Origin: Candidatus Beckwithbacteria bacterium
GTDB lineage: Bacteria > Patescibacteriota > Microgenomatia > UBA1400 > UBA1449
Assembly (NCBI GenBank): GCA_012797845.1
Contig: JAAZOH010000004.1
Span: 1,658-65,657, forward strand
Length of the DNA: 64,000 nucleotides
Direction: 5' to 3'
Shown: piece after piece, positions 1-64,000 of the stretch
Position numbering within the stretch: the first letter of the stretch is position 1
How the letters are laid out: each line of letters begins with the position of its first letter
The notes under the pieces: generated by a model
Seen by the model: the letters and a program-made list of their open reading frames with translations, nothing else
What the model was told of the DNA's origin: nothing
Databases searched by the model: none
Program-made: the position numbers and the translations under genes

Positions 1-596
1 TTGCTAAAGACTCTACTAATTCTCGAGTTTGGGATGAAACTATGCCAGCCTCTACCTATGCTTTTGCTATGGAAAAAGTGGCTATGATTTTTGCGCCAAG
101 TTGGCGAGCTTTTGAGATTCAAGATATCAATCCAAGCTTAGAATTTAAAACTGCTCCAGTTCCACAATTGCCTGGCGGAAAAACTACCTGGGCAACATAT
201 TGGGTAGAAGGAGTTTCTCGAAAAAGTAAAAATCCTACCGAAGCTTGGAAATTTCTAGCTTATCTTTCAAGTGATGAAGTTTTAACTAAGCTCTATACTG
301 CCCAATCAAACGTACGGATGTTTGGCGAACCATATCCAAAACCAAGTCTAGCTGAAACTATTATGACTGGGTCAGTAGCTAAGGCGTTTGTTGATCAAGG
401 TACTAATGCTAGAAGCTGGTATTTATCCTCCCGGACATTTGATAATGGTATTAATGATCGGATTATCAAATATTATGAAGATGCTGTTAATGCGGTTAAT
501 GATGGTCAGCAACCCGCAAAAGTCTTACCTACTCTTGGGCAGGGAGTAGCTCAGGTTTTACAACAATACAACGTTACTACTTCTGCTTCCCAATAA
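1..596 (+). CDS. Extracellular solute-binding protein, C-terminal fragment. The gene starts upstream of the window.
   Basis: The frame is open from nt 3 with no upstream stop, so the Met at 42 is internal. Composition (WATYW, KFLAYLSS, YYEDAVNAV) is typical of the C-terminal lobe of family-1 sugar ABC binding proteins. Confidence 0.45.
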   Translation, partial: AKDSTNSRVWDETMPASTYAFAMEKVAMIFAPSWRAFEIQDINPSLEFKTAPVPQLPGGKTTWATYWVEGVSRKSKNPTEAWKFLAYLSSDEVLTKLYTAQSNVRMFGEPYPKPSLAETIMTGSVAKAFVDQGTNARSWYLSSRTFDNGINDRIIKYYEDAVNAVNDGQQPAKVLPTLGQGVAQVLQQYNVTTSASQ

Positions 597-639
597 GTTT
601 GATTGTGTTTTTCCTCAAGATGATGTCTAATATTGCCTA

Positions 640-1512
640 ATGGATACTATTACCCAGGCCATTATCAAAACTCTTATATATGCTGATTTGTTTGCATGGC
701 CACTAACAGAATCAGAGCTGTATACCAAGTTGCAATCAAAAAAAATAATCAATAAACCTGCTTTTGCAAAAAAACTCCAAACGGCTCTTAAAAACAAATA
801 CATTAACTTTAGCAAAGGCTTTTATTTTTTACCTAAAAAAAACAAGTTAGTTTCCAAACGATTAACTGCTAAACCAATATATGCCCAAAAACTTGAGAAG
901 GCTCAAAAGTTGAGTCACTTGTTACAATTTTGTCCAGGAGTTTTGGCGATTTGCCTGACTGGCTCGATGGCAGTTGGTAATGTAAAAAAAGATGACGACC
1001 TTGATTTTTTGATTATCACCAAACCTAACCAGCTGTGGCTAGCTCGTTTTCTAGTGCTTGGAATGGCTCAACTTCTAGGAGTGCGGCGAAAACCACATGA
1101 CCATACGGTTACTGACAAATTATGCCTTAATATTTTTCTAGAAGAGGGTTATTTACTGATTCCTCAAAAAATCCAAAATCTATTTACAGCTCACGAGTTA
1201 GTTCAATTACAGGTTCTAGCCGGGCCAGAGTTTTTTTATCAAAAAATTATTTGCAGTAATCCTTGGATCAAGCAGTATTTAGCCAATGCTTTTTATATAT
1301 GTCAAAAAAAGCCTGAAACAGGTAAAACTTATTCATCAAATATCTGGACTTTAATTAATAAAATTAGTTATCAGTTTCAGATGTGGTATATGCGGTCAAA
1401 ACAAACTCGGGAATTGATTAGCTATCACTTTGCCTTTTTCCATCCCCAAGATAAAGCTCTGGAAATCTTAAAACGATTTCAGACTGGAAAAAAACAGTTT
1501 GGCTTGATATAA
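640..1512 (+). CDS. Hypothetical protein with a nucleotidyltransferase-like motif.
   Basis: 290 aa ORF. The motif GSMAVGNVKKDDDLDFLII resembles the GS-x9-DxD minimal nucleotidyltransferase fold. No further family assignment is possible. Confidence 0.4.
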   Translation: MDTITQAIIKTLIYADLFAWPLTESELYTKLQSKKIINKPAFAKKLQTALKNKYINFSKGFYFLPKKNKLVSKRLTAKPIYAQKLEKAQKLSHLLQFCPGVLAICLTGSMAVGNVKKDDDLDFLIITKPNQLWLARFLVLGMAQLLGVRRKPHDHTVTDKLCLNIFLEEGYLLIPQKIQNLFTAHELVQLQVLAGPEFFYQKIICSNPWIKQYLANAFYICQKKPETGKTYSSNIWTLINKISYQFQMWYMRSKQTRELISYHFAFFHPQDKALEILKRFQTGKKQFGLI

Positions 1513-1575
1513 TAAGGAAACTATAAACCTGTAACCCTCCTTGATCTACACAAGCGTGCCCATCAAGCAAAATCT

Positions 1576-2103
1576 ATGGGAAGTTTATCTGGGAAAAAGG
1601 TGATTTTCATTTTAGCTCCTGCTAATTTTCGTGATGAAGAATATTTCCAACCTAAAGTAGTGCTTCAATCTCAAGGAGCAGAAGTGCTAACTGTGGCTAA
1701 AGGTGATCCTGAGGAAATGACTGGTACTCAAGGTGGTAAAGCTCGAACCGATGCTAAATTTGCCGATATCAATCCTGAAACAGTTGATGGTCTAATTTTT
1801 GTAGGCGGTGCTGGTGCCAGTACCTATTTCAACTACAAAACAGTTCACAAACAAATCCAAGCCTTTGCTCAAGCTAATAAAATTTTAGGTGCTATTTGTA
1901 TTGCACCTTCTATTTTGGCCAATGCCGATATTTTAAAAGGTAAAAAAGTTACTGCCTCTGAAAGTCAAAAAGAGAACTTGCAAGCCAAGGGAGCAAAATA
2001 CCAAAATCAAGCAGTTGTAGTTGACGACAACATTATTACTGCCAATGGTCCGGAAGCAGCAATTGCATTTGGTGAAGCCTTAGCTAAAGCCTTAGTAGCT
2101 TAA
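1576..2103 (+). CDS. DJ-1/PfpI family protein (class-I glutamine amidotransferase-like).
   Basis: 175 aa with the GKKVIFIL...AICIAP...ITANGP layout and the conserved nucleophile-elbow Cys (AICIAP). Confidence 0.7.
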   Translation: MGSLSGKKVIFILAPANFRDEEYFQPKVVLQSQGAEVLTVAKGDPEEMTGTQGGKARTDAKFADINPETVDGLIFVGGAGASTYFNYKTVHKQIQAFAQANKILGAICIAPSILANADILKGKKVTASESQKENLQAKGAKYQNQAVVVDDNIITANGPEAAIAFGEALAKALVA

Positions 2104-2139
2104 TTTGACAGGTATGCACTTTTTAGCTAGAGTGCTGTC

Positions 2140-2679
2140 ATGGGCCAAATTATTGACTTTTCTCAACTAAATTTACTGTCCAGCACCTTACATAAAAATA
2201 AAAAACGGATTGTTTTAGCTACCGGAGTGTATGATTTACTCCATCCTGGTCATCAACTATTTTTGCAAAAAGCTAAACGTTTAGGAGACATCCTGTTTGT
2301 TGGTTTGGAAAGTGATGCACGGGTTAAACAGCTTAAGGGACCAGGCCGGCCAGTAGAGGATTTGCAGACTCGGCTACAAAAAGTTACCAAACATACAGTA
2401 GCCGATTATGTGTTTTCGTTACCAACTACTTTTGACAAACCCAGAGTTCGGGAAGCATTGATTACAACAATCAAGCCCAATTTTTTAGCTGTTTCAGACC
2501 ACACTCCATTTCAAAAACAAAAACAGGTAATACTGAAAAAATATGGTGGTACAATGCAAATAGTTGCAAAGCAAATTCCTGGTTTCTCAACCACTGCTCA
2601 AATTAGCAGTAAGCAGCGAATACCGCTACTTGACAAGGGTGAAGAGATTAGTAAAATAGCACTCGGAAGTAAAGACTGA
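2140..2679 (+). CDS. Cytidylyltransferase-like nucleotidyltransferase (HxGH motif; RfaE domain II / TagD-like).
   Basis: GVYDLLHPGH matches the G-x-FD-x-xH-x-GH signature of cytidylyltransferase-fold enzymes. 179 aa. The 3' end overlaps the groES promoter and operator. Confidence 0.55.
   Translation: MGQIIDFSQLNLLSSTLHKNKKRIVLATGVYDLLHPGHQLFLQKAKRLGDILFVGLESDARVKQLKGPGRPVEDLQTRLQKVTKHTVADYVFSLPTTFDKPRVREALITTIKPNFLAVSDHTPFQKQKQVILKKYGGTMQIVAKQIPGFSTTAQISSKQRIPLLDKGEEISKIALGSKD
2630..2657 (+). promoter_or_regulatory. Candidate sigma-70-type promoter of groES-groEL.
   Basis: TTGACA at 2630-2635, a 16 nt spacer, then TAAAAT at 2652-2657. It lies about 75 nt upstream of the groES ATG and is immediately followed by a CIRCE-like element. 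Confidence 0.4.
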
Positions 2680-2682
2680 TAG
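2656..2682 (+). promoter_or_regulatory. CIRCE-like HrcA operator (degenerate 9-N9-9 inverted repeat).
   Basis: ATAGCACTC-GGAAGTAAA-GACTGATAG compared with consensus TTAGCACTC-N9-GAGTGCTAA. The left arm matches 8/9 and the right arm 6/9, and the length is 27 nt. hrcA is present in the window. Confidence 0.35.
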
Positions 2683-2732
2683 TTTTCATTTGTTAGTTTT
2701 ATTAACAAATTTATTTGAAAGGAGGTCGCACT

Positions 2733-3020
2733 ATGGCAACGCCAAAATTGCAACCTACAGCCGGGTATATCCTACTCGAACCTCAGGAAGCTACTAAAAA
2801 AACCGCTTCCGGTATTTATTTACCAGATTCTCACGACGAAAAACCTCAGCAGGCTAAAGTTTTAGCAGTTGGTCCTGAGACCAAAAAAGCTAAAGCTCCT
2901 GTTAAAGTTGGTGATATGGTAATTTACAAAAAATGGGGCGGAGATGAAATCAAGCTTAGTTTGACTGACAAAGAGTTAGTTTTTGTCAAATTTGAAGACG
3001 TTTTAGCAATTGTTAAATAA
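2733..3020 (+). CDS. groES: Co-chaperonin GroES.
   Basis: MATPKLQPTAGYILLEP...VGDMVIYKKWGG is a canonical GroES sequence. The RBS AAAGGAGG sits 7 nt upstream of the ATG at 2733, so the ORF-track start at 2715 is probably too early. Confidence 0.9.
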   Translation: MATPKLQPTAGYILLEPQEATKKTASGIYLPDSHDEKPQQAKVLAVGPETKKAKAPVKVGDMVIYKKWGGDEIKLSLTDKELVFVKFEDVLAIVK

Positions 3021-3067
3021 ATTATAAAATTTGAGATCTAAATTCTAAGGTATGTAGAATTTAGTAA

Positions 3068-4747
<1,680 letters not shown>

Positions 4748-4767
4748 AGCTTTAGAAGCAATAAAAG

Positions 4768-4796
4768 AAAAAGCCCCGAGCAATCGGGGCTTTTTG
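4768..4796 (+). terminator. Rho-independent terminator of groESL.
   Basis: AAAAAGCCCCGAGCAATCGGGGCTTTTT: a GC stem GCCCCG/CGGGGC followed by a T-run, 20 nt after the groEL stop. Confidence 0.7.
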
Positions 4797-4861
4797 TGAT
4801 TTACATTAGGAAAGATAGTATGTTATTTTAAAATAATATATTATTATAAGATTTTATAAAA

Positions 4862-5935
4862 ATGTCTATAGCTGAGAGATTATCTCCACCTATTCAAGTT
4901 GGAGACAGGACTATTGCAGAAGAAGAAATGATCGAAAGAGCAAAATTAGATCAGGGGATACTAGAATGGGTAACTGGATTATATCGAAGTGGAGAGTCAT
5001 TAGAAAATATGTATGCTTTGGGGTTAGATAGAACAGAGTATACAGTATCTCTTTGTGCTACGAATGAACAAGGATATATTATTCCTTTTAGACAAAATGA
5101 TGATTCTATCGAGTCCTCAACTATAAAAGCGCGGCTAGAAATTGCTGAAAGAGGCAAACCTGTTACGATTGCAATTGGAATAAATAATGGGCAAGTAACA
5201 GTTTTAAATCCTGAAACACGTAAGCCAGATAGCTATACGGCGGTCTTTGCCGGTCAACACAATAAGGTAGTTGGGCAAACACTTGAACTAGCTGGTAATA
5301 CTTATACTCGAGAAAAAATTTTACAATTTATTGATCTTAGTGATGGTTTAGTTTGTCCGAATACTCAAGTTAAAGAATTAGAACCTATAGTTGACCACAA
5401 CCTTTTAGAGGTTGATGGTTTCGTAAGAAGAAGTGAAGCCTTAAGAGAACTCAATGAATCACATCCTTTATTAATACAGTTTTTAGTTGGTAGAATTGTT
5501 AGTTATTTACAACAAAATAATATACAAGGAGAGGCACTTGCCAATAAACCCATATTTGAGCTATTGAGTATTCTTCCGCCTGAAGCAATAATTCCTCATT
5601 TCAGATGTGGATATAGATTACCTCAAAAAAAAGTTCAAAACTGGATTGAAAATCTGACCTCTAGGATTAATGATGATCTTGGACAGATAGAGAAGCGTAA
5701 TAAAGTTAGAGCTTTATTGGGCACTTTAAATATTTTGGTTGCTTCTATGGTTATTACGAATGCTTGTAGAATTACGAATTTTCCTTTAGAACTATCTAGC
5801 GCAGCTTCAGTGACTTCAGCAGCTACACTTTACTTTTTGATGCTAGAGTCAAGATCTCAAAATTCCTTGGAAACAACAAGAAACTATTGTGAACAAATGC
5901 AGAGAATTATTGACCAATTAAAAAGTTTTCAATAA
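4862..5935 (+). CDS. Hypothetical protein (357 aa, no recognisable domain, AT-rich).
   Basis: Long uninterrupted ORF preceded by a very AT-rich promoter-like region. No TM segments and no motifs I can assign. Lower GC than the flanking groEL. Confidence 0.5.
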   Translation: MSIAERLSPPIQVGDRTIAEEEMIERAKLDQGILEWVTGLYRSGESLENMYALGLDRTEYTVSLCATNEQGYIIPFRQNDDSIESSTIKARLEIAERGKPVTIAIGINNGQVTVLNPETRKPDSYTAVFAGQHNKVVGQTLELAGNTYTREKILQFIDLSDGLVCPNTQVKELEPIVDHNLLEVDGFVRRSEALRELNESHPLLIQFLVGRIVSYLQQNNIQGEALANKPIFELLSILPPEAIIPHFRCGYRLPQKKVQNWIENLTSRINDDLGQIEKRNKVRALLGTLNILVASMVITNACRITNFPLELSSAASVTSAATLYFLMLESRSQNSLETTRNYCEQMQRIIDQLKSFQ

Positions 5936-5947
5936 TTAATGATATCT

Positions 5948-6778
5948 TTAATTTTCCAGCTCCACCGACTTAATCTCAGCAGAAAACGTAGCCATTTTTT
6001 CAACCAATTCCTGATCAATAGAATTATCAGTAGCAATCAAAACAGCATCATCAGTAGGAGTTGATAAAGAAATATAGCTGGTTTCAAACCCGTCAGGTAA
6101 AACAGTCAGTGGATCAATAACTACTCCATTTTGGTATACCTCAAAGTGAAGATGAGGTCCAGTACTCCAACCAGTAGAACCAACGTGACCTAAGACTGTA
6201 TCTTTATCTACTTCTTGTCCAATAGCAATATCAATATTTTGCAAATGAGCATATCGAGATTCAATGCCATTCTCGTGCTTGACTAAAACACTCAAGCCAT
6301 AGCCAAAAGCAGTATTTTCAATTGAAACTATCTTGCCTGAAGCAATTGGGTGAACTAGGTAGTTATTATTTCCGGCAATATCAATACCAGGGTGATACCA
6401 GGTAAAACTTTGAGAAATATAGCCGGCAACAGGTTGGCGAAATACTGTTTCGGTTTTTACTGGCTCTTCCTGTATCGTAATTTTAGTAAGCTCTGGTTTT
6501 CCGCTATCTGATTCTTGAGCAAAAATTGAGCCTTGTAAAATTGAAGCCAGGACAATAAAAATTGCCAGATTAATACCAATAATCTGCTTGGCTCTCTTAG
6601 CTTCAAATAGTTTTCTAAAAAACTTTGAAATAGGATGGCCAAGACGGCTATCTAAAGGAAAGATTGTCCTCCACAGTAAATACGGCATAGCTAGTAATAA
6701 AGCTATGATTTGATTGACTATGAAAAAAAGGACATTAAAGACTGTTTCAGAAAAAGACTGTTTAACAGATCGTTTCAT
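5948..6778 (-). CDS. M23 family metallopeptidase (LytM domain) with an N-terminal membrane anchor.
   Basis: HPGIDIAG...GHVGSTGWSTGPHLHFEV matches the HxxxD / HxH zinc-binding signatures of peptidase M23. N-terminal TM segments are present. Confidence 0.8.
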   Translation of the reverse strand: MKRSVKQSFSETVFNVLFFIVNQIIALLLAMPYLLWRTIFPLDSRLGHPISKFFRKLFEAKRAKQIIGINLAIFIVLASILQGSIFAQESDSGKPELTKITIQEEPVKTETVFRQPVAGYISQSFTWYHPGIDIAGNNNYLVHPIASGKIVSIENTAFGYGLSVLVKHENGIESRYAHLQNIDIAIGQEVDKDTVLGHVGSTGWSTGPHLHFEVYQNGVVIDPLTVLPDGFETSYISLSTPTDDAVLIATDNSIDQELVEKMATFSAEIKSVELEN

Positions 6779-6906
6779 GATGCAGCTTTTAAGCTGCCAA
6801 AGTAGAGTTTTTACTAAGCTATCACCTTTGTGGTGAGGAGAAGCTAAGCAAATTTAGATTTAAATTTGACAACTTCCCTTGTCGTTTTTATCCGACTTGA
6901 CTTAGT

Positions 6907-6937
6907 AAAAAACAAAATCTTTCCAAGTGTGGAAAGA
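6907..6937 (-). terminator. Rho-independent terminator downstream of tRNA-Cys.
   Basis: On the minus strand, TCTTTCCA-cact-TGGAAAGA forms a perfect 8 bp stem, followed by TTTTGTTTTTT. Confidence 0.5.
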
Positions 6938-7016
6938 ATTGCAGAATTTTAGCATATTTAATATGCAAAGTCAAGTAGTTATAGGGATATTCTGGGAAGT
7001 TTTAAGGCTAAAAATA

Positions 7017-7090
7017 TGGAGGCCTGGAGGGGAATCGAACCCCTGTACGCGGTTTTGCAGACCGCTACGTAACCACTCCGTCACCAGGCC
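7017..7090 (-). tRNA. tRNA-Cys (anticodon GCA).
   Basis: Reverse complement GGCCTGGTGACGGAGTGGTTACGTAGCGGTCTGCAAAACCGCGTACAGGGGTTCGATTCCCCTCCAGGCCTCCA. It has a 7 bp acceptor stem, a T-loop GGTTCGATTCC, an anticodon loop CTGCAAA, and an encoded CCA. Confidence 0.85.
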
Positions 7091-7169
7091 TTTTTTGAAA
7101 CTTCTTTATTTTATCATGACAGACTGTTTTTTTAGACGTAATTTATGTCAGTTGTGGTATGATTAAAAT

Positions 7170-8084
7170 ATGAAACTTTGGCCCAAAGGATTACTTATTG
7201 TTTTGACTGCTTTTCTCTTATCTTCCTGCTCTATTCCTTTTATTGGTGATGGTAAAAAAGCGGCTTTATCAGTTAATACTACCCCAAAAGCCAGCATTTT
7301 TCTTGACGGCAATCATATTGGTTCAACCCCATTTTATGAGGAAAATCTAAAGCCTGGAGAATACACCATTAAACTTGTACCAGAGGATGGAGTTGGAACA
7401 GCCTGGGAAAAACGAATTACCTTAGCTAAAGGCATTTTGACTGTGGTGTCTCGAGAAATGGGAGAAACCCAAGAACTTTCCAGTGGTTATGATCTTTCAC
7501 TGGAAGCAGATCAAAAAGACAAAACAACCATGTCGGTAGTAACTACGCCAGAGGGAGCAATTATAGCTATTGATGGAGAGCCAATTGGTTTTGCTCCTCA
7601 GACTGTAGAAGATTTATCTGCTGGTGATCACACTATCCTAATTTCCTCGCCCGGATATGTTGAGAAAAGCTTCAAAGCTCAGCTTATTGAAGGATATAAA
7701 CTAATTGCCAGTGTCCAACTGGCTAAATCTGATGAACCAGTAGCTCAGGAAGATACAAATTCAGACAAAACAACAGGTACTGCTGACGAAGAGACTAAAC
7801 AGGAAGAAGATAAAGCATTAGATGCTAATTTAGATGAAGAAACAGAGGAAACAGAAAAAGTTGGAGCTAATTTAAAACGACCTTATGTGACTATCAATGA
7901 AACTCCTACGGGCTGGCTTAATGTTCGTAAAGGCCCTAGTACCTCTGATGAACTTATTACTAAAGTTAATCCTGGCGATTCATACAAATATCTAGAAGCT
8001 AATGATACAGGTTGGTATAAAATTGAGCTGGAAGATGGTCAAGAAGCCTGGCTTTCCTCTAAATACGTGACTTTATACGAGTAA
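7170..8084 (+). CDS. Lipoprotein with two PEGA domains and a C-terminal bacterial SH3 (SH3b) domain.
   Basis: Signal peptide with a lipobox (LLSSC). PEGA-like motifs appear twice (PKASIFLDGNHIGSTP and PEGAIIAIDGEPIGFAP). An acidic linker precedes a C-terminal WLNVRKGPSTS...GWYKI SH3b-like segment. Confidence 0.65.
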   Translation: MKLWPKGLLIVLTAFLLSSCSIPFIGDGKKAALSVNTTPKASIFLDGNHIGSTPFYEENLKPGEYTIKLVPEDGVGTAWEKRITLAKGILTVVSREMGETQELSSGYDLSLEADQKDKTTMSVVTTPEGAIIAIDGEPIGFAPQTVEDLSAGDHTILISSPGYVEKSFKAQLIEGYKLIASVQLAKSDEPVAQEDTNSDKTTGTADEETKQEEDKALDANLDEETEETEKVGANLKRPYVTINETPTGWLNVRKGPSTSDELITKVNPGDSYKYLEANDTGWYKIELEDGQEAWLSSKYVTLYE

Positions 8085-8087
8085 GTT

Positions 8088-9020
8088 TTAGGCTATTCCG
8101 TAGATAATAATTATCAGTAAAATTACCCAGATTCCTACAGTTAAAATTAGTGGCCAATCGTTAAGTAGTACCTCCTCAGGTGATTCCCCTTTATCTTGAT
8201 CATAAATCAGTTGTAAATAACGCATAACCCCATAAATTACTAGAGGAATGGTGAGCATGAGCAATTTTTGGTTGACAAAGGCTCGAGGTAGATCAGCCAT
8301 AAGCGTCAGGACATTGCCTTGAGTAATAAATACCTGCTGCTGAAACGTAAATAAGGCATAGGTTAACCACGTAGTATTGGCAAACATAGAAGTATAAATA
8401 CCAAGTAAATTCTCTGGGTAATGAGATAAAACCTGACGCTGAGCTTTAAGTGATTTTGAGCGAAGTAAGGTTTTTTCAGACCGTCTTTTGCCTATAGCTA
8501 AAAATAGGGAAAAGGAGACCACGCAGAGCAGTAACCAGACATTGATATGGGCATCTATGGCAACAGCACCAGCATATACTCTTAAGATGAAGCCGCTAGC
8601 AATAGCCATGACATCTAAGATCGGGATGTGTTTAAGCCAGAGGGTATAAGCAAAGTGCAGCAAGACATACAAAAAGCTTAAAAAGAAAAAGAAAAAAGAA
8701 ATTTGTAAAGCTAGCCACATACTGATAGTGAAAAGCAAAATAGCAATAAATAAAGCAGTGGGAATTGGAACTTTTCCAGAGGCAATAGGTCGATTTTTTT
8801 TCAGAGGATGAAGCCTATCAGAGGGAGCATCAATAATATCATTGAAAATGTAAACTGAAGAAGTAATCAGGCAAAAAACAGCTGTAGCCTGCAGGACTGT
8901 CAAAAATTTATCAGGAATAAACAACCAGCCCGTAAATACCAAGCCAGTAAATAGGCTTACATTTTTGAGCCATTGTCTGGGGCGGGCCGATTTGATGATG
9001 CCAAAAACTGCTTGATCCAT
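8088..9020 (-). CDS. UbiA-family prenyltransferase, decaprenyl-phosphate phosphoribosyltransferase (DPPR synthase)-like.
   Basis: N-terminal RPRQWLKN and the NDIIDAPSDRLHPLKKNRP motif (UbiA D-rich motif). Multi-TM. It overlaps the upstream gene by 64 nt. Confidence 0.7.
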   Translation of the reverse strand: MDQAVFGIIKSARPRQWLKNVSLFTGLVFTGWLFIPDKFLTVLQATAVFCLITSSVYIFNDIIDAPSDRLHPLKKNRPIASGKVPIPTALFIAILLFTISMWLALQISFFFFFLSFLYVLLHFAYTLWLKHIPILDVMAIASGFILRVYAGAVAIDAHINVWLLLCVVSFSLFLAIGKRRSEKTLLRSKSLKAQRQVLSHYPENLLGIYTSMFANTTWLTYALFTFQQQVFITQGNVLTLMADLPRAFVNQKLLMLTIPLVIYGVMRYLQLIYDQDKGESPEEVLLNDWPLILTVGIWVILLIIIIYGIA

Positions 9021-10048
9021 AGAAGAAAAATTCCAAAACCAATAATCAGTATCATGATTGTATAGAATTTTTGCTGGCTATTCAATCTAAGGGCGATAAA
9101 CCCTAGGATAGCCGTAATTACCCAGTAAAAAACTGCCACTCGTTGCTTGCTCCAGCCTAATTTTAACAAAGTATGATGAAGGTGTCTGGTATCACCCCAG
9201 ATAGGTGATTTGCCAGCAGCTATTCGTCTGATAATGACAAACACCGCATCAATAATCGGAATACCTAAAACTACCAGTAAAGTACCAACTTTAGTAGTTG
9301 ATAATATGGCTAGAGTGGCCAGGAAATAGCCTGCTAGTGAACCAGCTCCATAGCCCGGTAGAATTTTTTGGGGAAAAAAATTCCAAGGCAAAAACCCCAA
9401 ATAAGCTCCCGCTACAACAAGAGCTAAAATGCCAGTTGTCCATTGAGTAATATCAGCTGAAAATGTCTGCGATAAAAGTGCAATAGTAATAGCAGCAATG
9501 GCTACGGTGCCAGGTAGTTGCCCATCTAAACCCTTTGACCAGTTGACAAAATTCATCAATCCCACAATCCAAAACAGAGCAAATAGATCAGCTAAGACCC
9601 AAATAGTTCGTAACTTACCAAATAGATATAAAGGGATTTGAGGTTGGTTCAAATAGATCAGAGATGCTCCAAAAGGATTAGTCAGAAAAGGAATGCCAAT
9701 GCCGGCGGCCACTACACAGGCAGCTGCTAAAAACCCTATGCCAATTCGTAATGTAGGATTTAAGTCAAAAATATCATCCAGAATACCAGTAATAGTCAGT
9801 ATTAAGCCTCCCAGTAAAATGCCTATAACATGTTTATCTAAAGGCAAAAATAATAAGGTAGCTAGTAAAATAGCTCCAAAGATAGCTAAGCCTCCTCCTC
9901 GAGGCAAAGGTTTAGTATGGATATGTTTAGGATGGGTTTTTCCAGCTGGATTATCAAGCCAGTTTTGACGGTGATAAAACCAAATTACCAAAGGAGTTAA
10001 ACCAAGACCTAAGATTAAACTAACGATAAAAGGCCAAAAAGATAACAT
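8957..10048 (-). CDS. Glycosyltransferase family 4 (MraY/WecA-like polyprenyl-phosphate sugar-1-phosphate transferase).
   Basis: Multi-TM protein with the LDDIFDL motif and a WecA/MraY-like cytoplasmic loop HHTLLKLGWS. Confidence 0.7.
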   Translation of the reverse strand: MLSFWPFIVSLILGLGLTPLVIWFYHRQNWLDNPAGKTHPKHIHTKPLPRGGGLAIFGAILLATLLFLPLDKHVIGILLGGLILTITGILDDIFDLNPTLRIGIGFLAAACVVAAGIGIPFLTNPFGASLIYLNQPQIPLYLFGKLRTIWVLADLFALFWIVGLMNFVNWSKGLDGQLPGTVAIAAITIALLSQTFSADITQWTTGILALVVAGAYLGFLPWNFFPQKILPGYGAGSLAGYFLATLAILSTTKVGTLLVVLGIPIIDAVFVIIRRIAAGKSPIWGDTRHLHHTLLKLGWSKQRVAVFYWVITAILGFIALRLNSQQKFYTIMILIIGFGIFLLWIKQFLASSNRPAPDNGSKM

Positions 10049-10051
10049 AGT

Positions 10052-10450
10052 TTAGGCAAGAATCAGAACGATTCTAATAACACTAATGGTTGAAAATAAA
10101 GTAATAATCAGTTGGGCCCAGAGCAAAATCTGTGGTAATAATGGGTCTTTGCGAATAAACATGCTGGCTAACCGGCTATTAATAATAAAAAACAGAGTGG
10201 CTAAGCCAGGAGACAGAGCCAGCCAAAGTTTAGGAATTAACTGTTCTTCTCCCCAAGGTTTACTAAAAAGTAACGGGATCTGAGGAGGAAGATATTGCAG
10301 ACTTAAGCCAAAAACTAGCCAGGAAATACCAAGTAACAAAATAATTAAACGAATGAAAGCTAAAGATTGAGGATGTTTCAGTAGACTATCAAATTCTGCT
10401 TGAGCAGTTTTGATTGAAGCATTATTTGATCTAAGAGTAAGTGGTTTCAT
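10052..10450 (-). CDS. Hypothetical membrane protein.
   Basis: Hydrophobic ORF. The start is chosen at the internal Met (MKPLTL) to avoid the 65 nt overlap with the GT2 gene. The ORF-track start at 10537 is also possible. Confidence 0.4.
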   Translation of the reverse strand: MKPLTLRSNNASIKTAQAEFDSLLKHPQSLAFIRLIILLLGISWLVFGLSLQYLPPQIPLLFSKPWGEEQLIPKLWLALSPGLATLFFIINSRLASMFIRKDPLLPQILLWAQLIITLFSTISVIRIVLILA

Positions 10451-10472
10451 GGCTAATTTATTGTAGCAAAAG

Positions 10473-11954
10473 TTAGACTTTCTCAGTAACACGATACTCA
10501 ATGTAGCGGCCCAACATAAGTCTAGTATGGGCATCAAGACCAGGTAGAGCTGAGAAGAAAAAGCCCACTACTGGCAAAAGAATATATTCAAATGGAGTGA
10601 GTAGTTTTTTCCAGAGCTTAACTTCTTTTTTACCAGGACGTTGGGTAAAATCAACCACAATAATTAAAAGCATTGAAAGCAGAGAAACTGTTAAAATTGC
10701 TGATGAAGTTTGAGGTAGGCTTTTACCTATCACGGTTCTGGCAAAATCTGGATTTAAAAGGGGTGGCAATGTAGCTCCAATAGTGATAGCAAACCAGTTG
10801 ACTGGCCATAAAAAATGATCTTCAACCACTTTTAGCACCCTAATGGTTTTATCCCAAAAAGGAATTTGTTTAGCCTTAAGCCACTGCATAATAATATACG
10901 GATCATCTGAGGTGCCCCAGGCCCAGCGCTTAACTTGCTCATACTGGTTGACCATAGTTTTTTTAAAGTTTCTAGAGTTAGCAGCATCGGCATGGACTGG
11001 TAAGAAAATAGGTTCAACCGAGACTTTACCATCTGTTTTGAAATAGGCTTTGAAAAAGAGTCGGTAATCTTCTGGAATTACATCTGTATCCCAGTAACCA
11101 ATTCGGTCAATTAACTTTAAAGAAGTAGAATAAGTTGAAAAGTTAATTAACCTATCTTTGCGGTTTAGCATGCCAATTTGGACAATGCTGGCATTGGTGG
11201 CAAAAACCCGGATCGGAGCTGGAATATCCCAGATATTGTTGTAGTACAAAATAGCTGGTTGCCAAAAGCGTTCATAACGCTTAGGATCATCGAGAAATTT
11301 ATATGTTAACGTAGCAAAATACTGCTCATTAAAACGAGCGTCAACATCCTCGCTGCTGATGGTGCAATAGTCAATATCAAAACCCTGTTTATCAATAATT
11401 TCTTTCTTGGCAACTTTAGAAGCCCAAGCCATATTGGAAGATTTACCTACCACTTCTCCCTCTAAAACTGGATGAAAAGTACCGATAAAATTAGCAAACT
11501 TTTTACCGTATTTTTGTTTAAGCGTTTTGTATTTTTTTTGGGCTTCAGGTCCTTCCCGCTCTTCAAATCCTAGGACGATATGGATATTTTTAGTCGGAAA
11601 GGTCTGTGCGACCAAGGCATCTAAAGTTCTTTCTAAAATATATTGTGGTTCACAGTAGTTAGGGATAATGACAATGTGCTGAACTTTTTGCCAATCACCA
11701 AAATCTTTAACATCCCGCATCCAATCGTATTTTTGAAAAGCTTTAATTTTAAAATAAGATAAGGTGGCTAAAATACCTAAACTTAGTGAGCGGTATAGCC
11801 AGTATACGTCAAAAGCTAAAATGTAATAAGCTACTGCTACCGGTATTAACAACGATCCCCATATTGGAAATAAAATCAGCGACCAAGAAACAAAACCAGG
11901 GACGATTTCTAAAAAGCGAAGCAAGCGTTGATCTTTTTTAGTCTGAATATCCAT
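10473..11954 (-). CDS. Membrane-embedded family-2 glycosyltransferase (processive, cellulose-synthase/PgaC-like topology).
   Basis: N-terminal TM pair, then a GT-A region (IIPNYCEP...DALVAQTFP, a DxD-type context) and C-terminal TM helices. 493 aa. Confidence 0.6.
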   Translation of the reverse strand: MDIQTKKDQRLLRFLEIVPGFVSWSLILFPIWGSLLIPVAVAYYILAFDVYWLYRSLSLGILATLSYFKIKAFQKYDWMRDVKDFGDWQKVQHIVIIPNYCEPQYILERTLDALVAQTFPTKNIHIVLGFEEREGPEAQKKYKTLKQKYGKKFANFIGTFHPVLEGEVVGKSSNMAWASKVAKKEIIDKQGFDIDYCTISSEDVDARFNEQYFATLTYKFLDDPKRYERFWQPAILYYNNIWDIPAPIRVFATNASIVQIGMLNRKDRLINFSTYSTSLKLIDRIGYWDTDVIPEDYRLFFKAYFKTDGKVSVEPIFLPVHADAANSRNFKKTMVNQYEQVKRWAWGTSDDPYIIMQWLKAKQIPFWDKTIRVLKVVEDHFLWPVNWFAITIGATLPPLLNPDFARTVIGKSLPQTSSAILTVSLLSMLLIIVVDFTQRPGKKEVKLWKKLLTPFEYILLPVVGFFFSALPGLDAHTRLMLGRYIEYRVTEKV

Positions 11955-11975
11955 ATACGGGTTTAGTATTAGTAT

Positions 11976-12758
11976 CTAGTATTTGCCCTCCAGAGAAAAG
12001 AGCAGGTTTACATTTTGGGTTGTTTGAGCAGCTACTTCTTCCAAGCTAAGCTGTTTTAATTCGGCCAGTTTTTGGGCTGTATAAATTAGGTTAGCGGGCT
12101 CATTAGGATAGCGTTTTTCTTGCCTAACAGGTTCTGGTACTAGGTACGGGCTGTCAGTTTCTAAGACAATGCGGTCTAGAGGAATAGTTTTTACCACTTC
12201 CTGTAGCCCTGTTTCATAGGTTAGTAAACCACCAATTCCTAAATAAAAACCCATTTCTAAAGCTCTTTTAGCAAATTTTTTACTACCTGTAAAGCAATGT
12301 AAAACTCCAGGTGCTATTTGTAAGTTGGCAGCTTCAACAAGATCTAAAATTTCATTACTGGCTTTACGGTTATGAATTACTAAAGGTAGCTGGTATTGTT
12401 TGGCCCATTCTAAATGCTGTTTAAATAATTGAAGTTGAGCTTCCTGTTGGTTTTTCGCTTGAGCATCGGCAAAATCTAGGCCAGTTTCACCGATTGCTAC
12501 CACTTGTTTCCCTTTCTCTGCTAACAATTTTTCTATTGCTTTAGCCTGTGAAGGCCAGTCTCTAGCTGCTTCTTCCGGATATATCCCTAAAGCTACGTAA
12601 ATACCGACATGTTTTTTAGCCAGATTTAAGACTTTTTCAGCTGACTCGGCATTAACGGTCGGATTAACGATTATCTCTATTCCTGAAGTCTTAGCTTGGG
12701 CTATGGCTTCATCAGGATTATCTAAATATTCAAGATGACAATGGGAATCGATTAACAT
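11976..12758 (-). CDS. tatD: TatD-family metal-dependent hydrolase/DNase.
   Basis: MLIDSHCHLEY...GETGLDF...VLHCF...ETDSPY are the canonical TatD motifs. Confidence 0.85.
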   Translation of the reverse strand: MLIDSHCHLEYLDNPDEAIAQAKTSGIEIIVNPTVNAESAEKVLNLAKKHVGIYVALGIYPEEAARDWPSQAKAIEKLLAEKGKQVVAIGETGLDFADAQAKNQQEAQLQLFKQHLEWAKQYQLPLVIHNRKASNEILDLVEAANLQIAPGVLHCFTGSKKFAKRALEMGFYLGIGGLLTYETGLQEVVKTIPLDRIVLETDSPYLVPEPVRQEKRYPNEPANLIYTAQKLAELKQLSLEEVAAQTTQNVNLLFSLEGKY

Positions 12759-12788
12759 AACTAAAAACTTAGAACTAAAAAGTAAAAA

Positions 12789-14204
12789 TTATATTCTAGG
12801 AAAAAGTGGCTTGGTTGGTGGTGTTACCTTATTACTAAAAACTTCTAGGATTGTTTCTGAAGTCTGAGGTAAAAAGGGTTGTAAATTATAAGCAATAGCT
12901 TTGACCTCTTGAGATAAATGAGTCAAAACTTCTTGTGCTTTGTTACCAGATAAGCTCCATGGTTGGGTTTTATTGATTGCCTGGTCAGTTTCCTGAATTT
13001 TTTTCCAGACAGCCTCAATACTTAGGTGAAATTCAAACTTATCTAGATGCTTAGCCATAGTTTTATCAAAACCAGCTTCTTTTTCCTCAGAAACAAATAG
13101 GTTATTTTTAGCAGCCATGGTAGCTACCCGCTGGACCAGATTGCCTAGACCATTAGCCAAATCTGCATTATAAATTTCCTCAAAACGCTCATAGGAAAAG
13201 TCGCCGTCTTTAAAGGGGTGAATTTCTTTAAGTAAATAGTAACGGGTAGCATCAGCACCATACTTGGCAACTACTTCATATGGGTCAATGACATTACCTA
13301 AGCTTTTGCTCATTTTTTGTCCGCCAGAGGTAATAAAACCATGAATCAAGATTTGAGTGGAATTTGGTAAACCAGCCGATAAAAGCATAGCTTGCCACAT
13401 GGCACTTTGCTGACGCAAGTTATCTTTACCAGCCAGTTGCATTCCAGGCCAAAACTTTTCAAATGTTTCCTGGTCTTGAGGCCAGCCTAGAGTGGAAATG
13501 TAATTGATCAAAGCATCAAACCAAACGTACATGACATGATTGGGATCATTTGGTACCGCAATACCCCAAGGCATTTTAGTTTTAAGCCGGGAAATACTAA
13601 AATCCTGCAAGCCAGCTTCGACAAATTTAACTATCTCTTTTTGACGCCAGGAAGGAAGAATAAAATGTGGGTTATCCTGATACAGTTTCAGTAGTGATTG
13701 CTGATATTTAGAAAAGCGAAAAAAGTAATTTTCTTCTTCTCTAGTTTCCAGCTCTAAAGTTGGATGTAAAGGGCACTTACCGTTTTCCAGCTCGCTATCT
13801 TGTTTTTCCAGCTCGCAACCGACACAATATTTGATTTTGTACTTAGCTTTATAAATATCACCATTTTCTTGACATTTTAACCAAAACTCTTGAGCGGCTT
13901 TAATATGATGGGGATTAGTAGTTCTTATAAAAGCATCGTAGCTTAGGTTCAAGGCCTTTTTTAGGTTATCAAACTTTTGAGCGTATTCATCACAGTAAGC
14001 TTGAGGGTCTTTATCTTGCTCTAAGCTTTTTTGATAGATTTTTTGACCATGTTCATCAGTGCCAGTATTGAAAAAAACTTCATTACCTAAAAGTCGTTGG
14101 TAGCGGGCAATAGTATCAGCCTGGACAATTTCCAAAGCAAAGCCAATGTGTGGGTCAGCGTTAACGTAAGGGAGCGTAGTAGTAAGATAAAATGGTTTTT
14201 TCAC
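12789..14204 (-). CDS. metG: Methionyl-tRNA synthetase (short form).
   Basis: Class-I HIGH (PHIGF) and KMSKS (KMSKSLGN) motifs, CxxC zinc knuckles and an anticodon-binding region. Confidence 0.9.
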   Translation of the reverse strand: MKKPFYLTTTLPYVNADPHIGFALEIVQADTIARYQRLLGNEVFFNTGTDEHGQKIYQKSLEQDKDPQAYCDEYAQKFDNLKKALNLSYDAFIRTTNPHHIKAAQEFWLKCQENGDIYKAKYKIKYCVGCELEKQDSELENGKCPLHPTLELETREEENYFFRFSKYQQSLLKLYQDNPHFILPSWRQKEIVKFVEAGLQDFSISRLKTKMPWGIAVPNDPNHVMYVWFDALINYISTLGWPQDQETFEKFWPGMQLAGKDNLRQQSAMWQAMLLSAGLPNSTQILIHGFITSGGQKMSKSLGNVIDPYEVVAKYGADATRYYLLKEIHPFKDGDFSYERFEEIYNADLANGLGNLVQRVATMAAKNNLFVSEEKEAGFDKTMAKHLDKFEFHLSIEAVWKKIQETDQAINKTQPWSLSGNKAQEVLTHLSQEVKAIAYNLQPFLPQTSETILEVFSNKVTPPTKPLFPRI

Positions 14205-14271
14205 GATAACCGTATTGTAACAGATATGTAGGCAAGTTATAATCGTTCTTTGTTGTTATAAAAAACTACCT

Positions 14272-14338
14272 GTGTCATTTCAATTGGAGCAGAAAAATCT
14301 TACAAAAAGATCTTTCAACTTTTGTTTAAGATGACAAC
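14272..14338. repeat. Palindromic repeat family, copy H0 (degenerate).
   Basis: GTGTCATTTCAATTGGAGCAGAAAAATCT-tacaaaa-AGATCTTTCAACTTTTGTTTAAGATGACAAC. It shares the outer GTGTCAT/ATGACA(A)C and inner AGATCTTTC words with copies at 46.2-46.8 kb, 57.9 kb and 63.7 kb. It ends 5 nt before the ATG at 14344. Confidence 0.6.
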
Positions 14339-14343
14339 TACTA

Positions 14344-15126
14344 ATGGCTACTTTTCTTCACTTGATTACTGATTATGGTACTGGTGATCCAGCCTTTGCC
14401 GAAGTTGAGCAACGTTTACTTAGTCTTAATCCTGATTTTTATCTTATTAAAACCTCGGTACCATCTTTTAACACCATTGCTACTGGTTTTTGGATCAATC
14501 AATTTGCTTTAGGTGATCATCCACAAAATATGATGATCTATTCCAATACGGCTCCAAGGAAAGATGATACTAAAAAACGTAAAGAAAATGCTGGGGAACA
14601 TTTTATTTATGCTCAGCTTAAGAATGGTATGGAAATATGTGCGGTCAATGCTGGCTACTGTTTTTCCTTTATTAAACCCCATATTAAAAGTTTACATGCA
14701 CTTAATGTAGCCAATCATGGTTCACAGTTTCGGTCTCGGGATTTTTACCCAGAAGCTGTAGCGGCAATTGCTAAAGGCGATACCAAACTGATTGGTCACA
14801 AAATGGATATTGCAAACATTCCGAACGAACCTAAAAACCGGATTGCTTGGGTGGATGGCTATGGCAACATCAAAACAACTATCCGTAAATCTCAGGTTAC
14901 TTTTAAAGAAGGGGCTAAAGTCCAGATTATTGTCGATGGCGTAGTTCGGACAGCTTTGGTAACTGGGGGTATTTTCTCAGTAGCTGAGGGAGAACTGGCT
15001 TTTTCTCAAGGCAGTTCTGGTCACGACGATCCTTTTATGGAGATTTTCCTGCGAGGTGGCAATACCTACCGCCATTTCAATAAACCCAGTGTACACGCTG
15101 AAATTGAATTGCGGGAAATTCAATAA
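14344..15126 (+). CDS. SAM hydroxide adenosyltransferase-like protein (DUF62, fluorinase/chlorinase-related family).
   Basis: N-terminal LITDYGTGDP (family hallmark TDFG). C-terminal WVDGYGNIKT and LAFSQGSSG...EIFLRGGN match the conserved DUF62 C-terminal barrel motifs. Confidence 0.6.
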   Translation: MATFLHLITDYGTGDPAFAEVEQRLLSLNPDFYLIKTSVPSFNTIATGFWINQFALGDHPQNMMIYSNTAPRKDDTKKRKENAGEHFIYAQLKNGMEICAVNAGYCFSFIKPHIKSLHALNVANHGSQFRSRDFYPEAVAAIAKGDTKLIGHKMDIANIPNEPKNRIAWVDGYGNIKTTIRKSQVTFKEGAKVQIIVDGVVRTALVTGGIFSVAEGELAFSQGSSGHDDPFMEIFLRGGNTYRHFNKPSVHAEIELREIQ

Positions 15127-15127
15127 A

Positions 15128-16507
15128 CTATTGGTGAACAGCAATAACTTTTATTTTGCAAAATTCTTGCATCCCAATTTTGCCATACTCTTTACCCATA
15201 CCACTTTGTTTAAAACCACCAAAAGGACACTCTGGTTTGAAAAAATCATCAGTATTAATGGCCACTGTACCGGCTTCAAGCTGAGCAGCCACTCGCTCAG
15301 CTTTAAGCAAATCTTTAGTATAAACCTCAGCGCTTAGGCCATATTCAGTTTGATTAGCCAATTTAATTACTTCTTCTTCGGTTGAAAAAGGAATGATGGG
15401 CAAAACTGGTCCAAAAACCTCCTCGGTCATCAATCTCATAGTAGGTTTAATCTTACTTACAATAGTTGGCTCAAAATAATTACCTTTGGCAATTTTTTGA
15501 TCTTTTGGCTGCTTTCCCCCGGTTACAATTTTGGCGCCTTTTTTATTGGCGTCGGCCAATTGATCTTTTAAAAGTTGCAGTTGTTTGATAGAAACAAGCG
15601 GGCCAATATCAGTTTTTTTATCTAGAGGATTGCCAATCTGAACAGTCTGTAATTTTTTGACAAATAAATTTACCACTTGAGGATAAATTGATTTTTCAAC
15701 GAAAAGACGTTTGATGGCAGTGCATACTTGACCACAATTTAAATAGCGAGCCCAATATAAATTATCCATAGCGTGATCTAAATCGGCATCAGCAAAAATA
15801 ATAGCCGGACTACTACCGCCCAGTTCCAGTAAAGCTTTGATAAATTTTTTACCAGCTTTTTCATAAATTTGCCGGCCTACTTTTGTACTACCCGTAAACC
15901 AAACCAGATCAATATCAGCATCAACTAAAGCTTGACCAACTGTACCATCACCAATTAAAAGATTAGCTACTCCTTCAGGTAAACCACTTTGATTGAGTAA
16001 ATCAACATTTAATTTTTGAGTTAGGCTCGTATATTCAGAAGGCTTAATGATAGTAGTATTGCCAGCAAGCAGAGCCGGAATTAAACCCGAGTTAACCATG
16101 GAAATAGGAAAATTCCAGGGAGCGATGCAAGCACAAACTCCATACGGTTCAAAAACCATTCTGAAATGATCCGGACCTTTTTTATAAACAGTCTCGTCAG
16201 CCAGAGCTTTAGGAGCAGTTGTAGTATAGTAGTCAAGGAATTCTAGTTCCCAAGTAACATCATCACGTGATTGTTGTATGGGTTTACCCATTTCCAGAGT
16301 TGTCAGCTTGGCAATTTTTTCTACGTTTTTTTCTAAAATTTTTCGGTATTTTTTGATATAACTAATTCGTTTTTCTAAAGGAACTTGTTGCCAAGTTTGA
16401 AAAGCCGCTTTAGCTTTTTTAATGGTTTTGTTAATTTCTATTTGTGATGAAAAAGGCAAACTGCCAACAACTGATTGATCATGAGGATTGATAGATTTTA
16501 AGATCAT
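15128..16507 (-). CDS. NAD(P)-dependent aldehyde dehydrogenase.
   Basis: FEPYGVCACIAPWNFP, the LELGGSSP glutamate region and the catalytic Cys in YLNCGQVCTA. Start set at the internal ATG (MILKSINP), which has a strong RBS AGGAAAGGA and lies 1 nt after the upstream gene's stop. The ORF-track TTG at 16552 is less likely. Confidence 0.8.
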   Translation of the reverse strand: MILKSINPHDQSVVGSLPFSSQIEINKTIKKAKAAFQTWQQVPLEKRISYIKKYRKILEKNVEKIAKLTTLEMGKPIQQSRDDVTWELEFLDYYTTTAPKALADETVYKKGPDHFRMVFEPYGVCACIAPWNFPISMVNSGLIPALLAGNTTIIKPSEYTSLTQKLNVDLLNQSGLPEGVANLLIGDGTVGQALVDADIDLVWFTGSTKVGRQIYEKAGKKFIKALLELGGSSPAIIFADADLDHAMDNLYWARYLNCGQVCTAIKRLFVEKSIYPQVVNLFVKKLQTVQIGNPLDKKTDIGPLVSIKQLQLLKDQLADANKKGAKIVTGGKQPKDQKIAKGNYFEPTIVSKIKPTMRLMTEEVFGPVLPIIPFSTEEEVIKLANQTEYGLSAEVYTKDLLKAERVAAQLEAGTVAINTDDFFKPECPFGGFKQSGMGKEYGKIGMQEFCKIKVIAVHQ

Positions 16508-16508
16508 A

Positions 16509-16829
16509 TTATTTATCCTTTCCTTTATTACGATAGATAAAAATTTGGCCAATAATAATGGCAGTGGTAATAATTCCTAAACCCTGTCCAAGAACAAGAA
16601 CTACATCTTTTTGTAAAATGCCGTGAATAGTCCACAAACAATAGGCAACAAAAGAAAGAATCATGAAGGTACTAGATAAACCTTTGGTGGATTTGCGATG
16701 GTAGTTTTTTCTGATTTGGTCTGGGAGACCAATGATTTTAACGAGAATTCCAATTATTAAAGTTAAAAAGCCTATTATTCCGGCAAAAGTTATTGATTGT
16801 AACAAAACCATACTTTCATTGTATACCAT
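16509..16829 (-). CDS. Small 3-TM membrane protein (PQ-loop/SemiSWEET-like or LAB_N-like).
   Basis: 106 aa with three hydrophobic helices and a basic C-terminal tail. Translationally coupled to the aldehyde dehydrogenase. Confidence 0.45.
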   Translation of the reverse strand: MVYNESMVLLQSITFAGIIGFLTLIIGILVKIIGLPDQIRKNYHRKSTKGLSSTFMILSFVAYCLWTIHGILQKDVVLVLGQGLGIITTAIIIGQIFIYRNKGKDK

Positions 16830-17005
16830 TGCTGTTTATTAGACTTATTACAAAATGAGCAAATATACCCAAACTTGTCTTTTTGTCAATTTTCGTCGTC
16901 ACTCAACACCTCAGGTACGGTTAGTACCATCAGTATTGAGTTCCTTGAAAATTGGCCAAAAATCCTACGTTTTGCTAACATTTTTTATTTTGCAATAAGT
17001 CTAAC

Positions 17006-17365
17006 TTACTTACCAAACCAGCCAGTGATTTTATCAGCCCACTTACTGGCCCATTCTTCAGCTTTAATGTAGGTGAGAGCTAGGGTAAAACCAGGCCGTT
17101 TTTCTTCAATAGCTTTTTGAACACTAGCAATAGTGGCTGAAGAAACTTTAACTTCTTTTTTGATGTCTTCGTAAGATTTACCTTTATTAAGATAAATGAT
17201 AATAGCCAAGCGTTTTGCTAAAGCAATATGCTCGGTTTCGGTTAAGAAATCATTTAAAAAAGTTTGAGCCTTATCTTTTTTAGTAATATCAGCAATGAGT
17301 TGAGCGAAAATTTCTTTGAGTTGACTTTCAAATTTTGGATCAAGCTGACGTTTGCTTATTTGCAT
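17006..17365 (-). CDS. TrpR-like / YerC-YecD family DNA-binding protein.
   Basis: 119 aa. The central helix-turn-helix-like region (TEHIALAKRLAIIIYLNKGKSYEDIKKEVKVSSATIASV) is typical of the Trp-repressor-related YerC family. Confidence 0.6.
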   Translation of the reverse strand: MQISKRQLDPKFESQLKEIFAQLIADITKKDKAQTFLNDFLTETEHIALAKRLAIIIYLNKGKSYEDIKKEVKVSSATIASVQKAIEEKRPGFTLALTYIKAEEWASKWADKITGWFGK

Positions 17366-17789
17366 GTTCTGGGTCCGGAACAGGAGGACTTTGATTATTT
17401 AAATTCTTGCTTTGTAGCTTAACATTAGTTTCTGAAGCTGTAAAGAAATAAATCAAAGCAATTACTAGTCCGACGATAAATAGGGGGTTTATCCAATCTC
17501 GAAAACCAAACAAGCGAAGAACTAAAATAGCAACTAGCCCCAAAGAAGGTAATAGTAAAAAAACCATTTTAGATATAAAAATATTAATAGTTAAACTCAG
17601 AGAAGCAACCAGTAATATAAAAAAAGGAGCATAGTAATAATCAACCCAGGTTTTTGGCTCCACAAAAAGGACTACGTAACCAAAAATCAACCAAGCAGCA
17701 ATAGCTAAAATTAATTTAGTAATGAGGGATTTCTTCGAGCTGGTGCGGTACTTAGTTTTTTTTCGAGGCATTACGTCTATTGTACACAA
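17340..17789 (-). CDS. Hypothetical membrane protein.
   Basis: Basic N-terminus followed by 4 TM helices. Its 3' end overlaps the start of the YerC-like gene. Confidence 0.4.
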   Translation of the reverse strand: MCTIDVMPRKKTKYRTSSKKSLITKLILAIAAWLIFGYVVLFVEPKTWVDYYYAPFFILLVASLSLTINIFISKMVFLLLPSLGLVAILVLRLFGFRDWINPLFIVGLVIALIYFFTASETNVKLQSKNLNNQSPPVPDPEHANKQTSA

Positions 17790-17822
17790 GAATTAGTAAT
17801 TTGGTGGTAGAATGGTTAGGCT

Positions 17823-18806
17823 ATGGTGAGTACTGAATTTATCATTTTTGCTGCTCTAATTATTCTTTTACTAGTAGCCTTTTTATTTATTATTTTGTCT
17901 CAAATAAAAAAGCTGCAAAAAAGTACTTCATCTGATCAAACGCTCATTCAATGGTTGCAATCCATGCAACAGTCTCTTAATCAAAATAATAAAAATATTA
18001 ACGACACTTTGGCCCAAACTACAGCTACCATTAATCGGCGTTTAGATAATACGATTGGTGTCATGACCGAAGCGTCTAGAGAAGTAGCGCGAATGAATGA
18101 GCTAGGCCAATCAATTAAAGATTTACAACTATTACTCCAATCACCTAAATTGCGAGGTGGTATTGGTGAGGAAGTGCTGGCTGATATGCTGGCTCAAATT
18201 TTCCCCAAAGGCAGTTTTTTTCTCCAGCACGGCTTTAAATCTGGAGCCAAAGTGGATGCAGCTATCAAAACTACGGCCGGTCTCTTATGCATTGATGCCA
18301 AATTTCCCATGGAAAATTTCCAAAAAAAGGTCAAAGCTGATACTGCTAAAGAGCGGGAGCAATTTGGTAAATTATTTACAGCCGATGTCAAAAAACATGT
18401 CAAAGATATTGCCAGTAAATATATTTTGGCAGATGAAGGGACAGTAGATTTTGCTTTTATGTATGTGCCCTCAGAAACTATTTTTTACGAAATTGCTAAT
18501 ACACCGGAAATTTTAGACTTTGCCAAAAGAAACCGGGTTTATCCGGTTTCGCCCAATACCCTATATTTGCATTTACAAACTATTTTACTGTCATTTGAGG
18601 GCCAGAAAATTGAAGCCAGGGCTAAGCAAATTATGAGCCTGCTTAAAACTTTGCAAACTGATTATGGCAAGCTTGATGATAATTTGCAGATTTTAGGTAA
18701 GCACTTAAATAACGCTTCCAACCAATACGTCAATACTTCGCAACAATTTGGGCGTTTGGGTCAAAAGCTCAATCAGAGTGAATTACTGGAGGGTGGAGAA
18801 AAATAA
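17823..18806 (+). CDS. rmuC: DNA recombination protein RmuC.
   Basis: N-terminal TM, a long coiled coil, and the conserved C-terminal RmuC region (FAFMYVPSE...NRVYPVSPNTLY). Confidence 0.8.
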   Translation: MVSTEFIIFAALIILLLVAFLFIILSQIKKLQKSTSSDQTLIQWLQSMQQSLNQNNKNINDTLAQTTATINRRLDNTIGVMTEASREVARMNELGQSIKDLQLLLQSPKLRGGIGEEVLADMLAQIFPKGSFFLQHGFKSGAKVDAAIKTTAGLLCIDAKFPMENFQKKVKADTAKEREQFGKLFTADVKKHVKDIASKYILADEGTVDFAFMYVPSETIFYEIANTPEILDFAKRNRVYPVSPNTLYLHLQTILLSFEGQKIEARAKQIMSLLKTLQTDYGKLDDNLQILGKHLNNASNQYVNTSQQFGRLGQKLNQSELLEGGEK

Positions 18807-18808
18807 TT

Positions 18809-19171
18809 ATGAAAACAGTATTTTTATGCACGCCTCATAAATTAGGTCAACTTAATTTTGACTTGATTAAACGAATTGAAAAATTAGGCTTTAAAGTTTT
18901 ATGTGCTGTAACTCATAGTCCACAAAATGTTAGTTATCAACAAATGTTTCAGACTAACGTTAATCTCATCAAGCAAGCTGATATTTTTGTAGTGGTTTTG
19001 AAAGATTATGGTAAAGATCTGACGGCTGAAGTAGGAATGGCTTATGCCTGGCAAATCCCCAGTATAGGAATTGATTACAATGCTGATAAAACTGATGTAA
19101 TGAGCTATTATGCCTTGGATGAAATCATTAAACTAGAAGATTTAGAAAAGACTTTAGAAAAATATCGATAG
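18809..19171 (+). CDS. Nucleoside 2-deoxyribosyltransferase-like protein.
   Basis: 120 aa Rossmann-like. ADIFVVVLKDYGKDLTAEVGMAYA matches the NDT-family pattern (early Asp, then the acidic EVG-x-AYA segment). The start overlaps the rmuC stop. Confidence 0.5.
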   Translation: MKTVFLCTPHKLGQLNFDLIKRIEKLGFKVLCAVTHSPQNVSYQQMFQTNVNLIKQADIFVVVLKDYGKDLTAEVGMAYAWQIPSIGIDYNADKTDVMSYYALDEIIKLEDLEKTLEKYR

Positions 19172-19212
19172 CATGTCATTCTGAACTTGTTTCGGAATCC
19201 CAGTATTTAGAA

Positions 19213-19686
19213 ATGAATTATTGGAAAATTCCACCAAAAATAAAAATCTATGAAGCCATAGGCTGCATTGCTGATAAGAGAATTAAAATAACACAAGATA
19301 AAAAATCAGCTATAGTCAAGTCTTCTAGTGGCAATAAAAAATACCAAGTGTTTTACAAAAAAGAGAAACAGGAAATTCTGGCGAATGACAATGGATCATA
19401 TTGGCAAGGCTATCTAGGTTATCCAGCAATTGCTTTTTTGATAGAAATTGGCAAAATTGAGTATGACCAGAGCGTTAATAAATTTCTTAATAATTTAGCT
19501 TGGAAAGATATAAATGTTAAGTTTAAAAATGATTATCATAAAACTATTAGGTATGTTTTGACAAAAAATACCAATGAGGAAGATAAAGAAAAGCTTATTA
19601 ATGAGATTAATGGAATTTATAACCAGCTTAAGAATTTAAAACTTAAGAAACTTGAGAAAAATATTAAACCGCCAGTTGGTTACTAA
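19213..19686 (+). CDS. Hypothetical protein (AT-rich, Lys-rich).
   Basis: 157 aa ORF with no recognisable motifs. Its stop lies 1 nt before the helicase-nuclease ATG. Confidence 0.4.
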   Translation: MNYWKIPPKIKIYEAIGCIADKRIKITQDKKSAIVKSSSGNKKYQVFYKKEKQEILANDNGSYWQGYLGYPAIAFLIEIGKIEYDQSVNKFLNNLAWKDINVKFKNDYHKTIRYVLTKNTNEEDKEKLINEINGIYNQLKNLKLKKLEKNIKPPVGY

Positions 19687-19687
19687 T

Positions 19688-22546
19688 ATGCAACTAAATG
19701 ATTCCCAGCAAAAAGCTGTCAAACACCAGAAAGGTCCGCTCCTTATTATTGCCGGCGCCGGGACGGGTAAAACTACAGTTATTACCGAACGGATTAAGTA
19801 TTTAATCAAAAAAGAAAAACTGGAAGCTAATAATGTAGTGGCTCTGACGTTTACCGAAAAAGCAGCTGGGGAAATGATTGAGCGACTTGATCAAGTTATG
19901 CCGTATGGGTATGAAGAACCATGGATTTGCACTTTTCATGGCTTTTGTGAGCGGATATTAAGATTGGAAGGTTTGGAAATTGGACTCTCACCTGACTATA
20001 AAATTTTGACAACACCTCAGGAATGGATTTTACTGCGGAAGTATGTATTTGAATTAGGATTAAAACATTACGCTCCCTTAAGTAGTCCTAATCGCTTTAT
20101 TCATAGTTTGATCAAGTTTTTTTCAAGATTGCAGGATGAAGATGTAAACGAATCGGAACTTGAACCATTTTTAGAAAATAATGAAAAGATTCTTCTCCTT
20201 CGACAAGCTCAGGATCAGGATGACGCAATTAAAGAAGAAATAGAAAAATATCAGGAGTTGTTTAGAGCATATAAAAAATACCAAGAACTGAAGCTTAAAG
20301 AAAACGTTTTGGATTTTGGTGATTTAATTACCTGGACATTAAAACTTTTCCGAGAGCGAAAATCGGTTTTGGCAAAGTACAAAAAACAGTTTAAATATAT
20401 TTTAGTAGACGAGTTTCAGGATACTAATTTTGCCCAACTTCAATTAATAAAACTCCTGGCTCCACCTGAGGAAAATCCCAATTTGACTGTAGTAGGAGAT
20501 GATGATCAGGCTATTTATGCGTTTCGCGGTTCTTCAGTCCACAACATTTTAGATTTTAAAAAACATTACCCAGGAGCTTGCGAAGTAGTTTTAACCACCA
20601 ACTATCGTAGTGGTCAACCAATTTTAAACACCGCTTACAGTTCAATTATCAAGAATAACCCAGACCGACTAGAACAAATTTTGCAAATTGATAAAAAACT
20701 GATTGCAGCTCGGGGTCGAAAACTGCCTGTACCAGCTGTTTTTGAAGTAGAAACTCAGGAACAAGAATCTGATTTTGTAGTTGAGAAAATTTTAGAATTA
20801 GTCGGTCAGGATTACACGTATAAAGATGTGGCTATTTTAGCTAGGGCCAACAACCATTTAGACCAATTTGTGGCGGCGTTTCGCCGAGCTGGTATCCCAT
20901 ATCAGCTAGTTGGCAATCGGGGGTTGTTTGATCAGGATGAAGTTCGAGATTTACTTTTTTTCTTAAAAGTGGCAGCTGATCCATGCGATCAAACTTCACT
21001 TTTTTATTTGCTACACAATCAAGTTTTTGAAATAAAGCCCGAAGAGCTACTAAATTTACTAACCCAAGCTAAACAAAATAGCATGCCGCTTTGGCAGCTG
21101 CTCTCTGAAAAAGCTAGCAGCCTAAGTGATTACAAAAAGATTGTTGGCTATATTGCCAAGGCCCAAGAGCAAGACACTAAAAAGCCGATCACTGAAATTC
21201 TGCATGATTTTATTCATGCCAGTGCTTACTTGAATCAGTATTTGAAAGAAGACAGCATTGAAAATCAACTAAAACTCAAAAATATCAATCTCTTTTTTAA
21301 TAAACTTAAAGTCTTTGATAATGATTTTCCTAAAGCTAGTTTAGCTGATGTAGTTGAGTATTTTGATCTTCTCCAAGAGGCTGGAGAAAATCCAGCTCAG
21401 GCCCAAATTGAAGATATTGATACGGTTTCGCTACTCACTATCCATGCGGCCAAAGGTTTGGAGTGGCCGATTGTGTTTTTAGTCAATATGGTCTCAGACC
21501 GCTTTCCATCTCGGAACCGCAGTGACGGCCTCGAAATTCCGGATGATTTTATTAAGCAAAAATTGCCCAAAGGCGATGCTCATTTACAGGAGGAACGGCG
21601 CTTATTTTATGTGGCAGTTACTAGAGCTCGGGATTACCTGTTTGCAGTCTATGGGAAAGATTACGGTGGAGCCAGGGCTAAAAAAGCTTCAGGGTTTTTA
21701 TCTGAACTGGGCGTTGATATGCAAAGTTGGCAACCTAAAAGTGGTCAGCTATCATGGCTGACTCAAATGCAAGGTGTTTCAGCACCGCAGCCTCGCAAAG
21801 TTTTAGACGGTAAATTGCAACTCAATACTTTGTCTTATTCGCAAATTGATACATACCAAACTTGTCCCTTACGCTATAAATACCAGTACGTCCTGCAGGT
21901 GCCAACCCGACCGACTCACAACATTACCTTTGGCAGTACGATTCACAATACTTTACAAAAATTTCACCGTTTTGAAATCAAAGACCAAAAGCCGGATTTA
22001 ACTACCCTTCTTCATATTTACGAAAAAGAGTTTCAAACCTTGGGCTATGAATCTGAAGCTCACCGGCAAAAACGCTTTGAACAAGGTAAAGAAGCTCTAA
22101 CCAATTATTATCACCATTATCAGGAACAATTTGAAGGTAAGCCTCAATCGTTGGAAGTTTCTTTTCGCTTACAACTGGATCACACACCGTTGGTTGGCCG
22201 GATTGACCGGGTAGATAATTTGCCAAATGGGGGACTAGAACTGATTGATTACAAAACCGGTAAAACCCGGGAGCAAAAAGAAGTGGATAAAGATGAGCAG
22301 CTATCCGTTTACTCCATGGCCTCACAGCAGATTTTTGGCAAAATCCCAGAAATTTTATCGCTTTATTTTATCGATGATGGAGTTAAAGTCAGTACTACCA
22401 GAACTGCCCAGCAACTGGAAAAAATAAAAGAAGAGCTGATTCAAGTGGTGGAAAAAATCAAGTCCGCTGATTTTGAAGCCACACCTGGGTTTATTTGTAG
22501 CTTCTGCCCTTACAACCAGATCTGCCCATTTGCGGTGAAGGTTTAG
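19688..22546 (+). CDS. UvrD/PcrA-type SF1 helicase fused to a C-terminal Cas4/AddB-like PD-(D/E)XK nuclease with a 4-Cys cluster.
   Basis: Walker A (GAGTGKT), motif II (VDEFQDTN), helicase motif VI (TIHAAKGLEWPIVFL). The C-terminal nuclease has TCPLRYKY, GRIDRVD and ELIDYKTGK motifs, a QxxxY motif and the terminal CSFCPYNQICP. The start is the ATG 1 nt after the upstream stop. Confidence 0.85.
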   Translation: MQLNDSQQKAVKHQKGPLLIIAGAGTGKTTVITERIKYLIKKEKLEANNVVALTFTEKAAGEMIERLDQVMPYGYEEPWICTFHGFCERILRLEGLEIGLSPDYKILTTPQEWILLRKYVFELGLKHYAPLSSPNRFIHSLIKFFSRLQDEDVNESELEPFLENNEKILLLRQAQDQDDAIKEEIEKYQELFRAYKKYQELKLKENVLDFGDLITWTLKLFRERKSVLAKYKKQFKYILVDEFQDTNFAQLQLIKLLAPPEENPNLTVVGDDDQAIYAFRGSSVHNILDFKKHYPGACEVVLTTNYRSGQPILNTAYSSIIKNNPDRLEQILQIDKKLIAARGRKLPVPAVFEVETQEQESDFVVEKILELVGQDYTYKDVAILARANNHLDQFVAAFRRAGIPYQLVGNRGLFDQDEVRDLLFFLKVAADPCDQTSLFYLLHNQVFEIKPEELLNLLTQAKQNSMPLWQLLSEKASSLSDYKKIVGYIAKAQEQDTKKPITEILHDFIHASAYLNQYLKEDSIENQLKLKNINLFFNKLKVFDNDFPKASLADVVEYFDLLQEAGENPAQAQIEDIDTVSLLTIHAAKGLEWPIVFLVNMVSDRFPSRNRSDGLEIPDDFIKQKLPKGDAHLQEERRLFYVAVTRARDYLFAVYGKDYGGARAKKASGFLSELGVDMQSWQPKSGQLSWLTQMQGVSAPQPRKVLDGKLQLNTLSYSQIDTYQTCPLRYKYQYVLQVPTRPTHNITFGSTIHNTLQKFHRFEIKDQKPDLTTLLHIYEKEFQTLGYESEAHRQKRFEQGKEALTNYYHHYQEQFEGKPQSLEVSFRLQLDHTPLVGRIDRVDNLPNGGLELIDYKTGKTREQKEVDKDEQLSVYSMASQQIFGKIPEILSLYFIDDGVKVSTTRTAQQLEKIKEELIQVVEKIKSADFEATPGFICSFCPYNQICPFAVKV

Positions 22547-23632
22547 TTAATTTGTTTTAGCAAGTTGCAGTATGTCTTCAAAGGAATAATTATTGCTGAC
22601 AAAAACATAAAATTTTAAACCAGAGTCTTTACTAGGTTTTTCATACTGAGAGATAGTAACGACTTTTATCTGATTATTATTAAAAGTGATTACTCCATCA
22701 ATACTACCCATAGGTCCACTTGCCATCATTGCTTCAATTTCATTCTCACCCTTTTTAAATCTTTTTTCCCAATCCGCATTTATAAACTTTTTTACTAAGC
22801 TGATATAGTAGTCATAAGAATTACCTATTATATCTTCATCTTTTATAGTCCACAACTCACCTTCTAAAAATACTGGCCCTAAAAGTTTGTTGTCATCATG
22901 GACAAATAAAGCCTCTTCACGATAGTTTTGCTTAACCAGATAAAAATCATTGCCTAATAATTCTCGATAACTATCAAGATCTAAAGATTGATCACCTTCA
23001 TCTAAAAACTTAAATGTGGAAAGGATTTGATCAAAAACATTTTTCAATTCTTGCGTTTCCCCATCCCATGACAAAAAGATTCTAAAAACATTGCCATCTT
23101 TTTCAAAATAAACTAGTTCTCCTGGAGGGTTTTGTCCTCCGGGATATGACTTTTTATAAGCAGGCAGACCATCAATAACGATATTTCTTTCCGCTGTTTT
23201 TGCCTCTCCTGTACCATCCCAAGATGCTTGTACAGAAATATCAATTGTTGCATAAGGAGTAATATTGTCTAAAAAAATTGTTGTTGAAGCTAAATACCCT
23301 GTATAATTTGTTTCTTTTAAACTTGCTAATTTTGGATATTTAAACTCAAAGCCATACCCTTCGCTCGTATATGTTTCCCAATCAGCAGTTTCATCAACTT
23401 GAGCTTGAGGAGTGGGGGTTGGGGTAGGATTTTGGCTTGCTACAGGTGGTTGATTAGCAATTTGTTTCTTAGTTAAGTATTGACCAGCTAGAAATCCAGC
23501 TAGACCAATAAAGCAAATAGCCACTAATCCAAGCGCTACATATAGTAATTTGCTGTTTTTTGGTTTGGGTTGGAATTCTTCCTGAGGAGTTGCAGGATTA
23601 TTAATTGGGGTGGGTTGTTGAGAATTTTGCAT
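22547..23632 (-). CDS. Hypothetical membrane-anchored extracytoplasmic protein.
   Basis: Pro/Gln-rich N-terminus, a single TM segment, a PTPTPTPQ linker, then a roughly 270 aa domain of unknown function. Confidence 0.45.
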   Translation of the reverse strand: MQNSQQPTPINNPATPQEEFQPKPKNSKLLYVALGLVAICFIGLAGFLAGQYLTKKQIANQPPVASQNPTPTPTPQAQVDETADWETYTSEGYGFEFKYPKLASLKETNYTGYLASTTIFLDNITPYATIDISVQASWDGTGEAKTAERNIVIDGLPAYKKSYPGGQNPPGELVYFEKDGNVFRIFLSWDGETQELKNVFDQILSTFKFLDEGDQSLDLDSYRELLGNDFYLVKQNYREEALFVHDDNKLLGPVFLEGELWTIKDEDIIGNSYDYYISLVKKFINADWEKRFKKGENEIEAMMASGPMGSIDGVITFNNNQIKVVTISQYEKPSKDSGLKFYVFVSNNYSFEDILQLAKTN

Positions 23633-23665
23633 ATAGTTTATGATCTCAGGATTATTGATATGGTG

Positions 23666-24544
23666 TCAACTAGCGCTGAAACCAAGCTTAAACTTGGTAA
23701 ATCCCTTCCAACCAGAATTGAGTTTGGGAAAGCGCTCATCCCATAAACCTTCAAAGTCAAAGATTTTCATCTTGCGTTTTTTGCTTTCCAAAATTGCTTG
23801 CCAAATACATAAAGTTGGAGCAAAAAGTTGATGGCTTTTTAGAGTTGAAGCGTTGTGCCAATAGAAAGCCATATTAGGAGTAGTTAGGATAAGACAAGTG
23901 GCCAACAGGTTATTAGTAATAGATTCTTCGCTACGCTCAGAATGACACTTTTGAGAAATAAAGACAAAAAAACATTTCCCTCCAAAAGATCTGACTAAGT
24001 TTTCTAGCTCTGAAAATTTAGGTTTAAACAGCCAGTTGTGCGGTTTATTTTTTGACCACAGTTGATAGAAATTTTGCAATTGTTCTTTGCTTGTTTTATC
24101 TCCAGAAATAATTGAAACTACTAATTTTTGTTGAGCCTTGCGTAAGTTATAACGGGTTTTAGCTTTTAAGTTTGCCAATAAATAGTTTTCAGATTTAGTT
24201 ACGTCAAGCCATAGGGTTTTAGTAGGTAAAACTGGCCAAGAATTATTTTTATCTTTAGTAAAATAAATCTGATCTTTTTTTTGTTTAGCAATAATAAAAG
24301 GTTCTTGCTTAAAAATTACAACTCTATGTTTTCTTTTGATTTGCTTAACCATTTTGGGGTCGAGTGATTTTTTAGCGCGCAAAATTTTAACCAAACCAAA
24401 AGGAGTTAAGGGAATAGTGCGGTAAGAATAAAAAACTGTGTCTTTATCTTGTCTTAAAACACCTTGTTGCCAGCCAAGGGTTTGCATAAATTGGTTGAAC
24501 TGCGATGTTTGACGGACATCAATAAGATTAGTATTTGAAAACAT
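23666..24544 (-). CDS. FemAB-family peptidoglycan interpeptide-bridge aminoacyltransferase (paralog 2).
   Basis: The KAKTRYNLRKAQQK motif and overall FemABX/GNAT-tandem organisation. Confidence 0.7.
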   Translation of the reverse strand: MFSNTNLIDVRQTSQFNQFMQTLGWQQGVLRQDKDTVFYSYRTIPLTPFGLVKILRAKKSLDPKMVKQIKRKHRVVIFKQEPFIIAKQKKDQIYFTKDKNNSWPVLPTKTLWLDVTKSENYLLANLKAKTRYNLRKAQQKLVVSIISGDKTSKEQLQNFYQLWSKNKPHNWLFKPKFSELENLVRSFGGKCFFVFISQKCHSERSEESITNNLLATCLILTTPNMAFYWHNASTLKSHQLFAPTLCIWQAILESKKRKMKIFDFEGLWDERFPKLNSGWKGFTKFKLGFSAS

Positions 24545-25585
24545 TTACAATGGGAGGGCGGCTTTTAACTTAAGCAATTTCCAACGGGCTTTATCAGCTA
24601 TTTGATAAACCTGGTATTTAGGCTGATCAATCACATAATCAAATGTGCCCATAAATTCCATCAAAGTTGGGCCATAGCCTTGCTTGAATTTATGAAAACC
24701 CATCCAGGGATCTTTTGGATCAGGGTCAGGACCAAGGCTACCCCACATGTCAAAAATCTGGCAGCCAGCTTGCTTACCATAGCGTATAGCTTCCCACATC
24801 ATTAGATTGCTAGCCATCACTTCGCGGTCAGCAGAGCTAGAAGCGCCATATGGATAATACAAAATTTGATTAAAGGTAAATAAAATCCAAGTAACTAAAG
24901 TATTGCCTTGGTGAGTTGCTTTAAGAAGGTGAGCAATCCCAGCTGGTTTTAAGACTGACCACATTTGGCGGTGATACTTTTCGTTGTGAGCATAAAAGCG
25001 TTGCCGTTTGGTGGTTTCCTCAAAAGTTAATTTGAGATAATCTTCAAATGCCGATTCACTATTATCTTCGCTAATTTCCACCCCTTTGCGTTGAGCCAGT
25101 CCCACATTGTAGCGGGTTTTTTGCTTCATATTTGCCAGAAGTTCTTGCTCTGAAAGCCTAAGATTAGCCATGAAACTGTATTTAGTAAACATCGGCTTAC
25201 CAAAGACACAGCTATGCTCTTTAAGATATGTTTTGGCTTCAGCCAACTTTTCCTTATTATCAGTTTCAGCTATTTGATATACATTGGGTTCAAGTTTAAT
25301 AAAGATTGCATTTTTAGCTTTGCCCAGATCTTTCAAAGCAGCCAGAACTTCTTCACTAGGTAAAACTGATTTTGGCAAATAACCAATAGTAAAAGGAAAT
25401 TTAGGTACAGGATGAAAGGTGATAGTAAAACCATTGACAATTTTGCTGCCATTAAATTCACCAAGACGAACTACATCAATACCAGTTTTGGCACGAAACT
25501 CGCCCCATTCCCAAGACTGAAGCGGATGGGCCACCGCCTGGTTATAGCTATCTTTTTCTTCTGGTCGTACTTCTCGAACTAACAT
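24545..25585 (-). CDS. FemAB-family peptidoglycan interpeptide-bridge aminoacyltransferase (paralog 1).
   Basis: SWEWGEF, KQKTRYNVGLAQRKGV and a C-terminal GNAT-like half. It is directly adjacent to the second paralog. Confidence 0.75.
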   Translation of the reverse strand: MLVREVRPEEKDSYNQAVAHPLQSWEWGEFRAKTGIDVVRLGEFNGSKIVNGFTITFHPVPKFPFTIGYLPKSVLPSEEVLAALKDLGKAKNAIFIKLEPNVYQIAETDNKEKLAEAKTYLKEHSCVFGKPMFTKYSFMANLRLSEQELLANMKQKTRYNVGLAQRKGVEISEDNSESAFEDYLKLTFEETTKRQRFYAHNEKYHRQMWSVLKPAGIAHLLKATHQGNTLVTWILFTFNQILYYPYGASSSADREVMASNLMMWEAIRYGKQAGCQIFDMWGSLGPDPDPKDPWMGFHKFKQGYGPTLMEFMGTFDYVIDQPKYQVYQIADKARWKLLKLKAALPL

Positions 25586-25673
25586 AATGATAAAATGGAT
25601 TTATTGATGTTACCTTGATCTACCAGCTGTCGGATCGAAATGACAAGGTTAAGTATTTTTATTATAACGCACC

Positions 25674-26777
25674 ATGAACCCAACAGACTATAGCAATACA
25701 CTCTTTTGGCAACGGATCAAACGTTGGCTATTACGGCATATTTGGTTTACTAGGGTAGTAATTATCTTATCGTTTTTGGCGGTACTGACAGTTTTAATTA
25801 GCCTATTTAGTAAACCAGTTTCAAGCTTGTTGCAAAAAATTCTATATGGTCCGAAAGTAGTCACGACTTTTTTTACTGATCCGCTATACACATTGCCCTC
25901 ATATCAAAATCATACCAATATTTTAATTCTGGGCAAAGGTAATGCTAGCCATGAAGCGGCTGATTTGACAGACACTATTATTTTTTTGTCACTGGATTTA
26001 GTTAATAACGAAGTACTGATGCTCTCGATTCCCCGCGATATTTGGATCACCTCTTTAGCAGCCAAAATTAATACAGCCTACTATTATGGTGAACAAAAGG
26101 AAAAAGGCGGTGGTTTTCCTTTGGTTGAAGATGCCGTCTATGAAATTGTTGGTCAACCAATTCACTATGTAGCTATGGTTGATTTTGACGGTTTTGTCAA
26201 ACTGATTGATTTGCTGGGCGGAGTAGATGTAACCGTTGACCAGAGTTTTACTGATGAATTTTACCCTATCCCTGGCAAAGAAGATGATGAGTGTAATGGT
26301 GATCCGGAGTTTAGATGCCGTTATGAAGTTTTACACTTTGAAAAAGGTTTGCAACATATGGATGGGCAAACAGCGCTTAAATTTTCCCGCTCCCGGCATG
26401 CCGAAGGGGATGAAGGCACTGATTTTGCCAGATCAGCTAGACAACAAAAAGTCTTAAAAGCTATCAAAGAAAAACTCAGTTCTTCACAAGTCTATCTTAA
26501 TCCCAGCAAATTACTGGAACTTAAAAAGCTGGCTTCACAATATATTACGTTTAATAAAGATATTTCTGAAAAAATTTATGCTGGTCTGGCTGGTTTTGGT
26601 TATAATTTTTGGCGATCTGGTAAAGAAATTACCACAATCACACTAGATACTGGCGATGACGATAACCCAGGTTTTTTAGTTAATCCTCCTGTTGAAAAAT
26701 ATGATCAGTGGGTGTTGGAGCCCAGTGCCGGAACGTGGGATGAGTTTCAGGCTTATTTACGGCAGAAGATGAAATAA
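25674..26777 (+). CDS. LytR-CpsA-Psr (LCP) family cell-envelope phosphotransferase.
   Basis: N-terminal TM, then ILILGKG...DTIIFLSLD...LSIPRD and VDFDGFVKLIDLLGGVDV, the canonical LCP core motifs. Confidence 0.8.
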   Translation: MNPTDYSNTLFWQRIKRWLLRHIWFTRVVIILSFLAVLTVLISLFSKPVSSLLQKILYGPKVVTTFFTDPLYTLPSYQNHTNILILGKGNASHEAADLTDTIIFLSLDLVNNEVLMLSIPRDIWITSLAAKINTAYYYGEQKEKGGGFPLVEDAVYEIVGQPIHYVAMVDFDGFVKLIDLLGGVDVTVDQSFTDEFYPIPGKEDDECNGDPEFRCRYEVLHFEKGLQHMDGQTALKFSRSRHAEGDEGTDFARSARQQKVLKAIKEKLSSSQVYLNPSKLLELKKLASQYITFNKDISEKIYAGLAGFGYNFWRSGKEITTITLDTGDDDNPGFLVNPPVEKYDQWVLEPSAGTWDEFQAYLRQKMK

Positions 26778-26779
26778 GT

Positions 26780-27004
26780 TTATCCTGGCATTTCTACTAC
26801 ACCATATCCAGTATCAATTGCCTCTCTTACTTTTGGTTTACATGCTCGATCTGTCCTTAGATTAACGCCCATACCGTGATAAGGTCCAGCGGAATCTTTT
26901 TGGATTAGTTCTTTTGCTGTAGAACAACCAGTTTTTTCAAGAATTAATGCTAAAAATTGTTGATGTATATCTGTTGATAGAGGTTCAACGTCCTTTGATC
27001 TCAT
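26780..27004 (-). CDS. Small hypothetical protein (74 aa).
   Basis: Short ORF downstream of the yjjX-like gene. No motif assigned. Confidence 0.3.
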   Translation of the reverse strand: MRSKDVEPLSTDIHQQFLALILEKTGCSTAKELIQKDSAGPYHGMGVNLRTDRACKPKVREAIDTGYGVVEMPG

Positions 27005-27019
27005 AAAATGAGTATATGA

Positions 27020-27559
27020 TTATTTAAATTGTTCGTAAAGCTCAGGATTTTTAAACGGGATTAAAGCTAAAATTATCGCTTCACTGTAATAGCTACTTCG
27101 ATTGATTAAATTGTGAGTTAGTAATCCGACAGCTCCGTTTTTATATTTGCTATTGGTCCGACCAAAAACAATATCATCAGCTTCACCCAACTCTTTACCT
27201 TCTTTAATAAGTTCAGTTATTTTTGGTGGCAGATAAAAAGTGCCGGTTTTGGCCTGACCAAGATTACTTTTACTCGTAATTACGACCCAGGCGAAGGTTC
27301 TCATTTTACCATCTACTACTTCAATACCTCCTTCAATGCCAATCCAGTAATCAGCCTGAGGTTTTTGGACTTGAGCAGCTTTAGCTCGATTAGAAGCACC
27401 CTGAAATGTTTCAAGGTCAGTCATGGGTTGTTTACCAACTCCGGAATCAACTTTGATACCTTTATAGTTGTATATTTCTTGAGGAAACATTTTTTCAAAA
27501 CCAAGTTTAGTGGCTTCTATTTTAATTGGATTTTGAGAGGCGATGATGACTTTTTTCAT
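27020..27559 (-). CDS. yjjX: Inosine/xanthosine triphosphatase (YjjX-type non-canonical purine NTP phosphatase).
   Basis: Aligns along its length with E. coli YjjX: VIIASQNPIKIEA, SGVGKQP, DYWIGIEGGIE, FAWVVI, ILALIPF. Confidence 0.8.
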   Translation of the reverse strand: MKKVIIASQNPIKIEATKLGFEKMFPQEIYNYKGIKVDSGVGKQPMTDLETFQGASNRAKAAQVQKPQADYWIGIEGGIEVVDGKMRTFAWVVITSKSNLGQAKTGTFYLPPKITELIKEGKELGEADDIVFGRTNSKYKNGAVGLLTHNLINRSSYYSEAIILALIPFKNPELYEQFK

Positions 27560-27562
27560 ATA

Positions 27563-27979
27563 CTAAAATAACCAGTAGAACCTGGGAATAAATTGAATTT
27601 CTAATTCTTCCAGTTGTGCTTCGAGATTTTCTCGATCTATGATTACTTGCTTTCTCGTATTTTCATACTCTTGATTATTAAATTTTGCAATAAATCGAAT
27701 ATTTTCATCCGTTATTCTTTCCATTTCCTTTCTATGCCTTTCAAATAAACCTCTATTTAATTCTACTATTTCTATGCAAGCGTTTGATGCTTTTTCAACT
27801 TCTTGTAGAGAAGGTTCACCATTTTTTTTATATAAGTATAAAGTTCTGTAAAGCTGTCCAATTAGTTCACTTAACAAACCAAGAAAATCTAATAGATGTG
27901 GAGGTTTTTCATTAATTTCTATTGGTGAATCAATCTTAGCGGAAATATTACAATCTTGTATTAACAATCCTTCTTCCAT
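27563..27979 (-). CDS. Hypothetical protein (138 aa).
   Basis: ORF tightly packed between the CYTH and YjjX genes with 3-6 nt gaps. No known motif. Confidence 0.4.
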   Translation of the reverse strand: MEEGLLIQDCNISAKIDSPIEINEKPPHLLDFLGLLSELIGQLYRTLYLYKKNGEPSLQEVEKASNACIEIVELNRGLFERHRKEMERITDENIRFIAKFNNQEYENTRKQVIIDRENLEAQLEELEIQFIPRFYWLF

Positions 27980-27985
27980 AAATAT

Positions 27986-28561
27986 TTACTCTCCAAATTG
28001 ATAACCTTTCTTTGCTAGTAACAAATATGGATAGCCACGCAACTCCTCTTTGCCAACTTGAGCATGTAGTTCTTCCAAAATTTCATATAAATACTCTTTG
28101 GCTGCTTGAGGGGTAGGAAATTGTCTTTTAGCTTCCAGCTCAATAAAACTACCTAAATCTTTAACCTCATCGATAGCAACTTCAACTTGTTTGTAATCCC
28201 AAGTACTCCGATTCTTATCAACTACGGCTAATGTTTTAAAATCTAAGCTTGTCAAAATTTTTTCTAAAACGCTAATATTGTCAAGGCTACTTTCAAACTC
28301 ATCACAATAGTCGGTGACTTTAGTATTTTCTGGATAGTAGTGTTTGTAAGTAATACAATTACCTTTTGAGCTATGGCGTAAACGCAACCATTCGTAGGGA
28401 TATTTAGTAGCCAGAAAATCCCGATGCTTAGGTGTGTAATAAATGTCTTTTTGATGAGTATTTTTAGCTAGCAGTTTGGCTTTTTTTTGTAAAAAAGCAA
28501 TTACTTCTTCAGGGTTTTTGAGAGGCAGTTTAATTTCGATTTCGATGTCATTAGGATTCAT
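27986..28561 (-). CDS. CYTH-domain protein (triphosphate tunnel metalloenzyme / class-IV adenylate cyclase-like).
   Basis: N-terminal EIEIKL (CYTH ExExK signature), an internal acidic/basic beta-strand pattern, and the C-terminal IELEAK motif. Confidence 0.7.
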   Translation of the reverse strand: MNPNDIEIEIKLPLKNPEEVIAFLQKKAKLLAKNTHQKDIYYTPKHRDFLATKYPYEWLRLRHSSKGNCITYKHYYPENTKVTDYCDEFESSLDNISVLEKILTSLDFKTLAVVDKNRSTWDYKQVEVAIDEVKDLGSFIELEAKRQFPTPQAAKEYLYEILEELHAQVGKEELRGYPYLLLAKKGYQFGE

Positions 28562-28598
28562 AAAAGAAAAACAATTCCTGTCTACGCAGGAATAACGA

Positions 28599-30239
28599 TT
28601 ATTTAACTTTATAAATTTTTAAGCCTGGTTCTTCATAATCGATAATAAAATGTTCATCCAAAAATTGCTCGTTATTTTCAAACATACCCCGACTACTGCT
28701 ATCTAAAATGATCCAATCAATACTGTATTTTTTAATCAAATCTAAGGCCTGAGGTTCACCTTGATATATTTTCCTAACCTCTTCTAGTCTTGAATTATAA
28801 TCAATCCCCCAAGACCAAAGCCAACCCCGATAACCCATCATAATTTGTCGACCAGTTAAAACCGAAGCCCACTGTAAATGCCAATCACTGTTTAAGATAA
28901 TATCATTATGGCTAGATTTACGTCGAAGCATTTGCGCTAAATCGATTTCATGAGAAGTCAACATCGGTTGTTCATTAAATTGAAGTAGTCTAAATAGATC
29001 AAGAGTACCAGCTAAAATTAAAAAGATACATAATATAGTTGCAAGTAATTTGCCTGCTATTTTTTTCTGCCAGACAAAAGATAGCGCTTGGACTGCTAAA
29101 AAACACCAAAAAAGATACACCCAAATAAATAGTTTGGCATTATCCCAATCATAAGGCTGAAATAGCCAGATATTAGCCAATCCAAAAATCAGTAAAAAAG
29201 CCAGGTAAATGTTTCTTAGCTTAGTTTTTTTCCAAATTTGCCAAAAACCAATGGCAACCACTGGTAAAAAAACTCCCCAATTTTTAAACCAAAACAAAAA
29301 CCAAGCCCACAAAGTCCCATTATTATGAGCTAGCCAACCCAGTTGCAATCTCATAAAAGTGCCCAAGTCACGATCAAACCCCCAAAGAAAAAATGGTAAA
29401 GCAGTTAGAAATGCTCCTGCGCCAAAAAGTAACCACTTATACCAATACCGATAAGACATCAATAGTAGCCAAAAACATAGAAAGAAAAGAACAATAACTG
29501 TATGAACATGAACATAGGTGAGTAGTCCAGTGACTAAACCGGCCAAGAAAAGAGTCAGGTTTTTGACTTTAAAATCTTTAAGATACAGCCAGATAACAAA
29601 ACAGAAAACCCAAATGCCCAAACCCATGCCAGCTAACATGGCTCGCTGTGGAATTAAAAAACCTAAAAACACGTTATACATCCAATACCCTAAATCAGGA
29701 ATATGCGTGTTGGCGTAGCGGATATTTTCCGACAAACTAGGGTCTTTTAAAAATTCTATAAACCCTAAACTTCCGCCAGTGAAAAACACACAAATTGCTA
29801 AAAAAATTTGAGCTTCATGTTTAACAAGCATTTTACCTAAGGTATATAAACCTAGTAAAAGTGAGAAAGAAAAAGCTATGGATGGTAAGACCATAGCTTG
29901 AGGTAGGGTAAAACCAACCTTTAAAAGATTAGCAGAAAGGAGATTGGTAAAAAGAGGATAAGCTAATTTTTGGCCATAAAACAAAGGATTATTAGCAAGA
30001 ACTGCTCCCAATGGTCTGGAATACAGATTCATAACCTGGCTAATATGCATAGCCCAATCAGCCCAAACAATCCACCAACCGGTGGTTAAATTACCATCGC
30101 TATCAACGTAAAGCATCTTGGGCCAAAAGGTAAGAAAAAAGACTCCCCAAGTTGCTAATAGAATCAGCAGCCAGCGATTTTTTTTAAAATCAAATTTAAA
30201 ATCTATATATGATTGGTGAGGAAATGATTTTTTCAACGC
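28599..30239 (-). CDS. Large polytopic membrane protein, GT-C-fold glycosyltransferase-like.
   Basis: More than 10 TM helices in the N-terminal two thirds and a soluble C-terminal domain. The architecture resembles PMT/ArnT/oligosaccharyltransferase-like GT-C enzymes. Start set at the internal Met (MALKKSF), 3 nt after the GT39 stop. Confidence 0.45.
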   Translation of the reverse strand, partial: ALKKSFPHQSYIDFKFDFKKNRWLLILLATWGVFFLTFWPKMLYVDSDGNLTTGWWIVWADWAMHISQVMNLYSRPLGAVLANNPLFYGQKLAYPLFTNLLSANLLKVGFTLPQAMVLPSIAFSFSLLLGLYTLGKMLVKHEAQIFLAICVFFTGGSLGFIEFLKDPSLSENIRYANTHIPDLGYWMYNVFLGFLIPQRAMLAGMGLGIWVFCFVIWLYLKDFKVKNLTLFLAGLVTGLLTYVHVHTVIVLFFLCFWLLLMSYRYWYKWLLFGAGAFLTALPFFLWGFDRDLGTFMRLQLGWLAHNNGTLWAWFLFWFKNWGVFLPVVAIGFWQIWKKTKLRNIYLAFLLIFGLANIWLFQPYDWDNAKLFIWVYLFWCFLAVQALSFVWQKKIAGKLLATILCIFLILAGTLDLFRLLQFNEQPMLTSHEIDLAQMLRRKSSHNDIILNSDWHLQWASVLTGRQIMMGYRGWLWSWGIDYNSRLEEVRKIYQGEPQALDLIKKYSIDWIILDSSSRGMFENNEQFLDEHFIIDYEEPGLKIYKVK

Positions 30240-31498
30240 CATGTAGTTAGCCAGCGATGCTGTTCGACATTTGGTTTTGATAAAGGAATCCCAGTCCAAA
30301 AAGGATAGAAATACCAAAAAGTTATAAAAACTGAAATCAAGAAAAAATAAACAAACGCCTTGAGGACAGCATTATGATACCAAATAAACCACAGGGTAAA
30401 AGCCAAGATAATGCACATAATGGGTACGGCTGGTAAGTAATGATACAAAAACATAATTCGGGGTGAATCAATCCATTGTAGCCAAGCCGTAGGATATGCT
30501 AGAAGCAAAAACCATAAATTTTTGTGCCTAGTAATTATGGCTAAAAAGAAAGTAAAAAAGACAGCTACAAAACCACACCAGAAAATCAAAGGATGTCCAA
30601 AGGCATAAATATTAGCAATTGTATCTTGCTGATAATTTACCCAAAACCAAACCGGTTTAAGATCCAATGGCCAGGAAATAGCTGGCGACTGTGAAGGGTG
30701 AGTAGCAACCAAATGAGAATGATACCAATACATTTGCTGATGCAGTTCAATAATTTTGTCAAAACCATAGTGCCAAAACACAAAACTAAAACTAAACGCA
30801 TAAACTACAAAACCAGCTGCAATATATAAAATCATGTGTTTGTAAAGTTTTAGAATATTTATAAGTATTGCCTTTGGATCACGAGACCACTTAGTGTGTA
30901 ATATAAAAAAAACAAAGACATATGCTAATACAAATACCCCAGTCCATTTACAGGCTGAAGCGGCTCCCCAAAAGAGCGCTGAAACAAAAAACTTTTTTTT
31001 AAGCAAAAAATAAATACTGGTAGTAATAAAAAGTGTTAACAATGAATCAACGAGGGCAATGCGGGATAGGGTTAGAACCAAACCATCGCAAGCTACTAAA
31101 AAAGCCGCTACTAAGGGAATAAATTTATTTTTAGGAAAAAGCAACTCGCTCAATTTAAAAACAACAAAACTAAGAAGTACGCCAGCTATCATAGGTGCTA
31201 ATCTTCGGGAAAAAGAACTTTGACCTAAAAGTCTAATTGGTAAAGACACAATAATTCGGCCTAGGGGAGGGTGGTCCCAGTTGTAAGCAAAACCTTCTGG
31301 TGCTGGATAATCCCAAACCCAAGCTTTATTATTTCCAGCTGCATACTGTTCGGCGGTAAAGCCGGCATACACTTCATCAAAAACGTACTCATTTGGATAA
31401 TACAGTTGCCAGGATTTAGTAATTACGGCAAAAAGCAAGATTACCAGTAAAAGTAAAGTATAGTAGTTCTTGTTAAAAAATTTACGTAAACGAAACAT
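30233..31498 (-). CDS. GT39-family (protein O-mannosyltransferase / PMT-like) membrane glycosyltransferase.
   Basis: First extracytoplasmic loop carries the VFDEVY Asp-Glu motif diagnostic of the PMT/GT39 and ArnT GT-C clade. Multi-TM, 421 aa. Confidence 0.6.
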   Translation of the reverse strand: MFRLRKFFNKNYYTLLLLVILLFAVITKSWQLYYPNEYVFDEVYAGFTAEQYAAGNNKAWVWDYPAPEGFAYNWDHPPLGRIIVSLPIRLLGQSSFSRRLAPMIAGVLLSFVVFKLSELLFPKNKFIPLVAAFLVACDGLVLTLSRIALVDSLLTLFITTSIYFLLKKKFFVSALFWGAASACKWTGVFVLAYVFVFFILHTKWSRDPKAILINILKLYKHMILYIAAGFVVYAFSFSFVFWHYGFDKIIELHQQMYWYHSHLVATHPSQSPAISWPLDLKPVWFWVNYQQDTIANIYAFGHPLIFWCGFVAVFFTFFLAIITRHKNLWFLLLAYPTAWLQWIDSPRIMFLYHYLPAVPIMCIILAFTLWFIWYHNAVLKAFVYFFLISVFITFWYFYPFWTGIPLSKPNVEQHRWLTTWR

Positions 31499-31501
31499 AA
31501 C

Positions 31502-32362
31502 TTAAAGTAGTAAAAGTAGTAAGCCAATAGTAACACCAATCACTCCAGTCAATTTTTTGCGATTTAAATCGTCTTTGTAAAAATAGGCAGCACATAACGT
31601 TACCAGAGAAATTGAAGCTGCATTCATAGCATTAATGTATCCAGGGTTGGGTGCAAATTTATACCCTATTTGCATAAATAAATTAAACAACATAGCGCTA
31701 ACCCCAATTAAGATCAATATTTTCAGTTGGGAGCTGTTATACAAAAATTGTTTTTTTCTTATTTTCATTTCTATGATAGTAAATAACGAGACAAATAGAA
31801 AAATATAAAAAAGAAAAACTAATATTTCTATTCCCTGTCCAATAAAATATTTTGAAGCTAAAGCTAAGCCACCCCAAGCAAAAAAAGCACCGAAAGCATA
31901 TAGAACCCAAGTTTTTGAAGCTCTGACTTCTTTTTGTTTATTTTTATCAACCATAATCACGGCACTAAAAATAATAATGAGTAAAATCGCCATTATTTCT
32001 TTAGCTGACAAAGCTGAATCGAAAATTAAAACTGCAGTCAAGGTGGTAAAAATGACGTAACTTTTGGACAGAATTAAGCTATAGCCAGGATTTGGAGCCA
32101 AACGAATACTATTTAATGAAAACACATTTCCTAAGTAACTTAGAAAAAAACCAGCTAATGCAAAAACACCGATCCAATGCCAAGGAATAAATAACGAATT
32201 GGATTGAAATACATTCATCACTAGAAAAATGAAAGTTGGGATAGCAAACATAGCAAAATTATTAAAAACTGTTTCAGTTTTCAGTTGTTGACTTTTGCGC
32301 ACCAGAAGATATAAAGCAACAGAAGATATGAGCATAATAAAACCTGCCAAGATCCAGTTCAT
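31502..32362 (-). CDS. Polytopic membrane protein (possibly DMT/EamA-like).
   Basis: 286 aa with about 9-10 hydrophobic helices, between the GT39 gene and the Cys-rich surface protein gene. Confidence 0.4.
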   Translation of the reverse strand: MNWILAGFIMLISSVALYLLVRKSQQLKTETVFNNFAMFAIPTFIFLVMNVFQSNSLFIPWHWIGVFALAGFFLSYLGNVFSLNSIRLAPNPGYSLILSKSYVIFTTLTAVLIFDSALSAKEIMAILLIIIFSAVIMVDKNKQKEVRASKTWVLYAFGAFFAWGGLALASKYFIGQGIEILVFLFYIFLFVSLFTIIEMKIRKKQFLYNSSQLKILILIGVSAMLFNLFMQIGYKFAPNPGYINAMNAASISLVTLCAAYFYKDDLNRKKLTGVIGVTIGLLLLLL

Positions 32363-32405
32363 ATATAGAATTATAGTCTACAGAAAAGTTTGTGTTAATT
32401 AGAGT

Positions 32406-33647
32406 TTAGAGGAGAAGTCCGATTGCTACCAAGACCACCCCACCAAGTGTAAATAGGAAAGTGGGTGGTAAACCTCCAGCTTTGGGAAGCTCAGGGGCTT
32501 TAGGAGGTTGAGGTGTATCTGTTGGAGTAGCTGTAGGAGTTGGAGTAGAGCAAGTACAGTCAGACTCTTCGTTACATGATGGATTGACGCAACGTTTGGT
32601 ACCATTGATTTCTTCGCAAGTCATACTGCCACTGCATTCATCATCGTTATTACACTCACCCCAACAGTCAGGACAGCTACAATCAGTTTGCAGAGGGCAG
32701 TCATTATTGACACATCGATTAACCCCATTGATGCTTTTACATGTCAAACTATCTGGGCAATCTTCACTTGAATCACATTCTTCATAACATCCTGGACAGC
32801 TACAGCTTTCACTAGTTGGACATGATGAATTAATACATCTCATAACCCCATCAACACTTTGACAAGATAAACTATCAGGACATTCATCCTTATTATTACA
32901 CTCTTGATAACAAGTTGGGCAACTACAATCAGTTTGTAAGGGACAACTAGCATTAACACACATTTTTTGGACAATATTGTTGTAAGTTACATCTTTACAA
33001 ATTAGTCCACTAGTACAGTCCGCATCAGTCGAACAATTACCAGAATAACATGAATTTTGGCCAACACTAAAATTAATCTCGCACACATTAGCACTAGGTG
33101 TGCTTTCATCTTCACCTTCAAGTTGAAAGACTTCTGGGGTAGTAGCTTGTTGGCTAACAGTACTACTGGGAGTTTGAGTGTCGGAAACGATGTCTTGCTG
33201 ATTTGTTTTTAAATAAACCAACATTAAACCAGCAGTTACAATCAAGCCTGTAAAAAGTAGAATTGGTACAATTAAAAATACAGTTTTCAAAACCGAATGT
33301 TTAGGCTTTGTTGAGTTTTCAGGTTCCTGTTTTGGTTGTTCCAGTTTCTTTTTTTCAGGAGGTTCAGACTTAGAATCTGCTTTATTTTCATCAATAGTAT
33401 TTTCTAAAGGAGTTGGAGGAAGAGTGCTGCTTATTGTGTTTTGTTCTGTTGCTAAAGAAGTTGGTTGAATAAGTGCTTCATCTATGTCTATTTTTTCCGG
33501 ATTTACTTTTTCCTCCATGGAAGTAGGTTTAACTGTGTTATCAATAGTATCTATATGAACTGGATTACTATGCTTATGAGGTTTATTGAAATTGGGTGTT
33601 TTAACTAAGTGAGGTTTAGAAGTTGATGTATGATTATCAAAATCCAT
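32406..33647 (-). CDS. Cysteine-rich tandem-repeat surface protein with an N-terminal TM anchor and a C-terminal hydrophobic tail.
   Basis: Three and a half copies of a 41 aa unit (C-x-N-x-SCP-x4-CSCP-x-C-x2-EC-x4-(D/E)CPDSL-x-C-x-S-x-(D/N)G-x2-RC). A TPTPTATPTDTPQPP linker precedes ELPKAGG and a hydrophobic C-terminus. The DNA shows the matching 123 bp periodicity across 32560-33000. Confidence 0.6.
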   Translation of the reverse strand: MDFDNHTSTSKPHLVKTPNFNKPHKHSNPVHIDTIDNTVKPTSMEEKVNPEKIDIDEALIQPTSLATEQNTISSTLPPTPLENTIDENKADSKSEPPEKKKLEQPKQEPENSTKPKHSVLKTVFLIVPILLFTGLIVTAGLMLVYLKTNQQDIVSDTQTPSSTVSQQATTPEVFQLEGEDESTPSANVCEINFSVGQNSCYSGNCSTDADCTSGLICKDVTYNNIVQKMCVNASCPLQTDCSCPTCYQECNNKDECPDSLSCQSVDGVMRCINSSCPTSESCSCPGCYEECDSSEDCPDSLTCKSINGVNRCVNNDCPLQTDCSCPDCWGECNNDDECSGSMTCEEINGTKRCVNPSCNEESDCTCSTPTPTATPTDTPQPPKAPELPKAGGLPPTFLFTLGGVVLVAIGLLL

Positions 33648-33651
33648 AAAA

Positions 33652-35055
33652 TTAAGCCTTGTTTATAACCTTAGCATAGAATCCGGTGGTAAGTAAAACA
33701 AAACCAAGCAACAAAATCCCATAGGTTGGTAGTGAAAAACCAGAAGTGGGAGTTCCACTTTCAGTAGAGGGCATGCTACTGCGAGTAACTGAAGTAGCTG
33801 AAGGGGTAGCTTCAAAGGCTGGTAAATCATCGCCACCTACTCCAGCAGTAGCGATAACAAAGCTGCGGTTTAATGTCTGATTGTCACCATTACTATCAGT
33901 ATAATCAATGGTAAGTGTATGAGATCCCTCAGCTAGATTGGAGTTTGGACTATAGCTCCAGGTTCCTTCGCTATCTACTACTGCAGTAGCAGTTGTGGTA
34001 CCACTATCAATTTGAATTGTTAAAACTTTATTAGCAGGGCCTTCTCCAAAAAAATCAGGTTGAGTTGTGTTTAGTTCTTCGCCGTCATCAGCTGGATTAG
34101 TAATGCTTACAGGAATACTTTCAAGTGGATTTTGTTCTAATTCTTGGGCATAGGTTTCTGGCATTTCTCCGCTATCAGTAGCTTCTTCATCTGGCTCTAT
34201 TGGTAAAGCTTCTGGTTCTGTAGTTTCTTCATCTGTTGCAAGAATTTCATCAGTTGGAAAATCCTGAACTTCTTCATCAATAGTTGAAGGCATTGGCTCA
34301 GGTTCTGCTTGAGCTAAAGCTGTAAAGTCATAGGTTTGACCAAGAGTTATAGCTGGTACAGGAGAATCATTGGCAGTATTGGTAGTTACATTACTAGTTT
34401 TACCGTCACCTTGAACCATAATATCAATAATTGTTGTTTCCGGGTCATATTGAGCATACTCTGTGAGTTTAGTGGTGCGAGCATTTGCAAGACTAATGAG
34501 CCAACTACCATCCTTTTTAACTTGAGTTGAAAGAGGAGTTACGCCTGGAATAGTAACATACACAATAGAACCACTGGCAGGAGCACCACTTTCTAAACTA
34601 ACTGTTCCGTTGATCAAATCAGTTGGAGGTTGTGAACCTAGGGTGGGAGCGGTTTTTACAGAATATGCTTCACCATTATCATTAAAAGAGATTAGTTTTT
34701 CTCCTGATTTAATCTCAAAATTATACGTAGTGGCAGGTTGCAAACCGGTAATTGTAGCGTGATGAACTTTATAATCCTGAGCTTGGCCTGTTAGCTGATC
34801 ATTATCATCAAGTTGTACTTGGTCAAGTTTGCCTTTGCTGCCATAGGCAATTGATCCTTTAGTAGCAGCATCGGTCAGCCATGAGACGGTAAAGCGGTCA
34901 TGAGAAACATTGGTAATTTTGACTTTTTTAGGGGTAATAGTTGGATCTTTCTGAAATGTCAGAAGGCCTTTTTGATAAACAAAATAGCCACCAAAGAGTA
35001 AAGCAATCAAAACAACAGTAACTCCAAGATAAGTAAATAATTGCTTTGTATTCAT
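33652..35055 (-). CDS. Surface protein with a fibronectin-III-like domain, a bacterial Ig-like domain, and a C-terminal sorting-signal-like tail.
   Basis: Signal/TM anchor at the N-terminus. KVKITNVSHDRFTVSWLTD...TYNFEIKSG is FN3-like (purple acid phosphatase N-terminal type). An acidic linker is followed by a Big-like unit (EGSHTLTIDYTDSNGDN). The protein ends SLPTYG + a hydrophobic helix + KVINKA. Confidence 0.6.
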   Translation of the reverse strand: MNTKQLFTYLGVTVVLIALLFGGYFVYQKGLLTFQKDPTITPKKVKITNVSHDRFTVSWLTDAATKGSIAYGSKGKLDQVQLDDNDQLTGQAQDYKVHHATITGLQPATTYNFEIKSGEKLISFNDNGEAYSVKTAPTLGSQPPTDLINGTVSLESGAPASGSIVYVTIPGVTPLSTQVKKDGSWLISLANARTTKLTEYAQYDPETTIIDIMVQGDGKTSNVTTNTANDSPVPAITLGQTYDFTALAQAEPEPMPSTIDEEVQDFPTDEILATDEETTEPEALPIEPDEEATDSGEMPETYAQELEQNPLESIPVSITNPADDGEELNTTQPDFFGEGPANKVLTIQIDSGTTTATAVVDSEGTWSYSPNSNLAEGSHTLTIDYTDSNGDNQTLNRSFVIATAGVGGDDLPAFEATPSATSVTRSSMPSTESGTPTSGFSLPTYGILLLGFVLLTTGFYAKVINKA

Positions 35056-35072
35056 AGAGCAGTTTAATATGT

Positions 35073-35420
35073 TTATTCTAATTCTCCGGAACCACTAGCT
35101 ATTAGCTCTTGTACCTGGGCAGGTAGAGAGACTCGATTATTAGCTGTATTAATACTAGCAGATTTGCTGATGCTAATGCTAGTATAAGGTTCGATTTTTG
35201 CTAGATCGATTCTAGGTACTACAAACCTACCTTGAACAAGATCAATAGCCTGTTGGTTAAATAAATTTTTGATAGGTTTAGCTGCTGCTTTAGCAGTTGT
35301 GGTTGCAAAATTGACATTTTTACTTTTACTCATATCAATAAAAAACCAGAGCAAACTAGTGATTAAAAGTAAAAAAGTAATAATAAACCAGTGGTTAATG
35401 CCTTGACGTTTATTTGCCAT
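35073..35420 (-). CDS. Small single-TM protein (possible PilP-like pilus assembly component).
   Basis: Start set at the MANKRQG Met. One TM helix then a roughly 80 aa soluble part. Positioned after pilN and pilO, as pilP is in type IV pilus operons. Confidence 0.35.
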   Translation of the reverse strand: MANKRQGINHWFIITFLLLITSLLWFFIDMSKSKNVNFATTTAKAAAKPIKNLFNQQAIDLVQGRFVVPRIDLAKIEPYTSISISKSASINTANNRVSLPAQVQELIASGSGELE

Positions 35421-35424
35421 ACAT

Positions 35425-36081
35425 TTATTCTTCCAGTTTGTTACCAAAATAAACAGTACATCTTAGATTTAAGCTCAGTTGAGATGACTGTTTACCTGTT
35501 TGTAAAACTGCAGTATCTATATGAGCAATACGAATATGCTGCTCCAAATCATTGATAAATTTTTTAATACCCTCATAAGAGCCCTGAGCATTGAGGTTGA
35601 TCGAAATAGCCTTCACCCCGTTTGGTAGCTGTTGTTTTTTACTCTCTGTTTTAGATGGGTCTTCATCTATTTCAGTTTGATCAAATAAGGGAAATTCTGA
35701 AAAAGAAAGCGAGGAAACGAGTAAATCATTCCTTTGGATAAAATAGCGAAGCTGTTGTTCAAAGAGTAAAAAATTATGATCATCCGGTAAAGCTTGATCT
35801 GCCAAAGAGATTGTCTGAGACATAGTTTCATAACTAGCGTTTAGGCTTTGAATAGTGTTAATTTTGGTCACTAATGATTTATTTAACGTATCAAATTCTT
35901 CTATTTTGTCTTGAAGTTGGGAAATAGTAATAATGGTAGGTTTGACTGCGAAAAGAAATAAAGCAATCACCAGGATTACTGATAAAACAAAATCCAGAGA
36001 AGCTTGGGCAAAAGGGTTATTGCGATACTTCTCGTACGTTTTGTTGTAATTACCGAACTGATCAAGATCAAGTGTTTTCAT
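35425..36081 (-). CDS. pilO: Type IV pilus assembly protein PilO-like.
   Basis: Short cytoplasmic N-terminus, a single TM, a coiled coil, then a C-terminal alpha/beta domain. The size and position after pilN fit PilO. Confidence 0.55.
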   Translation of the reverse strand: MKTLDLDQFGNYNKTYEKYRNNPFAQASLDFVLSVILVIALFLFAVKPTIITISQLQDKIEEFDTLNKSLVTKINTIQSLNASYETMSQTISLADQALPDDHNFLLFEQQLRYFIQRNDLLVSSLSFSEFPLFDQTEIDEDPSKTESKKQQLPNGVKAISINLNAQGSYEGIKKFINDLEQHIRIAHIDTAVLQTGKQSSQLSLNLRCTVYFGNKLEE

Positions 36082-36668
36082 AACTCGGTTTTAGCTAAAT
36101 CACAAGATAATTTTATAGAAAAACTGATTTCTGGATCAGACAATCCTCCTGAACTTAATTCATCAATAACTATTTCAGAAAACTGAGGCTGAATTTGTAA
36201 TGATGCCAACATATTTGAAAAAACAGTTTCATTTGGCACTGTTCCTTCAAAAGATAACTGTTGCTGATTTAAAGTAATAGTTTCTAAGACGGCTGTTTTT
36301 GGCAAATTATGTTCAAGTAGATTAATAGCTTCAGACAGTGACTGATCATCTTTTGTTAAAGTGTCAATGTTATCAAGGCGGTTTTGTAATTTTCTGATTT
36401 TGATTTCAGTATCACCGAGCTGCTGAATAATATCTGTGTTACTTTCAATATTTTCAGCTAATTGATCTACTTTGCGATCAAGACTAAAACGAACCAAAAG
36501 TGCGATGATAATAATGAGAAAAGTTCCAAATAAAATCAGCTTACCAATACGCAGAGCCCAATTAAAAGTTTGACCTACAGGACTTGCTTCAAAGGATTTA
36601 CTGGAAAGCAAATTGATAGCAATAGAAGACTGTTTTTTAGCCATTGTGGACAGGTTTACAATTAGCAA
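36078..36668 (-). CDS. pilN: Type IV pilus assembly protein PilN-like.
   Basis: Conserved N-terminal INLL motif (SIAINLLSSK), a single TM, and a coiled-coil periplasmic region. A 4 nt overlap with pilO suggests translational coupling. The start could instead be the internal Met at 36644. Confidence 0.55.
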   Translation of the reverse strand: MLIVNLSTMAKKQSSIAINLLSSKSFEASPVGQTFNWALRIGKLILFGTFLIIIIALLVRFSLDRKVDQLAENIESNTDIIQQLGDTEIKIRKLQNRLDNIDTLTKDDQSLSEAINLLEHNLPKTAVLETITLNQQQLSFEGTVPNETVFSNMLASLQIQPQFSEIVIDELSSGGLSDPEISFSIKLSCDLAKTEL

Positions 36669-36798
36669 TTATTTGTCTAAAGGAATTTGGCTATAGCCGA
36701 GATAAAAACACCAAATTTGCCCAGCAGACAAACCTACTTCCATTATAGGCAAGTACACACTCAAGTGTAAAGAAGGGAAAATTGTTTAAAAACTAAAA

Positions 36799-37077
36799 TT
36801 AAGCTTTTTTAGCAGTTTTTTTGTCGCTGTTTTTAGGAGTGGTAGCCTGATTAAGTTTAGCTAATTGGCTTTTAAGTCTGGCTACTTTATTTTTATGAAA
36901 CAGTTTCCGTTTGATAGCTTTATCTAGAGATGAAAAAGCTTCACTTAAATTTTCCTTGGTAGGAGTTTGATAAGCCTTTTTAAGCATAGTTTTAGCTTTG
37001 CTTTTAACCGGCTTATTAAAACTAGCGCGACGTTTACTTTGACGAAGAGCTTTTTTAGCTGATTTGATGATTGGCAT
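36799..37077 (-). CDS. rpsT: 30S ribosomal protein S20.
   Basis: MPIIKSAKKALRQSKRR... is a highly basic 92 aa protein with the canonical S20 N-terminus. Confidence 0.9.
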   Translation of the reverse strand: MPIIKSAKKALRQSKRRASFNKPVKSKAKTMLKKAYQTPTKENLSEAFSSLDKAIKRKLFHKNKVARLKSQLAKLNQATTPKNSDKKTAKKA

Positions 37078-37197
37078 ACGTTATATTTCAATTTTCAATT
37101 TCACAATTGAAAGAATTGATTATTCTATTCAAAATTACTGTCGGATTTTACCATTTTGTATCTTTGATTACAAGAGAGCAGCTGTTATCATATCTTC

Positions 37198-38883
37198 ATG
37201 GTTGGAAAACTATTTAAAACTGGTGGTCGATTTTTTTCTTCAAAACAAAACTCGATTTTATCAGCAGCCTTTATTTTAATGATGGCTGTGATGATTTCCC
37301 GAGTTTTAGGGTTGGTGCGAAACCGCTTATTGGCCGGAACTTTTTTTGGAGGACAGGAATGGCAACTGGATGCGTACTATGCAGCTTTTACCTTGCCTGA
37401 CATGATTTTTCAGTTGATTGTACTGGGAGCGCTATCTTCAGCTTTTATTCCGGTTTATAGCTCTTACTTAAAAAAAAATGAAGATGAAGCCTGGCAGATT
37501 TCTTATGGAGTGATTACTTTGGCTATTATTGGCTTTAGTCTTTTATCAATTGTTATTTTTATCTTTGCTTACCCTTTAAGTAGTTTGATTGCTCCCAATT
37601 TTCCATCTGAAAGTTTGCTTGTCATGACCAAACTAACTAGGGTGATGTTGTTAGCGCAATTGTTTTTTTTAGTCTCAAATTTTTTTACAGGAATTTTACA
37701 ATCACATCAAAGGTTTTTATTGCCGGCAATAGCACCAATCTTATATAACTTAGGCATTATTAGTGGCATTGTCTTACTGGCTCCACAATTTGGGATTTAT
37801 GGTCCGGCTATTGGAGTAGTTGTCGGAGCTTTATTACATTTGTTAGTACAGCTGCCATTGGTTAAAAAAATTGGTTTTGCCTATAAGCCAAGGCTAGGAC
37901 TTAATCTTAAGGGTGTAAGAAAAATTGGCAAATTGATGATTCCTCGGACTTTAGCTTTAGCAGTAAGCCAAATCGAAGCTGTATTAGCCGTTTTTTTAGG
38001 TTCGGCAATGGTGGCTGGTTCTATTAGTATTTTTAATTTTGCCCAATCAATTTATGCGCTACCAATAGGTTTGTTTGGTTTAACTATTGGCCAAGCGGCT
38101 TTCCCCATGCTTTCTAAAGAAACCGATGATGAATCTAATCTTATGCAATTTAAAAACTTGTTTTTATCTTCGTTTAAACAAATTTTGTATTTGACCTTAC
38201 CCTCTAGCGCATTGTTACTGGTTTTACGGGTACCTTTGGTCAGAATTGTAGTTGGAGCCAAAACTTTTCCCTGGGAAGCTACGCTTTTAACCAGCCAAGC
38301 GGTGGCTATTTTAGCCTTATCTGTTGCGGCCCAAGCAGTGATCCAACTTTTAGTCAGATCATTTTATGCGTTGCAAGACACCAAAACGCCTTTGTTCATT
38401 GGCATGGTTTCAGTTTTAACTAATGTAGTTTTGAGCTTTTATTTTGTTAACTCTTTAAAATTTGGAGTTATTGGTTTGGCTTTGTCATTTACTCTTGCAG
38501 GGATTTTTCAAGCCATTTTATTATTTAGCTTTTTAAATAAAAAAATACACTATTTACCTATAAGCGAATGGGGTTTGCCCATCTTTAAAATGCTCATTGC
38601 TACGGTTTTAACTGGTGTATCTTTATGGTTACCGATGCGATTACTAGACCGCTTTATTTTGGATACGACTAGAACTATCAATTTATTGGTTTTGACTGTA
38701 GTAGCTGGGGCGTGTGGATTTATCGTCTATCTTGTTTTTTCTAAAATTTTACAAATTAAAGAGCTGGATCAGTTTTTGAAGATTTTTGAAAAATTTGGAG
38801 CGTGGCGCAAAGTCTTTGATGAAAGTGAGGAAGTTTTAGCCGAGCCTTCAGCTATCTCCCAATCTGCTCCACTTCAAGAGTAA
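37198..38883 (+). CDS. murJ: Lipid II flippase MurJ (MviN).
   Basis: 14-TM MOP-superfamily protein with the N-terminal SAAFILMMAVMISRVLGLVRNRLLA region characteristic of MurJ. Confidence 0.85.
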   Translation: MVGKLFKTGGRFFSSKQNSILSAAFILMMAVMISRVLGLVRNRLLAGTFFGGQEWQLDAYYAAFTLPDMIFQLIVLGALSSAFIPVYSSYLKKNEDEAWQISYGVITLAIIGFSLLSIVIFIFAYPLSSLIAPNFPSESLLVMTKLTRVMLLAQLFFLVSNFFTGILQSHQRFLLPAIAPILYNLGIISGIVLLAPQFGIYGPAIGVVVGALLHLLVQLPLVKKIGFAYKPRLGLNLKGVRKIGKLMIPRTLALAVSQIEAVLAVFLGSAMVAGSISIFNFAQSIYALPIGLFGLTIGQAAFPMLSKETDDESNLMQFKNLFLSSFKQILYLTLPSSALLLVLRVPLVRIVVGAKTFPWEATLLTSQAVAILALSVAAQAVIQLLVRSFYALQDTKTPLFIGMVSVLTNVVLSFYFVNSLKFGVIGLALSFTLAGIFQAILLFSFLNKKIHYLPISEWGLPIFKMLIATVLTGVSLWLPMRLLDRFILDTTRTINLLVLTVVAGACGFIVYLVFSKILQIKELDQFLKIFEKFGAWRKVFDESEEVLAEPSAISQSAPLQE

Positions 38884-38903
38884 ATTGTATATAATATCAA
38901 GCT

Positions 38904-40685
38904 ATGAACCAAGACTTGATTCGTAATTTTTCGATTATTGCCCATATTGACCATGGTAAATCCACCTTGGCTGATCGGCTGTTGGAGGTCACTAAAACCG
39001 TTTCTGACCGGGAGATGCAGGAACAATTTTTAGATAGTAACCCGATTTCTCGTGAGCGGGGCATTACTATCAAGCTGGCTCCGGTGCGAATGAACTATCC
39101 ATACGATGGTAAAAATTACATTCTCAATTTGATTGATACGCCAGGGCACGTCGATTTTTCCTACGAAGTTTCCCGAGCCCTAGCTGCTTGTGAAGGAGCT
39201 ATTTTACTAGTTGATAGCGTGGCCGGAATTCAAGCACAGACTTTAACTGTTTACCGTCAAGCTAAAGCCCAAAATCTGACGATTATCCCAGTGTTGAACA
39301 AAATTGATTTGCCAGGTGCTCGAGTAGAAGAGGTTTCTCTGGATTTGGCTGAAGCTTTTGGCTTTGATCCAGATGAAGTGTTACAAATTTCAGCTAAAAG
39401 CGGTTTAGGTGTCGAACAACTCTTGCAAACTATTATTGCTAAAATTCCTTCTCCGATTGGTAATTCTGAAGCTGCTACCAAAACTTTGGTATTTGATTCC
39501 CGCTTTGATCAGCATCAGGGAGTAATTGCTGATGTGCGGGTTTTTAGTGGCACGATCAAAACCAATGAAAAATTAAAATTAATGGCCCAAGATCGTCAAT
39601 TTGGGGCTACTGAACTGGGTTTTTATCAGCCAAAATCCATGCCACAAAAGCAACTAGTAGCTGGGGAAGTTGGCTATATTTGTACTGGCCTTAAAAGCTT
39701 AAGTGAAGTTAAAGTTGGCGATACGATTACTGCTGCTTTTAATGGTAGTACTCAAGCTTTGCCAGGATATAAAGAACCAAAACCAATGGTCTTTTTAGGA
39801 TTGTATCCTACAGATAATGACGCCTTTAATGACTTGGCCGAAGGCTTGGAAAAGCTCCATCTTAATGATGCTTCTTTTGTTTATACACCTGATTTTTCAG
39901 GGAGTTTAGGGAAAGGTTTCCGAGTTGGTTTTGCCGGTCTTTTGCATGCCGAAATTGTGCAAGAACGCCTAGAACGGGAATTTGATCTTGATTTAATTGC
40001 CACTGTTCCCAATGTAGTTTATGAATATGAGCTACATGGACAACGCTATGAAATCCAATCGGCTCAGGATTTACCAGATCAGGTTGATAAGATTTTTGAA
40101 CCGTGGTTGACAGTTTCAGTCTTTACTCCAAAGCAGTATTTGGGTTCGATTATGGAGCTTTTTGACGAGCGCAGAGGGGTGTATAAAAATTTAAGCTATT
40201 TATCAGACGGAGTCCAGCTCCAGTATGAACTACCTATGGCTGAGCTAATTACTGATTTTTTTGACCGATTAAAATCTGTTTCGTCTGGTTATGCCAGCTT
40301 GGATTATGAGCTAATTGGACGACGGGAAGTTAGTGCAATTCGGCTTGATATTTTAATTCATTTTGAAAGAGTTGAAGCACTTTCTCAAATTGTGGTTAAG
40401 GATCAAGCTCAGCGAATTGGCCAACTCGTAGTTAAGAAACTGAAAAAAGCTATCCCTAGGCAAATGTTTGAAATTGCGATTCAGGCGGCTATTGGTGGGA
40501 CCGTCATTGCCCGAGAAACGGTTAAAGCTTTTCGTAAAGACGTCACAGCCAAGCTTTATGGTGGCGACGTAACTAGGCGCATGAAACTTTTGGAAAAACA
40601 GAAAAAAGGTAAAAAACGAATGAAACGATTTGGAAAAGTTAATTTACCTCAAGAAGTGTTTATGGCGGTGGTGAAACGGGATTGA
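38904..40685 (+). CDS. lepA: Elongation factor 4 (LepA).
   Basis: IRNFSIIAHIDHGKSTLADRLL G1 motif, DTPGHVDF and NKID G motifs, and the LepA-specific C-terminal domain. Confidence 0.95.
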   Translation: MNQDLIRNFSIIAHIDHGKSTLADRLLEVTKTVSDREMQEQFLDSNPISRERGITIKLAPVRMNYPYDGKNYILNLIDTPGHVDFSYEVSRALAACEGAILLVDSVAGIQAQTLTVYRQAKAQNLTIIPVLNKIDLPGARVEEVSLDLAEAFGFDPDEVLQISAKSGLGVEQLLQTIIAKIPSPIGNSEAATKTLVFDSRFDQHQGVIADVRVFSGTIKTNEKLKLMAQDRQFGATELGFYQPKSMPQKQLVAGEVGYICTGLKSLSEVKVGDTITAAFNGSTQALPGYKEPKPMVFLGLYPTDNDAFNDLAEGLEKLHLNDASFVYTPDFSGSLGKGFRVGFAGLLHAEIVQERLEREFDLDLIATVPNVVYEYELHGQRYEIQSAQDLPDQVDKIFEPWLTVSVFTPKQYLGSIMELFDERRGVYKNLSYLSDGVQLQYELPMAELITDFFDRLKSVSSGYASLDYELIGRREVSAIRLDILIHFERVEALSQIVVKDQAQRIGQLVVKKLKKAIPRQMFEIAIQAAIGGTVIARETVKAFRKDVTAKLYGGDVTRRMKLLEKQKKGKKRMKRFGKVNLPQEVFMAVVKRD

Positions 40686-41016
40686 TTTTATTTCTTCTTC
40701 AAGATTTAAATCTACTTCTTCGACTTGTAAAGAGTAATCACGTTTTTACTTTGCTCGTCCAAAGTGGCCTATTTCTTTGTGCCGCCAAAGAAATAGGCAA
40801 AAGAAAGCTCTCGCTTAGTTTAAAAAATATTCAGGAAAACTATTTTTCTCATTTTATGTCATCGAACTTGTCTTCTCAGAAAGACGTCAAACATTGCGAT
40901 GACATTTTTAAAGAATTCGAAAAACAATTTCTTGAGTATTTTTTAAAAAAGCGATTTATAAAAAATAAAACACAAATCTTGGAAATTGATAATTTGAAAA
41001 TTACTTTCAATTCCTC

Positions 41017-41045
41017 TTGACATCAATTAGCAGTCGTGATAATCT
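41017..41045 (+). promoter_or_regulatory. Candidate sigma-70-type promoter of hrcA-grpE-dnaK.
   Basis: Perfect TTGACA at 41017-41022. GATAAT/TAATCT -10 candidates at 41038-41045 with 15-17 nt spacing. It overlaps the CIRCE-like operator. Confidence 0.45.
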
Positions 41046-41053
41046 TCTGCTAA
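41027..41053 (+). promoter_or_regulatory. CIRCE-like HrcA operator.
   Basis: TTAGCAGTC-GTGATAATC-TTCTGCTAA compared with consensus TTAGCACTC-N9-GAGTGCTAA. It is 27 nt long, the left arm matches 8/9 and the right arm 6/9. It lies 60 nt upstream of the hrcA start. Confidence 0.45.
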
Positions 41054-41075
41054 ATAGCAAAGCTATCTACGGAGT

Positions 41076-41105
41076 GTTAAGTGTTGTTTTGCCCTAACAC
41101 TTAAC
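41076..41105 (+). promoter_or_regulatory. Perfect 10 bp inverted repeat in the hrcA 5' leader.
   Basis: GTTAAGTGTT-gttttgccct-AACACTTAAC, ending 8 nt before the hrcA ATG. Confidence 0.35.
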
Positions 41106-41112
41106 TACAATT

Positions 41113-41850
41113 ATGGAAATTCCTAGTTTGACTGATCGACAAATTCAAATTTTGAAACTAGTTATCGAGGAGCATATCGATACTGGTGAAGCAGTTGGTT
41201 CCGAGACTTTGGATAAAAAATTTAATTTGGGAGTTTCTCCAGCCACCATCCGCAATGAGATGGTTATCTTGACCCAGCAAGGCTTTTTGGATCAACCACA
41301 CACTTCTTCCGGTCGGGTGCCAACGCCAATAGCACTTAAGTTTTATATCCAACAACTGATGAATGAAAAAGATTTATCAGTGTCTGAAGAAGTAGAGGTC
41401 AAATCAAAAATCTGGGATTATCGTAATGAAGCTGGTCGATTATTGCGGGAAGCTGTCCATATTCTTTCGCAAAAGACCAATGCCATTGCCATTGCCACTA
41501 CTGACCACGGTGATGTTTTTCATGCTGGTTATGCCAATATTTTAGACATTCCGGAATTTTTTGATATTGATGTCACCAAAACTGTTTTATCAATTTTGGA
41601 TAATGGCGAACAATTACAAGTCATTTTTGAAAAATCCCGAGGCGAGGATCCAATCCATATTTTACTGGGTGATGATTTTGAAATTGAATACATGCAACCT
41701 TGCGGCATCGTTTACACTAAATTTCCAATGGGCTCATATGGACAGGGCACTTTAGGAATTATCGGTCCGTCACGGCTTAACTATGCATACATTATTCCGA
41801 TGATGCGTTACTTTGGCCGCTTAATCAGTGAAGTGACAAAAGATTGGTAA
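41113..41850 (+). CDS. hrcA: Heat-inducible transcription repressor HrcA (short form).
   Basis: N-terminal winged-helix LTDRQIQILKLVIEEHIDTGEAVGSETL...GVSPATIRNEM is the HrcA signature. It is followed directly by grpE and dnaK. Confidence 0.85.
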   Translation: MEIPSLTDRQIQILKLVIEEHIDTGEAVGSETLDKKFNLGVSPATIRNEMVILTQQGFLDQPHTSSGRVPTPIALKFYIQQLMNEKDLSVSEEVEVKSKIWDYRNEAGRLLREAVHILSQKTNAIAIATTDHGDVFHAGYANILDIPEFFDIDVTKTVLSILDNGEQLQVIFEKSRGEDPIHILLGDDFEIEYMQPCGIVYTKFPMGSYGQGTLGIIGPSRLNYAYIIPMMRYFGRLISEVTKDW

Positions 41851-41856
41851 TTTTAT

Positions 41857-42318
41857 ATGGCAAAAAAAGATAAAACTGCACAAAATCCGGACCAAATCAA
41901 AATCGCTCAATTAGAACAGGATTTGGAAGCAATGAAGCAAAAGTTGTTGCGCTGTTTGGCAGATTATCAAAATCTGGAAAAACGTTTAGAAAAAGAAAAA
42001 CAAGATTGGATCAAATTTGCCAACACCGATTTGCTGCTGCGGATTTTGCCAATAGCAGACGATTTGGATAGAGCAGCCAATTTTATCAAAGATCCAGGAC
42101 TAGATATGGTTCGCAGTAATTTAAAAACTATGTTGGCTGAAGTTGGTGTAGAAGAAATTCAGGCTCAAGATCAGGAATTTGATCCGCAATGTATGGAATG
42201 TGTGGAACAAACAGATGGCCCAACTAACCAAGTGATGAGCATTTCTAGTAAAGGTTATGTACTTCATGGCAAAGTGTTGCGGCCAGCTAAAGTAGTAGTA
42301 GGAATTGCTAAAAAGTAA
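41857..42318 (+). CDS. grpE: Nucleotide exchange factor GrpE.
   Basis: Coiled-coil N-terminus (LRCLADYQNLEKR) and the C-terminal GrpE beta-domain (HGKVLRPAKVVV). Confidence 0.85.
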   Translation: MAKKDKTAQNPDQIKIAQLEQDLEAMKQKLLRCLADYQNLEKRLEKEKQDWIKFANTDLLLRILPIADDLDRAANFIKDPGLDMVRSNLKTMLAEVGVEEIQAQDQEFDPQCMECVEQTDGPTNQVMSISSKGYVLHGKVLRPAKVVVGIAKK

Positions 42319-42383
42319 TTTTTACCAAATTTAATTTTAAAAAAACATTAATAACAATTTAATTATTTTATAAAGGAGGCCTT

Positions 42384-44336
42384 ATGGCAGACAATTCAAA
42401 AATTATCGGTATAGATCTGGGAACCACCAACTCCTGTGTGGCTATTATGGAAGGTGGCAAAGCCAAAGTTATTCCTTCAGCTGAAGGGAATAATACTATT
42501 CCTTCTATCGTTGAACCAGATAAAAATCTGGTGGGAGAAGTGGCTAAACGCCAAATGGTATTAAACCCGGAAAATACTATTTATAGTGTTAAACGCTTAA
42601 TGGGTCGCAAAATTTCAGATAGCGAAGTTGAAAAAACCAAAAAAATGGTGCCTTACAAAATTGTTGAAGGTAAAAACGGTTCAGCCGCTGTTGAGGTAGC
42701 TGGTAAAAGTTATACTCCTCAAGAAATTTCGGCCAAAATTTTAGCTAAAATTAAAGCTGATGCTGAAGCCTACCTTGGCGAAAGTGTGGACAAAGCCGTC
42801 ATTACTGTCCCGGCTTATTTTAATGACAGTCAGCGACAAGCCACTAAACAAGCCGGTGAAATTGCTGGTCTAAAAGTTGAACGGATTATCAATGAACCAA
42901 CCGCAGCTGCGCTGGCTTATGGTAGCGAGAAAAACAAATCAGAAAAAATCGCAGTTTATGATCTCGGTGGTGGGACCTTTGATATTTCTATTCTGGAACT
43001 AGGTGACAACGTCTATGAAGTCAAATCTACCAATGGTGATACTCACTTGGGTGGGGATGATTTTGACCAGAAAATTATCGAATGGGTAGTGACTGAGTTT
43101 AAGAAAGAAAATGGTATTGATTTGTCAGCTGACAAACAAGCTCTGCAGCGGATTAAAGATGCCGCAGAAAAAGCTAAAAAAGAGCTGTCATCTTCAGCTG
43201 AAACTGAGATTAACCAACCCTTTATTACTCAAAGTAAAGACGGTCAACCGCTGCATCTGACTATGAAGTTGACCCGAGCTAAACTAGAACAGCTAGTTGA
43301 TGATCTTATTCAAGCAACTATCGAGCCATGTAAAAAGGCTTTGAAAGATGCCAAATTAGAAACCAAAGATATTAACGAAGTTATCTTAGTTGGTGGTCAG
43401 ACCCGAATGCCCAAAGTTCAGGAAGCGGTTAAAGATTTCTTTGGCAAAGAGCCCAATAAATCAGTCAATCCTGATGAAGTTGTGGCCGTAGGTGCGGCTA
43501 TCCAAGCTGGAGTTTTGATGGGCGATGTCAAAGACGTTTTGCTCCTAGATGTGACCCCATTAACTCTGGGCATTGAAACTTTGGGTGGAGTGATGACGCC
43601 AATGATTGAGCGCAACACTACGGTGCCAAACTCAAAATCTCAAGTCTACTCAACGGCCGCTGACAGTCAAACCCAAGTTGAGATTCATGTGCTCCAGGGT
43701 GAGCGACCTATGGCAGCTGACAATAAATCTCTCGGTAGATTTGTACTGGATGGTATTCCGGCAGCTCCCCGTGGTGTCCCTCAAATCGAGGTCACCTTTG
43801 AGCTGGATGCTAATGGGATTTTAAATGTGACCGCTAAGGATAAAGCTACCAACAAAGAGCAAAAAATTACGATCAAAGGCTCGACCGAGCTTTCTGATGA
43901 AGAAGTGGAGAAGATGCGTAAAGAAGCTGAATCTCATGCTGAGGAAGATAAACTTAAGAAAGAACGGATTGAAGTCCGCAACCAAGCTGACAACCTCGTC
44001 TTTACAGCTGAAAAGACGCTTAAAGATGCCGGTGATAAAGCCAAAGCTGAGGATAAAAAGGCTGTGGAAGAAGCTGTCGAAGATCTGAAAAAAGCTATTG
44101 AAAAAGATGACTTCAACAAAGAAGATGTGGAAGCTAAATCCAAAGTCCTTTCTGAAGCTTTGCAAAAAGTTGGAGCTGCTATGTATGAGCAGCAACAAGC
44201 TGCAGGTGGTCAAACCGGAGAAGCAACTCCTGAAGGCGAAGAAAAAACTGAGGGTAATGGCAAAGCTAAAGATCAGGATCAAGGCAAAACCAAGGCTGAT
44301 GGGGACGTAGAAGAGGGCGAAGTGGTAAATGAGTAG
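42384..44336 (+). CDS. dnaK: Chaperone DnaK (Hsp70).
   Basis: [21 protein letters not shown], the full ATPase and substrate-binding domains, and an EEVD-less acidic tail. Confidence 0.97.
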
Positions 44337-44340
44337 AGTT

Positions 44341-44396
44341 AGTATTTAGTATCAAGTATTGAGTATTTAGTATGGGGCGGGCTGAAAGCCCGCCCC
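44341..44396 (+). terminator. Heptamer tandem repeats plus a GC-rich perfect hairpin after dnaK.
   Basis: (NNAGTAT)x4.7 at 44341-44373, then GGGGCGGGC-tgaaa-GCCCGCCCC (9 bp perfect stem) at 44374-44396. There is no strong T-run. It may be a terminator or attenuator between dnaK and the inserted GNAT gene. Confidence 0.4.
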
Positions 44397-44405
44397 TACA
44401 GGTTC

Positions 44406-44867
44406 ATGATAATAAAGTATTTGGATTATACTGACAAACAAATTCATTTTGAGCAAATACATCAATTACTTAAAAATGAAGAAGGCCATATTTTTATTTT
44501 TTCTTTAGATAAAATAAAAAAAATTATTCAAAATAAGAATGCGATAATTGCAATCGATAAAGAAAGAGTAATTGGTTTTGTGAAATTCTATAAGAAAATG
44601 AGTGATAAAATTTTATTTAGAAATATTTGGCAGTGTGGTTCTTTAGTAGTCCACCCAGATTATCGTAACAGAGGAATTGGTAAACAGTTGATAAAAAAAT
44701 TATTAGATAAAATTGCATTAAATGATTTACCAATTGCTGTAGTTAGAAAAACAAATATTAATTCAGAGAATTTTTTTAGAAAAATTGGAGCAATAGAGGC
44801 AATAAATGCTAAAACTTCCAAAGAAACTTTTTATTTTTTTGATTTAACTAATATAAGAAATATCTAA
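44406..44867 (+). CDS. GNAT-family N-acetyltransferase (very AT-rich; inserted between dnaK and dnaJ).
   Basis: HPDYRNRGIGKQLIKKLL is the GNAT motif A (Q/R-x-x-G-x-G/A). Confidence 0.65.
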   Translation: MIIKYLDYTDKQIHFEQIHQLLKNEEGHIFIFSLDKIKKIIQNKNAIIAIDKERVIGFVKFYKKMSDKILFRNIWQCGSLVVHPDYRNRGIGKQLIKKLLDKIALNDLPIAVVRKTNINSENFFRKIGAIEAINAKTSKETFYFFDLTNIRNI

Positions 44868-44870
44868 CTT

Positions 44871-45722
44871 ATGACCACAAAACGAGATTTTTACGAAGTA
44901 CTAGGTGTATCCAAAACAGCCTCAGCAGATGAGATCAAAAAGGCTTATCGTAAGCTGGCTCTGGAGTACCATCCGGATCGCAATAAAGAAGCAGATGCAG
45001 CGGAAAAATTTAAAGAAATAAATGAAGCTTACGAAGTAATTTCCAATGAGCAAAAGCGCAAGCAGTACGACCAGTTTGGTCATGCGGCTTTTGATCCCTC
45101 GTCTGGTTTTGGTGGCTTTCAAGGTGGAAGGACGTATCAATCCGGACCATTTTCTTACACCTATTCTTCCAATGCTGGTGATGGCAACTTTGACTTTGGT
45201 GGCTTTTCCGATCCCTTTGAAATTTTTGAGCAGTTTTTTGGTGGCGGTTTTCGCCGTGCCCAAGCCAAACCTCGCTACAGCCTTAAGATTAGTTTTATGG
45301 AAGCTATGAAAGGCACTGAGCGCAAATTGGTACATCAAGGTAAAGAGCATGTGATCAAAATTCCGGCTGGAGTGGATGATGGCACCCGAATTCGCTTTAA
45401 TGATTTTGATGTCACCATTGATGTTCAATCTCATGAGACGTTTAAGCGGGAAGGTTATGATATTTTTGTAGACCACGAAATTCTTTTTACTCAAGCTACA
45501 TTGGGTGGGAAAACCACTATTCCTACGGTTGACGGTGATTTAGTTATTAAAATCAGACCTGGAACTCAACCAAGTACTATGGTTCGATTGCGGGGCAAAG
45601 GTGTGCCCAGGCTTCGTGGTGGTGGTCGGGGAGATGAATATATTCGGCTTGTTGTCAAAGTCCCCGAAAGACTTAGCCGCGAACAAAAGAGACTTTTCGA
45701 AGAGTTGGAAAAAACTTTATAA
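44871..45722 (+). CDS. dnaJ: J-domain co-chaperone (DnaJ/CbpA-type, no CxxCxGxG zinc finger).
   Basis: DFYEVLGV...[14 protein letters not shown]-domain with an HPD tripeptide, a G/F-rich region, and C-terminal DnaJ CTD I/II. Zinc-finger repeats are absent. Confidence 0.8.
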
Positions 45723-45731
45723 ATTGTTTTT

Positions 45732-46217
45732 TTGTTAAAAATGAATGTACATATTCGTTTTGCCAAACCTTCTGATTGGCAGGTCATCCAAAAACTTAAT
45801 GATGAGGTGATGAAGGATAATGCCCAGTACGATCCCCATCTAAAAACAAATTATGCTTATAGCAAAATAGGTGAAAAATACTACAAAGATATTGTTAGTA
45901 ACCAAGAATTTTGTTGTTTTATTGCCGAACTTGATAGTATTCCAGTGGGTTATTTAGTAGCTGAAGATATGTCACTTGATTATAAATGTGATTATAAAAC
46001 CAGACCAATTGCGGAAATTTATGATATGGGTGTAACTAGTAAATACCGATCACAAGGTGTTGGATCCCAACTGATTGCAGATTTCAAGAATTGGTGCAAA
46101 GAAAAAGGGATTGAACTTTGGCGAGTTAATGTGTATGTCCAAAACGAGAGAGCTAGAAAATTTTATGAAAAGCATGGTTTAAAACCACTTGATATTTCTT
46201 TTGAGGGTGAAGTGTAG
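45732..46217 (+). CDS. GNAT-family N-acetyltransferase.
   Basis: YDMGVTSKYRSQGVGSQLIADF (motif A) and the KFYEKHGL C-terminal motif B. Confidence 0.6.
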   Translation: MLKMNVHIRFAKPSDWQVIQKLNDEVMKDNAQYDPHLKTNYAYSKIGEKYYKDIVSNQEFCCFIAELDSIPVGYLVAEDMSLDYKCDYKTRPIAEIYDMGVTSKYRSQGVGSQLIADFKNWCKEKGIELWRVNVYVQNERARKFYEKHGLKPLDISFEGEV

Positions 46218-46238
46218 TTACTCTTAATATCTTTGATT

Positions 46239-46311
46239 GTGTCATGTTGAGCAAAGCGAAACATCTTAAAGTTGCAAAAAGATCCTTTGAGCTTTGCTCT
46301 CAGGATGACAC
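46239..46311. repeat. Palindromic repeat family, copy H1 (hairpin).
   Basis: GTGTCATGTTGAGCAAAGCGAAACATCT-taaagttgcaaaa-AGATCCTTTGAGCTTTGCTCTCAGGATGACAC. The arms are mutually complementary. Confidence 0.7.
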
Positions 46312-46337
46312 CATAGAGTATAGATAGAATTTGAAAT

Positions 46338-46700
46338 GTGTCATTCTGAGTGAAGCGAAGAATCTTTGCTATGTTAACAAAAGAATATTTTGTTTATATT
46401 TTAACCAATTATACCAATACGACTTTATATATAGGTGTCACAGATAATCTTAAAAGAAGAATATATGAACATAAAAATGATTTAGTAGAAGGATTTTCAA
46501 AAAATATAAACTACATAAATTAGTCTATTTTGAAACGTTTAATGATATTACAATAGCAATACAAAGAGAAAGATATTTAAAAGGCAAAACGAGAAATTTT
46601 AAAGATACTTTGATTCAAAAAACAAATCCGAAATTTGAAGATTTATTTAATAAACTAGATTAAAGATCCTTCTCTTGCTAAGATGGGACCAGGATGACAC
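46338..46700 (+). mobile_element. Palindromic repeat copy H2 carrying a GIY-YIG nuclease gene in its loop (candidate autonomous element).
   Basis: Left arm GTGTCATTCTGAGTGAAGCGAAGAATCTTTGCT ends at the ORF ATG. The right arm AGATCCTTCTCTTGCTAAGATGGGACCAGGATGACAC starts right after the ORF stop. The inner and outer inverted-repeat words are the same as in the short hairpin copies. Confidence 0.6.
46371..46663 (+). pseudogene. YhbQ/UPF0213-type GIY-YIG nuclease gene, disrupted by a -1 frameshift in an A6 tract.
   Basis: Frame 1 reads MLTKEYFVYILTNYTNTTLYIGVTDNLKRRIYEHKNDLVEGFSKNINYIN*. This carries GIY-YIG motifs (YFVYIL, LYIGVT) and the conserved Arg and Glu-His. The offset frame continues KLVYFETFNDITIAIQRERYLKGKTRNFKDTLIQ... 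to 46663. One extra A in the run at 46499-46504 would restore GFSKKYKLHKLVYFE, which matches the family consensus. Confidence 0.65.
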
Positions 46701-46729
46701 TAACTATAAGAATGGTTAAAGTGCAGACT

Positions 46730-46802
46730 GTGTCATTCTGAGCAAAGCGAAGAATCTAATGATTTAAAAAAGATCTTTCGGGCGTTGCCCTCAAGATGAC
46801 AC
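46730..46802. repeat. Palindromic repeat family, copy H3 (hairpin).
   Basis: GTGTCATTCTGAGCAAAGCGAAGAATCT-aatgatttaaaaa-AGATCTTTCGGGCGTTGCCCTCAAGATGACAC. It ends 10 nt before the gltX ATG, and the RBS AAGGAAA abuts its right end. Confidence 0.7.
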
Positions 46803-46811
46803 AAGGAAATT

Positions 46812-48275
46812 ATGGTTCGAACTCGTGTAGCGCCATCACCAACCGGCTATCCCCATGTGGGTTCTCTCTATCAAGCATGGCTAGATTATGCTTTTGCCAA
46901 AAAACATGATGGTAAATTTTTAATTAGGATTGAGGATACTGACAGAACCAGGTTTGTTGCAGATGCTGAAGAAAAAATTTATGAAGGTTTGGATTGGGCA
47001 GGACTTACAGAAGATGAAAGCCCTCGTAAGCCTGGTGATGTTGGCCCTTATCGGCAATCGCAGCGTTTAGATATTTACAAAAAACATGCCCAAGAGCTGG
47101 TAGCTAAAGGTCATGCCTACTACTGTTTTTGTACTCCAGAGCGCTTAAATCAAGTCAGAACGGAAATGCAAAAAGTTGGCAAAGTGCCTATGTATGACAG
47201 ACATTGCCGTAATTTAAGCCCAGAAGAAGTACAGCAAAGAATCCAAGCAGGCGAAAAATACGTCATCCGTCTCAAAGTTCCAGACAATCAAACTATCAAA
47301 GTGCAAGATCTGATTCGTGGTGAAATAACATTTCATAGCAATGATGTGGATGATCAGGTTTTACTAAAATCTGATGGCTTTGCTACCTATCATTTAGCTT
47401 CAATGGTTGATGATCACCTGATGGGAATTACCCATGTAGTGCGGGGTGAAGAGTGGCTGCCCAGCAGTCCTAAACATATTTTGATCTACGATTTCTTTGG
47501 CTGGGAAAAACCAGTTTTTTTCCACACGCCAACCTTGCGCAATCCAGATAAAAGCAAACTGTCCAAACGTAAAGGTCATACCAATATTCTTTGGTATAAA
47601 GAGCAAGGGTTTTTACCTGAAGCTTTGATCAATTATCTGAGTCTCATGGGTTGGTCACATCCCGAAGAAAAAGATATTTTTAGCAAAGAAGAATTTATCA
47701 AGCTTTTTGACCTCAAAGATTTTTCACCAGCCGGACCAATTTTTGACGAAGTTAAACTGCGGTGGATGAATGGTAAATACATTCGGGAAGTGATATCTGA
47801 AGATGAGCTCTTTAATAAATTAAAGCAGTATTTAACATTACCAATTAGCGATGAAATACTTAAAAAAACTATTCCACTTATCAAAGAACGTCTAGAAGTT
47901 TTATCTGACATAAATGAACTGTTGAAATTTTTACTACCTGAGCAGGAGATAGATGTAGAACTTGTCAAAAAACAGAGCAATCAATCCAAGAATGACCAGT
48001 CTCTGACTGGAAAATCACCAGAAGAAATTAAGCAACTACTAACCGATTTAAAAACTGTTTTAGAAAACTTAGATACATGGGAGACAGGTGAGATCGAAAA
48101 AGTAATTCGAAACTTGAAAGGTAAGTATAAAGATTGGGGAGGCCGAGATTATTTCATGACTATTCGGGTAGCAACTACTGCTTTTCCAGTTACCCCGCCT
48201 CTTTTTGAGTCTATTGAAGTATTAGGAAAAGACTTGGTTTTGCAGCGGATTGAATCGGTGCTTCAGCGTTTATAA
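46812..48275 (+). CDS. gltX: Glutamyl-tRNA synthetase.
   Basis: RVAPSPTGYPHVGSL (HIGH), KLSKRKG (KMSKS variant), and the class-I GluRS catalytic core. Confidence 0.9.
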   Translation: MVRTRVAPSPTGYPHVGSLYQAWLDYAFAKKHDGKFLIRIEDTDRTRFVADAEEKIYEGLDWAGLTEDESPRKPGDVGPYRQSQRLDIYKKHAQELVAKGHAYYCFCTPERLNQVRTEMQKVGKVPMYDRHCRNLSPEEVQQRIQAGEKYVIRLKVPDNQTIKVQDLIRGEITFHSNDVDDQVLLKSDGFATYHLASMVDDHLMGITHVVRGEEWLPSSPKHILIYDFFGWEKPVFFHTPTLRNPDKSKLSKRKGHTNILWYKEQGFLPEALINYLSLMGWSHPEEKDIFSKEEFIKLFDLKDFSPAGPIFDEVKLRWMNGKYIREVISEDELFNKLKQYLTLPISDEILKKTIPLIKERLEVLSDINELLKFLLPEQEIDVELVKKQSNQSKNDQSLTGKSPEEIKQLLTDLKTVLENLDTWETGEIEKVIRNLKGKYKDWGGRDYFMTIRVATTAFPVTPPLFESIEVLGKDLVLQRIESVLQRL

Positions 48276-48329
48276 TTAGAGTCTTCTTTGTTAAAATAAA
48301 TTTACCTAAAATCAAAAATTCATCATAGT

Positions 48330-48869
48330 GTGAAAAATAAATATACTTTCCAAATCAATACCCCTTTTGATTTTTATTTATTTGCAGGTAGTTTGTATTT
48401 TTGTTTTTATTTATTATCATCTGGGAAATTTATTTACCTCATACTAAGCTTAGTTATTTATTTACTGGGTAGGCAATACAGAAAACATACAAAAAAAGCA
48501 AATAAAAATCCCCAATTTTCAGAAACTGGTATTTTTTTAATCACTCCTCTATTTTTAGCTTACCTACTTATTTTATTAGGGTTTGAAACTAGCATAACAG
48601 ACTATTTGCCAGATAAGCTAATTACAGGTTCTGGTTTAATTTTCCTGATGGCAATCTTTTTGATACCAAAGTTATATATAAAAAATCAACGCCTCTTAAA
48701 CTTAATAAGCTTGTTTCTTTTTATCTTCACTATTTTATTGCTGATTATTTATCAAAATAGAATTAACAATTTACTTCTTATCAATCCTTGGATTGCCAAA
48801 ATGATAGTTGGGAGTCCTTTAGTCTACTTATTTACTGTAATTACAGGAATAGATTTTTCTAAAGACTGA
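48330..48869 (+). CDS. Hypothetical polytopic membrane protein (very AT-rich).
   Basis: 179 aa with 5-6 hydrophobic helices. It is flanked by roughly 30 bp imperfect direct repeats at 48269-48300 and 48926-48955. Confidence 0.4.
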   Translation: MKNKYTFQINTPFDFYLFAGSLYFCFYLLSSGKFIYLILSLVIYLLGRQYRKHTKKANKNPQFSETGIFLITPLFLAYLLILLGFETSITDYLPDKLITGSGLIFLMAIFLIPKLYIKNQRLLNLISLFLFIFTILLLIIYQNRINNLLLINPWIAKMIVGSPLVYLFTVITGIDFSKD

Positions 48870-48972
48870 TTTGAAAAATAGATTGAAATATTTTTTGTTG
48901 GAAAAAATAAATTAGTGCCTCAACATTTATAATTAAGTTCTTCTCTGTTACAATACCTTGAAATAGTTACAT

Positions 48973-49443
48973 ATGAATATTAATATTCCTAGCTCTTTTA
49001 TTGTTCCAGAAGAATTAAAAACAAAATATTTTTTAATTCGCAAATTAACTACAAAAGATGTCTATCTAGACTACATGACTATCATGTCGAGTATAGATAT
49101 TATTAAAAAAACAAGAGGGGGTTCTTGGCCAAGCAAAGACCTAACGATAGAAGATGATCTAATAGATTTGGGTTGGCATCAAAGAGAATTTGAACACAAG
49201 TCGTCTTTTGTCTTTACTGTATTTAACCCTCAAAATACAGAATGTTTAGGGTGTTTTTATTTTTATCCAGCTGGTTATAGAAAAAAGGTTGATGAAAGTT
49301 ATGATGTTGATGTAAGTTTTTGGGTCACACAGGAAGCTTATGACCAAGGGTTGTATGAAATACTTTATAAAACTATTCAAGAATTTCTAAAGCAATGGCC
49401 ATTTAAAAAGCCTTTTTGGAGTAACGAAATAATACCTGACTAA
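48973..49443 (+). CDS. Hypothetical protein (possibly acyl-CoA N-acyltransferase fold).
   Basis: 156 aa AT-rich ORF ending 7 nt before tRNA-Gln. No firm motif. Confidence 0.35.
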   Translation: MNINIPSSFIVPEELKTKYFLIRKLTTKDVYLDYMTIMSSIDIIKKTRGGSWPSKDLTIEDDLIDLGWHQREFEHKSSFVFTVFNPQNTECLGCFYFYPAGYRKKVDESYDVDVSFWVTQEAYDQGLYEILYKTIQEFLKQWPFKKPFWSNEIIPD

Positions 49444-49450
49444 AAAATAT

Positions 49451-49521
49451 TGCGGGATCGGCTAATGGTAGGCCACATGACTCTGAATCATGTAATCTTG
49501 GTTCGAACCCAAGTCCCGCAG
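49451..49521 (+). tRNA. tRNA-Gln (anticodon CUG).
   Basis: TGCGGGATCGGCTAATGGTAGGCCACATGACTCTGAATCATGTAATCTTGGTTCGAACCCAAGTCCCGCAG. The acceptor TGCGGGA/TCCCGCA pairs as U1-A72. The anticodon arm is CATGA-CTCTGAA-TCATG and the T-arm CTTGG-TTCGAAC-CCAAG. CCA is not encoded. Confidence 0.8.
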
Positions 49522-49659
49522 CTGTTCGACTCACTTAAAATCAACTATTCTTATTCCTATAATAAAAGAATATTCATAACCTCTCGCTATCTGCTTTCCT
49601 TTTTGATAGAATTTTATTGAAAATTCCATTTTTAAATTATAACCTATAATGGAGGTACT

Positions 49660-50568
49660 ATGAGAATTATTATTATAAGCTCCAAATCTGGATTTTTACC
49701 CCAACAAATAGAGGCTATGAAAAATACGGCGAAGGTAATTTTTGTTGTAGAAAAACCAGATTTTAAATCTTCCTATTTTAACGACCAAGAAGAAAAAGTA
49801 ATTGCTTTAGGACCAGAACAATTAGATTGGAAATTTCCCCAAGAAGTTTGGGAAAAAATTCCCAATCTAAAGGCTGTTTGTGTTCCTACTACTGGTTTTG
49901 ATTGGGTGGATGGTAGGGCTATGAAAAAAGCAGGAATTGTTCTTACTAATGTGCCTAAATACTCAACAGAATCTGTAGCTGAGTATGCAATTTCGTTGAT
50001 GTTTAATGTTTCTAAAAAACTTCCATTAGTTTTAAAAAATAATTGGAAAATAGACTATAGCAAACATCAGGGTTGGGAAATTAAAGGGAAAATAATGGGT
50101 GTTATTGGTCTTGGTTCGATCGGTGCTCGCATAGCTGAGCTTGGCCAACAAATGGGCATGAAAGTTATTTATTGGTCTAGAGAAGCCCGTGATAGTCGTT
50201 TTAAATATCATAGCCTTAATGAAGTGCTTAGAAAGGCTGATTATATTTTTCCAGCTTTGGCAAGGAATAAAGAGACAAAAGGCTTGCTTGATAAAAGCAA
50301 ACTTAATCAAATGAAAAAAGATTCCTTTATTGTAAGTATTACTGGCGATGATATTTTTGATTTACAATATGCTATCCAATTAGTTCACAAAGGTAGACTG
50401 GCTGGAATTGCTTTAGAATCAGAAAAAGAAACAGTTCAAAATTATGAAGGTAATATTTGGATTACTCCTCCTATAGCTTGGTTTACTAAAGAAGCTTTTG
50501 CAGAAGATATAAAAATTTGGACAAAACACTCATTGCTTGTGCAAAAGGAAAAGCAATTAATAAAGTAA
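49660..50568 (+). CDS. D-isomer-specific 2-hydroxyacid dehydrogenase family protein.
   Basis: NAD-binding GVIGLGSIGARIA-x-LG motif and the catalytic domain with a conserved Arg/Glu/His context. Confidence 0.8.
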   Translation: MRIIIISSKSGFLPQQIEAMKNTAKVIFVVEKPDFKSSYFNDQEEKVIALGPEQLDWKFPQEVWEKIPNLKAVCVPTTGFDWVDGRAMKKAGIVLTNVPKYSTESVAEYAISLMFNVSKKLPLVLKNNWKIDYSKHQGWEIKGKIMGVIGLGSIGARIAELGQQMGMKVIYWSREARDSRFKYHSLNEVLRKADYIFPALARNKETKGLLDKSKLNQMKKDSFIVSITGDDIFDLQYAIQLVHKGRLAGIALESEKETVQNYEGNIWITPPIAWFTKEAFAEDIKIWTKHSLLVQKEKQLIK

Positions 50569-50675
50569 ATTGATATATTTATAGTCAAAACAATCTTTTG
50601 TTATCAATCTCAAATTATATAGAGCGAACTGTTCAGAGCAGGTTTACAACCTGCCCTGGTAAGTAGTAATTCCAT

Positions 50676-51383
50676 ATGGTCAACAAGGCGCGAAAAGCAA
50701 CACAAGATTATCACAACGATCTTTATGTAAAACACACTCTTTTTCAAAAAGGTGCTTCATGGCTAGAGAAACCAAATAATGAAATCATTGATATTTATAA
50801 AAAATATTTCAACAAACGAAAAAGCATCAATATATTAGATTTAGGCTCAGGTGTTGGAAGAAATGCGATTCCTCTGGCAAGGTTATTAAAAAATAAAAGT
50901 AGCAATATTTATTGCGTTGACTATTTAGAAATTGCCATCAATAAACTTAATAAGTATGCTAAAGATTATGGTGTTGCAGATAAATTAAATGGTTTTATTT
51001 CTCCGGTAGAGAATTATAAGATACAAATTAATTTCTATGATTATATTATTGCCCATAGTGTTTTAACACACACTAGAAGTAAAGAAATAATGTTTCAAGT
51101 GATAGATAATATGATCAAGGGCACAAAAAACAACGGTATTATTTATATCCATGAAATTACTAATCCTCAAATGTTTGATATAAAGAGTAAACAACAAATT
51201 GATCCTGATGCTGAAATAGATATAAGTTATGAGGAATTCGAAGACAGGCTTATGCAGGTGTTTAGTGATTGGGAAATCTTTACATTAAGCAAAAATCCAT
51301 ATCGAGAGGAGTATCTAAAAGATGGCAAAAAAGTAATTTGGCAGTGTGACTACCTTTCATTTATCGCAAGAAAAAAGCATTAA
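50676..51383 (+). CDS. Class I SAM-dependent methyltransferase.
   Basis: Motif I ILDLGSGVGRNAIPLA and the post-I acidic residue (CVDYLE). Confidence 0.65.
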   Translation: MVNKARKATQDYHNDLYVKHTLFQKGASWLEKPNNEIIDIYKKYFNKRKSINILDLGSGVGRNAIPLARLLKNKSSNIYCVDYLEIAINKLNKYAKDYGVADKLNGFISPVENYKIQINFYDYIIAHSVLTHTRSKEIMFQVIDNMIKGTKNNGIIYIHEITNPQMFDIKSKQQIDPDAEIDISYEEFEDRLMQVFSDWEIFTLSKNPYREEYLKDGKKVIWQCDYLSFIARKKH

Positions 51384-51410
51384 TTTACAATTTTTTAGTT
51401 AGTTTGGTAA

Positions 51411-52202
51411 CTATGATGTTTTGATAATCCTCAGCATCTCCTCATGCAACAAGCCATTGGTAGCTAAAGACGTTCCACCTAAACCCAACGTATTACCTTC
51501 AAAATCCGAATACTTACCGCCGGCTTGAGGAATGATGATTTGAAAAGCAGAAACATCCCAAGCTTTAGGACCAATCTCAAAAAAGACATCGCTTCTGCCA
51601 GTAGCAACCAGGTGATACCCATACACATCACCAAAACCTCTCATATTAAGACTTCTGGCACTTATGGCTTTGGCAATATTGACCATTTTGGGATTGTCAA
51701 ATTTACTGGGATTAAAATTTACAAAAGCACTTTCGAGATCGGGTATTTTGGAGACATAAGCCCGTTTGCCATTTAAGGTAGTTGGTTCAGTTTTAGAAGC
51801 ATATAAAAGTTCGCCTGCCACCGGCATATTGGAAATGCCCATTACAATTTTGTTTTGATATTTTAAACCCAAAATCGTGCCAAAAAACTCTAAACCATGA
51901 ATAAAGTTTTTAGTGCCATCTATGGGATCAATGATCCAAGTAAACTCAGCCTTCTCATTATCACTGCCAAATTCTTCGCCCATAAAACCATGAGAAGGAA
52001 AGGCCTTTTTGATTGTGTCTATAATGACTGCTTCAGCTTCTTGATCAGCTTGAGTTACGGGAGTATTGTCAATTTTCGTTTCGATATGAGGCAAATTTTG
52101 AAAATATTTTAAAATGATAGTTTCGGCTTTAGCAACTGCGTCTAGGGCAACTTTTTTAAACTGCTTAAAATCATTCATGGCTTCATTGTAGCAAATTAGC
52201 AT
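51411..52202 (-). CDS. Inositol monophosphatase / SuhB family phosphatase.
   Basis: MGEEFG, WIIDPIDGTKNFIHG and the WDVSA motifs of the IMPase family. The true start may be the Met at about 52178. Confidence 0.8.
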   Translation of the reverse strand: MLICYNEAMNDFKQFKKVALDAVAKAETIILKYFQNLPHIETKIDNTPVTQADQEAEAVIIDTIKKAFPSHGFMGEEFGSDNEKAEFTWIIDPIDGTKNFIHGLEFFGTILGLKYQNKIVMGISNMPVAGELLYASKTEPTTLNGKRAYVSKIPDLESAFVNFNPSKFDNPKMVNIAKAISARSLNMRGFGDVYGYHLVATGRSDVFFEIGPKAWDVSAFQIIIPQAGGKYSDFEGNTLGLGGTSLATNGLLHEEMLRIIKTS

Positions 52203-52259
52203 TATTTATTTGTAAAAATGCAATGATTGAAGAGCTATTTTATTTAGTTCATAATAATT

Positions 52260-53783
52260 TTGTTACAGATTAAAAGGAGCTGTGTGTATATCAATCTCAA
52301 TACTTATTTAATTGACGGAATGCTTAGTGAATGGACCGGTGAGTTCCAAGAAGTTGTCAGCTATATCACACCTACTCCCGATACCGAAGCTCAGGTCATA
52401 GGTAAATATCCTTTGCTCGATGAAGAGGCCGCCTTAAGCGTTTTAGATAGTTCGCTCAAAGCGTATGATTTAGGTTTGGGTCAGTGGCCTACAATGCATC
52501 CGCTCAAGCGGTGTGAAAAAGTTTCTCATTTTGTTCAGCTGATGAAGGGAAAGCGGGATGAAGTGGCTCATATTTTGATGGCTGAAATTGGTAAAACCAA
52601 AACTGATGCCTACAGTGAATTTGACCGGACAGTTGAATATATCGAAGCGACAGTAGACTTTTATCGCTCCAAAATGCAAAAACTGAGTCAGCCTTCCAAA
52701 AAAGGAGGTATCACTGCCAAAATCATGTCAGCGCCCAGGGGTATTGCTTTGTGTATGGGGCCATACAATTATCCTCTCAACGAAACTCTGACGATTATTA
52801 TTCCGGCTTTGCTGACTGGTAATGTTGTGATTTTCAAACCGCCTCGAATTGGAGTGCTTTTACATGCTCCAATTTTGGAAGCTTTTGCTGAGGCTTTTCC
52901 GGCTGGAGTAGTCAATACGGTTTTTGGTGAAGGTCAAAAAGTGATTACTCCCATTATGCAATCTGGTAAGGTTGATGTGATGGCTTTTATTGGCTCAGCC
53001 AAAGTGGCCGATGCTATCCGTAACCAACATCCGTTTCCTCATCGCCTACATGCTATTTTAGGTTTGGAGGCTAAAAATCCGGCTATCATTATGGAAGACG
53101 CGGATTTAGAAGTAGCCAGCAATGAATGTTTGGGTGGTGCTTTGTCTTTCAATGGCCAGCGCTGCACGGCTCTGAAAAATATTTTTGTACCCCGATCCAA
53201 AGCCGATGAATTTGTGCAGCTTTTGGCTCATAAAGTTGATCAACTTAAATTAGGAGCTCCACAAGAAGATGGTGTCAAATTGACACCTTTACCAGAAATG
53301 AGCCGGGTTGAATATTTGCAAGAACTAGTGAATGATGCAGTTGCTAAAGGGGCCCGAGTTGTTAATCAAAATTATGGGGTCAAAGGCGGTACCTATTATT
53401 TTCCGGCAGTTTTGTTTCCAGTGCCGATTGAGGCCCGGATTGCCCACGAAGAACAATTTGGGCCGGTAATTCCAGTCATGATTTATGATGATTTGAGCGA
53501 GGTGATCAATTTCGTGACCCATTCGCACTATGGCCAGCAGGCCAGTATTTTTACTCAAAATAAAGAAACGGTGAATAAAATGATCGACACTTTGTCTCAT
53601 CAAGTTTCCAGAATCAATATTAATTCTCAGTGCCAAAGAGGTCCGGATAACCTACCTTTTACTGGTCGCAAAGATTCGGCTCAAGGTGTTTTGTCGATTC
53701 GGGAAGCTTTGCGGGCTTTTAGTTTACCTTTGGTTGTGGCTGGAAAAACCAATGAGCTAAATGAAGCCTTGATTTGTAGCTAA
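52260..53783 (+). CDS. Aldehyde dehydrogenase, GapN-like (non-phosphorylating).
   Basis: FKPP, the GLEAKNPAII glutamate region, and catalytic Cys in NGQRCTALK. A likely GTG start at about 52286 lies 7 nt after the RBS AAAAGGAG, so the ORF-track ATG at 52260 may be too early. Confidence 0.8.
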   Translation: MLQIKRSCVYINLNTYLIDGMLSEWTGEFQEVVSYITPTPDTEAQVIGKYPLLDEEAALSVLDSSLKAYDLGLGQWPTMHPLKRCEKVSHFVQLMKGKRDEVAHILMAEIGKTKTDAYSEFDRTVEYIEATVDFYRSKMQKLSQPSKKGGITAKIMSAPRGIALCMGPYNYPLNETLTIIIPALLTGNVVIFKPPRIGVLLHAPILEAFAEAFPAGVVNTVFGEGQKVITPIMQSGKVDVMAFIGSAKVADAIRNQHPFPHRLHAILGLEAKNPAIIMEDADLEVASNECLGGALSFNGQRCTALKNIFVPRSKADEFVQLLAHKVDQLKLGAPQEDGVKLTPLPEMSRVEYLQELVNDAVAKGARVVNQNYGVKGGTYYFPAVLFPVPIEARIAHEEQFGPVIPVMIYDDLSEVINFVTHSHYGQQASIFTQNKETVNKMIDTLSHQVSRININSQCQRGPDNLPFTGRKDSAQGVLSIREALRAFSLPLVVAGKTNELNEALICS

Positions 53784-53867
53784 TCTTTCTCTTCTGTGTT
53801 AAATCCTAAGTAGTAAGGGATTATTCTCAATTTTAAATTTTCTTAGTATACTAAACATAATTTTTGC

Positions 53868-54335
53868 ATGACCAATCTTATTCAGACTATTACCTATATT
53901 GTTCAGCATAGCAACGAGCTTAAAAATCATTTTACTAGTGTAAGTTCGGCCCCAATAGAATTTGCTTGTATCTTTTGCCAAACAGATGAGGAATATCAAA
54001 ACTATACGCAGGAAATAAAATTATTAGGTAAAATTGTGGAAACTACTCCTACCGGCTATACCTATTTACTACAAAAGCCGATTTCTACTGTTGCAGGTTT
54101 TTTAAGACTGATAAAAATTCGCAAACCTGATCCAAACAGACCAGAACGAGGTGATGCTGATTTTAATACTAATTACTCAGAGTTTAAGAAACGATATAAA
54201 CATATATCTGGTTTTGAATTAGTTAAAAGAAACAGTTTTGAAATGCTGCGACTGAGCAGTCCGGATTTTGATGTGATGGCTTGTTTTTCTAACATTCCTA
54301 AAAGTAAAAGTTTAGGAATTAAAACTGCTACATAA
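53868..54335 (+). CDS. Hypothetical protein.
   Basis: 155 aa ORF, no recognised motif. Confidence 0.4.
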   Translation: MTNLIQTITYIVQHSNELKNHFTSVSSAPIEFACIFCQTDEEYQNYTQEIKLLGKIVETTPTGYTYLLQKPISTVAGFLRLIKIRKPDPNRPERGDADFNTNYSEFKKRYKHISGFELVKRNSFEMLRLSSPDFDVMACFSNIPKSKSLGIKTAT

Positions 54336-54342
54336 TTTATAT

Positions 54343-54579
54343 ATGAGAGAAGAAAGAGGTGATCTTTCAGTTTTAGAAGCGGCTGATAAAATGTCTCTTG
54401 CTCAAAGACTTATAGAGGCGGGAGTGAAGTGTGATAACAAAGAATTAATAAAAATTGGTAGAAAGAGAATGAGAGAAGTTTGGCCAAAGGAAGTAGCAGA
54501 TCTTTTTGTTAAAGCTTACAAATCTCAGATCGAAGAAGAAATTTTAGGAACTCAAACTACTTCCAAAGATGAAATCTAA
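54343..54579 (+). CDS. Small hypothetical protein.
   Basis: 78 aa charged ORF immediately downstream of the previous gene. Confidence 0.3.
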   Translation: MREERGDLSVLEAADKMSLAQRLIEAGVKCDNKELIKIGRKRMREVWPKEVADLFVKAYKSQIEEEILGTQTTSKDEI

Positions 54580-54606
54580 AAATCAAGCTATAATAGTGAA
54601 ATATCT

Positions 54607-55506
54607 ATGCTTTCTCAAAAAACTGATAAAGAGCGAGGAATTTTGGCACTTATCGTTTTAGCAATCGTATTTGCTTCCATGGGGCTGTTTGCCCGCTATT
54701 TAGCAACTGGTTTTCTACTTTTTCAGCAGGTGTATTTGCGGATGTTGGCTGCCTTTGTGATTGGAATTTTGGTTTTTGGCAAACATATTCAGCTGGCAAA
54801 ATTTAGGTTACTTAGTAAAAAGGATTGGGCACTTATTTTTTTGCGGGCTATTTCTTATGCTTTGTTTGGGATCATTCTCTACACCCAAGCAATTATTATC
54901 ACCAAATACAGCAACGTTTCTTTTATTGGCTCGTTACCAACCACGGCAGTTTTTGGCTTTATTTTGCTGAAAGAAAAATTAAGTATCAAAAAATTTGTAC
55001 TGGTTTTGCTGGCTTTTGCTGGAGTGGTTTTGATTTCGGTACAGGATTTTAGTAATTTATTGAGTTGGGGTAGAGGTGAAGTTTTGACGCTAATTTCTAT
55101 AATCTTTTTCTCATTGAGCTATATTGCTAGAAAATGGCAATCGGATACTTTAAACAACTATGAGCTGACGGTCATAAATTTTCTGGTGGCTTTTGTGATC
55201 GTGTTTTTGGTTTCTCTAGTCAAAGGTGATGGCTTGCCAGTAGCTAATTGGAATATGAGTCTAGTGCTGATGGTAATTGGAGCTGGAATTTTTAATATTG
55301 CCAATGTCTTTTTGACCAACTATGGTTTTCAAAGAGTTGAGGCAGTTTTGGCCAGCAATATTCTGATGCTGGAATCATGTTTTGCAGTAGTGTTTGGCTT
55401 TGTGTTTTACCAGGAAATTCCACTGGCTAAAGAATTTCTAGGAGGTCTGATCATCATTGCTAGTGTGATTGCGATGAATAAAACAGAGTCTAGGGAAGGG
55501 AAATAG
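54607..55506 (+). CDS. EamA/DMT-superfamily transporter.
   Basis: 10 TM helices in two 5-TM halves, typical of DMT/EamA. Confidence 0.65.
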   Translation: MLSQKTDKERGILALIVLAIVFASMGLFARYLATGFLLFQQVYLRMLAAFVIGILVFGKHIQLAKFRLLSKKDWALIFLRAISYALFGIILYTQAIIITKYSNVSFIGSLPTTAVFGFILLKEKLSIKKFVLVLLAFAGVVLISVQDFSNLLSWGRGEVLTLISIIFFSLSYIARKWQSDTLNNYELTVINFLVAFVIVFLVSLVKGDGLPVANWNMSLVLMVIGAGIFNIANVFLTNYGFQRVEAVLASNILMLESCFAVVFGFVFYQEIPLAKEFLGGLIIIASVIAMNKTESREGK

Positions 55507-55546
55507 TTTTTCGAATCAGATTAAACCTGATATTATTGAAATAAAT

Positions 55547-56242
55547 ATGAAATTGGCATTATTACTACCAGGATATTTAGATTCTCCAGATTATCTTCAT
55601 ATGCTGACTTTTGAAAAAAGGCTTAAAGAGTTAGGCTATGCTGTAGAGCGGCTTGACCCCTGCAATCTTTGGAAAACCGGAGACATTTCTAATTATTCAA
55701 TAACAAATTTGCTTAAACAAATTAAAGAAAGAATTACTTTTTATAAGTCTCAACAGCCAACAGAAATTATTTTGATAGGTCATAGTATGGGTGGTTTTAC
55801 AGCAATAATTGCTGGAAATAGAATAAAAGAAATCACTAAAATAGTTACTCTTTGTCCGCCGCCAAACAGATATGGTTCAAAATCAGAATGGGAAAAAAAC
55901 GGTGGGTTTAGATGTTCGGAAAGAGATTTACCAAATGATCCTCAAAAGGTTAGAACATTCAATGTTCCATATTCATTTGCCAAGGATGGTTTGCAATATT
56001 CTGCATCCAAAGAAGTTAAGATGATAAACAAACCCTTAATGATATTTATTGCCCTAGAAGATACGGTTGTTCCCCCAAGCCAAACGGAAGAAATTGTGGC
56101 CAATGCCCAAAATCCATATGTGGTGAGGCAAGAAAATATGGGGCACGATTTTAGGTATTCTCAAAAAGAATGTGATTTGGTGATGAAAGAAATTGAAAAG
56201 TTCTTAATTAAATCAAGTGAAATGCAAGTACTGCCCAAATAA
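55547..56242 (+). CDS. Alpha/beta-hydrolase fold protein.
   Basis: Nucleophile elbow GHSMGG and downstream Asp/His candidates (EDTVVPP, GHDF). Confidence 0.6.
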   Translation: MKLALLLPGYLDSPDYLHMLTFEKRLKELGYAVERLDPCNLWKTGDISNYSITNLLKQIKERITFYKSQQPTEIILIGHSMGGFTAIIAGNRIKEITKIVTLCPPPNRYGSKSEWEKNGGFRCSERDLPNDPQKVRTFNVPYSFAKDGLQYSASKEVKMINKPLMIFIALEDTVVPPSQTEEIVANAQNPYVVRQENMGHDFRYSQKECDLVMKEIEKFLIKSSEMQVLPK

Positions 56243-56558
56243 ATGGAGTTAACATAAATAATCCTAAAATAATATATAAAACACCTAAAAATTTAGCTGA
56301 AGAACCATAATATGATTCTGATTCTCTAGGAAATATTCTTGGATAAATAAAAGGCGAGAACGATCCATGAAGAATAGATTTAATAATAGTTATTTTTTTT
56401 GAATAAGCATAGTTGCCTTCGTCATCACGCCAAATAACTGTTTGTTCTGCAATGATTGATTTTATGCCATATATTAAAACTAATAGAGATATAAACCCAT
56501 AAACAAACACAATTATTTTTGCTAAACCAGACATTAGTTCAATAGACGTTTCCATCAT
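56208..56558 (-). CDS. Small membrane protein.
   Basis: Start set at the internal Met (MMETSIEL), 4 nt after the upstream stop. 3 TM segments. Confidence 0.35.
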   Translation of the reverse strand: MMETSIELMSGLAKIIVFVYGFISLLVLIYGIKSIIAEQTVIWRDDEGNYAYSKKITIIKSILHGSFSPFIYPRIFPRESESYYGSSAKFLGVLYIILGLFMLTPFIWAVLAFHLI

Positions 56559-56562
56559 AATT

Positions 56563-57777
56563 TTACTTTCTTGCCAATACAATCGCATTGGGGAGGTTGC
56601 GGCCGGGGCCAACTTTGTACCCACTGTACCACAAAGCCGTTGAGCCGCCACTATCAAGATTAAGCGCATTTTCCATACCCAGGGTTTGCAAAACTAAAGC
56701 TGATTCAGCGACAGTGGCATTAAATACCACCCCAATATAAACTGTATTGCCTTTACTAGCGACAAAACTTCTTGGGCCTTTACTGCCTTTTTTTGGATCA
56801 CCATCCCCACCAAAAACGCTTTGACCACCAGAAACCAGCATGGGCTGGTTAGCAATCATGGAGTCAATGCCCGTATCCCGTCCCCAATCCTGCGATCTGC
56901 CCACGAAACGAATCCAGCCATCTCCGAAAATCACAGCCGGAACAGAGCTGTAAACATTGTTGTCCGAATTGAAATAGACTTTATTTTTGTTCATAAGTAA
57001 GGTGTCAAAGGAGTTGGTTTTGCCGGCGCAGCTGGGGTAGCTAGCTGGGCAAAAGTAAGAACCATTGATACCTGCGTAGGCGCCATTGCGGGAGACGTAA
57101 TCAGCAAGAGAAAGCGTTGGGCAGTCATTGCCGCAGGTTTGATCAGAAGCGGTATCCACTAAAACCCGGGTTGAGCCTAAATCTCCAGCCACTAGACTGA
57201 CCAAATAGTTACTGCCACCCATAGAGACCTGTTGAGTACTAAAACCACTGCCAGGAGGGCTATTATTAACCGGCACATTTTCCGGAATCGTAAAGGTTGA
57301 GATTATTTCCTGTTTGGCAGCCGTGATTTTGCTTTGCAAAGTTTTAAGGGTAGCCGAAGCTGAAGCATAGTTACGTTTGGATAAATAGACCAGGCTTTGG
57401 GTAAAAGCCTTGTCCTCATCTGTAGTTTTGCTAGTGAGTTCTTTGAGTTTGAGTAAATCTTCGTAGGTGGTTACTGCTTGAGTATAGGTAGTTTCAATAG
57501 CAGAAATAGTGGCTTCCAAGTCTTTATTAATAAGATATTGATCCTGGCTTTTAAGATCGTCCAAAGCCGCTTTAGTAATTTGCAGTTGTTCTTGTAAAAT
57601 AGCACTTTGACTGCTTAGGTTTTGCTGGGCAGTACTAAGCTGCGTGGTGGTTTGATAATAGGTTTCCAGAGTTTGCTCCGTGCTATTAGTTTGCCAAACC
57701 AGAATTGCCAAAAAAAGTAAAAGCACAACTGCTTTAAACAGATTTTTCCAATCAATCACAACTTTAGGAAACTTCAT
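56563..57777 (-). CDS. Phosphodiester glycosidase (NAGPA-like, DUF2233) domain protein, membrane-anchored.
   Basis: N-terminal TM, a Thr/Gln-rich coiled region, then the C-terminal GINGSYF...LDSGGSTALWY...GPGRNLPNAIVL motifs of the phosphodiester glycosidase family. Confidence 0.55.
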   Translation of the reverse strand: MKFPKVVIDWKNLFKAVVLLLFLAILVWQTNSTEQTLETYYQTTTQLSTAQQNLSSQSAILQEQLQITKAALDDLKSQDQYLINKDLEATISAIETTYTQAVTTYEDLLKLKELTSKTTDEDKAFTQSLVYLSKRNYASASATLKTLQSKITAAKQEIISTFTIPENVPVNNSPPGSGFSTQQVSMGGSNYLVSLVAGDLGSTRVLVDTASDQTCGNDCPTLSLADYVSRNGAYAGINGSYFCPASYPSCAGKTNSFDTLLMNKNKVYFNSDNNVYSSVPAVIFGDGWIRFVGRSQDWGRDTGIDSMIANQPMLVSGGQSVFGGDGDPKKGSKGPRSFVASKGNTVYIGVVFNATVAESALVLQTLGMENALNLDSGGSTALWYSGYKVGPGRNLPNAIVLARK

Positions 57778-57866
57778 GCTAATACTGTAACATTTTTGAG
57801 TGTTTTAACCTACGATTTCTGATCTAAAAGTAATACAATTAGTAGTTAATCAAAATTTTAAAATAC

Positions 57867-57945
57867 GTGTCATTCTGATCCCGCCTTGGCGGGGGAAGAA
57901 TCTTTCTTATACTAATTAGATCTTTCGTTTCACTCAGGATGACAC
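57867..57945. repeat. Palindromic repeat family, copy H4.
   Basis: GTGTCATTCTGA-TCCCGCCTTGGCGGGGG-AAGAATCTTTC-ttatactaatt-AGATCTTTCGTTTCACTCAGGATGACAC. It has an extra GC mini-hairpin in the left arm. It sits in the divergent intergenic region, 31 nt before the ATG at 57976. Confidence 0.7.
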
Positions 57946-57975
57946 TAATAATTTAAAAGATTAAAATGGCGTTTT

Positions 57976-58836
57976 ATGGACTTACTTAAAAACAAACTTT
58001 TTACGGTTTTTAGTTTTTCTTTTTTCTGGGCAGTTTGCATTATTGCTAATAAAGCTATTCTCAATCAGGGCGGACATCCTTTTATTGTCCCAACACAAAT
58101 TTATCTGATAGGATTTCTGTTTTTACTGGCTCTGAGCCATAAAAAATTATCCGGTTTTGCCAAACTATCTACTAAACAGCGCTTCTACTTGCTTTTGACC
58201 GGACTAACTATTGCGGGTTCAGTTATTTTAGGTAGCTATGGTCTCAAACTATCCAGCTCAATCAATTACGGTTTTTTAATAAAAAGCACTATTATCTTTG
58301 CCACTTTGATTGGCGCCTTCTTTTTCCAAGAAAAACTTACTAAAGTTAAACTAGGATTACTGCTACTATTTTTATTGGGTCTATATATTTTGACTTCTCA
58401 AGGGGAAATTTTAATTCCTCATCTGGGAGATATTCTTATTTTTCTGGCAGCTTTGTTGGCAGCTATCAGTGCGGCTTTGCAAAAACCGGTTTTAAAAGTT
58501 GGGTTGAGCCCATTGCTGCTTGCTTTATCAAGAGTGGCCATTGCCGGCTTGTGTTTTTTACTAGCTGCACCGTTTGTTTCACAAACATTTTATATTCCTA
58601 AAGGAGGTATCTTGCTTTTGTTAGCTGGTTTTTCCTATGGTATTTACAGCTATTTTTTAAGTAAAACTTTACAGCTAGCTACACTTTCCTATATGACGAT
58701 GATGTCAATGTTAACGCCAGTCATTGTCAGTATTTTAGCTTTTGGGTTTTTGGGCGAGACTATTACTGCCTATCACTTATTTGGTGGGGGACTGATTATT
58801 CTTTCGGGAATAGGGGTGCAGAAATTTAAACTATAG
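57976..58836 (+). CDS. EamA/DMT-superfamily transporter.
   Basis: 10-TM topology in two halves, with a Gly-rich C-terminus. Confidence 0.6.
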   Translation: MDLLKNKLFTVFSFSFFWAVCIIANKAILNQGGHPFIVPTQIYLIGFLFLLALSHKKLSGFAKLSTKQRFYLLLTGLTIAGSVILGSYGLKLSSSINYGFLIKSTIIFATLIGAFFFQEKLTKVKLGLLLLFLLGLYILTSQGEILIPHLGDILIFLAALLAAISAALQKPVLKVGLSPLLLALSRVAIAGLCFLLAAPFVSQTFYIPKGGILLLLAGFSYGIYSYFLSKTLQLATLSYMTMMSMLTPVIVSILAFGFLGETITAYHLFGGGLIILSGIGVQKFKL

Positions 58837-58853
58837 ATTTTTTAAATACCCAA

Positions 58854-59231
58854 TTACTTATTAAAAGTCAGTTTTTTATTGGCTAGCTCAACCAAGTCTT
58901 CAAGATCAATATTGGCTTTGACAATATAATCACTGGCTCCTAAACTCATAGCCCGGTCAATTTCATTCATTTGACCAAAATTACTTAACATTACTACGGT
59001 AATCTGTTGGTATTTTGGATCAGCTTTTAATGTCTTTAAAATTTCATAGCCATCGATACCTGGTAGCATAATGTCTAAAAAGATCAAATCAATATGATTA
59101 TTTTTCAAAACTTCTTCAGCTTCAGTCCATTCTTTAGACCAGAAAGTCTTAAAACTTGCTTCGGTCAAAGCATTTTGAATAGCTTTGCCAAGCAACTTAT
59201 CATCTTCGATAATTAGCAAACTGTAACCCAT
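58854..59231 (-). CDS. Single-domain response regulator (CheY-like receiver).
   Basis: LLIIEDD, the phospho-acceptor context DLIFLDIMLPGIDG, and the conserved T/K (VVMLSN...KA). Confidence 0.8.
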   Translation of the reverse strand: MGYSLLIIEDDKLLGKAIQNALTEASFKTFWSKEWTEAEEVLKNNHIDLIFLDIMLPGIDGYEILKTLKADPKYQQITVVMLSNFGQMNEIDRAMSLGASDYIVKANIDLEDLVELANKKLTFNK

Positions 59232-59243
59232 ATAGTCCTCCGT

Positions 59244-59612
59244 TTATTTATTAAGCATTTGTTGAACAATTCTCAGTATATCATCAAGATTATAATTAGC
59301 TTTAATTAAATACTGATTTGCTCCCAGTTGTTTAGCTTTATTCAAATCAGCATCATTATCCTTATTGGTCAAAATAAAAACTGGAACATGTTGGCTCTGC
59401 TCCTTACCCTTAATTTTAGCCAAAACTTCTAAGCCACCGATTCCTGGCAAATCTAAATCCAAAAGAATAAGATCGTACTGATTTTGAGACAGCATCCATA
59501 AGCCTTGTTCACCTTCAAAAGCCAAGTCAACATGATACTGTGCCTCAGTTAGTCTTGTTACTAATATTTGGCTCAATTGTTCATCGTCTTCAATAAGTAA
59601 AATATTAGCCAT
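59244..59612 (-). CDS. Single-domain response regulator (CheY-like receiver).
   Basis: ILLIEDDEQL, DLILLDLDLPGIGG, and PVFILTNK...K motifs. Confidence 0.8.
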   Translation of the reverse strand: MANILLIEDDEQLSQILVTRLTEAQYHVDLAFEGEQGLWMLSQNQYDLILLDLDLPGIGGLEVLAKIKGKEQSQHVPVFILTNKDNDADLNKAKQLGANQYLIKANYNLDDILRIVQQMLNK

Positions 59613-59613
59613 G

Positions 59614-60609
59614 TTATCGGATAAATTCGTTGGTAAACACAGTATTAATATCCACTGATTTCTTCATTAAACCTTGTTTAACCAAAACATCCTGCATTTT
59701 TTGCCAGACCACTGGATCCATCCAACCCAATTTACTATCACCGGTATTAATGAGAGGAATACTAATTTCGATAGCTTTGAGTTGAAAGTCTTTATCTAAT
59801 TCTGAATTAAACTGCAGGGTTGCCTCAACTGCCTTTTGTGGACTTTCAATAGCTTCTTGCCAGCCTTCTAGGCTATCTTTGACAAAAGTAGCAACTATGT
59901 CTGGGTGTTTTTGGATATAGCTATCGGTAGTAAAAATAACATCAGCATAAAACGGCACACCATAATCATTTGGCCAGATAGCAGTAGTAGCAACTCCATC
60001 ATTTTCAGCTCGAGCAAGTCCATTAGTAGCGTAGTCTGGACAAATATCAGCTGTTTCCCAACATTTATATAGATCCCAATCAGTCATAGGGATTTCTTTA
60101 ATTTTAGTCCGATCAATACCAATCTGACCAAGCATGCTTTCATATAGGTATGTTCCTTGACCTGGAGATAAAGCAATTGTTTTTCCAACAAAATCATAAG
60201 GGCTATTAATGTTGGAACCACTTTTTGTAAGGTAGATAAGTGGAGCAATTTTAAAAATAACGGCCACAGCCTTAACTGGTTGGCCTTCACTTCGGGCAAT
60301 AAGTACCTCATCAGCTGAGCCAATAGCAATGTCATCTTCACCAGTTATCAAATAGTCGGTAGTAATCTGGCGGTCAAGGTCTATAGACTTGATTGTCACA
60401 TCTAAGCCATCTTGTTGATAAAAACCCTCCTGATTAGCTATATAAAAACCCGCAAATTGACCTTGGTGAGTCCATTTCAAACGGAATGACAAAGGAATTA
60501 AATCAGTTGGCTGAGGCTTGGATTTTAGGTACTGCTTTCCTAATATAAACCCACTAGCTCCAATGAATAATACAATTAGAGAAATAATAATGAATATAAA
60601 TTTTTTCAT
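59614..60609 (-). CDS. NMT1/THI5-like (SsuA/TauA-type) periplasmic substrate-binding protein.
   Basis: Signal/TM anchor then RLKWTHQGQFAGFYIANQEGFY and a two-lobe SBP fold. It is located between the sensor kinase and the two receivers. Confidence 0.6.
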   Translation of the reverse strand: MKKFIFIIISLIVLFIGASGFILGKQYLKSKPQPTDLIPLSFRLKWTHQGQFAGFYIANQEGFYQQDGLDVTIKSIDLDRQITTDYLITGEDDIAIGSADEVLIARSEGQPVKAVAVIFKIAPLIYLTKSGSNINSPYDFVGKTIALSPGQGTYLYESMLGQIGIDRTKIKEIPMTDWDLYKCWETADICPDYATNGLARAENDGVATTAIWPNDYGVPFYADVIFTTDSYIQKHPDIVATFVKDSLEGWQEAIESPQKAVEATLQFNSELDKDFQLKAIEISIPLINTGDSKLGWMDPVVWQKMQDVLVKQGLMKKSVDINTVFTNEFIR

Positions 60610-60629
60610 GCTGCTTGGATCTTTGCTTT

Positions 60630-62837
60630 TTAACTTAAAGTTACTTCTCCTTTTTGAGCCTTACTGCCTTTAATTGATAAACCAAAGGTAAACGTAGTGC
60701 CTTTCCCCTCAGTGCTGGTAAAGGCAATTTTCCCATTAGAAACTTCAGCAATTTTTTTGACCATATATAACCCTAATCCAGTCCCAGTATTTTCAGTTTT
60801 GATAATATTTTCGGCTCGGAAAAATTTTTCAAAAATACGTTTTTGGCTCTCAAGTGGAATTCCATAACCACTATCTTCAATTTGGAACACAATATAGTTT
60901 TGCTGTTGGTTAAGGCTTATCTTAATGTTGCCTTTATTAGGAGTATATTTAATGGCATTGTTAATTAAGTTAAGAAATACTTGACGAATCAAAATAGGAT
61001 CAATTTTTATTTGAGGTAAGTTATCAGCAACTTCGATCGTTATTATCTGGGATTTTTCAGTAATTTTCATTTCCAGTTCTTTAAGAATTTTCTGTAATAA
61101 AGTAGCTAAATCAGTGGGGACAGGATCAACTATAAGTCTGCCTGATTCTATACGGCTGATATTTAATAAGCCATTCACCAGTTCAATTAAAAGCTTAGTA
61201 GATTGGTAAATATTTTCTGTATACTCAGTTTGAGTTTTATTAAGCTTGCTTTTTTTATTTTTGAGCAATGTTTCGCTATACCATCTAATAGCAGTCAATG
61301 GAGTTCGTAGTTGATGAGATGCTAAAGAGATAAAATCGTCTTTCATTTTTTCAACCGCTCGTTCTTGGCTTACATCTCTAAACACCACCACACAGCCGGT
61401 GATTTCCCCGTCTTTATTTTTTAAAGGAGCAGCGCTATCAGCTACCGAAACTCTGGTTTCGTCTTTTCTAATCAAAGAAGTGTGATTGGCCATTTCAGTG
61501 GCCTTACCAGTTTCATAAACATCATCAATAAATTGTTTATTTTCCCGGCCGGTTTTTTCAAAAATAAATTTTAAATGAGTATCATATACCGTTCCTATCA
61601 ATTCATTGGCTTGATGACCTGAAATATCTTGAGTTACCTGATTAACCAGTGTGATCTTTCTATTTTCATCTAGTACAAAGACTCCATCGCCAATGCTTTG
61701 TAAAATAGCGGTGACTTTATCTTTTTCAAGATTGATATCCTGAAAAGCTTTTTGGATTTTTTTCCTGGAAACCCGAAGTCTACTAACCATGTTATTTATT
61801 GATCTAGCTAAATCACCAATTTCATCCTTACTTTTGAATACCGCTTTAGTATCTAAATCGCCAGCTCCTATTTGCTCGGCTACTTTTTCAAGAGTCACTA
61901 AAGGTCTGACTATTCTTCTGATAGCAAAAAAGATAAAAAGACAAGCGCCTAAAACTACTATTGTTGCAATGATTGATATTGAGCGCAAGATAATTCTGGT
62001 ACTGGCTAGAACTTCCTGCTCGTCAATTTCAGTGATCATGCAAGATTCAATTTTATCTAACCAAACATAACTGCCGAGCACTTTATGATCTCGATAGTTA
62101 ATATAGCTGCCACTTCCATTTTGTTTAGAAAGACATTGTTTAGTGGCTTCGGTATGAAGAGTTTTACGCAAAGCATACCCTTTTTCAAAACGAGACTCAG
62201 TAATAAAAAAATTAAATTTATTAACCAAATATGTTTCTTCAGTTTTGTCTAGACCATTATCATTCAACATAATTTCTGACATTTTCTTTAGATCAATTTT
62301 GGAAGCTAAGGTGAAGGTTTGTTCATCTAAATTTATAGGTGTAGAGATAATTAAGACAGGTTGTTGAAGCTCTAGATCATAGGTAAAACCATGAACATAA
62401 ATACCCTTTTGACCTTCATAAAAATAATGTTCATCTTCTCTAACCTTTCCCTCATTATGTGGATTGGTTGAGACATAAATAACTCCTTTAGGGTCAATCA
62501 AAAATAGCTCAGTGAATTTTCCTGATTTACTAAGTACATCATTGAGAGTTTTGCGAATTACTTCTTTTGGAAGTGTGTCTTCAGTTTCTTTTTCTTGTTG
62601 CTTATAAAGTTGAAGATGAAGCTTGATATCTTCGGTAGTTTTGACAATCTCTTCCTTTTCCTCTTCTACGTATTCATAAATCTGATCTTTTTTAAGATTG
62701 CTAATGCCTTGTAATTGTTTGATGGCCTGATCTTTGAGGGAATTAGATAGATATGAAAAAACTACTAAAAAACCAAGCGTGGAATTGATAAGAAGAAAAA
62801 CAATAAGGGGAATAGCGAGTTTGTACGTTAATTTCAT
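60630..62837 (-). CDS. Sensor histidine kinase with an extracytoplasmic Cache-like domain, HAMP, PAS, HisKA and HATPase_c.
   Basis: Two TM helices bracket a roughly 250 aa extracellular domain. HAMP (LEKVAEQIGAGDLDTK...DEIGDLARSINNMV), the PAS region, the H-box SHQLRTPLTAI, and N/G1/F/G2 boxes (NLINNAIKYT, DSGYGIP, GTGLGL). Confidence 0.85.
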   Translation of the reverse strand: MKLTYKLAIPLIVFLLINSTLGFLVVFSYLSNSLKDQAIKQLQGISNLKKDQIYEYVEEEKEEIVKTTEDIKLHLQLYKQQEKETEDTLPKEVIRKTLNDVLSKSGKFTELFLIDPKGVIYVSTNPHNEGKVREDEHYFYEGQKGIYVHGFTYDLELQQPVLIISTPINLDEQTFTLASKIDLKKMSEIMLNDNGLDKTEETYLVNKFNFFITESRFEKGYALRKTLHTEATKQCLSKQNGSGSYINYRDHKVLGSYVWLDKIESCMITEIDEQEVLASTRIILRSISIIATIVVLGACLFIFFAIRRIVRPLVTLEKVAEQIGAGDLDTKAVFKSKDEIGDLARSINNMVSRLRVSRKKIQKAFQDINLEKDKVTAILQSIGDGVFVLDENRKITLVNQVTQDISGHQANELIGTVYDTHLKFIFEKTGRENKQFIDDVYETGKATEMANHTSLIRKDETRVSVADSAAPLKNKDGEITGCVVVFRDVSQERAVEKMKDDFISLASHQLRTPLTAIRWYSETLLKNKKSKLNKTQTEYTENIYQSTKLLIELVNGLLNISRIESGRLIVDPVPTDLATLLQKILKELEMKITEKSQIITIEVADNLPQIKIDPILIRQVFLNLINNAIKYTPNKGNIKISLNQQQNYIVFQIEDSGYGIPLESQKRIFEKFFRAENIIKTENTGTGLGLYMVKKIAEVSNGKIAFTSTEGKGTTFTFGLSIKGSKAQKGEVTLS

Positions 62838-62985
62838 TTCTGATAAATTTTACCTATATATAAACTATACTTTAATTAGAAAAAGATGTGCAAGAAGTTT
62901 ATGTTTTAGACATTTCTCAACTATTTCTCAATATTTTTTATATAATATAATTTGATTTGTTGTTTAAAGTATTTTTAAGATTTTT

Positions 62986-63660
62986 ATGAAACTACTAGTC
63001 ATTGAAGATGAGCAACGTATTGCCACTTACATCAAAAAGGGCTTGGAAATGAAGTCTTATGTAGTTGACGTGGCTTATGATGGTGAAGAAGGGTATGACT
63101 TTGCTATTGGTGAAGCTTATGACCTTATTATTTTGGATCGAATGCTACCTAAAATGGACGGCCTGACTCTTTGTAAAAAATTACGAGCCGAAAAGATTCA
63201 TACTCCGGTTTTGATGCTAACTGCTAAAACTGAAGTTAATGACCGAGTAGAAGGTTTGGATGCCGGAGCTGATGATTATTTAGGCAAACCCTTTGCCTTT
63301 GTTGAATTATTGGCTCGAATCAGAGCCTTAACTCGTCGGCCTAAAAAGCAAGATGCAGAAGTTTTGCAAGCTCAGGATTTGACGCTCAATACTGTAAGCT
63401 ATGAAGTTAAAAGAGGCGAGAAAACTATTGAACTTTCTAAAAAAGAATTTGCTCTGCTGGAATTTTTATTGCGAAACAAAGGTCAGGTTTTTGATAAAGA
63501 CAAATTGGTTGAACAAGTGTGGAGCTATGATAGTGATGTGCTAGCTAATACTGCTCAAGTTTATATTGGCTATTTACGGGATAAAATTGATAAAGCCTTT
63601 CCTCAAAAACCAGAAATTATCAAGACAGTCAGAGGTTTTGGCTATAAAATAGATAATTAG
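62986..63660 (+). CDS. OmpR/PhoB-family response regulator.
   Basis: Receiver (LLVIEDEQ, DLIILDRMLPKMDG, LMLTAKT) plus a winged-helix C-terminal domain (VYIGYLRDKID...RGFGYKI). Confidence 0.9.
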   Translation: MKLLVIEDEQRIATYIKKGLEMKSYVVDVAYDGEEGYDFAIGEAYDLIILDRMLPKMDGLTLCKKLRAEKIHTPVLMLTAKTEVNDRVEGLDAGADDYLGKPFAFVELLARIRALTRRPKKQDAEVLQAQDLTLNTVSYEVKRGEKTIELSKKEFALLEFLLRNKGQVFDKDKLVEQVWSYDSDVLANTAQVYIGYLRDKIDKAFPQKPEIIKTVRGFGYKIDN

Positions 63661-63676
63661 TTTACTAATATTATTA

Positions 63677-63758
63677 GTGTCATCCTGAGGAGGGTAGCGA
63701 CGAAGGATCTTAAAATAAGAAAGATTCTTCCCCCGCCAAGGCGGGGTCAGAATGACAC
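63677..63758. repeat. Palindromic repeat family, copy H5 (inverted relative to H4).
   Basis: GTGTCATCCTGAGGAGGGTAGCGACGAAGGATCT-taaaataagaa-AGATTCTTCCCCCGCCAAGGCGGGGTCAGAATGACAC. Its right arm is the reverse complement of the H4 left arm, including the GC mini-hairpin. It ends 16 nt before the ATG at 63774. Confidence 0.7.
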
Positions 63759-63773
63759 ATAAAAAACTTTTTT

Positions 63774-64000
63774 ATGTTTCAATCTGAACGCATTAAACTA
63801 ACTGCTTACTACACCTTAATTATTTTTTTAATCAGTGGCACTATTAGTGCGGCTATTTATTTCCGGACCACTTCAATTATTCAAAGTGAATATCAACGGA
63901 TAGAACGAAGATTTCAACATCAAACAGAGATGGATTTGCCTCCTGATTTTGTTCCACCAACTGGGCCGCATTTTTTACCTGAAGATTTAGAGTCAGCCCA
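63774..64000 (+). CDS. N-terminal fragment of a membrane protein, probably the sensor kinase partner of the OmpR-type regulator. It runs off the window.
   Basis: MFQSERIKLTAYYTLIIFLISGTISAAIYF is a TM helix at the N-terminus. Its position directly after an OmpR-type regulator is the usual place for a cognate kinase. Confidence 0.4.
   Translation, partial: MFQSERIKLTAYYTLIIFLISGTISAAIYFRTTSIIQSEYQRIERRFQHQTEMDLPPDFVPPTGPHFLPEDLESA

Follow-up and report, generated by a model that had tools for sequence, protein, structure and literature searches.

The DNA analyzed here, called the window, is a stretch of 64,000 nucleotides from a contig of Candidatus Beckwithbacteria (JAAZOH010000004.1), and it is AT-rich, with a GC content of ∼37%. 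An earlier note on this DNA had reported six copies of a 70–80 bp imperfect palindrome. All six are present at the reported positions and lie far above chance expectation. Two further single units were found beyond these copies, and the window tally is six dimers plus two single units. The elements and the nuclease gene that accompanies them are the following:

14272–14338, no strand assigned: degenerate back-to-back dimer with a left unit at 14272–14301 (+) and a right unit at 14307–14338 (−), situated between metG (−) and a divergently oriented SAM hydroxide adenosyltransferase-like gene (+).
19173–19201, plus strand: single unit of a second subtype, ATGTC-ATTCTGAA-CTTGT-TTCGGAAT-CCCA, in the 41-nt gap between ORFs 18809–19171 and 19213–19686.
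23920–23948, minus strand: single unit GTGTCATTCTGAGCGTAGCGAAGAATCTA, in frame within a FemAB-like ORF at 23666–24544 (−).
46239–46311, no strand assigned: dimer with units at 46239–46267 (+, ATGTT/AACAT) and 46279–46311 (−, ATCCT/AGGAT), the first of three adjoining elements between a GNAT gene and gltX.
46338–46700, plus strand: full cassette of unit, nuclease gene and unit, with the left unit at 46338–46366 (+) and the right unit at 46663–46700 (−).
46371–46663, plus strand: Ssn-family GIY-YIG nuclease gene, encoding 97 amino acids once repaired (PF01541, E = 3e-14).
46730–46802, no strand assigned: dimer with units at 46730–46758 (+, ATTCT/AGAAT) and 46770–46802 (−, ATCTT/AAGAT), its right end 9 nt before the gltX ATG.
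57867–57945, no strand assigned: dimer with units at 57867–57904 (+) and 57917–57945 (−), in the divergent gap between an NAGPA-like gene (−) and an EamA gene (+).
63677–63758, no strand assigned: dimer with units at 63677–63711 (+) and 63721–63758 (−).

The copies differ in their state of preservation. When searched with a covariance model, the right unit of the 14272 dimer is recovered at E = 0.023 and the left unit only at E = 1.1, and the weak DNA fold of this dimer is consistent with decay. The minus-strand unit of the 46239 dimer is a de novo match to the model (E = 0.0024). The single unit at 19173, which belonged to the training set of the model, folds into an 8-bp stem (one G·T) capped by a 5-nt loop; it is of the type that flanks nuclease homologs at loci L014, L019, L023, L029 and L055. 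The single unit at 23920 codes for the residues ..CHSERSEESI.. of the FemAB-like ORF, and alignment with the neighboring paralog (24545–25585) leaves an 8-residue gap exactly at SERSEESI. The inner helix of the unit at 46770–46802 is GGGC/GCCC. Unit 57867–57904 carries a GC-rich inner hairpin (CCCGCC-TT-GGCGGG), and its partner at 57917–57945 has one G·T in the closing helix. The minus-strand unit at 63721–63758 is near-identical to the plus-strand unit at 57867–57904, and thus the 63677 element is a member of the 57867 subfamily in the opposite orientation. In the independent Logan assembly, a contig end falls inside the 63677 repeat.

The resemblance among these copies is not a product of base composition. 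The string GTGTCAT occurs 13 times in the window compared with 4.5 expected occurrences, and a count of 13 was reached in none of 100 shuffles. A scan for the unit architecture (GTC, a 5-bp perfect closing helix starting with AT, and C) gave 11 matches in the window versus 0.66 expected, with a maximum of three matches in 100 dinucleotide-preserving shuffles. All 11 belong either to the elements reported earlier or to a single new copy. The covariance model finds 13 units in the window at E ≤ 0.024, seven of which were outside its training set. Exact unit matches are also present in at least 120 metagenome contigs and in eight viral contigs. The proposal of a dispersed repeat family is borne out, with copies widespread outside this genome.

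Chance similarity between low-complexity AT-rich sequences, or the presence of ordinary intrinsic terminators, would fit the AT-richness of the window and the observation that the fold of some single units is no more stable than that of shuffled sequence. The shuffle counts and the outside copies refute the first of these explanations. The second fails because no element overlaps any of the 13 terminator-like sites between 44 and 64 kb, and a T-run is missing from the units. We regard the probability of either explanation as negligible.

Each 70–80 bp palindrome is two hairpin units of ∼30 nt placed back to back with their tags outward. A unit consists, in order, of a GTGTC tag, a 5-bp closing helix, a tandem G·A, a variable inner stem-loop and C-TT. 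The tag, (G)TGTC, is unpaired, the closing helix starts with A-T, and a C lies immediately 3′ of the helix. TGTCAT is found in 12 of 13 window-type units and the C after the closing helix in all 13. In an alignment of 57 units, the columns without variation are the GTC of the tag, the two terminal bases of the stem and the C that follows it; most of these units had been collected with GTC as a requirement. The C is present in all 57 units, 51 of which come from other genomes and were gathered without requiring it.

Covariation reveals which structure is maintained. The two arms of all six dimers have different closing helices (ATTCT/AGAAT, ATCCT/AGGAT, ATCTT/AAGAT, ATGTT/AACAT), each of which is self-complementary. 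Among 98 distinct units in which both positions were free, T-A occurs 49 times, C-G 48 times, C·A once and T·G never (Fisher 4e-27), although shared descent from two founder units could account for part of this Y-R correlation, given the essentially two common closing-helix alleles. Paired cells make up 91.7% of those in the 57 aligned units, compared with 66% in shuffles. Pair 13–21, which was not imposed, is GC in 21 of these units, CG in 17, AU in 15 and UA in three. The covariation score is 0.64 versus 0.18 in shuffles and 0.03–0.19 when partners are slid. At loci whose arms differ, each change is balanced by another in the same arm (for example, L014, L023, L025, L060 and L078).

It is the short hairpin within a unit that is maintained, rather than the long palindrome as a whole. 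The earlier suggestions that a hairpin is preserved and that compensatory changes accompany it hold inside each unit, where covariation is strong, but not for pairing between arms, since the arms of all six dimers mismatch each other. Nearest-neighbor DNA energies indicate weak folding for about half of the single units (z-scores of +0.9 to −3.4), whereas whole dimers fold well as long hairpins. For this reason, the case for the unit hairpin rests on covariation rather than on energy.

The gene enclosed by the cassette begins with an ATG 4 nt past the left unit, and its stop codon abuts the right unit. It carries a −1 frameshift in an A-run, with six A residues at ∼46494–46499 where seven are needed, and is split into two reading-frame pieces. 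The identical frameshift is present in the Logan assembly of the same run, and the window copy, judged by its sequence, is probably inactive. No second copy of the nuclease gene exists in the window. The PF01541 match covers residues 6–76 of the repaired 97-amino-acid protein, which aligns end to end with 30 homologs; Y9, Y20, R30, H34 and E67 are invariant among the 31 sequences. A search of NCBIfam with the nuclease gave nothing above cut-off, and a sequence search of solved structures gave no match.

A close counterpart of this arrangement is the Ssn nuclease and its NTS/SRM (Ssn-related motif) hairpin system, including SsnA of Neisseria meningitidis (Chenal et al., Nat Commun 2025; PMC11893778). 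Ssn proteins are single-domain GIY-YIG nucleases of ∼94 amino acids without an extra DNA-binding domain (cd10448), and their hairpin partners are described as covering a wide range of 20–50 nt (PMC11893778). The characterized enzyme acts on single-stranded DNA and does not bind or act on RNA; cleavage is site-specific, a few nucleotides 5′ of the motif, and both cutting and binding depend critically on the tag and on the C that follows the stem (PMC11893778). The catalytic Tyr-Tyr-Glu spacing of 11 and 47 residues in the window protein equals that of Neisseria Y6/Y17/E64 (PMC11893778). Six loci have flanks that exactly match the Neisseria NTS consensus, and their proteins are 40–47% identical to the window protein with E values of 1e-19 to 3e-28, a comparison that serves as a proxy for SsnA itself. 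The published homology criterion is a tblastn E < 1e-10 (PMC11893778).

More than 1197 homologs of ∼95–97 amino acids were found, and homolog lengths range from 90 to 107 amino acids. The 80 genomes checked for homologs are spread over most, or nearly all, bacterial phyla. Outward-facing units of like build flank the nuclease in 70 of these genomes, on both sides in 48 and on one side in 22, and 26 of 36 viral-contig loci have the cassette layout. The tie between the repeats and a small nuclease gene, which the earlier note had drawn from one locus, is supported.

It had also been proposed that the elements prefer sites near translation starts or act as structured 5′ untranslated regions. Four copies do end 5, 9, 30 and 15 nt before a plus-strand ATG, but these are only four intergenic regions and carry no statistical weight. 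The 44 classifiable dimers of the same subfamily in other contigs comprise 31 between genes of the same direction, 10 between convergent 3′ ends and three in divergent gaps. This placement is close to the background gap mix of 332/84/72 (same-direction/convergent/divergent). Dimers in same-direction gaps are nearer the start in 14 cases and nearer the stop in 17, which argues against an insertion preference near starts.

The idea that the copies are structured RNA leaders regulating translation or stability of the downstream genes draws some support from folding: the dimers are stable as RNA (z-scores of −2.4 to −5.3), and the left hairpin of the cassette could mask the ribosome-binding region of the nuclease gene. 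However, no element matches an Rfam family at the gathering score, the search having identified two tRNAs in the window and nothing else. No unit occurs in 52 kb of three syntenic Beckwithbacteria relatives, and the elements are missing upstream of orthologous genes, including gltX; in one relative, dnaJ is followed by gltX after 17 nt without an element. The same arm faces the downstream gene in either orientation (57867 vs 63677), and one unit lies inside an ORF. Furthermore, T·G is absent from all 98 distinct units although RNA would tolerate G·U, and the characterized Ssn enzyme does not recognize RNA. A leader function is thus very unlikely, and this false lead is removed: the elements are not regulatory leaders of gltX or of other neighboring genes.

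At 128 other loci, 67 pairs have their tags outward, compared with 14, 19 and 16 for the three other orientations. The repeats greatly outnumber the genes, with two nuclease genes in 128 repeat-bearing loci. Among 86 dimers, no excess of direct repeats was found at any offset or length, which provides no sign of a target-site duplication, and no flank conservation was found beyond the tag. Together, the lineage-specific presence of the units, their excess over genes and the lack of target-site duplications suggest that the elements are mobile. No exact empty site marking a presence/absence polymorphism turned up.

Two known classes of mobile DNA could produce a similar picture. Miniature inverted-repeat elements (MITEs) of a DDE insertion sequence likewise have terminal inverted repeats, small size and several intergenic copies, and one longer copy here has an ORF between the same ends. 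This ORF encodes a 97-amino-acid GIY-YIG nuclease rather than a transposase, though, and no transposase domain occurs among the window genes. The 86 dimers lack the expected duplications, and what selection preserves is a hairpin inside each end rather than identity between the ends. We consider such an origin highly improbable. The elements could also be REPs (repetitive extragenic palindromes) or REPINs served by a RAYT (REP-associated tyrosine transposase, IS200/IS605-like), with the GIY-YIG gene as a mere passenger, and the REP/RAYT system is a close parallel in its inverted hairpin pairs, unit-flanked gene and repeat excess (PMC3116915). Yet these units carry a GTC tag instead of GTAG, the window gene annotations include no Y1 transposase, and the unit-flanked gene in the 70 genomes is GIY-YIG, not RAYT. 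Moreover, no RAYT flanked by CGTC units was found by Di Nocera et al. (BMC Genomics 2013; PMC3733652). This explanation is likewise highly improbable.

We conclude that the palindromes are very probably tags-outward dimers of an SRM-class (NTS-like), CGTC-tagged REP hairpin repeat that travels with an Ssn nuclease. The segment at 46338–46700 would be a parent-type cassette, in which two inverted units enclose the Ssn-family nuclease. By analogy with the characterized enzymes of Neisseria, N. elongata, N. wadsworthii and Wolbachia, the nuclease would bind a unit only as folded single-stranded DNA, recognize the tag together with the C that follows the stem, and nick at the outer edge of the element, a few nucleotides 5′ of the tag. 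The short dimers would be gene-less copies of the cassette ends, comparable to REPINs (inverted REP pairs) in relation to RAYT transposases. Their spread probably depends on single-stranded DNA and generates no target-site duplication. Their intergenic location probably arises because insertions are tolerated there, and effects on neighboring genes would be incidental.

A broader proposal, which we put forward tentatively and with some doubt, is that the unit-ssn-unit cassette is an autonomous mobile element. The GIY-YIG nuclease would then be the missing mobilizing enzyme of CGTC-type REPs, including dRS3 and the Rickettsia RPEs, and the 70–80 bp dimers its non-autonomous REPIN-like offspring. 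The lineage-specific presence, repeat excess and lack of duplications fit this proposal, as do the viral-contig cassettes and the in-frame unit. A resemblance to insertion sequences was raised in the 2025 paper only as a hypothesis (PMC11893778). If the cassette is autonomous, it would represent a second, mechanistically independent partnership of hairpin repeat and enzyme beside REP/RAYT, one that is active even in reduced CPR genomes and able to insert in frame into genes.

These results extend the Ssn/SRM system to a candidate-phyla-radiation lineage with a variant hairpin. The published SRM string, HGTCWYN(0-2)YYVSBRHN(0-5)WNVSBRGN(0-2)RNCYNB, has no match in the window, and it catches both flanks in nine of 80 homolog loci compared with 48 by the architecture scan. 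The string serves for searching and does not define the class; censuses based on it probably undercount the family because it misses this variant. The variant could match a distinct nuclease specificity of use for single-stranded DNA tools. The REPs without transposase (PMC3733652) and the Ssn system (PMC11893778) are the same elements, and no mutual citation of the two papers was found in the literature searched; two literatures are linked here.

In comparison with the Ssn system, the window gene likewise encodes a single-domain GIY-YIG protein of ∼94–97 amino acids with equal Tyr-Tyr-Glu spacing and has inverted hairpin units on both sides. The units share with SRMs the HGTC tag, a helix starting A-T (the criterion is W-Y) and a C right after the helix, and in both cases the repeats far outnumber the genes and are mostly intergenic. 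In contrast, the window helix is broken by tandem G·A, the inner stem-loop is variable, loops are 3 nt and the tail is CTT rather than CCA. The window gene is also frameshifted, and its host is a CPR bacterium, a group unmentioned in PMC11893778.

The CGTC-tagged REPs, among them Neisseria dRS3 and Rickettsia RPE-4 and RPE-6, occur mostly as head-to-head (HH) dimers with some intragenic units, have no known transposase or other enzyme, and have uninterrupted 8–9 bp stems, 4–5 nt loops and a 3-nt tail near CCA (PMC3733652). The present repeats agree with them in the unpaired (C/T)GTC tag, the A-T stem start, the short unpaired tail, the predominance of HH dimers, the intragenic units and the distribution over many phyla. 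Window-type units differ in their stem (5 bp, G·A/A·G and 2–6 bp), loops of mostly 3–4 nt, a CTT or CTA tail and the GIY-YIG gene that they flank. Only the single unit at 19173 has the classical form. Because the stem, loop and tail of all other units depart from the published description (PMC3733652), we file the window subfamily as a structural variant of the CGTC REP superfamily and not as one of its four described families.

Finally, REP/RAYT and IS200/IS605 elements rely on an HUH tyrosine transposase and a GTAG tag, whereas the elements described here have a GIY-YIG nuclease and a GTC tag, and Ssn has no known strand-transfer chemistry. The systems are alike in their inverted hairpin pairs, in the single small gene between two units, in the lack of target-site duplications and, likely, in the recognition of folded single-stranded DNA.

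Six palindromic copies were claimed for the window in an earlier note, and all six are present (14272-14338, 46239-46311, 46338-46700, 46730-46802, 57867-57945, and 63677-63758). The window (GC content ∼37%) contains GTGTCAT 13 times, compared with 4.5 expected, and no shuffled sequence reaches 13. Element ends account for 12 of these 13 occurrences, and the remaining one, at 18058, lies outside the elements. From its outer end inward, each arm consists of GTGTC, a 5-base segment, GA, a variable stem–loop, GA, the complement of the segment, and CTT or CTA. The segments ATTCT, ATCCT, ATCTT, and ATGTT have the exact complements AGAAT, AGGAT, AAGAT, and AACAT, and the inner stem–loops include GC-AAA-GC, GAGC-AAA-GCTC, GGGC-AAC-GCCC, and CCCGCC-TT-GGCGGG. 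Since every arm is internally complementary and has its own inner stem–loop, each arm is a separate hairpin unit. The 70–80 bp palindrome is a dimer of two such units with their GTGTC tags facing outward.

The closing helices are unlike between the two arms in all six window dimers, and therefore the arms mismatch each other exactly where each is self-complementary. The compensatory changes that had been noted within copies do exist, but they belong to the units and not to the long palindrome. A general preference for heterodimers was considered and rejected: All six window dimers are of this kind, but among 86 dimers elsewhere 29% are homodimers, compared with 34% expected from random pairing. 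A scan for the unit build yielded 11 units, whereas 0.66 are expected (100 shuffles, maximum 3). All 11 correspond to reported elements or to the first of the single units below.

Single units in the window
23936-23948, in unit 23920-23948, minus strand: single exact end found by 13-mer search; no partner; inside the minus-strand ORF 23666-24544
19173-19201, plus strand: second (classical) subtype, present as one unit; stem of 8 bp, loop CTTGT, tail CCCA

Three sequence-based tests argue that the unit hairpin is maintained, and the covariation check proposed earlier supports the unit helix. In the pattern used to search metagenomes, one stem position (Y) and its partner (R) were free to vary. 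Both lie within one arm, and pairing from arm to arm would therefore not constrain them. Among the matches listed, 98 distinct units carry T-A (49), C-G (48), or C·A (1) at this pair and never T·G (Fisher, 4e-27), although descent from two founder units, given the two dominant alleles, could explain part of this result. When 57 short units are aligned, 91.7% of cells are paired, compared with 66% when shuffled and 19%–48% with partners slid. The collection criteria for these units left three inner pairs free. One of them is GC in 21 units, CG in 17, AU in 15, UA in 3, and UG in 1, with no mismatches; the other two are Watson–Crick in classical units and G·A or A·G in the window type. At loci from other sources that have unlike arms (for example L014, L023, L025, L060, and L078), the differences are compensated inside each arm.

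Nearest-neighbor DNA energies of single units are weak in about half of the cases in this AT-rich genome; whole dimers fold well. The 57 units were used to build a covariance model, which detects 13 window units at E ≤ 0.024. These include the classical unit 19173-19201, itself a training-set member, and 7 of the 13 are outside the training set. At 14272 the left arm is decayed and scores E = 1.1, and nothing else in the window is convincing. At the gathering threshold, Rfam reports only two tRNAs in the window.

The unit at 23920-23948 lies in frame in a FemAB-like gene (23666-24544, minus strand), where it encodes SERSEESI, and alignment with the adjoining paralogue (24545-25585) shows a gap of 8 residues exactly at this peptide. 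This in-frame unit recalls the in-frame Rickettsia palindromic elements. In the same ORF, beside the paralogue, two ENA assembly contigs overlap by ∼127 nt at ∼24411-24537, as judged from k127 in the contig names and coordinate arithmetic. The window therefore derives from an assembly of greater length (85 kb) in which the two are joined. The classical unit occupies a 41-nt gap with same-strand ORFs on either side. At 25631-25646 (minus strand), TTGTCATTTCGA has 12 bases in common with the beginning of ATTTCGA-type units, which flank nuclease homologues at two other loci (L070 and L071). This sequence is without a closing half and scores E = 6.9 with the covariance model, and it may be either a decayed unit or a chance match. 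No further copies are present in the 9.7 kb to the right of the window.

Most copies had been described as lying just upstream of start codons, suggesting a role in 5′ leaders or a preference for translation starts. The distances to the ATGs are correct, but only four intergenic regions contribute to them, and genes in this genome are closely spaced. Gene context was analyzed for dimers only, since a one-mismatch scan for units gave many spurious single matches in genes. In 128 other contigs with crudely called ORFs, dimers lie in same-direction (31), convergent (10), and divergent (3) gaps, inside called ORFs (20), and at contig edges (23), compared with a background gap mix of 332 same-direction, 84 convergent, and 72 divergent. 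Of the dimers in same-direction gaps, 14 are closer to the start and 17 to the stop. The host belongs to Candidatus Beckwithbacteria, its LepA being 100% identical to an NCBI protein under that name. Three relatives with LepA identity of 70%–75% and local gene order in common carry no units in 52 kb. In the relative L211, gltX directly follows dnaJ at a distance of 17 nt, and neither the elements nor the pair of GNAT genes found on either side of dnaJ in the window is present.

The dimers at 57867 and 63677 have one arm in common but in opposite orientation. A Logan contig (L214, run ERR1876141) ends inside the GC-rich inner hairpin common to these two dimers, at window position ∼63744; this assembly break is expected in a repeat. 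A leader function or start preference thus fits neither the gene context of the 44 intergenic dimers elsewhere, nor the relatives, nor the orientation. These observations fit a lineage-specific, orientation-indifferent DNA repeat, either selfish or domesticated.

Scans placed no terminator at an element, and the promoter-like sites of the region are, taken together, not above chance. The ATGACA outward ends resemble a −35 hexamer, with a −10-like hexamer 16–17 nt farther on in the flank, at 57939-57967 (plus strand), 46694-46722 (plus strand), and 46344-46317 (minus strand). This resemblance is a lead only, because promoter-like sites overall are not above chance.

In the cassette at 46338-46700, units 46338-46366 and 46663-46700 enclose one ORF (46371-46663), whose ATG lies 4 nt past the left unit and whose stop codon adjoins the right unit. 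The ORF is split into two frames by one A missing from the A-run 46494-46499 (6 A, 7 needed). Restoring this A gives a 97-aa protein composed of a GIY-YIG nuclease domain alone (PF01541, E = 3e-14), which aligns end to end with homologues of 90–107 aa. The frameshift is identical in a second, independent assembly of the same sequencing run, and it could be that of a plain pseudogene or a slippage-prone switch. No second copy of the nuclease gene occurs within the window, no transposase domain is present among the window's genes, and comparison with PDB sequences and NCBIfam gave nothing usable. The classical unit alongside window-type units indicates that two unit subtypes coexist in this genome, yet just one nuclease gene is in view, and it is broken. 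At 46239-46802, a dimer, the cassette, and a second dimer are adjacent, separated by unrelated spacers of 26 and 29 nt, a cluster that resembles the mosaic arrays of REP and dRS3 repeats.

Homologues of the nuclease number more than a thousand. One genome per species was scanned, and the best 80 loci represent Proteobacteria, Bacteroidota, Clostridia, Cyanobacteria, Planctomycetota, Acidobacteriota, Chloroflexota, several CPR lineages, and others. Most of these loci have inverted repeats starting with (T)GTCAT, found by comparing the upstream flank with the reverse complement of the downstream flank, with similarity as the sole criterion. In an architecture scan of the same 80 loci, 48 have an outward-facing unit on both sides and a further 22 have one on a single side. 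Unit structure varies continuously from an uninterrupted TGTC-ATTCCCGC-GAAG-GCGGGAAT-CCA to the G·A-interrupted type of the window. The latter type is also found flanking homologues in Syntrophomonadaceae, Tissierella, Cyanobacteriota, Chloroflexota, Zixibacteria, Acidobacteriota, and Gammaproteobacteria. This nuclease clade goes with such units across phyla. Exact window-type units occur on at least 120 metagenome contigs and 8 viral contigs, and near-full-length homologues are encoded on 36 viral contigs, with units on both sides in 26. The cassette may move between hosts in phage or prophage DNA. On some IMG/VR viral contigs (L227, L228, L231-L233, L237-L240, L249, and L250), homologues have other hairpin flanks, GGGTC-CCGC...GCGGG-AT. 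The differing tag and stem suggest that more enzyme/motif pairs exist. Both the repeat family and the conserved structure proposed earlier are borne out by the units elsewhere and by covariation.

No target-site duplications or conserved insertion motif were found for the 86 dimers elsewhere, and repeats outnumber nuclease genes. The target of Ssn enzymes is single-stranded DNA in which the unit is folded, and the nick is made just 5′ of the tag (PMC11893778). The window nuclease, when intact, probably acted likewise on GTGTC units, and such nicks would fall at the outer edges of the element on opposite strands. The dimers may derive from the cassette ends, copied without the gene and spread by a nuclease-dependent process. 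With the gene frameshifted, the window copies would be relics or would be served by a gene copy elsewhere in the genome. The copy at 14272 is visibly decaying.

CGTC-tagged REPs often have TGTC as their tag, followed by a stem that begins with A-T pairs and by a short tail (Di Nocera et al. 2013, PMC3733652). They are mostly head-to-head dimers, with some units intragenic, and occur in five phyla, including as Neisseria dRS3 and Rickettsia RPE-4 and RPE-6; they were stated to be without a dedicated transposase (PMC3733652). SsnA of N. meningitidis, a 94-aa single-domain GIY-YIG protein, binds the hairpin CGTCATTCCCGCGMAVGCGGGAATCYRG solely as single-stranded DNA (Chenal et al. 2025, PMC11893778). 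Its cut falls a few nucleotides upstream of this hairpin; the enzyme is inactive on duplex DNA and RNA and reduces transformation by motif-bearing DNA (PMC11893778). Ssn homologues number in the thousands, and 42% have Ssn-related motifs (SRMs) on both sides (PMC11893778). The 2025 paper neither cites PMC3733652 nor mentions CPR bacteria, and a literature search found no follow-up papers.

Cutting depends most on the three bases before the palindrome and binding most on the C just after it (PMC11893778). This tag and this C are invariant columns of our unit alignment, as are the bases at the two ends of the stem. The GTC tag was imposed in collecting most of the aligned units, and the C after the stem was not. 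The Tyr-Tyr-Glu spacing of Ssn is the same in the window protein, which is 40%–47% identical to proteins whose flanks exactly match the published consensus. In contrast, the published degenerate SRM search string matches none of the window units, and it catches both flanks at only 9 of the best 80 loci, compared with the 48 that are doubly flanked. The window elements belong, as a variant hairpin, to the system described in 2013 and 2025.

Follow-up and report, generated by a model that had tools for sequence, protein, structure and literature searches.

The eight genes g1–g8 of this locus are read here, with a probability of roughly 0.55, as juxtaposed modules in which a general two-enzyme O-mannosylation unit stands beside, and is not part of, a pilus-platform/surface-protein island. 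The pairing of a GT39 protein O-mannosyltransferase (PMT; g7) with g8, a predicted GT-C enzyme, is the new element of the locus.

Eight consecutive minus-strand ORFs were confirmed in the window (the whole 64-kb stretch of DNA that was analysed, from Candidatus Beckwithbacteria), and their gene models were reproduced by an independent gene call on an identical contig. The gene identities proposed in an earlier sequence-only reading held for all eight. The host is a CPR bacterium (Beckwithbacteria) with a tiny genome. The features are listed in the order of transcription.

36742..36771, minus strand: promoter-like site between rpsT and g1, TTTACA-18-TATAAT, 11/12 (consensus match only)
36078..36644, minus strand: g1, PilN-like bitopic protein with N-terminal INLL(S) motif (Pfam PilN)
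35425..36081, minus strand: g2, PilO-like bitopic protein (Pfam PilO)
35073..35420, minus strand: g3, small bitopic protein of 115 aa with one TM
33652..35055, minus strand: g4, FN3/Ig surface protein with sortase-like signal (Pfam, structure model)
32406..33647, minus strand: g5, Cys-rich repeat surface protein
32370..32398, minus strand: promoter-like site within the g5–g6 gap, TTAACA-17-TATAAT, 11/12 (consensus match only)
31502..32362, minus strand: g6, EamA/DMT-family polytopic transporter (Pfam EamA, 3e-14)
30233..31498, minus strand: g7, GT39 protein O-mannosyltransferase, no MIR domain (PMT, PMT_2, PMT_4TMC)
28599..30242, minus strand: g8, GT-C family member with TM domain and C-terminal alpha/beta domain (structure model)
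28574..28593, minus strand: terminator-like hairpin and T-run immediately 3' of the g8 stop codon (pattern match only)

The intergenic spacing from g1 to g8 was, in order, −4, 4, 17, 4, 43, 3 and −10 nt. Gaps of 2–20 nt or overlaps had been claimed throughout; the 43-nt g5–g6 gap lies outside this range and holds a promoter-like site whose −10 box ends 7 nt ahead of the g6 ATG; a Shine-Dalgarno sequence is absent there. The EamA–PMT–g8 segment (g6–g8) is flanked by promoter-like and terminator-like sites, which are consensus or pattern matches of a kind whose total number in the region is at chance level. The co-directional run exceeds eight genes, since rpsT upstream and CYTH, a 138-aa ORF and NTPase_I-T downstream share the same strand.

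The Pfam analysis of g7 returned PMT (1e-16), PMT_4TMC (5e-21) and PMT_2, and the g7 family profile matched PMT chains only in the PDB (E 1e-81 to 6e-56). Residues 39–44 (VFDEVY) aligned with VFDEVH of yeast Pmt1, and the DE motif, EL2 Asp and EL5 RxxF aligned with Pmt1 D77/E78, D189 and R649/F652, the equivalents of MtPMT D74, D176, R441 and Y444 that were proven essential (PMC12331936). All four functionally validated catalytic residues are retained in the g7 alignment, and D41, E42, D151, R347 and F350 are kept in 46–48 of 48 orthologues. The GT39/PMT-like assignment made from the VFDEVY motif was thereby borne out, the acidic loop residues being conserved, and these results support g7 as a true GT39 PMT that is predicted to be catalytically intact.

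With actinobacterial Pmt (Rv1002c of M. tuberculosis and the C. glutamicum and Streptomyces enzymes), g7 shares the MIR-less PMT + PMT_4TMC architecture, the DE motif, the EL2 Asp and the EL5 RxxY/F, as well as the expected donor, polyprenyl-phosphate-mannose, and the expected acceptors, Ser/Thr within Pro/Thr-rich regions of secreted proteins. It scored 27.7 bits against the NCBIfam equivalog for actinobacterial Pmt, far under the cut-off of 800, and its acceptor specificity could therefore differ. The g7-type PMT also differs in occurring in CPR and many non-actinobacterial phyla, and in having as its genetic partner a GT-C enzyme from another, undescribed family. In the proposed mechanism, g7 and g8, here with EamA ahead of them, would form an extracytoplasmic glycosylation unit, and the PMT would mannosylate Ser/Thr of proteins emerging from the membrane, with polyprenyl-phosphate-mannose as the donor. 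No polyprenyl-phosphate-mannose synthase was found in the 64-kb window.

The partner protein, g8, has 547 aa, starts at M26 of a long ORF and overlaps g7 by 10 nt. It gave no sequence match in Pfam, NCBIfam or the PDB. Its structure model (pLDDT 92.7) adopts a GT-C fold, and Foldseek matched the model to STT3 (E 4.5e-8), AglB, PglB, DPY19, AftA and ArnT, in agreement with the earlier call of a second GT-C-like membrane protein. The family comprises 2,610 clusters at E<=1e-30, and D62, H66, Y95, R200, H245, D367, N368 and K370 are kept in 272–277 of 278 members; g8 looks catalytic because this polar site is invariant in the family. The model supports g8 as a GT-C enzyme from a large undescribed family. 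Membership of GT39 or GT87 was ruled out (hhalign probability to PMT 1.9%; no Pfam match).

Coupling of a GT39 enzyme to a second GT-C-fold protein, seen for g7–g8 as gene pairing, is shared with yeast Pmt1–Pmt2 and with the predicted mycobacterial Pmt–ML2687c. A mycobacterial Pmt–GT87-like heterodimer has been predicted and GT39–GT87 fusions noted in a 2026 preprint (bioRxiv 10.64898/2026.07.15.738315); a Woesebacteria orthologue is a GT87+PMT fusion protein, as reported for Paenibacillus. These cases are precedents for a unit of two GT-C enzymes. Unlike the partners in these systems, g8 is neither GT39 nor GT87 and is built like STT3/AftA, with a soluble domain at its C-terminus, and it retains an invariant polar site, whereas ML2687c is described as being without catalytic residues. 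As the PMT's fixed partner across phyla, and a GT-C enzyme that its conserved residues suggest to be catalytically intact, g8 would most likely be the second subunit of a Pmt1–Pmt2-like heterodimer, or may use a lipid-linked donor to attach another sugar.

The survey of 82 non-redundant species loci showed PMT and g8 to be adjacent in at least 43, from about ten phyla (48 once five loci masked by ORF-overlap filtering are counted). The pair was seen in Desulfobacterales, Nitrospirales, Myxococcota, Bdellovibrionota, Cyanobacteria, Terriglobia, Halieaceae and Gallionellaceae, and in many phyla no pilN/pilO genes lie alongside. Proteins with (TP)n linkers are encoded near the pair in Nitrospirales and Desulfobacteraceae loci too, and many secreted proteins, not g3–g5 alone, are probably modified by the pair.

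Three-component systems (GtrA/GtrB/Gtr*, ArnC/ArnEF/ArnT; PMC11127046) resemble the locus in their GT-C enzymes using polyprenyl-monophosphate sugars, in the GT2 synthase and GtrA found beside PMT–g8 in some phyla, and in the DMT-family transporter (EamA) immediately upstream of PMT–g8 here. A GT2 gene (PF00535) lies within 7 kb in 22 of the 82 loci, which links the pair with lipid-linked sugar donors. The likeness is incomplete: no GT2 synthase is present in this 64-kb window, two GT-C enzymes are found and not one, the acceptor is probably protein and not polysaccharide or lipid A, and EamA is not kept, the window copy being the only one at this position among 88 loci. g6 may nevertheless be a candidate lipid-linked-sugar flippase.

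It has also been considered that g7 and g8 act not on proteins but, as GT-C parts of such a Gtr/Arn-like system, add sugars to a lipoglycan or cell-wall glycopolymer outside the membrane. This would fit the envelope genes near the locus (murJ, LCP and two FemAB), the Gallionellaceae order g8/PMT–GT2–GtrA, the Desulfobacteraceae pair flanked by an ABC-2 permease and a Wzt-type ATPase, the likeness of the g8 fold to AftA, AftD and ArnT, which have glycan or lipid acceptors, and the many loci with g8 alone (no adjoining PMT in about 40%). However, protein O-mannosyltransferases are the only PDB matches of the g7 profile, the residues lining the peptide and donor pocket are retained in g7, the GT39 enzymes characterised so far all act on proteins (established knowledge; PMC11727336), and the top fold matches of g8 are the protein-modifying STT3, AglB, PglB and DPY19, making glycopolymer decoration quite improbable.

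Microgenomates-type genomes repeatedly show the order pilN–pilO–g3–g4–(sortase-signal proteins)–PMT, which was seen at 13 g8-anchored loci and at two of six loci sampled independently via g4 or PilN. Together with the eight co-directional genes and short gaps in the window, the S/T/P tails also present on g3 orthologues, and the finding that g4 and g5 are the sole Pro/Thr-rich proteins in 64 kb (ORFs of >=100 aa with >=14 S/T/P in 20 residues), this recurrence favours the sequence-only reading of g1–g8 as one apparatus for dedicated glycosylation and type IV pilus-associated display of adhesin-like surface proteins. Against it, 9 of 13 relatives carrying both modules encode the PMT on the opposite strand, neither PMT nor g8 lies within 10 kb of the pilN–pilO–g3–g4 module in four of the six loci (L090, L092, L093 and one further JGI contig), the module and g8 are on separate contigs in one assembly, and PMT–g8 occurs without an adjoining PilN module in many phyla. 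The flanking murJ, lepA, rpsT, uvrD, femAB and LCP genes are equally syntenic, so conserved order in the lineage is not specific evidence. The operon is not conserved as a unit, a promoter-like site before the window-only EamA divides the gene run, and neither pilins nor pilus ATPases lie nearby; a single dedicated system is thus unlikely, and juxtaposed modules are the preferred reading. In Microgenomates-type genomes the PMT remains beside the surface-protein island though orientation and intervening genes vary, and a real functional link, instead of synteny kept by descent, could lie behind this persistent neighbourhood.

The first of these modules (g1–g4) consists of a PilN/PilO membrane pair, the small bitopic protein and a wall-anchored FN3/Ig protein, and most likely provides a type IV pilus-like machine with its alignment platform and a wall-spanning accessory protein. 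g1 scored 25.8 bits with Pfam PilN (cut-off 22.8), has a single TM at 33–51, and starts at the ATG of M9 in agreement with the orthologue alignment, in which the INLLP-type motif residues N11, L12 and L13 show no or almost no variation. g2, with a single TM at 28–46, scored 23.0 bits with PilO (cut-off 22) and 21.2 bits with T2SSM_b. The PilN (PF05137) and PilO matches also hold in orthologues, and PilO comes after PilN in all related loci. g3 has no known family in Pfam or NCBIfam, is kept downstream of PilO in at least 14 loci and has an S/T/P-rich tail in many orthologues.

Tandem bitopic PilN and PilO, the INLLP-type motif at the PilN N-terminus and a small third protein (g3) at the PilP position are shared with the type IV pilus PilM–PilN–PilO(–PilP) subcomplex. 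The locus differs in the fixed linkage of g1–g4 to murJ and a sortase-signal FN3/Ig protein (murJ adjoins the module in every CPR locus seen, murJ and rpsT being its usual neighbours) and in having no adjoining pilM, pilus ATPase, platform or pilin genes. No pilM, pilB, pilC, pilT, pilin or sortase gene is present in the 64-kb window, which argues against the proposed display with a type IV pilus apparatus. Constant adjacency to murJ and never to pilM, pilB, pilC or pilins, the sortase-signal protein that always follows the module, and the co-option of PilMNO homologues by flagella of other bacteria (PMC10823254) would suit a non-pilus scaffold co-opted for envelope growth or surface-protein anchoring at the lipid II export site. 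Such co-option is very improbable, given the PilM-binding INLLP-type motif retained in PilN, the PilN and PilO matches of the orthologues, and the full type IV pilus sets that are general in CPR, with components reported co-localised in numerous genomes (PMC6744442).

The surface proteins were characterized by domain and fold analyses. g4 has, in order, an N-terminal TM, FN3, a beta-sandwich, an acidic linker, a Big_13 Ig domain, an S/T/P stalk and a sortase-like signal (TPTSG + TM + KVINKA); Pfam returned fn3/Pur_ac_phosph_N and Big_13, and the model (pLDDT 82) showed three beta-domains with generic FN3/adhesin fold matches. In its family of 120 proteins, a C-terminal TM occurs in 119, a basic tail in 111 and the xPx[ATS]G motif in 89. 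g5, with no Pfam family, has 33 Cys, including three 41-aa repeats with 8 Cys each, a TM at 123–141, a TPTPTATPTDTPQPP stalk, and then LPKAG and a C-terminal TM; its orthologues vary in length and are missing from some relatives, and other genomes carry one to five sortase-signal genes in this position, which would make this a position of variable surface-protein content. g4 and g5 are the sole proteins of the window with sortase-like C-terminal signals, consistent with their earlier designation as surface proteins. Of the Thr/Pro linkers reported for them, the Pro/Thr-rich stalks stand in both, whereas TEPEALPIEPDEEATD of g4 is the acidic linker.

The S/T/P-rich stretches of g4 and g5 directly precede their C-terminal anchors. 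These stalks and the g3 tails would be the best nearby candidate acceptors, and g4 and g5 are plausible, but unproven, substrates of PMT–g8. The surface proteins here resemble Gram-positive LPXTG proteins in the N-terminal signal/anchor, beta-sandwich domains, Pro/Thr stalk, and C-terminal motif with hydrophobic helix and basic tail. They differ in that the motif is mostly [LVIT]Px[AS]G, g5 is without the basic tail, the 64-kb window holds no sortase gene, and NCBIfam LPXTG-anchor models gave no match above cut-off. Canonical LPQTG and VPETG are present in relatives.

All eight minus-strand genes proposed for this part of the window by the sequence-only reading were present, and the same gene calls were obtained on an identical Logan contig. 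Gene starts were corrected from the Logan-contig gene calls and orthologue alignments, which gave the following features:

36078-36644, minus strand: g1, PilN-like protein (Pfam PilN)
35425-36081, minus strand: g2, PilO-like protein (Pfam PilO)
35073-35420, minus strand: g3, bitopic protein of 115 aa outside known families
33652-35055, minus strand: g4, FN3/Big_13 surface protein (Pfam, model)
32406-33647, minus strand: g5, Cys-rich repeat surface protein
31502-32362, minus strand: g6, EamA/DMT transporter (Pfam)
30233-31498, minus strand: g7, GT39 protein O-mannosyltransferase (PMT; Pfam PMT and PMT_4TMC)
28599-30242, minus strand: g8, GT-C-fold protein (predicted structure)

The g8 and g4 proteins were 100% identical to GYA49_00665 and GYA49_00685, respectively, of Candidatus Beckwithbacteria (CPR, Microgenomates). 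From g1 to g8 the junctions measured -4, 4, 17, 4, 43, 3 and -10 nt; the tight spacing claimed earlier (gaps or overlaps of 2-20 nt) does not extend to the g5-g6 gap of 43 nt. The same-strand run was longer than eight genes, with rpsT upstream and three further genes downstream. The best two minus-strand promoter-like matches (11/12, as matches to consensus only) fell between rpsT and g1 and within the 43 nt that separate g5 from g6. The consensus match TTAACA-17-TATAAT at 32362-32398 (minus strand) places the end of the -10 box 7 nt before the g6 ATG, and a Shine-Dalgarno sequence was absent; the EamA-PMT-g8 transcript may be leaderless. A terminator-like hairpin, detected by pattern match only, followed the g8 stop codon, and an Rfam scan of the window returned two tRNAs and nothing else.

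The g7 protein matched Pfam PMT (PF02366) at 61.4 bits (cut-off 22.7) and PMT_4TMC (PF16192) at 75.4 bits (cut-off 32.4), and the g7-family profile matched in the PDB only Pmt1, Pmt2, Pmt4 and another chain that also carries the PMT enzyme name (E-values 1e-81 to 6e-56). The acidic loop motif VFDEVY claimed for g7 was confirmed by alignment, D41-E42 falling on D77-E78 of yeast Pmt1 (VFDEVH), and the first-loop D and E were kept in 48/48 orthologues, these being the PMTs that neighbour g8. Loss of the acidic residues on alignment, named beforehand as what would weaken the glycosylation hypothesis, was therefore not seen. D151 aligned with Pmt1 D189 (EL2 Asp) and R347/F350 with R649/F652 (EL5 RxxY/F), and D151, R347 and F350 were kept in 47, 48 and 46 of the 48 orthologues, respectively. 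The yeast residues have been equated with D74, D176, R441 and Y444 of MtPMT, where they are essential (PMC12331936). On these alignments g7 is a PMT predicted to be catalytically intact. It scored 27.7 bits with NCBIfam NF058602, the actinobacterial Pmt equivalog (cut-off 800), and by sequence it classes as a family member and not as an equivalog of the characterised actinobacterial enzyme.

No match to g8 was found in Pfam, NCBIfam or the PDB by sequence or profile search. Its structure model (pLDDT 92.7, pTM 0.91) matched STT3, AglB, PglB, DPY19, AftA, ArnT and AftD in Foldseek with probability 1.00 and TM-scores of ~0.5, and because of these matches g8 is predicted to have a GT-C fold, in line with the second GT-C-like membrane protein proposed earlier. 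No match at the sequence level to GT39, GT66 OST, GT83, GT87, GT98 DPY19 or AftA was found; a few distant members gave weak matches to DUF6798, DUF6541 and Dpy19 only. A diverged PMT paralogue was rejected, as hhalign gave a probability of 1.9% and Foldseek matched Pmt1/Pmt2 at E ~0.5-0.8 only. Clusters at 50% identity numbered 2,610 at E<=1e-30 in a profile search, rising to 4,263 at E<=1e-10. With a 12-sequence g8 alignment as query, 309 sites with confirmed relatives were located in a collection with one genome per species, ranging over Patescibacteria, Desulfobacterales, Nitrospirales, Cyanobacteria, Myxococcota, Bdellovibrionota, Terriglobia and others. D62, in the first external loop after TM1 (helix 23-42), was present in 277/278 members and H66 in 275/278; D62, H66, Y95, R200, H245, D367, N368 and K370 were each present in 272-277 of 278 near-full-length members. 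The g8 family is large, undescribed and probably catalytic. A degenerate, ML2687c-like non-catalytic partner was disfavoured by the near-invariant D62, H66, R200, H245 and D367-N368-x-K370. The WWDYG motif was absent from g8. Residues 469-482 formed a conserved aromatic motif, MGYxGW[LI]WS[YW]GIDY, where the C-terminal soluble domain begins, and its position, as placed by sequence, presumably recalls that of the oligosaccharyltransferase WWDYG. Triose-phosphate isomerase matches to the C-terminal domain were weak (E 0.1) and were judged spurious.

Gene order was scanned with HMMs from the window proteins against the ORFs of 88 loci. Of 82 non-redundant species loci, at least 43 had a PMT with the FDEV motif immediately adjoining g8, in tandem or divergent orientation, and five more PMT-g8 loci were masked by ORF-overlap filtering; at least 16 loci with this adjacency came from genomes labelled as non-CPR phyla. 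In Woesebacteria relatives g8 was absent and the PMT was fused to an N-terminal GT87 domain. The fused PMTs in two of these loci (L089:13905-16223 and L091:16490-18934, both minus strand) had 772-814 aa, the L089 protein carrying the GT87 domain at residues 54-290 and the PMT core at 392-771. This fusion parallels the GT39-GT87 fusions reported for Paenibacillus, and mycobacterial Pmt is predicted to pair with a GT87-like GT-C protein (bioRxiv 10.64898/2026.07.15.738315). Because of the PMT-g8 adjacency, the GT87-PMT fusions and the mycobacterial precedent, a PMT together with a second GT-C protein looks like a general unit, in which g8 would represent a novel type of second component.

A PF00535 GT2 of the polyprenyl-phosphate-sugar synthase type lay within 7 kb in 22/82 loci, with the order g8/PMT-GT2-GtrA in a Gallionellaceae locus (L062). 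Relatives thus encode the GT2 and flippase of a three-component lipid-linked system with the GT-C protein, whereas no DPM1/GtrB-type GT2 was found in the 64-kb window, where g6 EamA is a candidate flippase only. Among the scanned loci, EamA occurred at the locus in the window genome only.

Proteins with (TP)n linkers were found near PMT-g8 in Nitrospirales (SdrD_B/DUF11 adhesin-like) and Desulfobacteraceae, and many PMT-g8 loci had no Pro/Thr-linker neighbour. In two Desulfobacteraceae loci (L021:7654-12881 and L027) PMT-g8 lay beside an ABC-2 permease, with a Wzt-type ABC ATPase on the opposite side in L021, and a 587-aa protein with a (TP)10 linker was encoded just upstream of Desulfobacteraceae PMT-g8. 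In the Desulfobacteraceae context, genes for polysaccharide export and a Pro/Thr-linker protein occur together. The envelope-gene context, together with the ABC-2/Wzt context of one Desulfobacteraceae locus, suggests a glycopolymer as the acceptor of g7 and g8; that g7 is strictly PMT-like speaks against this reading.

From its N-terminal TM, the g4 protein continued through FN3 and another beta-sandwich into an acidic, disordered linker; a Big_13 Ig domain and then an S/T/P stalk, likewise disordered, led to the C-terminal TM. Its fold matches were generic FN3/adhesin strings. The g5 protein comprised a TM helix (123-141), three 41-aa repeats with eight Cys each, for which no matching Pfam family was found, a TPTPTATPTDTPQPP stalk, LPKAG and a terminal TM. 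A 120-aa low-complexity N-terminal extension ahead of the g5 TM helix was missing from the L010 orthologue. Sortase-like C-terminal signals, overlooked by the sequence-only reading, were present on g4, g5 and variable genes at the same position in relatives. They consisted of [LVIT]Px[ATS]G and a hydrophobic helix, with a basic tail for the g4 family, and examples of the motif were LPKAG, LPTAG, LPEAG, LPNAG, LPDAG, VPETG and canonical LPQTG, with VPETG and LPQTG signals found in relatives. The g4 signal was TPTSG followed by a TM and KVINKA, and the g5 signal was LPKAG followed by a TM, the basic tail being absent. LPTYG was rejected as the g4 sorting motif, as alignment puts the conserved motif upstream (xPx[AS]G, TPTSG in the window). 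In the g4 family (n = 120), the C-terminal helix was present in 119 members, the basic tail in 111, the motif in 89 and an S/T/P-rich window in 109. Curated anchor models gave no above-cut-off match to g4 or g5, and no sortase gene was found in the 64-kb window. Within the 64 kb, sortase-like signals were confined to g4 and g5, as were 20-residue stretches with at least 14 S/T/P among ORFs of at least 100 aa. C-mannosylation at WxxW in g4 was discarded, the conserved Ig GxWSWSPP not being WxxW and reading WSYS in the window. Glycosylation of pilins by the GT-C pair was also discarded, since pilin-type (class III) signal peptides were found on none of the window proteins.

The g1 and g2 proteins, each with one TM (bitopic topology), passed the Pfam cut-offs marginally (25.8 bits for PilN, cut-off 22.8; 23.0 bits for PilO, cut-off 22), and their orthologues gave clear PilN/PilO matches. 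The g3 protein matched no known family, and an S/T/P-rich tail ended many of its orthologues. In every CPR locus seen (L004, L006, L008, L010, L047, L059, L070, L072, L074 and L089-L093), pilN-pilO-g3(-g4) adjoined murJ, rpsT or lepA (window 36078-38883), and in those loci it never adjoined pilM, pilB, pilC or pilin genes. Searches for pilM, pilB, pilC, pilT, pilD and pilins found none in the 64-kb window and none within 10 kb in ~20 related loci. The fixed murJ linkage, together with the absence of other pilus genes nearby, leaves room for PilN/PilO co-opted for a non-pilus role. Against such a role, the INLLP motif of PilN, the peptide that binds PilM, was kept: it read AINLLS in the window and INLLPKD in orthologues, with N11 invariant and L12 and L13 at >=90% in the orthologue alignment.

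Conservation of the operon as a unit, named beforehand as a check, did not hold, as the PilN module (g1-g4 and its counterparts) proved separable. Among g8-anchored loci, pilN-pilO-g3-g4 adjoined PMT-g8 in 13 only, all Microgenomates-type, with lepA-murJ-rpsT as a shared flank at one end and uvrD, femAB or LCP at the opposite end; the PMT was on the opposite strand in 9 of these 13. Six contig loci were sampled around g4 or PilN: a fused PMT lay nearby in two, g8 in none, and within 10 kb the remaining four lacked both; in GCA_964620965.1 the PilN module and g8 lay on separate contigs. Between g4 and PMT, relatives held zero to five genes, and in L089 and L091, which were examined in detail, at least two genes with sortase-like signals lay in each interval. 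The locus is best read as three modules placed side by side, of which the first would be a PilN/PilO platform plus two accessory proteins, the second a variable slot for surface proteins of the sortase type, and the third a PMT+g8 unit acting in glycosylation. Within Microgenomates an integrated single system is possible, as the neighbourhood persists there through rearrangements; the strand flips and PMT/g8-less loci are those that speak for separate modules.

In the three-module arrangement, PMT would mannosylate Ser/Thr, g8 would be its partner or add a further sugar, EamA may flip the lipid-linked donor, and g3, g4 and g5 are putative substrates. The substrate idea gains some support because the only Pro/Thr-rich proteins of the window adjoin the enzymes and because (TP)n-linker proteins occur near PMT-g8 in other phyla. 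The dedicated glycosylation of adhesins proposed earlier agrees with the first of these points; the many PMT-g8 loci with no Pro/Thr neighbour make a general glycosylation system more likely than a dedicated one. A joint reading, to which we give roughly one chance in ten, goes further: g8 would be a new protein-modifying GT-C family built like an oligosaccharyltransferase or C-mannosyltransferase and in obligate complex with PMT, the two would assemble a glycan on the Pro/Thr stalks of proteins anchored by sortase, and in Microgenomates PilN/PilO would couple these steps as a non-pilus scaffold organising adhesin secretion, glycosylation and wall anchoring at the MurJ lipid II export site.

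Bacterial protein O-mannosylation has reportedly been examined in Actinobacteria only, and the partners and elongating enzymes of bacterial PMT are still unsettled (PMC11727336; bioRxiv 10.64898/2026.07.15.738315). Our literature search found no paper on O-mannosylation in Microgenomates, on PMT in Patescibacteria or on sortase signals in Patescibacteria, and did not find the g8 family or the PMT-g8 pairing named. PMT-based O-mannosylation, PilN/PilO and sortase-type proteins are of known kinds; what is new is the g8 family and its pairing with PMT across phyla. PMTs predicted to be catalytically intact occur in CPR and about ten other phyla, and in at least half of the examined loci the PMT adjoins one specific uncharacterised GT-C family with an invariant polar site. 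This makes g8 a specific candidate for the second component in bacterial O-mannosylation, and the function of the family is testable in cultivable Desulfobacterales, Myxococcota or cyanobacteria. CPR cells presumably rely on surface contact with their hosts, and the locus names specific sortase-type-anchored surface proteins that may be glycosylated; it also brings the fixed PilN/PilO-murJ association to light.

Elsewhere in the window, four adjacent genes at 8088-11954 (minus strand) encoded a UbiA-family prenyltransferase, a Glycos_transf_4 (MraY/WecA-like) protein, a 161-aa ORF and a 493-aa GT2, and could form a separate polyprenyl-phosphate-linked glycan pathway. A PEGA+SH3_3 protein was encoded at 7170-8084 (plus strand); its relatives lay directly upstream of g8, behind Lon protease, in 15 loci without an adjacent PMT (L030, L032, L033, L037, L041 and ten more, most labelled Paceibacterota/Pacebacteria or Patescibacteria group). 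The region 22547-26777 held a PsbP_2-like protein, two FemAB paralogues and an LCP (LytR_cpsA_psr) protein; FemAB and LCP, with uvrD, were found near PMT/g8 in many CPR loci, and a PsbP_2-like protein in at least one (L006). Contigs of GTDB representative MAGs titled 'uncultured Pseudomonadales' (L003/L075, L004/L069, L031, L035, L045, L046 and others) had CPR-type content and synteny (FemAB, UvrD, MurJ-PilN-PilO), and their titles look mis-assigned. A gene cluster at 58854-63660 encoded two response regulators of the single-domain type together with a PAS-HAMP histidine kinase, an OmpR-type regulator and an NMT1/THI5-like binding protein. Three EamA-family paralogues (31502-32362, 54607-55506 and 57976-58836) were present in this one 64-kb window of a small genome.

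Follow-up and report, generated by a model that had tools for sequence, protein, structure and literature searches.

Introduction

CPR bacteria (Patescibacteria) are ultra-small and mostly uncultivated, and to our knowledge, little is known of the surface molecules with which they contact a host, type IV pili aside. Basic residues at the end of the C-terminal tail are the defining trait of classical LPXTG sorting signals. In S. aureus, two proteins carry the LPxAG variant as an accepted motif for sortase A (PMC3436756). Those CPR bacteria that have been cultivated are all reported to be obligate episymbionts (PMC11623550). CPR genomes have been described to encode Cys-rich extracellular proteins as well as a disulfide-forming protein (PMC4736985). 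Among small Cys-rich modules, a Cx4Cx5Cx8C hairpin is common to CREMP, Dumpy DPY, and the N-terminal two-thirds of EGF, and the disulfide connectivity of CREMP is given in the same study (PMC12723725).

Here, we describe GYA49_00680, a protein encoded in the window, i.e., the whole 64-kb stretch of DNA that was analyzed. The evidence supports a membrane-anchored, extracytoplasmic, Cys-dense cell-surface protein. Beyond this, we lean toward reading it as a sortase-processed, probably O-glycosylated, disulfide-stabilized CPR surface spacer or adhesin.

Results

The open reading frame (ORF) lies on the minus strand (32406..33647, with the TAA stop at 32406-32408 within these coordinates) and encodes 413 aa with 33 Cys. 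Its product is the NCBI hypothetical protein GYA49_00680 from a Candidatus Beckwithbacteria MAG. The orthologs P0002-P0004 (54-32% identity) all keep the MDFDN N terminus, every module Cys, and the tail. An earlier note on this DNA had raised the doubt that the ORF might prove to be noncoding in homologous genomes. This reading was rejected, as the module Cys, the N terminus, and the tail are preserved across orthologs and homologs; judged by sequence conservation, the ORF is a real, conserved coding gene. When the full protein was searched against Pfam and NCBIfam at E values of up to 1, only noise was returned (GET2, PASTA kinase, and MapZ). These noise matches stem from the low-complexity N terminus.

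The Cys pattern recurs elsewhere: searched against 1.84 billion representatives, a profile of the module found about 170 clusters. The impression that the repeat corresponds to no recognized family agrees with the searches: neither Pfam nor NCBIfam matched it, and the few named relatives, mostly from Patescibacteria, are all annotated as “hypothetical protein.” No member larger than GYA49_00680 was found in this small, unannotated family, which occurs mainly in CPR; the protein has four modules, compared to a maximum of three in the 120 other members. Most family members are tiny, with one or two modules. A search of genome contigs with an alignment of the module gave three loci, none of them from the Beckwithbacteria genome studied here.

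The repeat had been described as a 41-aa unit with eight Cys. The period itself is far above chance: within aa 186-370, 53 identities occur at offset 41, whereas the best offset in shuffled sequences gave a mean of 21.1 (SD, 1.9; maximum, 29), and 30 of the identities at offset 41 are at non-Cys positions, against an expected 7.9 ± 2.7. The register had to be revised, to 39-aa modules (consensus, C[WY]x2Cx5Cx5Cx8CVNx2Cx5CxC; eight Cys) joined by two-residue spacers. We consider the 39-aa module to be the true unit because Thr/Pro linkers in homologs separate the “...DCxC” end from the “C[WY]xxC...” start; homologs carry the module one to three times, with TP linkers in between. Instead of the 3.5 copies counted at first, GYA49_00680 holds four modules (four stretches by HMMER and four hairpins by AlphaFold2), three canonical and one divergent, all on the minus strand. 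The canonical 39-aa, 8-Cys modules are module 1 (aa 246-284; 32796..32912), module 2 (aa 287-325; 32673..32789), and module 3 (aa 328-366; 32550..32666), the last of which matches the family profile best. The divergent module 0 (aa 200-243; 32919..33050) contains insertions, with CYx3C replacing C[WY]x2C and 12 residues in the loop of the hairpin, and its AlphaFold2 hairpin (E46-53/E56-63) has a pLDDT of about 83 to 87.

The modules had also been taken for recent duplications on the basis of a 123-bp period in the DNA. Tandem Repeats Finder detected no 123-bp array, and a direct-repeat search of the DNA found no 123-bp repeat, only a 24-nt remnant. The canonical copies share 46 to 54% protein identity and 55 to 62% DNA identity, pairwise below the ≥70% between head-to-tail copies that marks a recent DNA tandem repeat. 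Only about half to 62% of the residues that are identical between copies also share a codon. Because the DNA identity is this low and Tandem Repeats Finder returned nothing, the copies are best explained as old duplications. A recently expanded, fast-evolving, contingency-type tandem repeat would agree with the module count, the highest in the family, and with the two much more similar neighboring modules of the ortholog P0002. For the GYA49_00680 locus, however, the missing array, the low DNA identity, and the limited codon sharing refute such an expansion, which we find scarcely credible.

AlphaFold2 predicted a β-hairpin for a single module (pLDDT, 76.6) and four hairpins for aa 170 to 413 (pLDDT, about 75 to 87), with low-confidence junctions. 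Sequence and models together suggest that the modules are independent units, independently folding as beads on a string, each with a β-hairpin core. Structure prediction of one unit, a check proposed in the earlier note, thus yielded a hairpin, and a Foldseek search of this model against the PDB yielded no match below an E value of 1, with knottins, Dkk1, and EGF on top (all E > 1).

A resemblance to EGF had been dismissed on the grounds of Cys spacing. This is correct for the EGF domain proper, with its six Cys, C4-x-C5 arrangement, and C5-C6 loop: the module has eight Cys and continues with C-VNxx-C-x5-C-x-C after the hairpin, and no match of the protein to EGF, DPY, or FOLN was found in Pfam at E values of up to 1. 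It is not correct for the central Cx5Cx5Cx8C (Cys2 to Cys5, with the AlphaFold2 hairpin in between), which falls within Cx4-5Cx5Cx8C and lies near the Cx4Cx5Cx8C spacing. Against the PDB, the module profile matched 9pgb, a solved four-module CREMP, over profile positions 7 to 32 with an E value of 8e-12, which is the sum of four weak stretches of 13.8 to 16.6 bits each (i-Evalue, 0.08 to 0.6). By phmmer, the match to 9pgb had an E value of 4e-4 with high bias, and the hhalign probability for module and CREMP was only 52%. The disulfide-directed hairpin of starfish KASH2 also matched the profile, at an E value of 0.05. As the per-module matches are weak and the hhalign probability is low, common ancestry with CREMP is unproven and convergence is plausible. 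By analogy with CREMP and EGF, two disulfides, C2-C4 and C3-C5, would brace the hairpin, and C1 and C6 to C8 probably form two more that clamp the ends of the module.

The eight Cys might instead ligate Zn, Cu, or Fe-S in a metallothionein- or ferredoxin-like module, which would suit an anaerobe lacking an obvious Dsb system. Cys accounts for 17.8% of aa 186-370, the CxC and CxxC-like “CSCPxC” junctions look like metal sites, and Pfam scans of the window proteins and ORFs found no Dsb or VKOR. However, it is only the direct abutment of modules in GYA49_00680 that creates the “CxCPxC” cluster, which the TP linkers of homologs split. The Cys spacing and the conserved Gly, Asn, and Leu positions match solved disulfide-braced hairpins, the location between signal anchor and sorting signal is extracytoplasmic, and a disulfide-forming protein accompanies the extracellular Cys-rich proteins of CPR genomes (PMC4736985). 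Metal binding is thus very improbable, and disulfide bracing is the reading that we carry forward.

Ahead of the modules, the protein has the charged N terminus of roughly 120 aa and the single transmembrane (TM) helix that had been described for it. The N-terminal region (aa 1-118; 33294..33647, minus strand) is rich in Lys, Pro, Thr, and Glu, has a net charge of −5, and is presumably cytoplasmic and disordered. The helix that follows, VLKTVFLIVPILLFTGLIVTAGLMLVYL (aa 119-146; 33210..33293, minus strand), was identified by Kyte-Doolittle hydropathy, which exceeds 1.8 in the 19-aa windows that begin at aa 117 to 129 and is 1.79 at aa 130. It provides the hydrophobic export signal that LPXTG-type sortase substrates carry, and because 118 residues precede it, we regard it as a signal anchor and not as a classical cleavable signal peptide. 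The 267 residues C-terminal to it would be exported by the Sec pathway, with this helix as the signal. The sequence of this N-terminal helix is conserved family-wide (in most members of the NWxLxLIGLATxxLxxIAVxTAxKLY type), which suggests retention in the membrane and makes the mature topology uncertain.

P0003/P0004 share the M[DN]FD start, as does a distinct 372-aa protein of loci L005 and L011. A PEVFQL motif in the Ser/Thr/Gln-rich linker behind the helix (aa 147-188; 33084..33209, minus strand) is common to GYA49_00680, P0003/P0004, and the 372-aa protein of L005. An origin of the N terminus by gene fusion was considered and rejected, as the similarity to the L005 protein is weak (E = 0.005, over the TM and PEVFxL stretch). 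A type IV pilin or pseudopilin, a reading prompted by the PilN/PilO neighbors, was likewise rejected for want of a class III signal peptide: the N terminus (MDFDNHTS...) has no G-F/M-x-x-x-E motif, and its TM helix comes only at aa 119-146. The linker ends at a lone-Cys strand motif, CEINFSV (aa 189-195; 33063..33083, minus strand), which contains the 33rd, unpaired Cys (aa 189) and has a low pLDDT in the AlphaFold2 model. The family consensus of this motif is C-[EQ]-L-x-F-x-[VIL]. Exactly one Cys lies ahead of the first module in 54 of the 121 members, followed by F at +4 in 44 and by L at +2 in 34 of these 54.

The C terminus has the parts first attributed to it, namely, a Thr/Pro linker, LPKAG, and a hydrophobic end of the ORF (22 residues) without a basic tail. 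The linker, STPTPTATPTDTPQPPKAPE (aa 367-386; 32490..32549, minus strand), is a candidate O-glycosylation stalk. The LPKAG pentapeptide (aa 387-391; 32475..32489, minus strand), 22 residues from the end, is a T-to-A variant of the LPXTG-type sortase motif. The segment behind it, GLPPTFLFTLGGVVLVAIGLLL (aa 392-413; 32409..32474, minus strand), has PT at +4/+5 after the G and GG at +11/+12, a hydropathy of 1.6 to 2.3, and an AlphaFold2 helix at positions 226 to 243 of the model; it corresponds to the hydrophobic segment that follows the motif in sortase substrates. The protein ends in ...GLLL, with no K or R.

This architecture is shared widely, as xPxxG with a hydrophobic tail is present in 101 of the 121 family members. 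The majority tail reads L-P-[EKQ]-A-G-x3-P-T-x5-G-G followed by a hydrophobic stretch, and basic residues are usually missing; K or R occurs among the last six residues in only 14 of the 101 tails. Position 1 is L in 78 tails and position 4 is A in 75; P/T occupies +4/+5 in about 70, and +12 is G in 81 (the P and G of L-P-[EKQ]-A-G were fixed by the search pattern). The NCBIfam LPXTG-anchor models gave only a subthreshold match to EF0750_LPXTG (14 bits, compared to a cutoff of 47; E = 0.056). One likely reason why the curated models do not match here is that the signal is a variant lacking the basic tail. A PEP-CTERM, PGF-CTERM, or GlyGly-CTERM substrate was rejected, as there is no such motif or basic cluster and no NCBIfam CTERM match. 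No exosortase-like Pfam match was found among the window proteins scanned, and the remaining unannotated window ORFs yielded no exosortase, signal peptidase, Dsb, or VKOR.

Several neighboring genes are conserved with the Cys-rich gene. Positioned 4 bp upstream is the gene for a 467-aa fn3/purple-acid-phosphatase-N/Big_13 surface protein (33652..35055, minus strand), which has an N-terminal TM helix and a C-terminal signal (TPTSG-FS-LPT plus TM plus KVINKA) related to that of GYA49_00680. Farther upstream on the minus strand are conserved genes for a small TM protein (35073-35447), a PilO-like protein (35425-36081), and a PilN-like protein (36078-36668), with no PilM gene adjacent. Downstream, a PMT/GT39-type (GT-C) protein O-mannosyltransferase-like gene (30233..31498, minus strand) is a conserved neighbor of Cys-rich genes, and an EamA transporter gene (31502-32362) lies between the two. 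The order PilN-PilO-small TM-fn3/Big_13-CysRich-PMT is found in the window and in loci L001, L005, and L008; L019 adds the GT-C gene only, its contig being too short for the upstream genes. The window also contains two FemAB genes, LCP, and MurJ. Because the PMT gene is a neighbor, we infer that the Ser/Thr/Pro linkers make up a stalk and that this PMT-type GT-C glycosyltransferase probably O-glycosylates it.

Alternatively, the product could be a double-anchored membrane protein, in which LPKAG and the hydrophobic segment form an uncleaved second TM helix. The Cys-rich ectodomain would then be a loop fixed at either end and would act close to the membrane, as part of a complex that also contains the small TM protein and the PilN/PilO-like proteins. 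Such a topology would agree with the missing basic tail, with the conserved synteny with bitopic PilN/PilO-like proteins, and with the conservation of both the N-terminal TM helix and the C-terminal helix (PT and GG), as expected for helix-helix contacts in a complex. It would also agree with the outcome of the sortase check within the genome, which was negative for the window (TLxTC regex, tblastn with two CPR sortases, and Pfam scans) and for about 12 kb of extra flank. The tblastn search covered the window and loci L001 to L013.

The check was positive beside homologs, and this argues against a double anchor. Three homologs with the same module (P0008, P0009, and P0011) are translationally adjacent to a PF04203 sortase gene located 2 to 33 bp downstream. 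Their tails (TPKAG, VPKSG, and TPQAG) differ somewhat from the Beckwithbacteria type in having [TV]P[KQ][AS]G and an Arg inside the helix. A Woesebacteria relative that adjoins a sortase has a canonical LPKTG plus TM plus KKIR signal, and in L014 to L017, sortases are preceded by related Cys-rich proteins that have LPKTG plus KKIR or IPKAG tails. In addition, conservation within the tail is highest at the extracytoplasmic L-P-x-A-G, precisely where sortases cut. A double anchor is rather unlikely on this evidence. The resemblance to a sortase-type sorting signal proposed in the earlier note is strengthened, since three homologs adjoin sortase genes and a relative has the LPKTG-plus-KKIR signal.

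The adjacent CPR sortases match the general sortase model only, failing all class A to F cutoffs; the best NCBIfam match of an adjacent sortase is to class C, at 53.6 bits compared to a cutoff of 160. A database search with the L003 sortase gave 3,692 relatives, the named ones being from Microgenomates or Patescibacteria, and no GYA49-tagged protein is among the 120 matches listed. The proximity to class C, although far under the cutoff, raises the question of whether the adjacent sortase joins subunits head to tail, or to the fn3/Big_13 partner, into a beaded fiber or pilus. The dedicated substrate-sortase gene pairs, the related signal of the partner, and the conserved unpaired Cys with its strand motif near the N terminus, which could link molecules, are consistent with polymerization. 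Against it, the sortase is below every class-specific cutoff, a nonsystematic reading noticed neither a pilin Lys motif (YPKN) nor Ig-like pilin domains, and most family members have only one or two modules. We also know of no such polymer in CPR bacteria. We consider a polymerized fiber quite improbable.

Discussion

In the mechanism that we favor, L-P-K-A-G-x3-P-T-x5-G-G would act as a variant LPXTG-type signal that, judged by its motif, would be cleaved by a CPR sortase. The hydrophobic segment would hold the protein at the membrane until then, and the cleaved protein would be linked to a peptidoglycan cross-bridge or a partner protein. The conserved cluster suggests that it may cooperate with the fn3/Big_13 protein and the PilN/PilO-like bitopic membrane proteins. 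Its likely role would be that of a rigid, protease-resistant spacer or adhesin layer at the cell surface. Points against this mechanism are the tail devoid of basic residues, the negative sortase searches of the window and about 12 kb of flank, the missing above-threshold match to an NCBIfam LPXTG-anchor model, the somewhat different tails of the homologs beside sortases, the conserved N-terminal TM helix, and the negative Dsb and VKOR scans of the window.

More speculatively, and with only a small probability, the PilN-like, PilO-like, small TM, fn3/Big_13, Cys-rich, and PMT set may assemble a glycosylated surface structure that is specific to CPR and has not been described before. Both exported subunits would have a distinct sorting signal without a basic tail, LPxAG-x3-PT-x5-GG, for which a sortase clade of Microgenomates would be dedicated, the lone Cys would form an intermolecular bond, and the Beckwithbacteria product would be a tether from the cytoplasm through the membrane to the wall. 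An attachment fibril or an envelope tether are candidates for such a structure. The tether reading draws on the retained N-terminal anchor and 118-aa cytoplasmic extension of the Beckwithbacteria proteins, and the lone-Cys bond rests on the strand C-E-L-x-F-x-V.

The family provides a compact CPR surface component that is easily recognized by its LPxAG-type tail and its 39-aa module with eight Cys, and it occurs in two informative genomic contexts, one with a dedicated sortase and one in a PilN/PilO-fn3-PMT cluster. Sortase substrates without a basic tail may be undercounted in CPR genomes. As a Cys-rich protein of the sortase type, GYA49_00680 is not a new kind of system. The novelty at the family level is real, but the building block appears to be a variant of a mini-fold that is already known.

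Within CPR, the large Cys-rich extracellular proteins of Peregrinibacteria are comparable in being exported and Cys-rich, with a proposed role in attachment and a sortase in the genome (PMC4736985). Those proteins average about 1,650 aa, are weakly similar to a Myxococcus Cys-rich repeat, and belong to a different phylum, and no sequence relation between them and the 39-aa module was found. Cystine-knot and disulfide-directed β-hairpin peptides (spider and scorpion toxins and KASH2) and the colipase fold of Dickkopf CRD2 resemble the module with TM scores of 0.55 to 0.66 over 25 to 28 residues (Foldseek). Inhibitor cystine knot peptides and Dickkopf are free secreted effectors with two to four disulfides, whereas the CPR protein is anchored and has tandem modules.

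Avian CREMP is a truncated-EGF-like, two-disulfide hairpin that the central Cx5Cx5Cx8C hairpin of the CPR module resembles. Both form tandem small β-hairpin modules, arranged as beads on a string with flexible junctions, and both have the signature C-P-x-G/S-L/T-x-C-x-x-V-D/N-G-x-x-R-C-V. The CPR module exceeds CREMP by four Cys, with a C[WY]xxC at its N terminus and an NxxCx5CxC at its C terminus, and unlike EGF, it lacks the C4-x-C5 arrangement and the third loop. The use of an EGF/CREMP-like two-disulfide hairpin as a bacterial tandem building block points to either convergence or very deep ancestry.

The LPXTG substrates of monoderms share with GYA49_00680 an export signal, extracytoplasmic repeats, a Pro/Thr-rich wall-spanning linker, and, roughly 25 residues before the C terminus, L-P-x-[T/A]-G with a hydrophobic helix behind it. 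The GYA49_00680 family differs from them in the usual lack of a positively charged tail and in the additional conserved P-T (+4/+5) and G-G (+11/+12) within that helix, and GYA49_00680 itself differs in having a long cytoplasmic N-terminal extension with a conserved, probably uncleaved signal anchor.

A conserved cysteine-rich gene in the Beckwithbacteria

We found that the Cys-rich gene is a single minus-strand open reading frame (window 32406 to 33647) encoding 413 amino acids (aa), 33 of them Cys. The product is identical to the NCBI entry [quoted passage not shown] which is encoded on an 85-kb contig. The GC content of the window is ∼31 to 41%, and its gene content is typical of CPR bacteria. 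The layout of the protein, with coordinates verified by translation, starts with a Lys/Pro/Thr/Glu-rich region (aa 1 to 118; window 33294 to 33647, minus strand), followed by a hydrophobic helix (aa 119 to 146), a Ser/Thr/Gln linker (aa 147 to 188), a lone-Cys motif, CEINFSV (aa 189 to 195; window 33063 to 33083, minus strand), the Cys-rich array (aa 200 to 366), a Thr/Pro linker (aa 367 to 386), LPKAG (aa 387 to 391), and hydrophobic residues (aa 392 to 413) that run up to the stop codon. The gene is genuine and conserved.

The repeated unit is an old 39-aa module

The 41-aa period is real at the protein level. Within aa 186 to 370, 53 identities occur at offset 41, compared with a mean of 21.1 (standard deviation [SD], 1.9; maximum, 29) for the best of all offsets in shuffled controls; non-Cys residues account for 30 identities (7.9 ± 2.7 expected). 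In the DNA the period is faint (48% identity at offset 123 versus a background of ∼25%), and Tandem Repeats Finder detected no array. The three canonical copies share 55 to 62% of nucleotides and 46 to 54% of amino acids pairwise, with the same codon used for only about half to 62% of the identical residues. These low identities, the low codon sharing, and the lack of an array indicate that the copies are old and kept by selection at the protein level. The earlier note had read them as recent duplications, which they are not; we give a recent repeat expansion almost no credence.

The same Cys pattern occurs in eleven homologs of the window protein, where the copies are often split by long Thr/Pro linkers located between "...DCxC" and "C[WY]xxC...". 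The domain is therefore a 39-aa, 8-Cys module with the consensus C[WY]-x2-C-x5-C-x3-L-x-C-x4-G-x2-R-C-V-N-x2-C-x2-E-x-D-C-x-C (alignment A1). The canonical copies (aa 246 to 284, 287 to 325, and 328 to 366) are joined by 2-residue spacers, which gives the 41-aa period; thus, the period first described holds, but the 41-aa unit does not. Together with a divergent copy at aa 200 to 243, the protein has four modules, matching four HMMER stretches and four hairpins predicted by AlphaFold2. The previous count of 3.5 arose because each unit was taken to start at the fifth Cys of a module and to run to the same Cys of the following one.

AlphaFold2 modeled a single module from the module alignment with a mean pLDDT of 76.6 and placed a beta-hairpin at residues 15 to 20 and 23 to 28. 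In the model of aa 170 to 413, four hairpins (pLDDT, ∼75 to 87) are separated by low-confidence junctions (<50), with disordered Thr/Pro linkers and a C-terminal helix; the modules are thus predicted to be arranged as beads on a string. Each module would probably hold four disulfides; metal binding by its Cys residues seems very unlikely.

Family members and their N-terminal regions

A search of 1.84 billion representative proteins with the module profile gave 170 matches at E values up to 10−3 and 59 at up to 10−10, with the window protein as the top match. One module is present in 73 of the 121 regex-confirmed members, two in 40, and three in 7; only the window protein has four. Named members are few and are "hypothetical protein" entries from Beckwithbacteria or "Patescibacteria group," and one (P0013) is labeled Marinimicrobia. 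Another locus, L011 (CAYXFC010000042.1), is titled "uncultured Pseudomonadales bacterium," a label we doubt because the genes for the 372-aa, Cys-rich, and PMT proteins are all very similar to their counterparts in the CPR-type loci L004 and L005; L011 and P0013 are likely mis-binned or mislabeled metagenome-assembled genome (MAG) contigs. Precomputed Pfam domains cover the module in no member, and Pfam and NCBIfam gave no match on the window protein. The family is new and unannotated and appears largely confined to CPR bacteria.

The sequence of the N-terminal helix is conserved across the family. Beyond the helix, a single conserved Cys recurs within the strand motif C-[EQ]-L-x-F-x-[VIL], in most cases standing alone between Pro/Thr linkers, and brings the Cys total to 8n+1 in 55 of the 121 members. 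The 118-aa N-terminal extension is specific to Beckwithbacteria. Its "M[DN]FD...TM...PEVFxL" frame also occurs on a separate 372-aa Cys-containing protein (L005:3118-4236; L011:288-1406), encoded between the fn3 and Cys-rich genes, just upstream of the latter. The N terminus of the window protein matches that of this protein at a BLASTP E value of only 0.005, and the shared frame points to a possible gene fusion or N-terminal exchange in Beckwithbacteria.

The C-terminal signal and adjacent sortases

An xPxxG motif followed by a hydrophobic run (median, 24 residues) lies within the last ≤45 residues of 101 of the 121 members. Among these 101, position 1 is L in 78, position 3 is E, K, or Q in 33, 21, and 13, and position 4 is A in 75; after the G, P at +4 (71), T at +5 (70), and G at +12 (81) are also conserved, and any K/R in the last six residues is found in 14. 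In sequence, the C terminus is of the LPXTG type, but it has A in place of T, additional conserved positions in the helix, and, in most members, no basic end. LPxAG is documented in two Staphylococcus aureus sortase A substrates (PMC3436756).

PF04203 sortase genes begin 2 to 33 bp past the stop codons of three homologs: P0009 (L003, a 788-kb contig), P0008 (L009/L010), and P0011 (L020). These adjacent genes strengthen the sortase-type reading of the C terminus that had been proposed from the window alone. The adjacent sortase passed the general TIGR01076 model, reached no class-specific cutoff, and has 3,692 relatives, of which the named ones among the matches listed are from CPR bacteria. 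Sortases have been reported from Microgenomates and Peregrinibacteria genomes (Peregrinibacteria, PMC4736985). Against sortase processing, neither a TLxTC regex nor tblastn found a sortase in the 64-kb window, and ∼12 kb of extra flank contained none.

Cys-rich proteins also lie upstream of other Microgenomates sortases. The L017 protein ends in "IIPKAG...". In Woesebacteria (L014:5297-6004; also L015 and L016), a 235-aa protein directly upstream of the sortase ends in the canonical signal VLPKTGGGLPFLAF...LLKKIR (LPKTG, transmembrane [TM] segment, and KKIR) and has an 8-Cys module variant with a shorter hairpin (CGGTCGSNYNCQGGYFCFNGFCRNPICAGDSDCNC), bridging the family to classical sortase substrates. 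Sortases could also build such proteins into a fiber, a reading that we consider improbable. Just downstream of two CPR sortases (L009:4120-4563 and L017:7116-7562) are small proteins of 147 to 148 aa with an N-terminal TM segment and the ends "LPATGITE*" or "LPGTGIVD*"; this unusual placement of LPXTG three residues before the C terminus, with no hydrophobic segment after it, is conserved in both loci. Big_13, cohesin-domain, and dockerin-like proteins (L003:1-2035) lie ∼8 kb from the Cys-rich/sortase pair on the 788-kb CPR contig, which suggests further surface-assembly modules.

An envelope biogenesis neighborhood

The gene sits in a tight minus-strand run comprising PilN-like (36078 to 36668), PilO-like (35425 to 36081), and small TM (35073 to 35447) genes, a 467-aa fn3/Pur_ac_phosph_N/Big_13 gene (33652 to 35055) ending 4 bp upstream of the Cys-rich gene, an EamA transporter gene (31502 to 32362), a PMT/GT39-type GT-C glycosyltransferase gene (30233 to 31498), and a gene for a 572-aa membrane protein (28599 to 30317; TTG start). 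The last two mechanical ORFs overlap by 85 nt (30233 to 30317), and translation of the 572-aa protein probably starts downstream of the mechanical TTG. A second Beckwithbacteria MAG (L001/L012) has the genes in the same order, as do L004/L005/L011 and L008, with orthology confirmed by tblastn; in L019, whose contig is too short for the upstream genes, only the GT-C gene is found nearby. Two FemAB genes, an LCP (LytR-CpsA-Psr) ligase gene, and murJ flank the cluster (23666 to 26777 and 37198 to 38883), and the same FemAB/LCP set occurs near the L001 ortholog. The neighborhood is thus one of envelope biogenesis. A FemAB-built interpeptide bridge would be the usual sortase acceptor.

In the fn3/Big_13 partners, the C terminus has a related signal, [TV]P[TE]SG-x2-[LT]PT followed by a TM segment and a basic tail. 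The window neighbor has an N-terminal TM segment and the C-terminal "MPSTESG-TPTSG-FS-LPT-YG," TM segment, and KVINKA; this end, which adds a basic tail, is similar to the signal of the Cys-rich family (xPxSG-x2-LPT), and the L001, L005, and L008 orthologs share it. The PilN-like, PilO-like, and small TM genes (window 35073 to 36668, minus strand; L005:162-1724; L008:689-2141) are conserved as a unit together with the genes for the fn3/Big_13 and Cys-rich proteins. The neighbor upstream of PilN is visible in two loci and is not PilM in either: it encodes ribosomal protein S20 in the window and a PD-(D/E)XK nuclease in L008. The PilN/PilO-like genes may lie outside any canonical type IV pilus operon. 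With its two hydrophobic segments, the Cys-rich protein could be an uncleaved double membrane anchor inside a PilN/PilO-like complex. We regard this as unlikely, given the sortases adjoining its homologs.

We directly observed the sequence features and how well they are conserved, the syntenic gene order, and the sortase genes next to homologs; on balance, these are best explained as a whole by a sortase-processed, disulfide-braced, glycosylated surface spacer or adhesin, a reading we favor with some reserve. The signal-anchor helix would direct export, and the four hairpin modules would fold oxidatively. The PMT neighbor and the Thr/Pro linkers suggest O-glycosylation, in which the GT-C enzyme would modify the Ser/Thr/Pro stalks. 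A sortase would then cut within LPKA|G and attach the protein to the wall or a partner, yielding a putatively stiff, protease-resistant product working with the fn3/Big_13 protein. The family should help studies of the CPR cell surface and the annotation of sorting signals.

Relation to known disulfide-directed hairpins

A Foldseek search of the module model against the PDB gave nothing significant; the best hits were knottin toxins, Dkk1 CRD2, and EGF modules, all with E values of >1. Comparison at the sequence level told more. The module profile matched the solved four-module avian CREMP (9pgb) with an E value of 8 × 10−12, the sum of four 14- to 17-bit stretches spanning only profile positions 7 to 32, and matched the starfish KASH2 disulfide-directed hairpin with an E value of 0.05; the hhalign probability against a CREMP fragment was 52%. 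In CREMP modules (Cx4Cx5Cx8C), the disulfides C1-C3 and C2-C4 span a small hairpin; these modules have been equated with the DPY modules of Dumpy and with an EGF domain minus its last third (PMC12723725).

Bacterial "GDCDxDxECQSGLTCVQVxGTDxC" repeats and a eukaryote-like 947-aa protein, like CREMP itself, match in the core alone. The repeats occur in tandem at the C termini of P0048, P0054, P0058, P0067, and other proteins, some with Glug motifs, as "GHLDYCRDCGPCxxGxGDCDxDxECQSGLTCVQVxGTDxCQ," and have only the hairpin core in common with the CPR module; their sole Pfam annotation is Dumpy_DPY on P0048 (whole-protein E value of 1.2 × 10−10, with no single stretch passing). Because these proteins match in the core alone, the core is a hairpin that is widespread and possibly convergent. 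The claim that the module belongs to no known family thus stands for the whole 8-Cys module, which has no Pfam or NCBIfam counterpart, and falls for its core, a CREMP-type hairpin. Cys2 to Cys5 of the CPR module reproduce the CREMP mini-motif as Cx5Cx5Cx8C, with "...DCPxxLxCxxVxGxxRCV," whereas C1, C6, C7, and C8 are specific to the family. The family is therefore not a new kind of system; its 8-Cys module is a new elaboration of a known two-disulfide hairpin.
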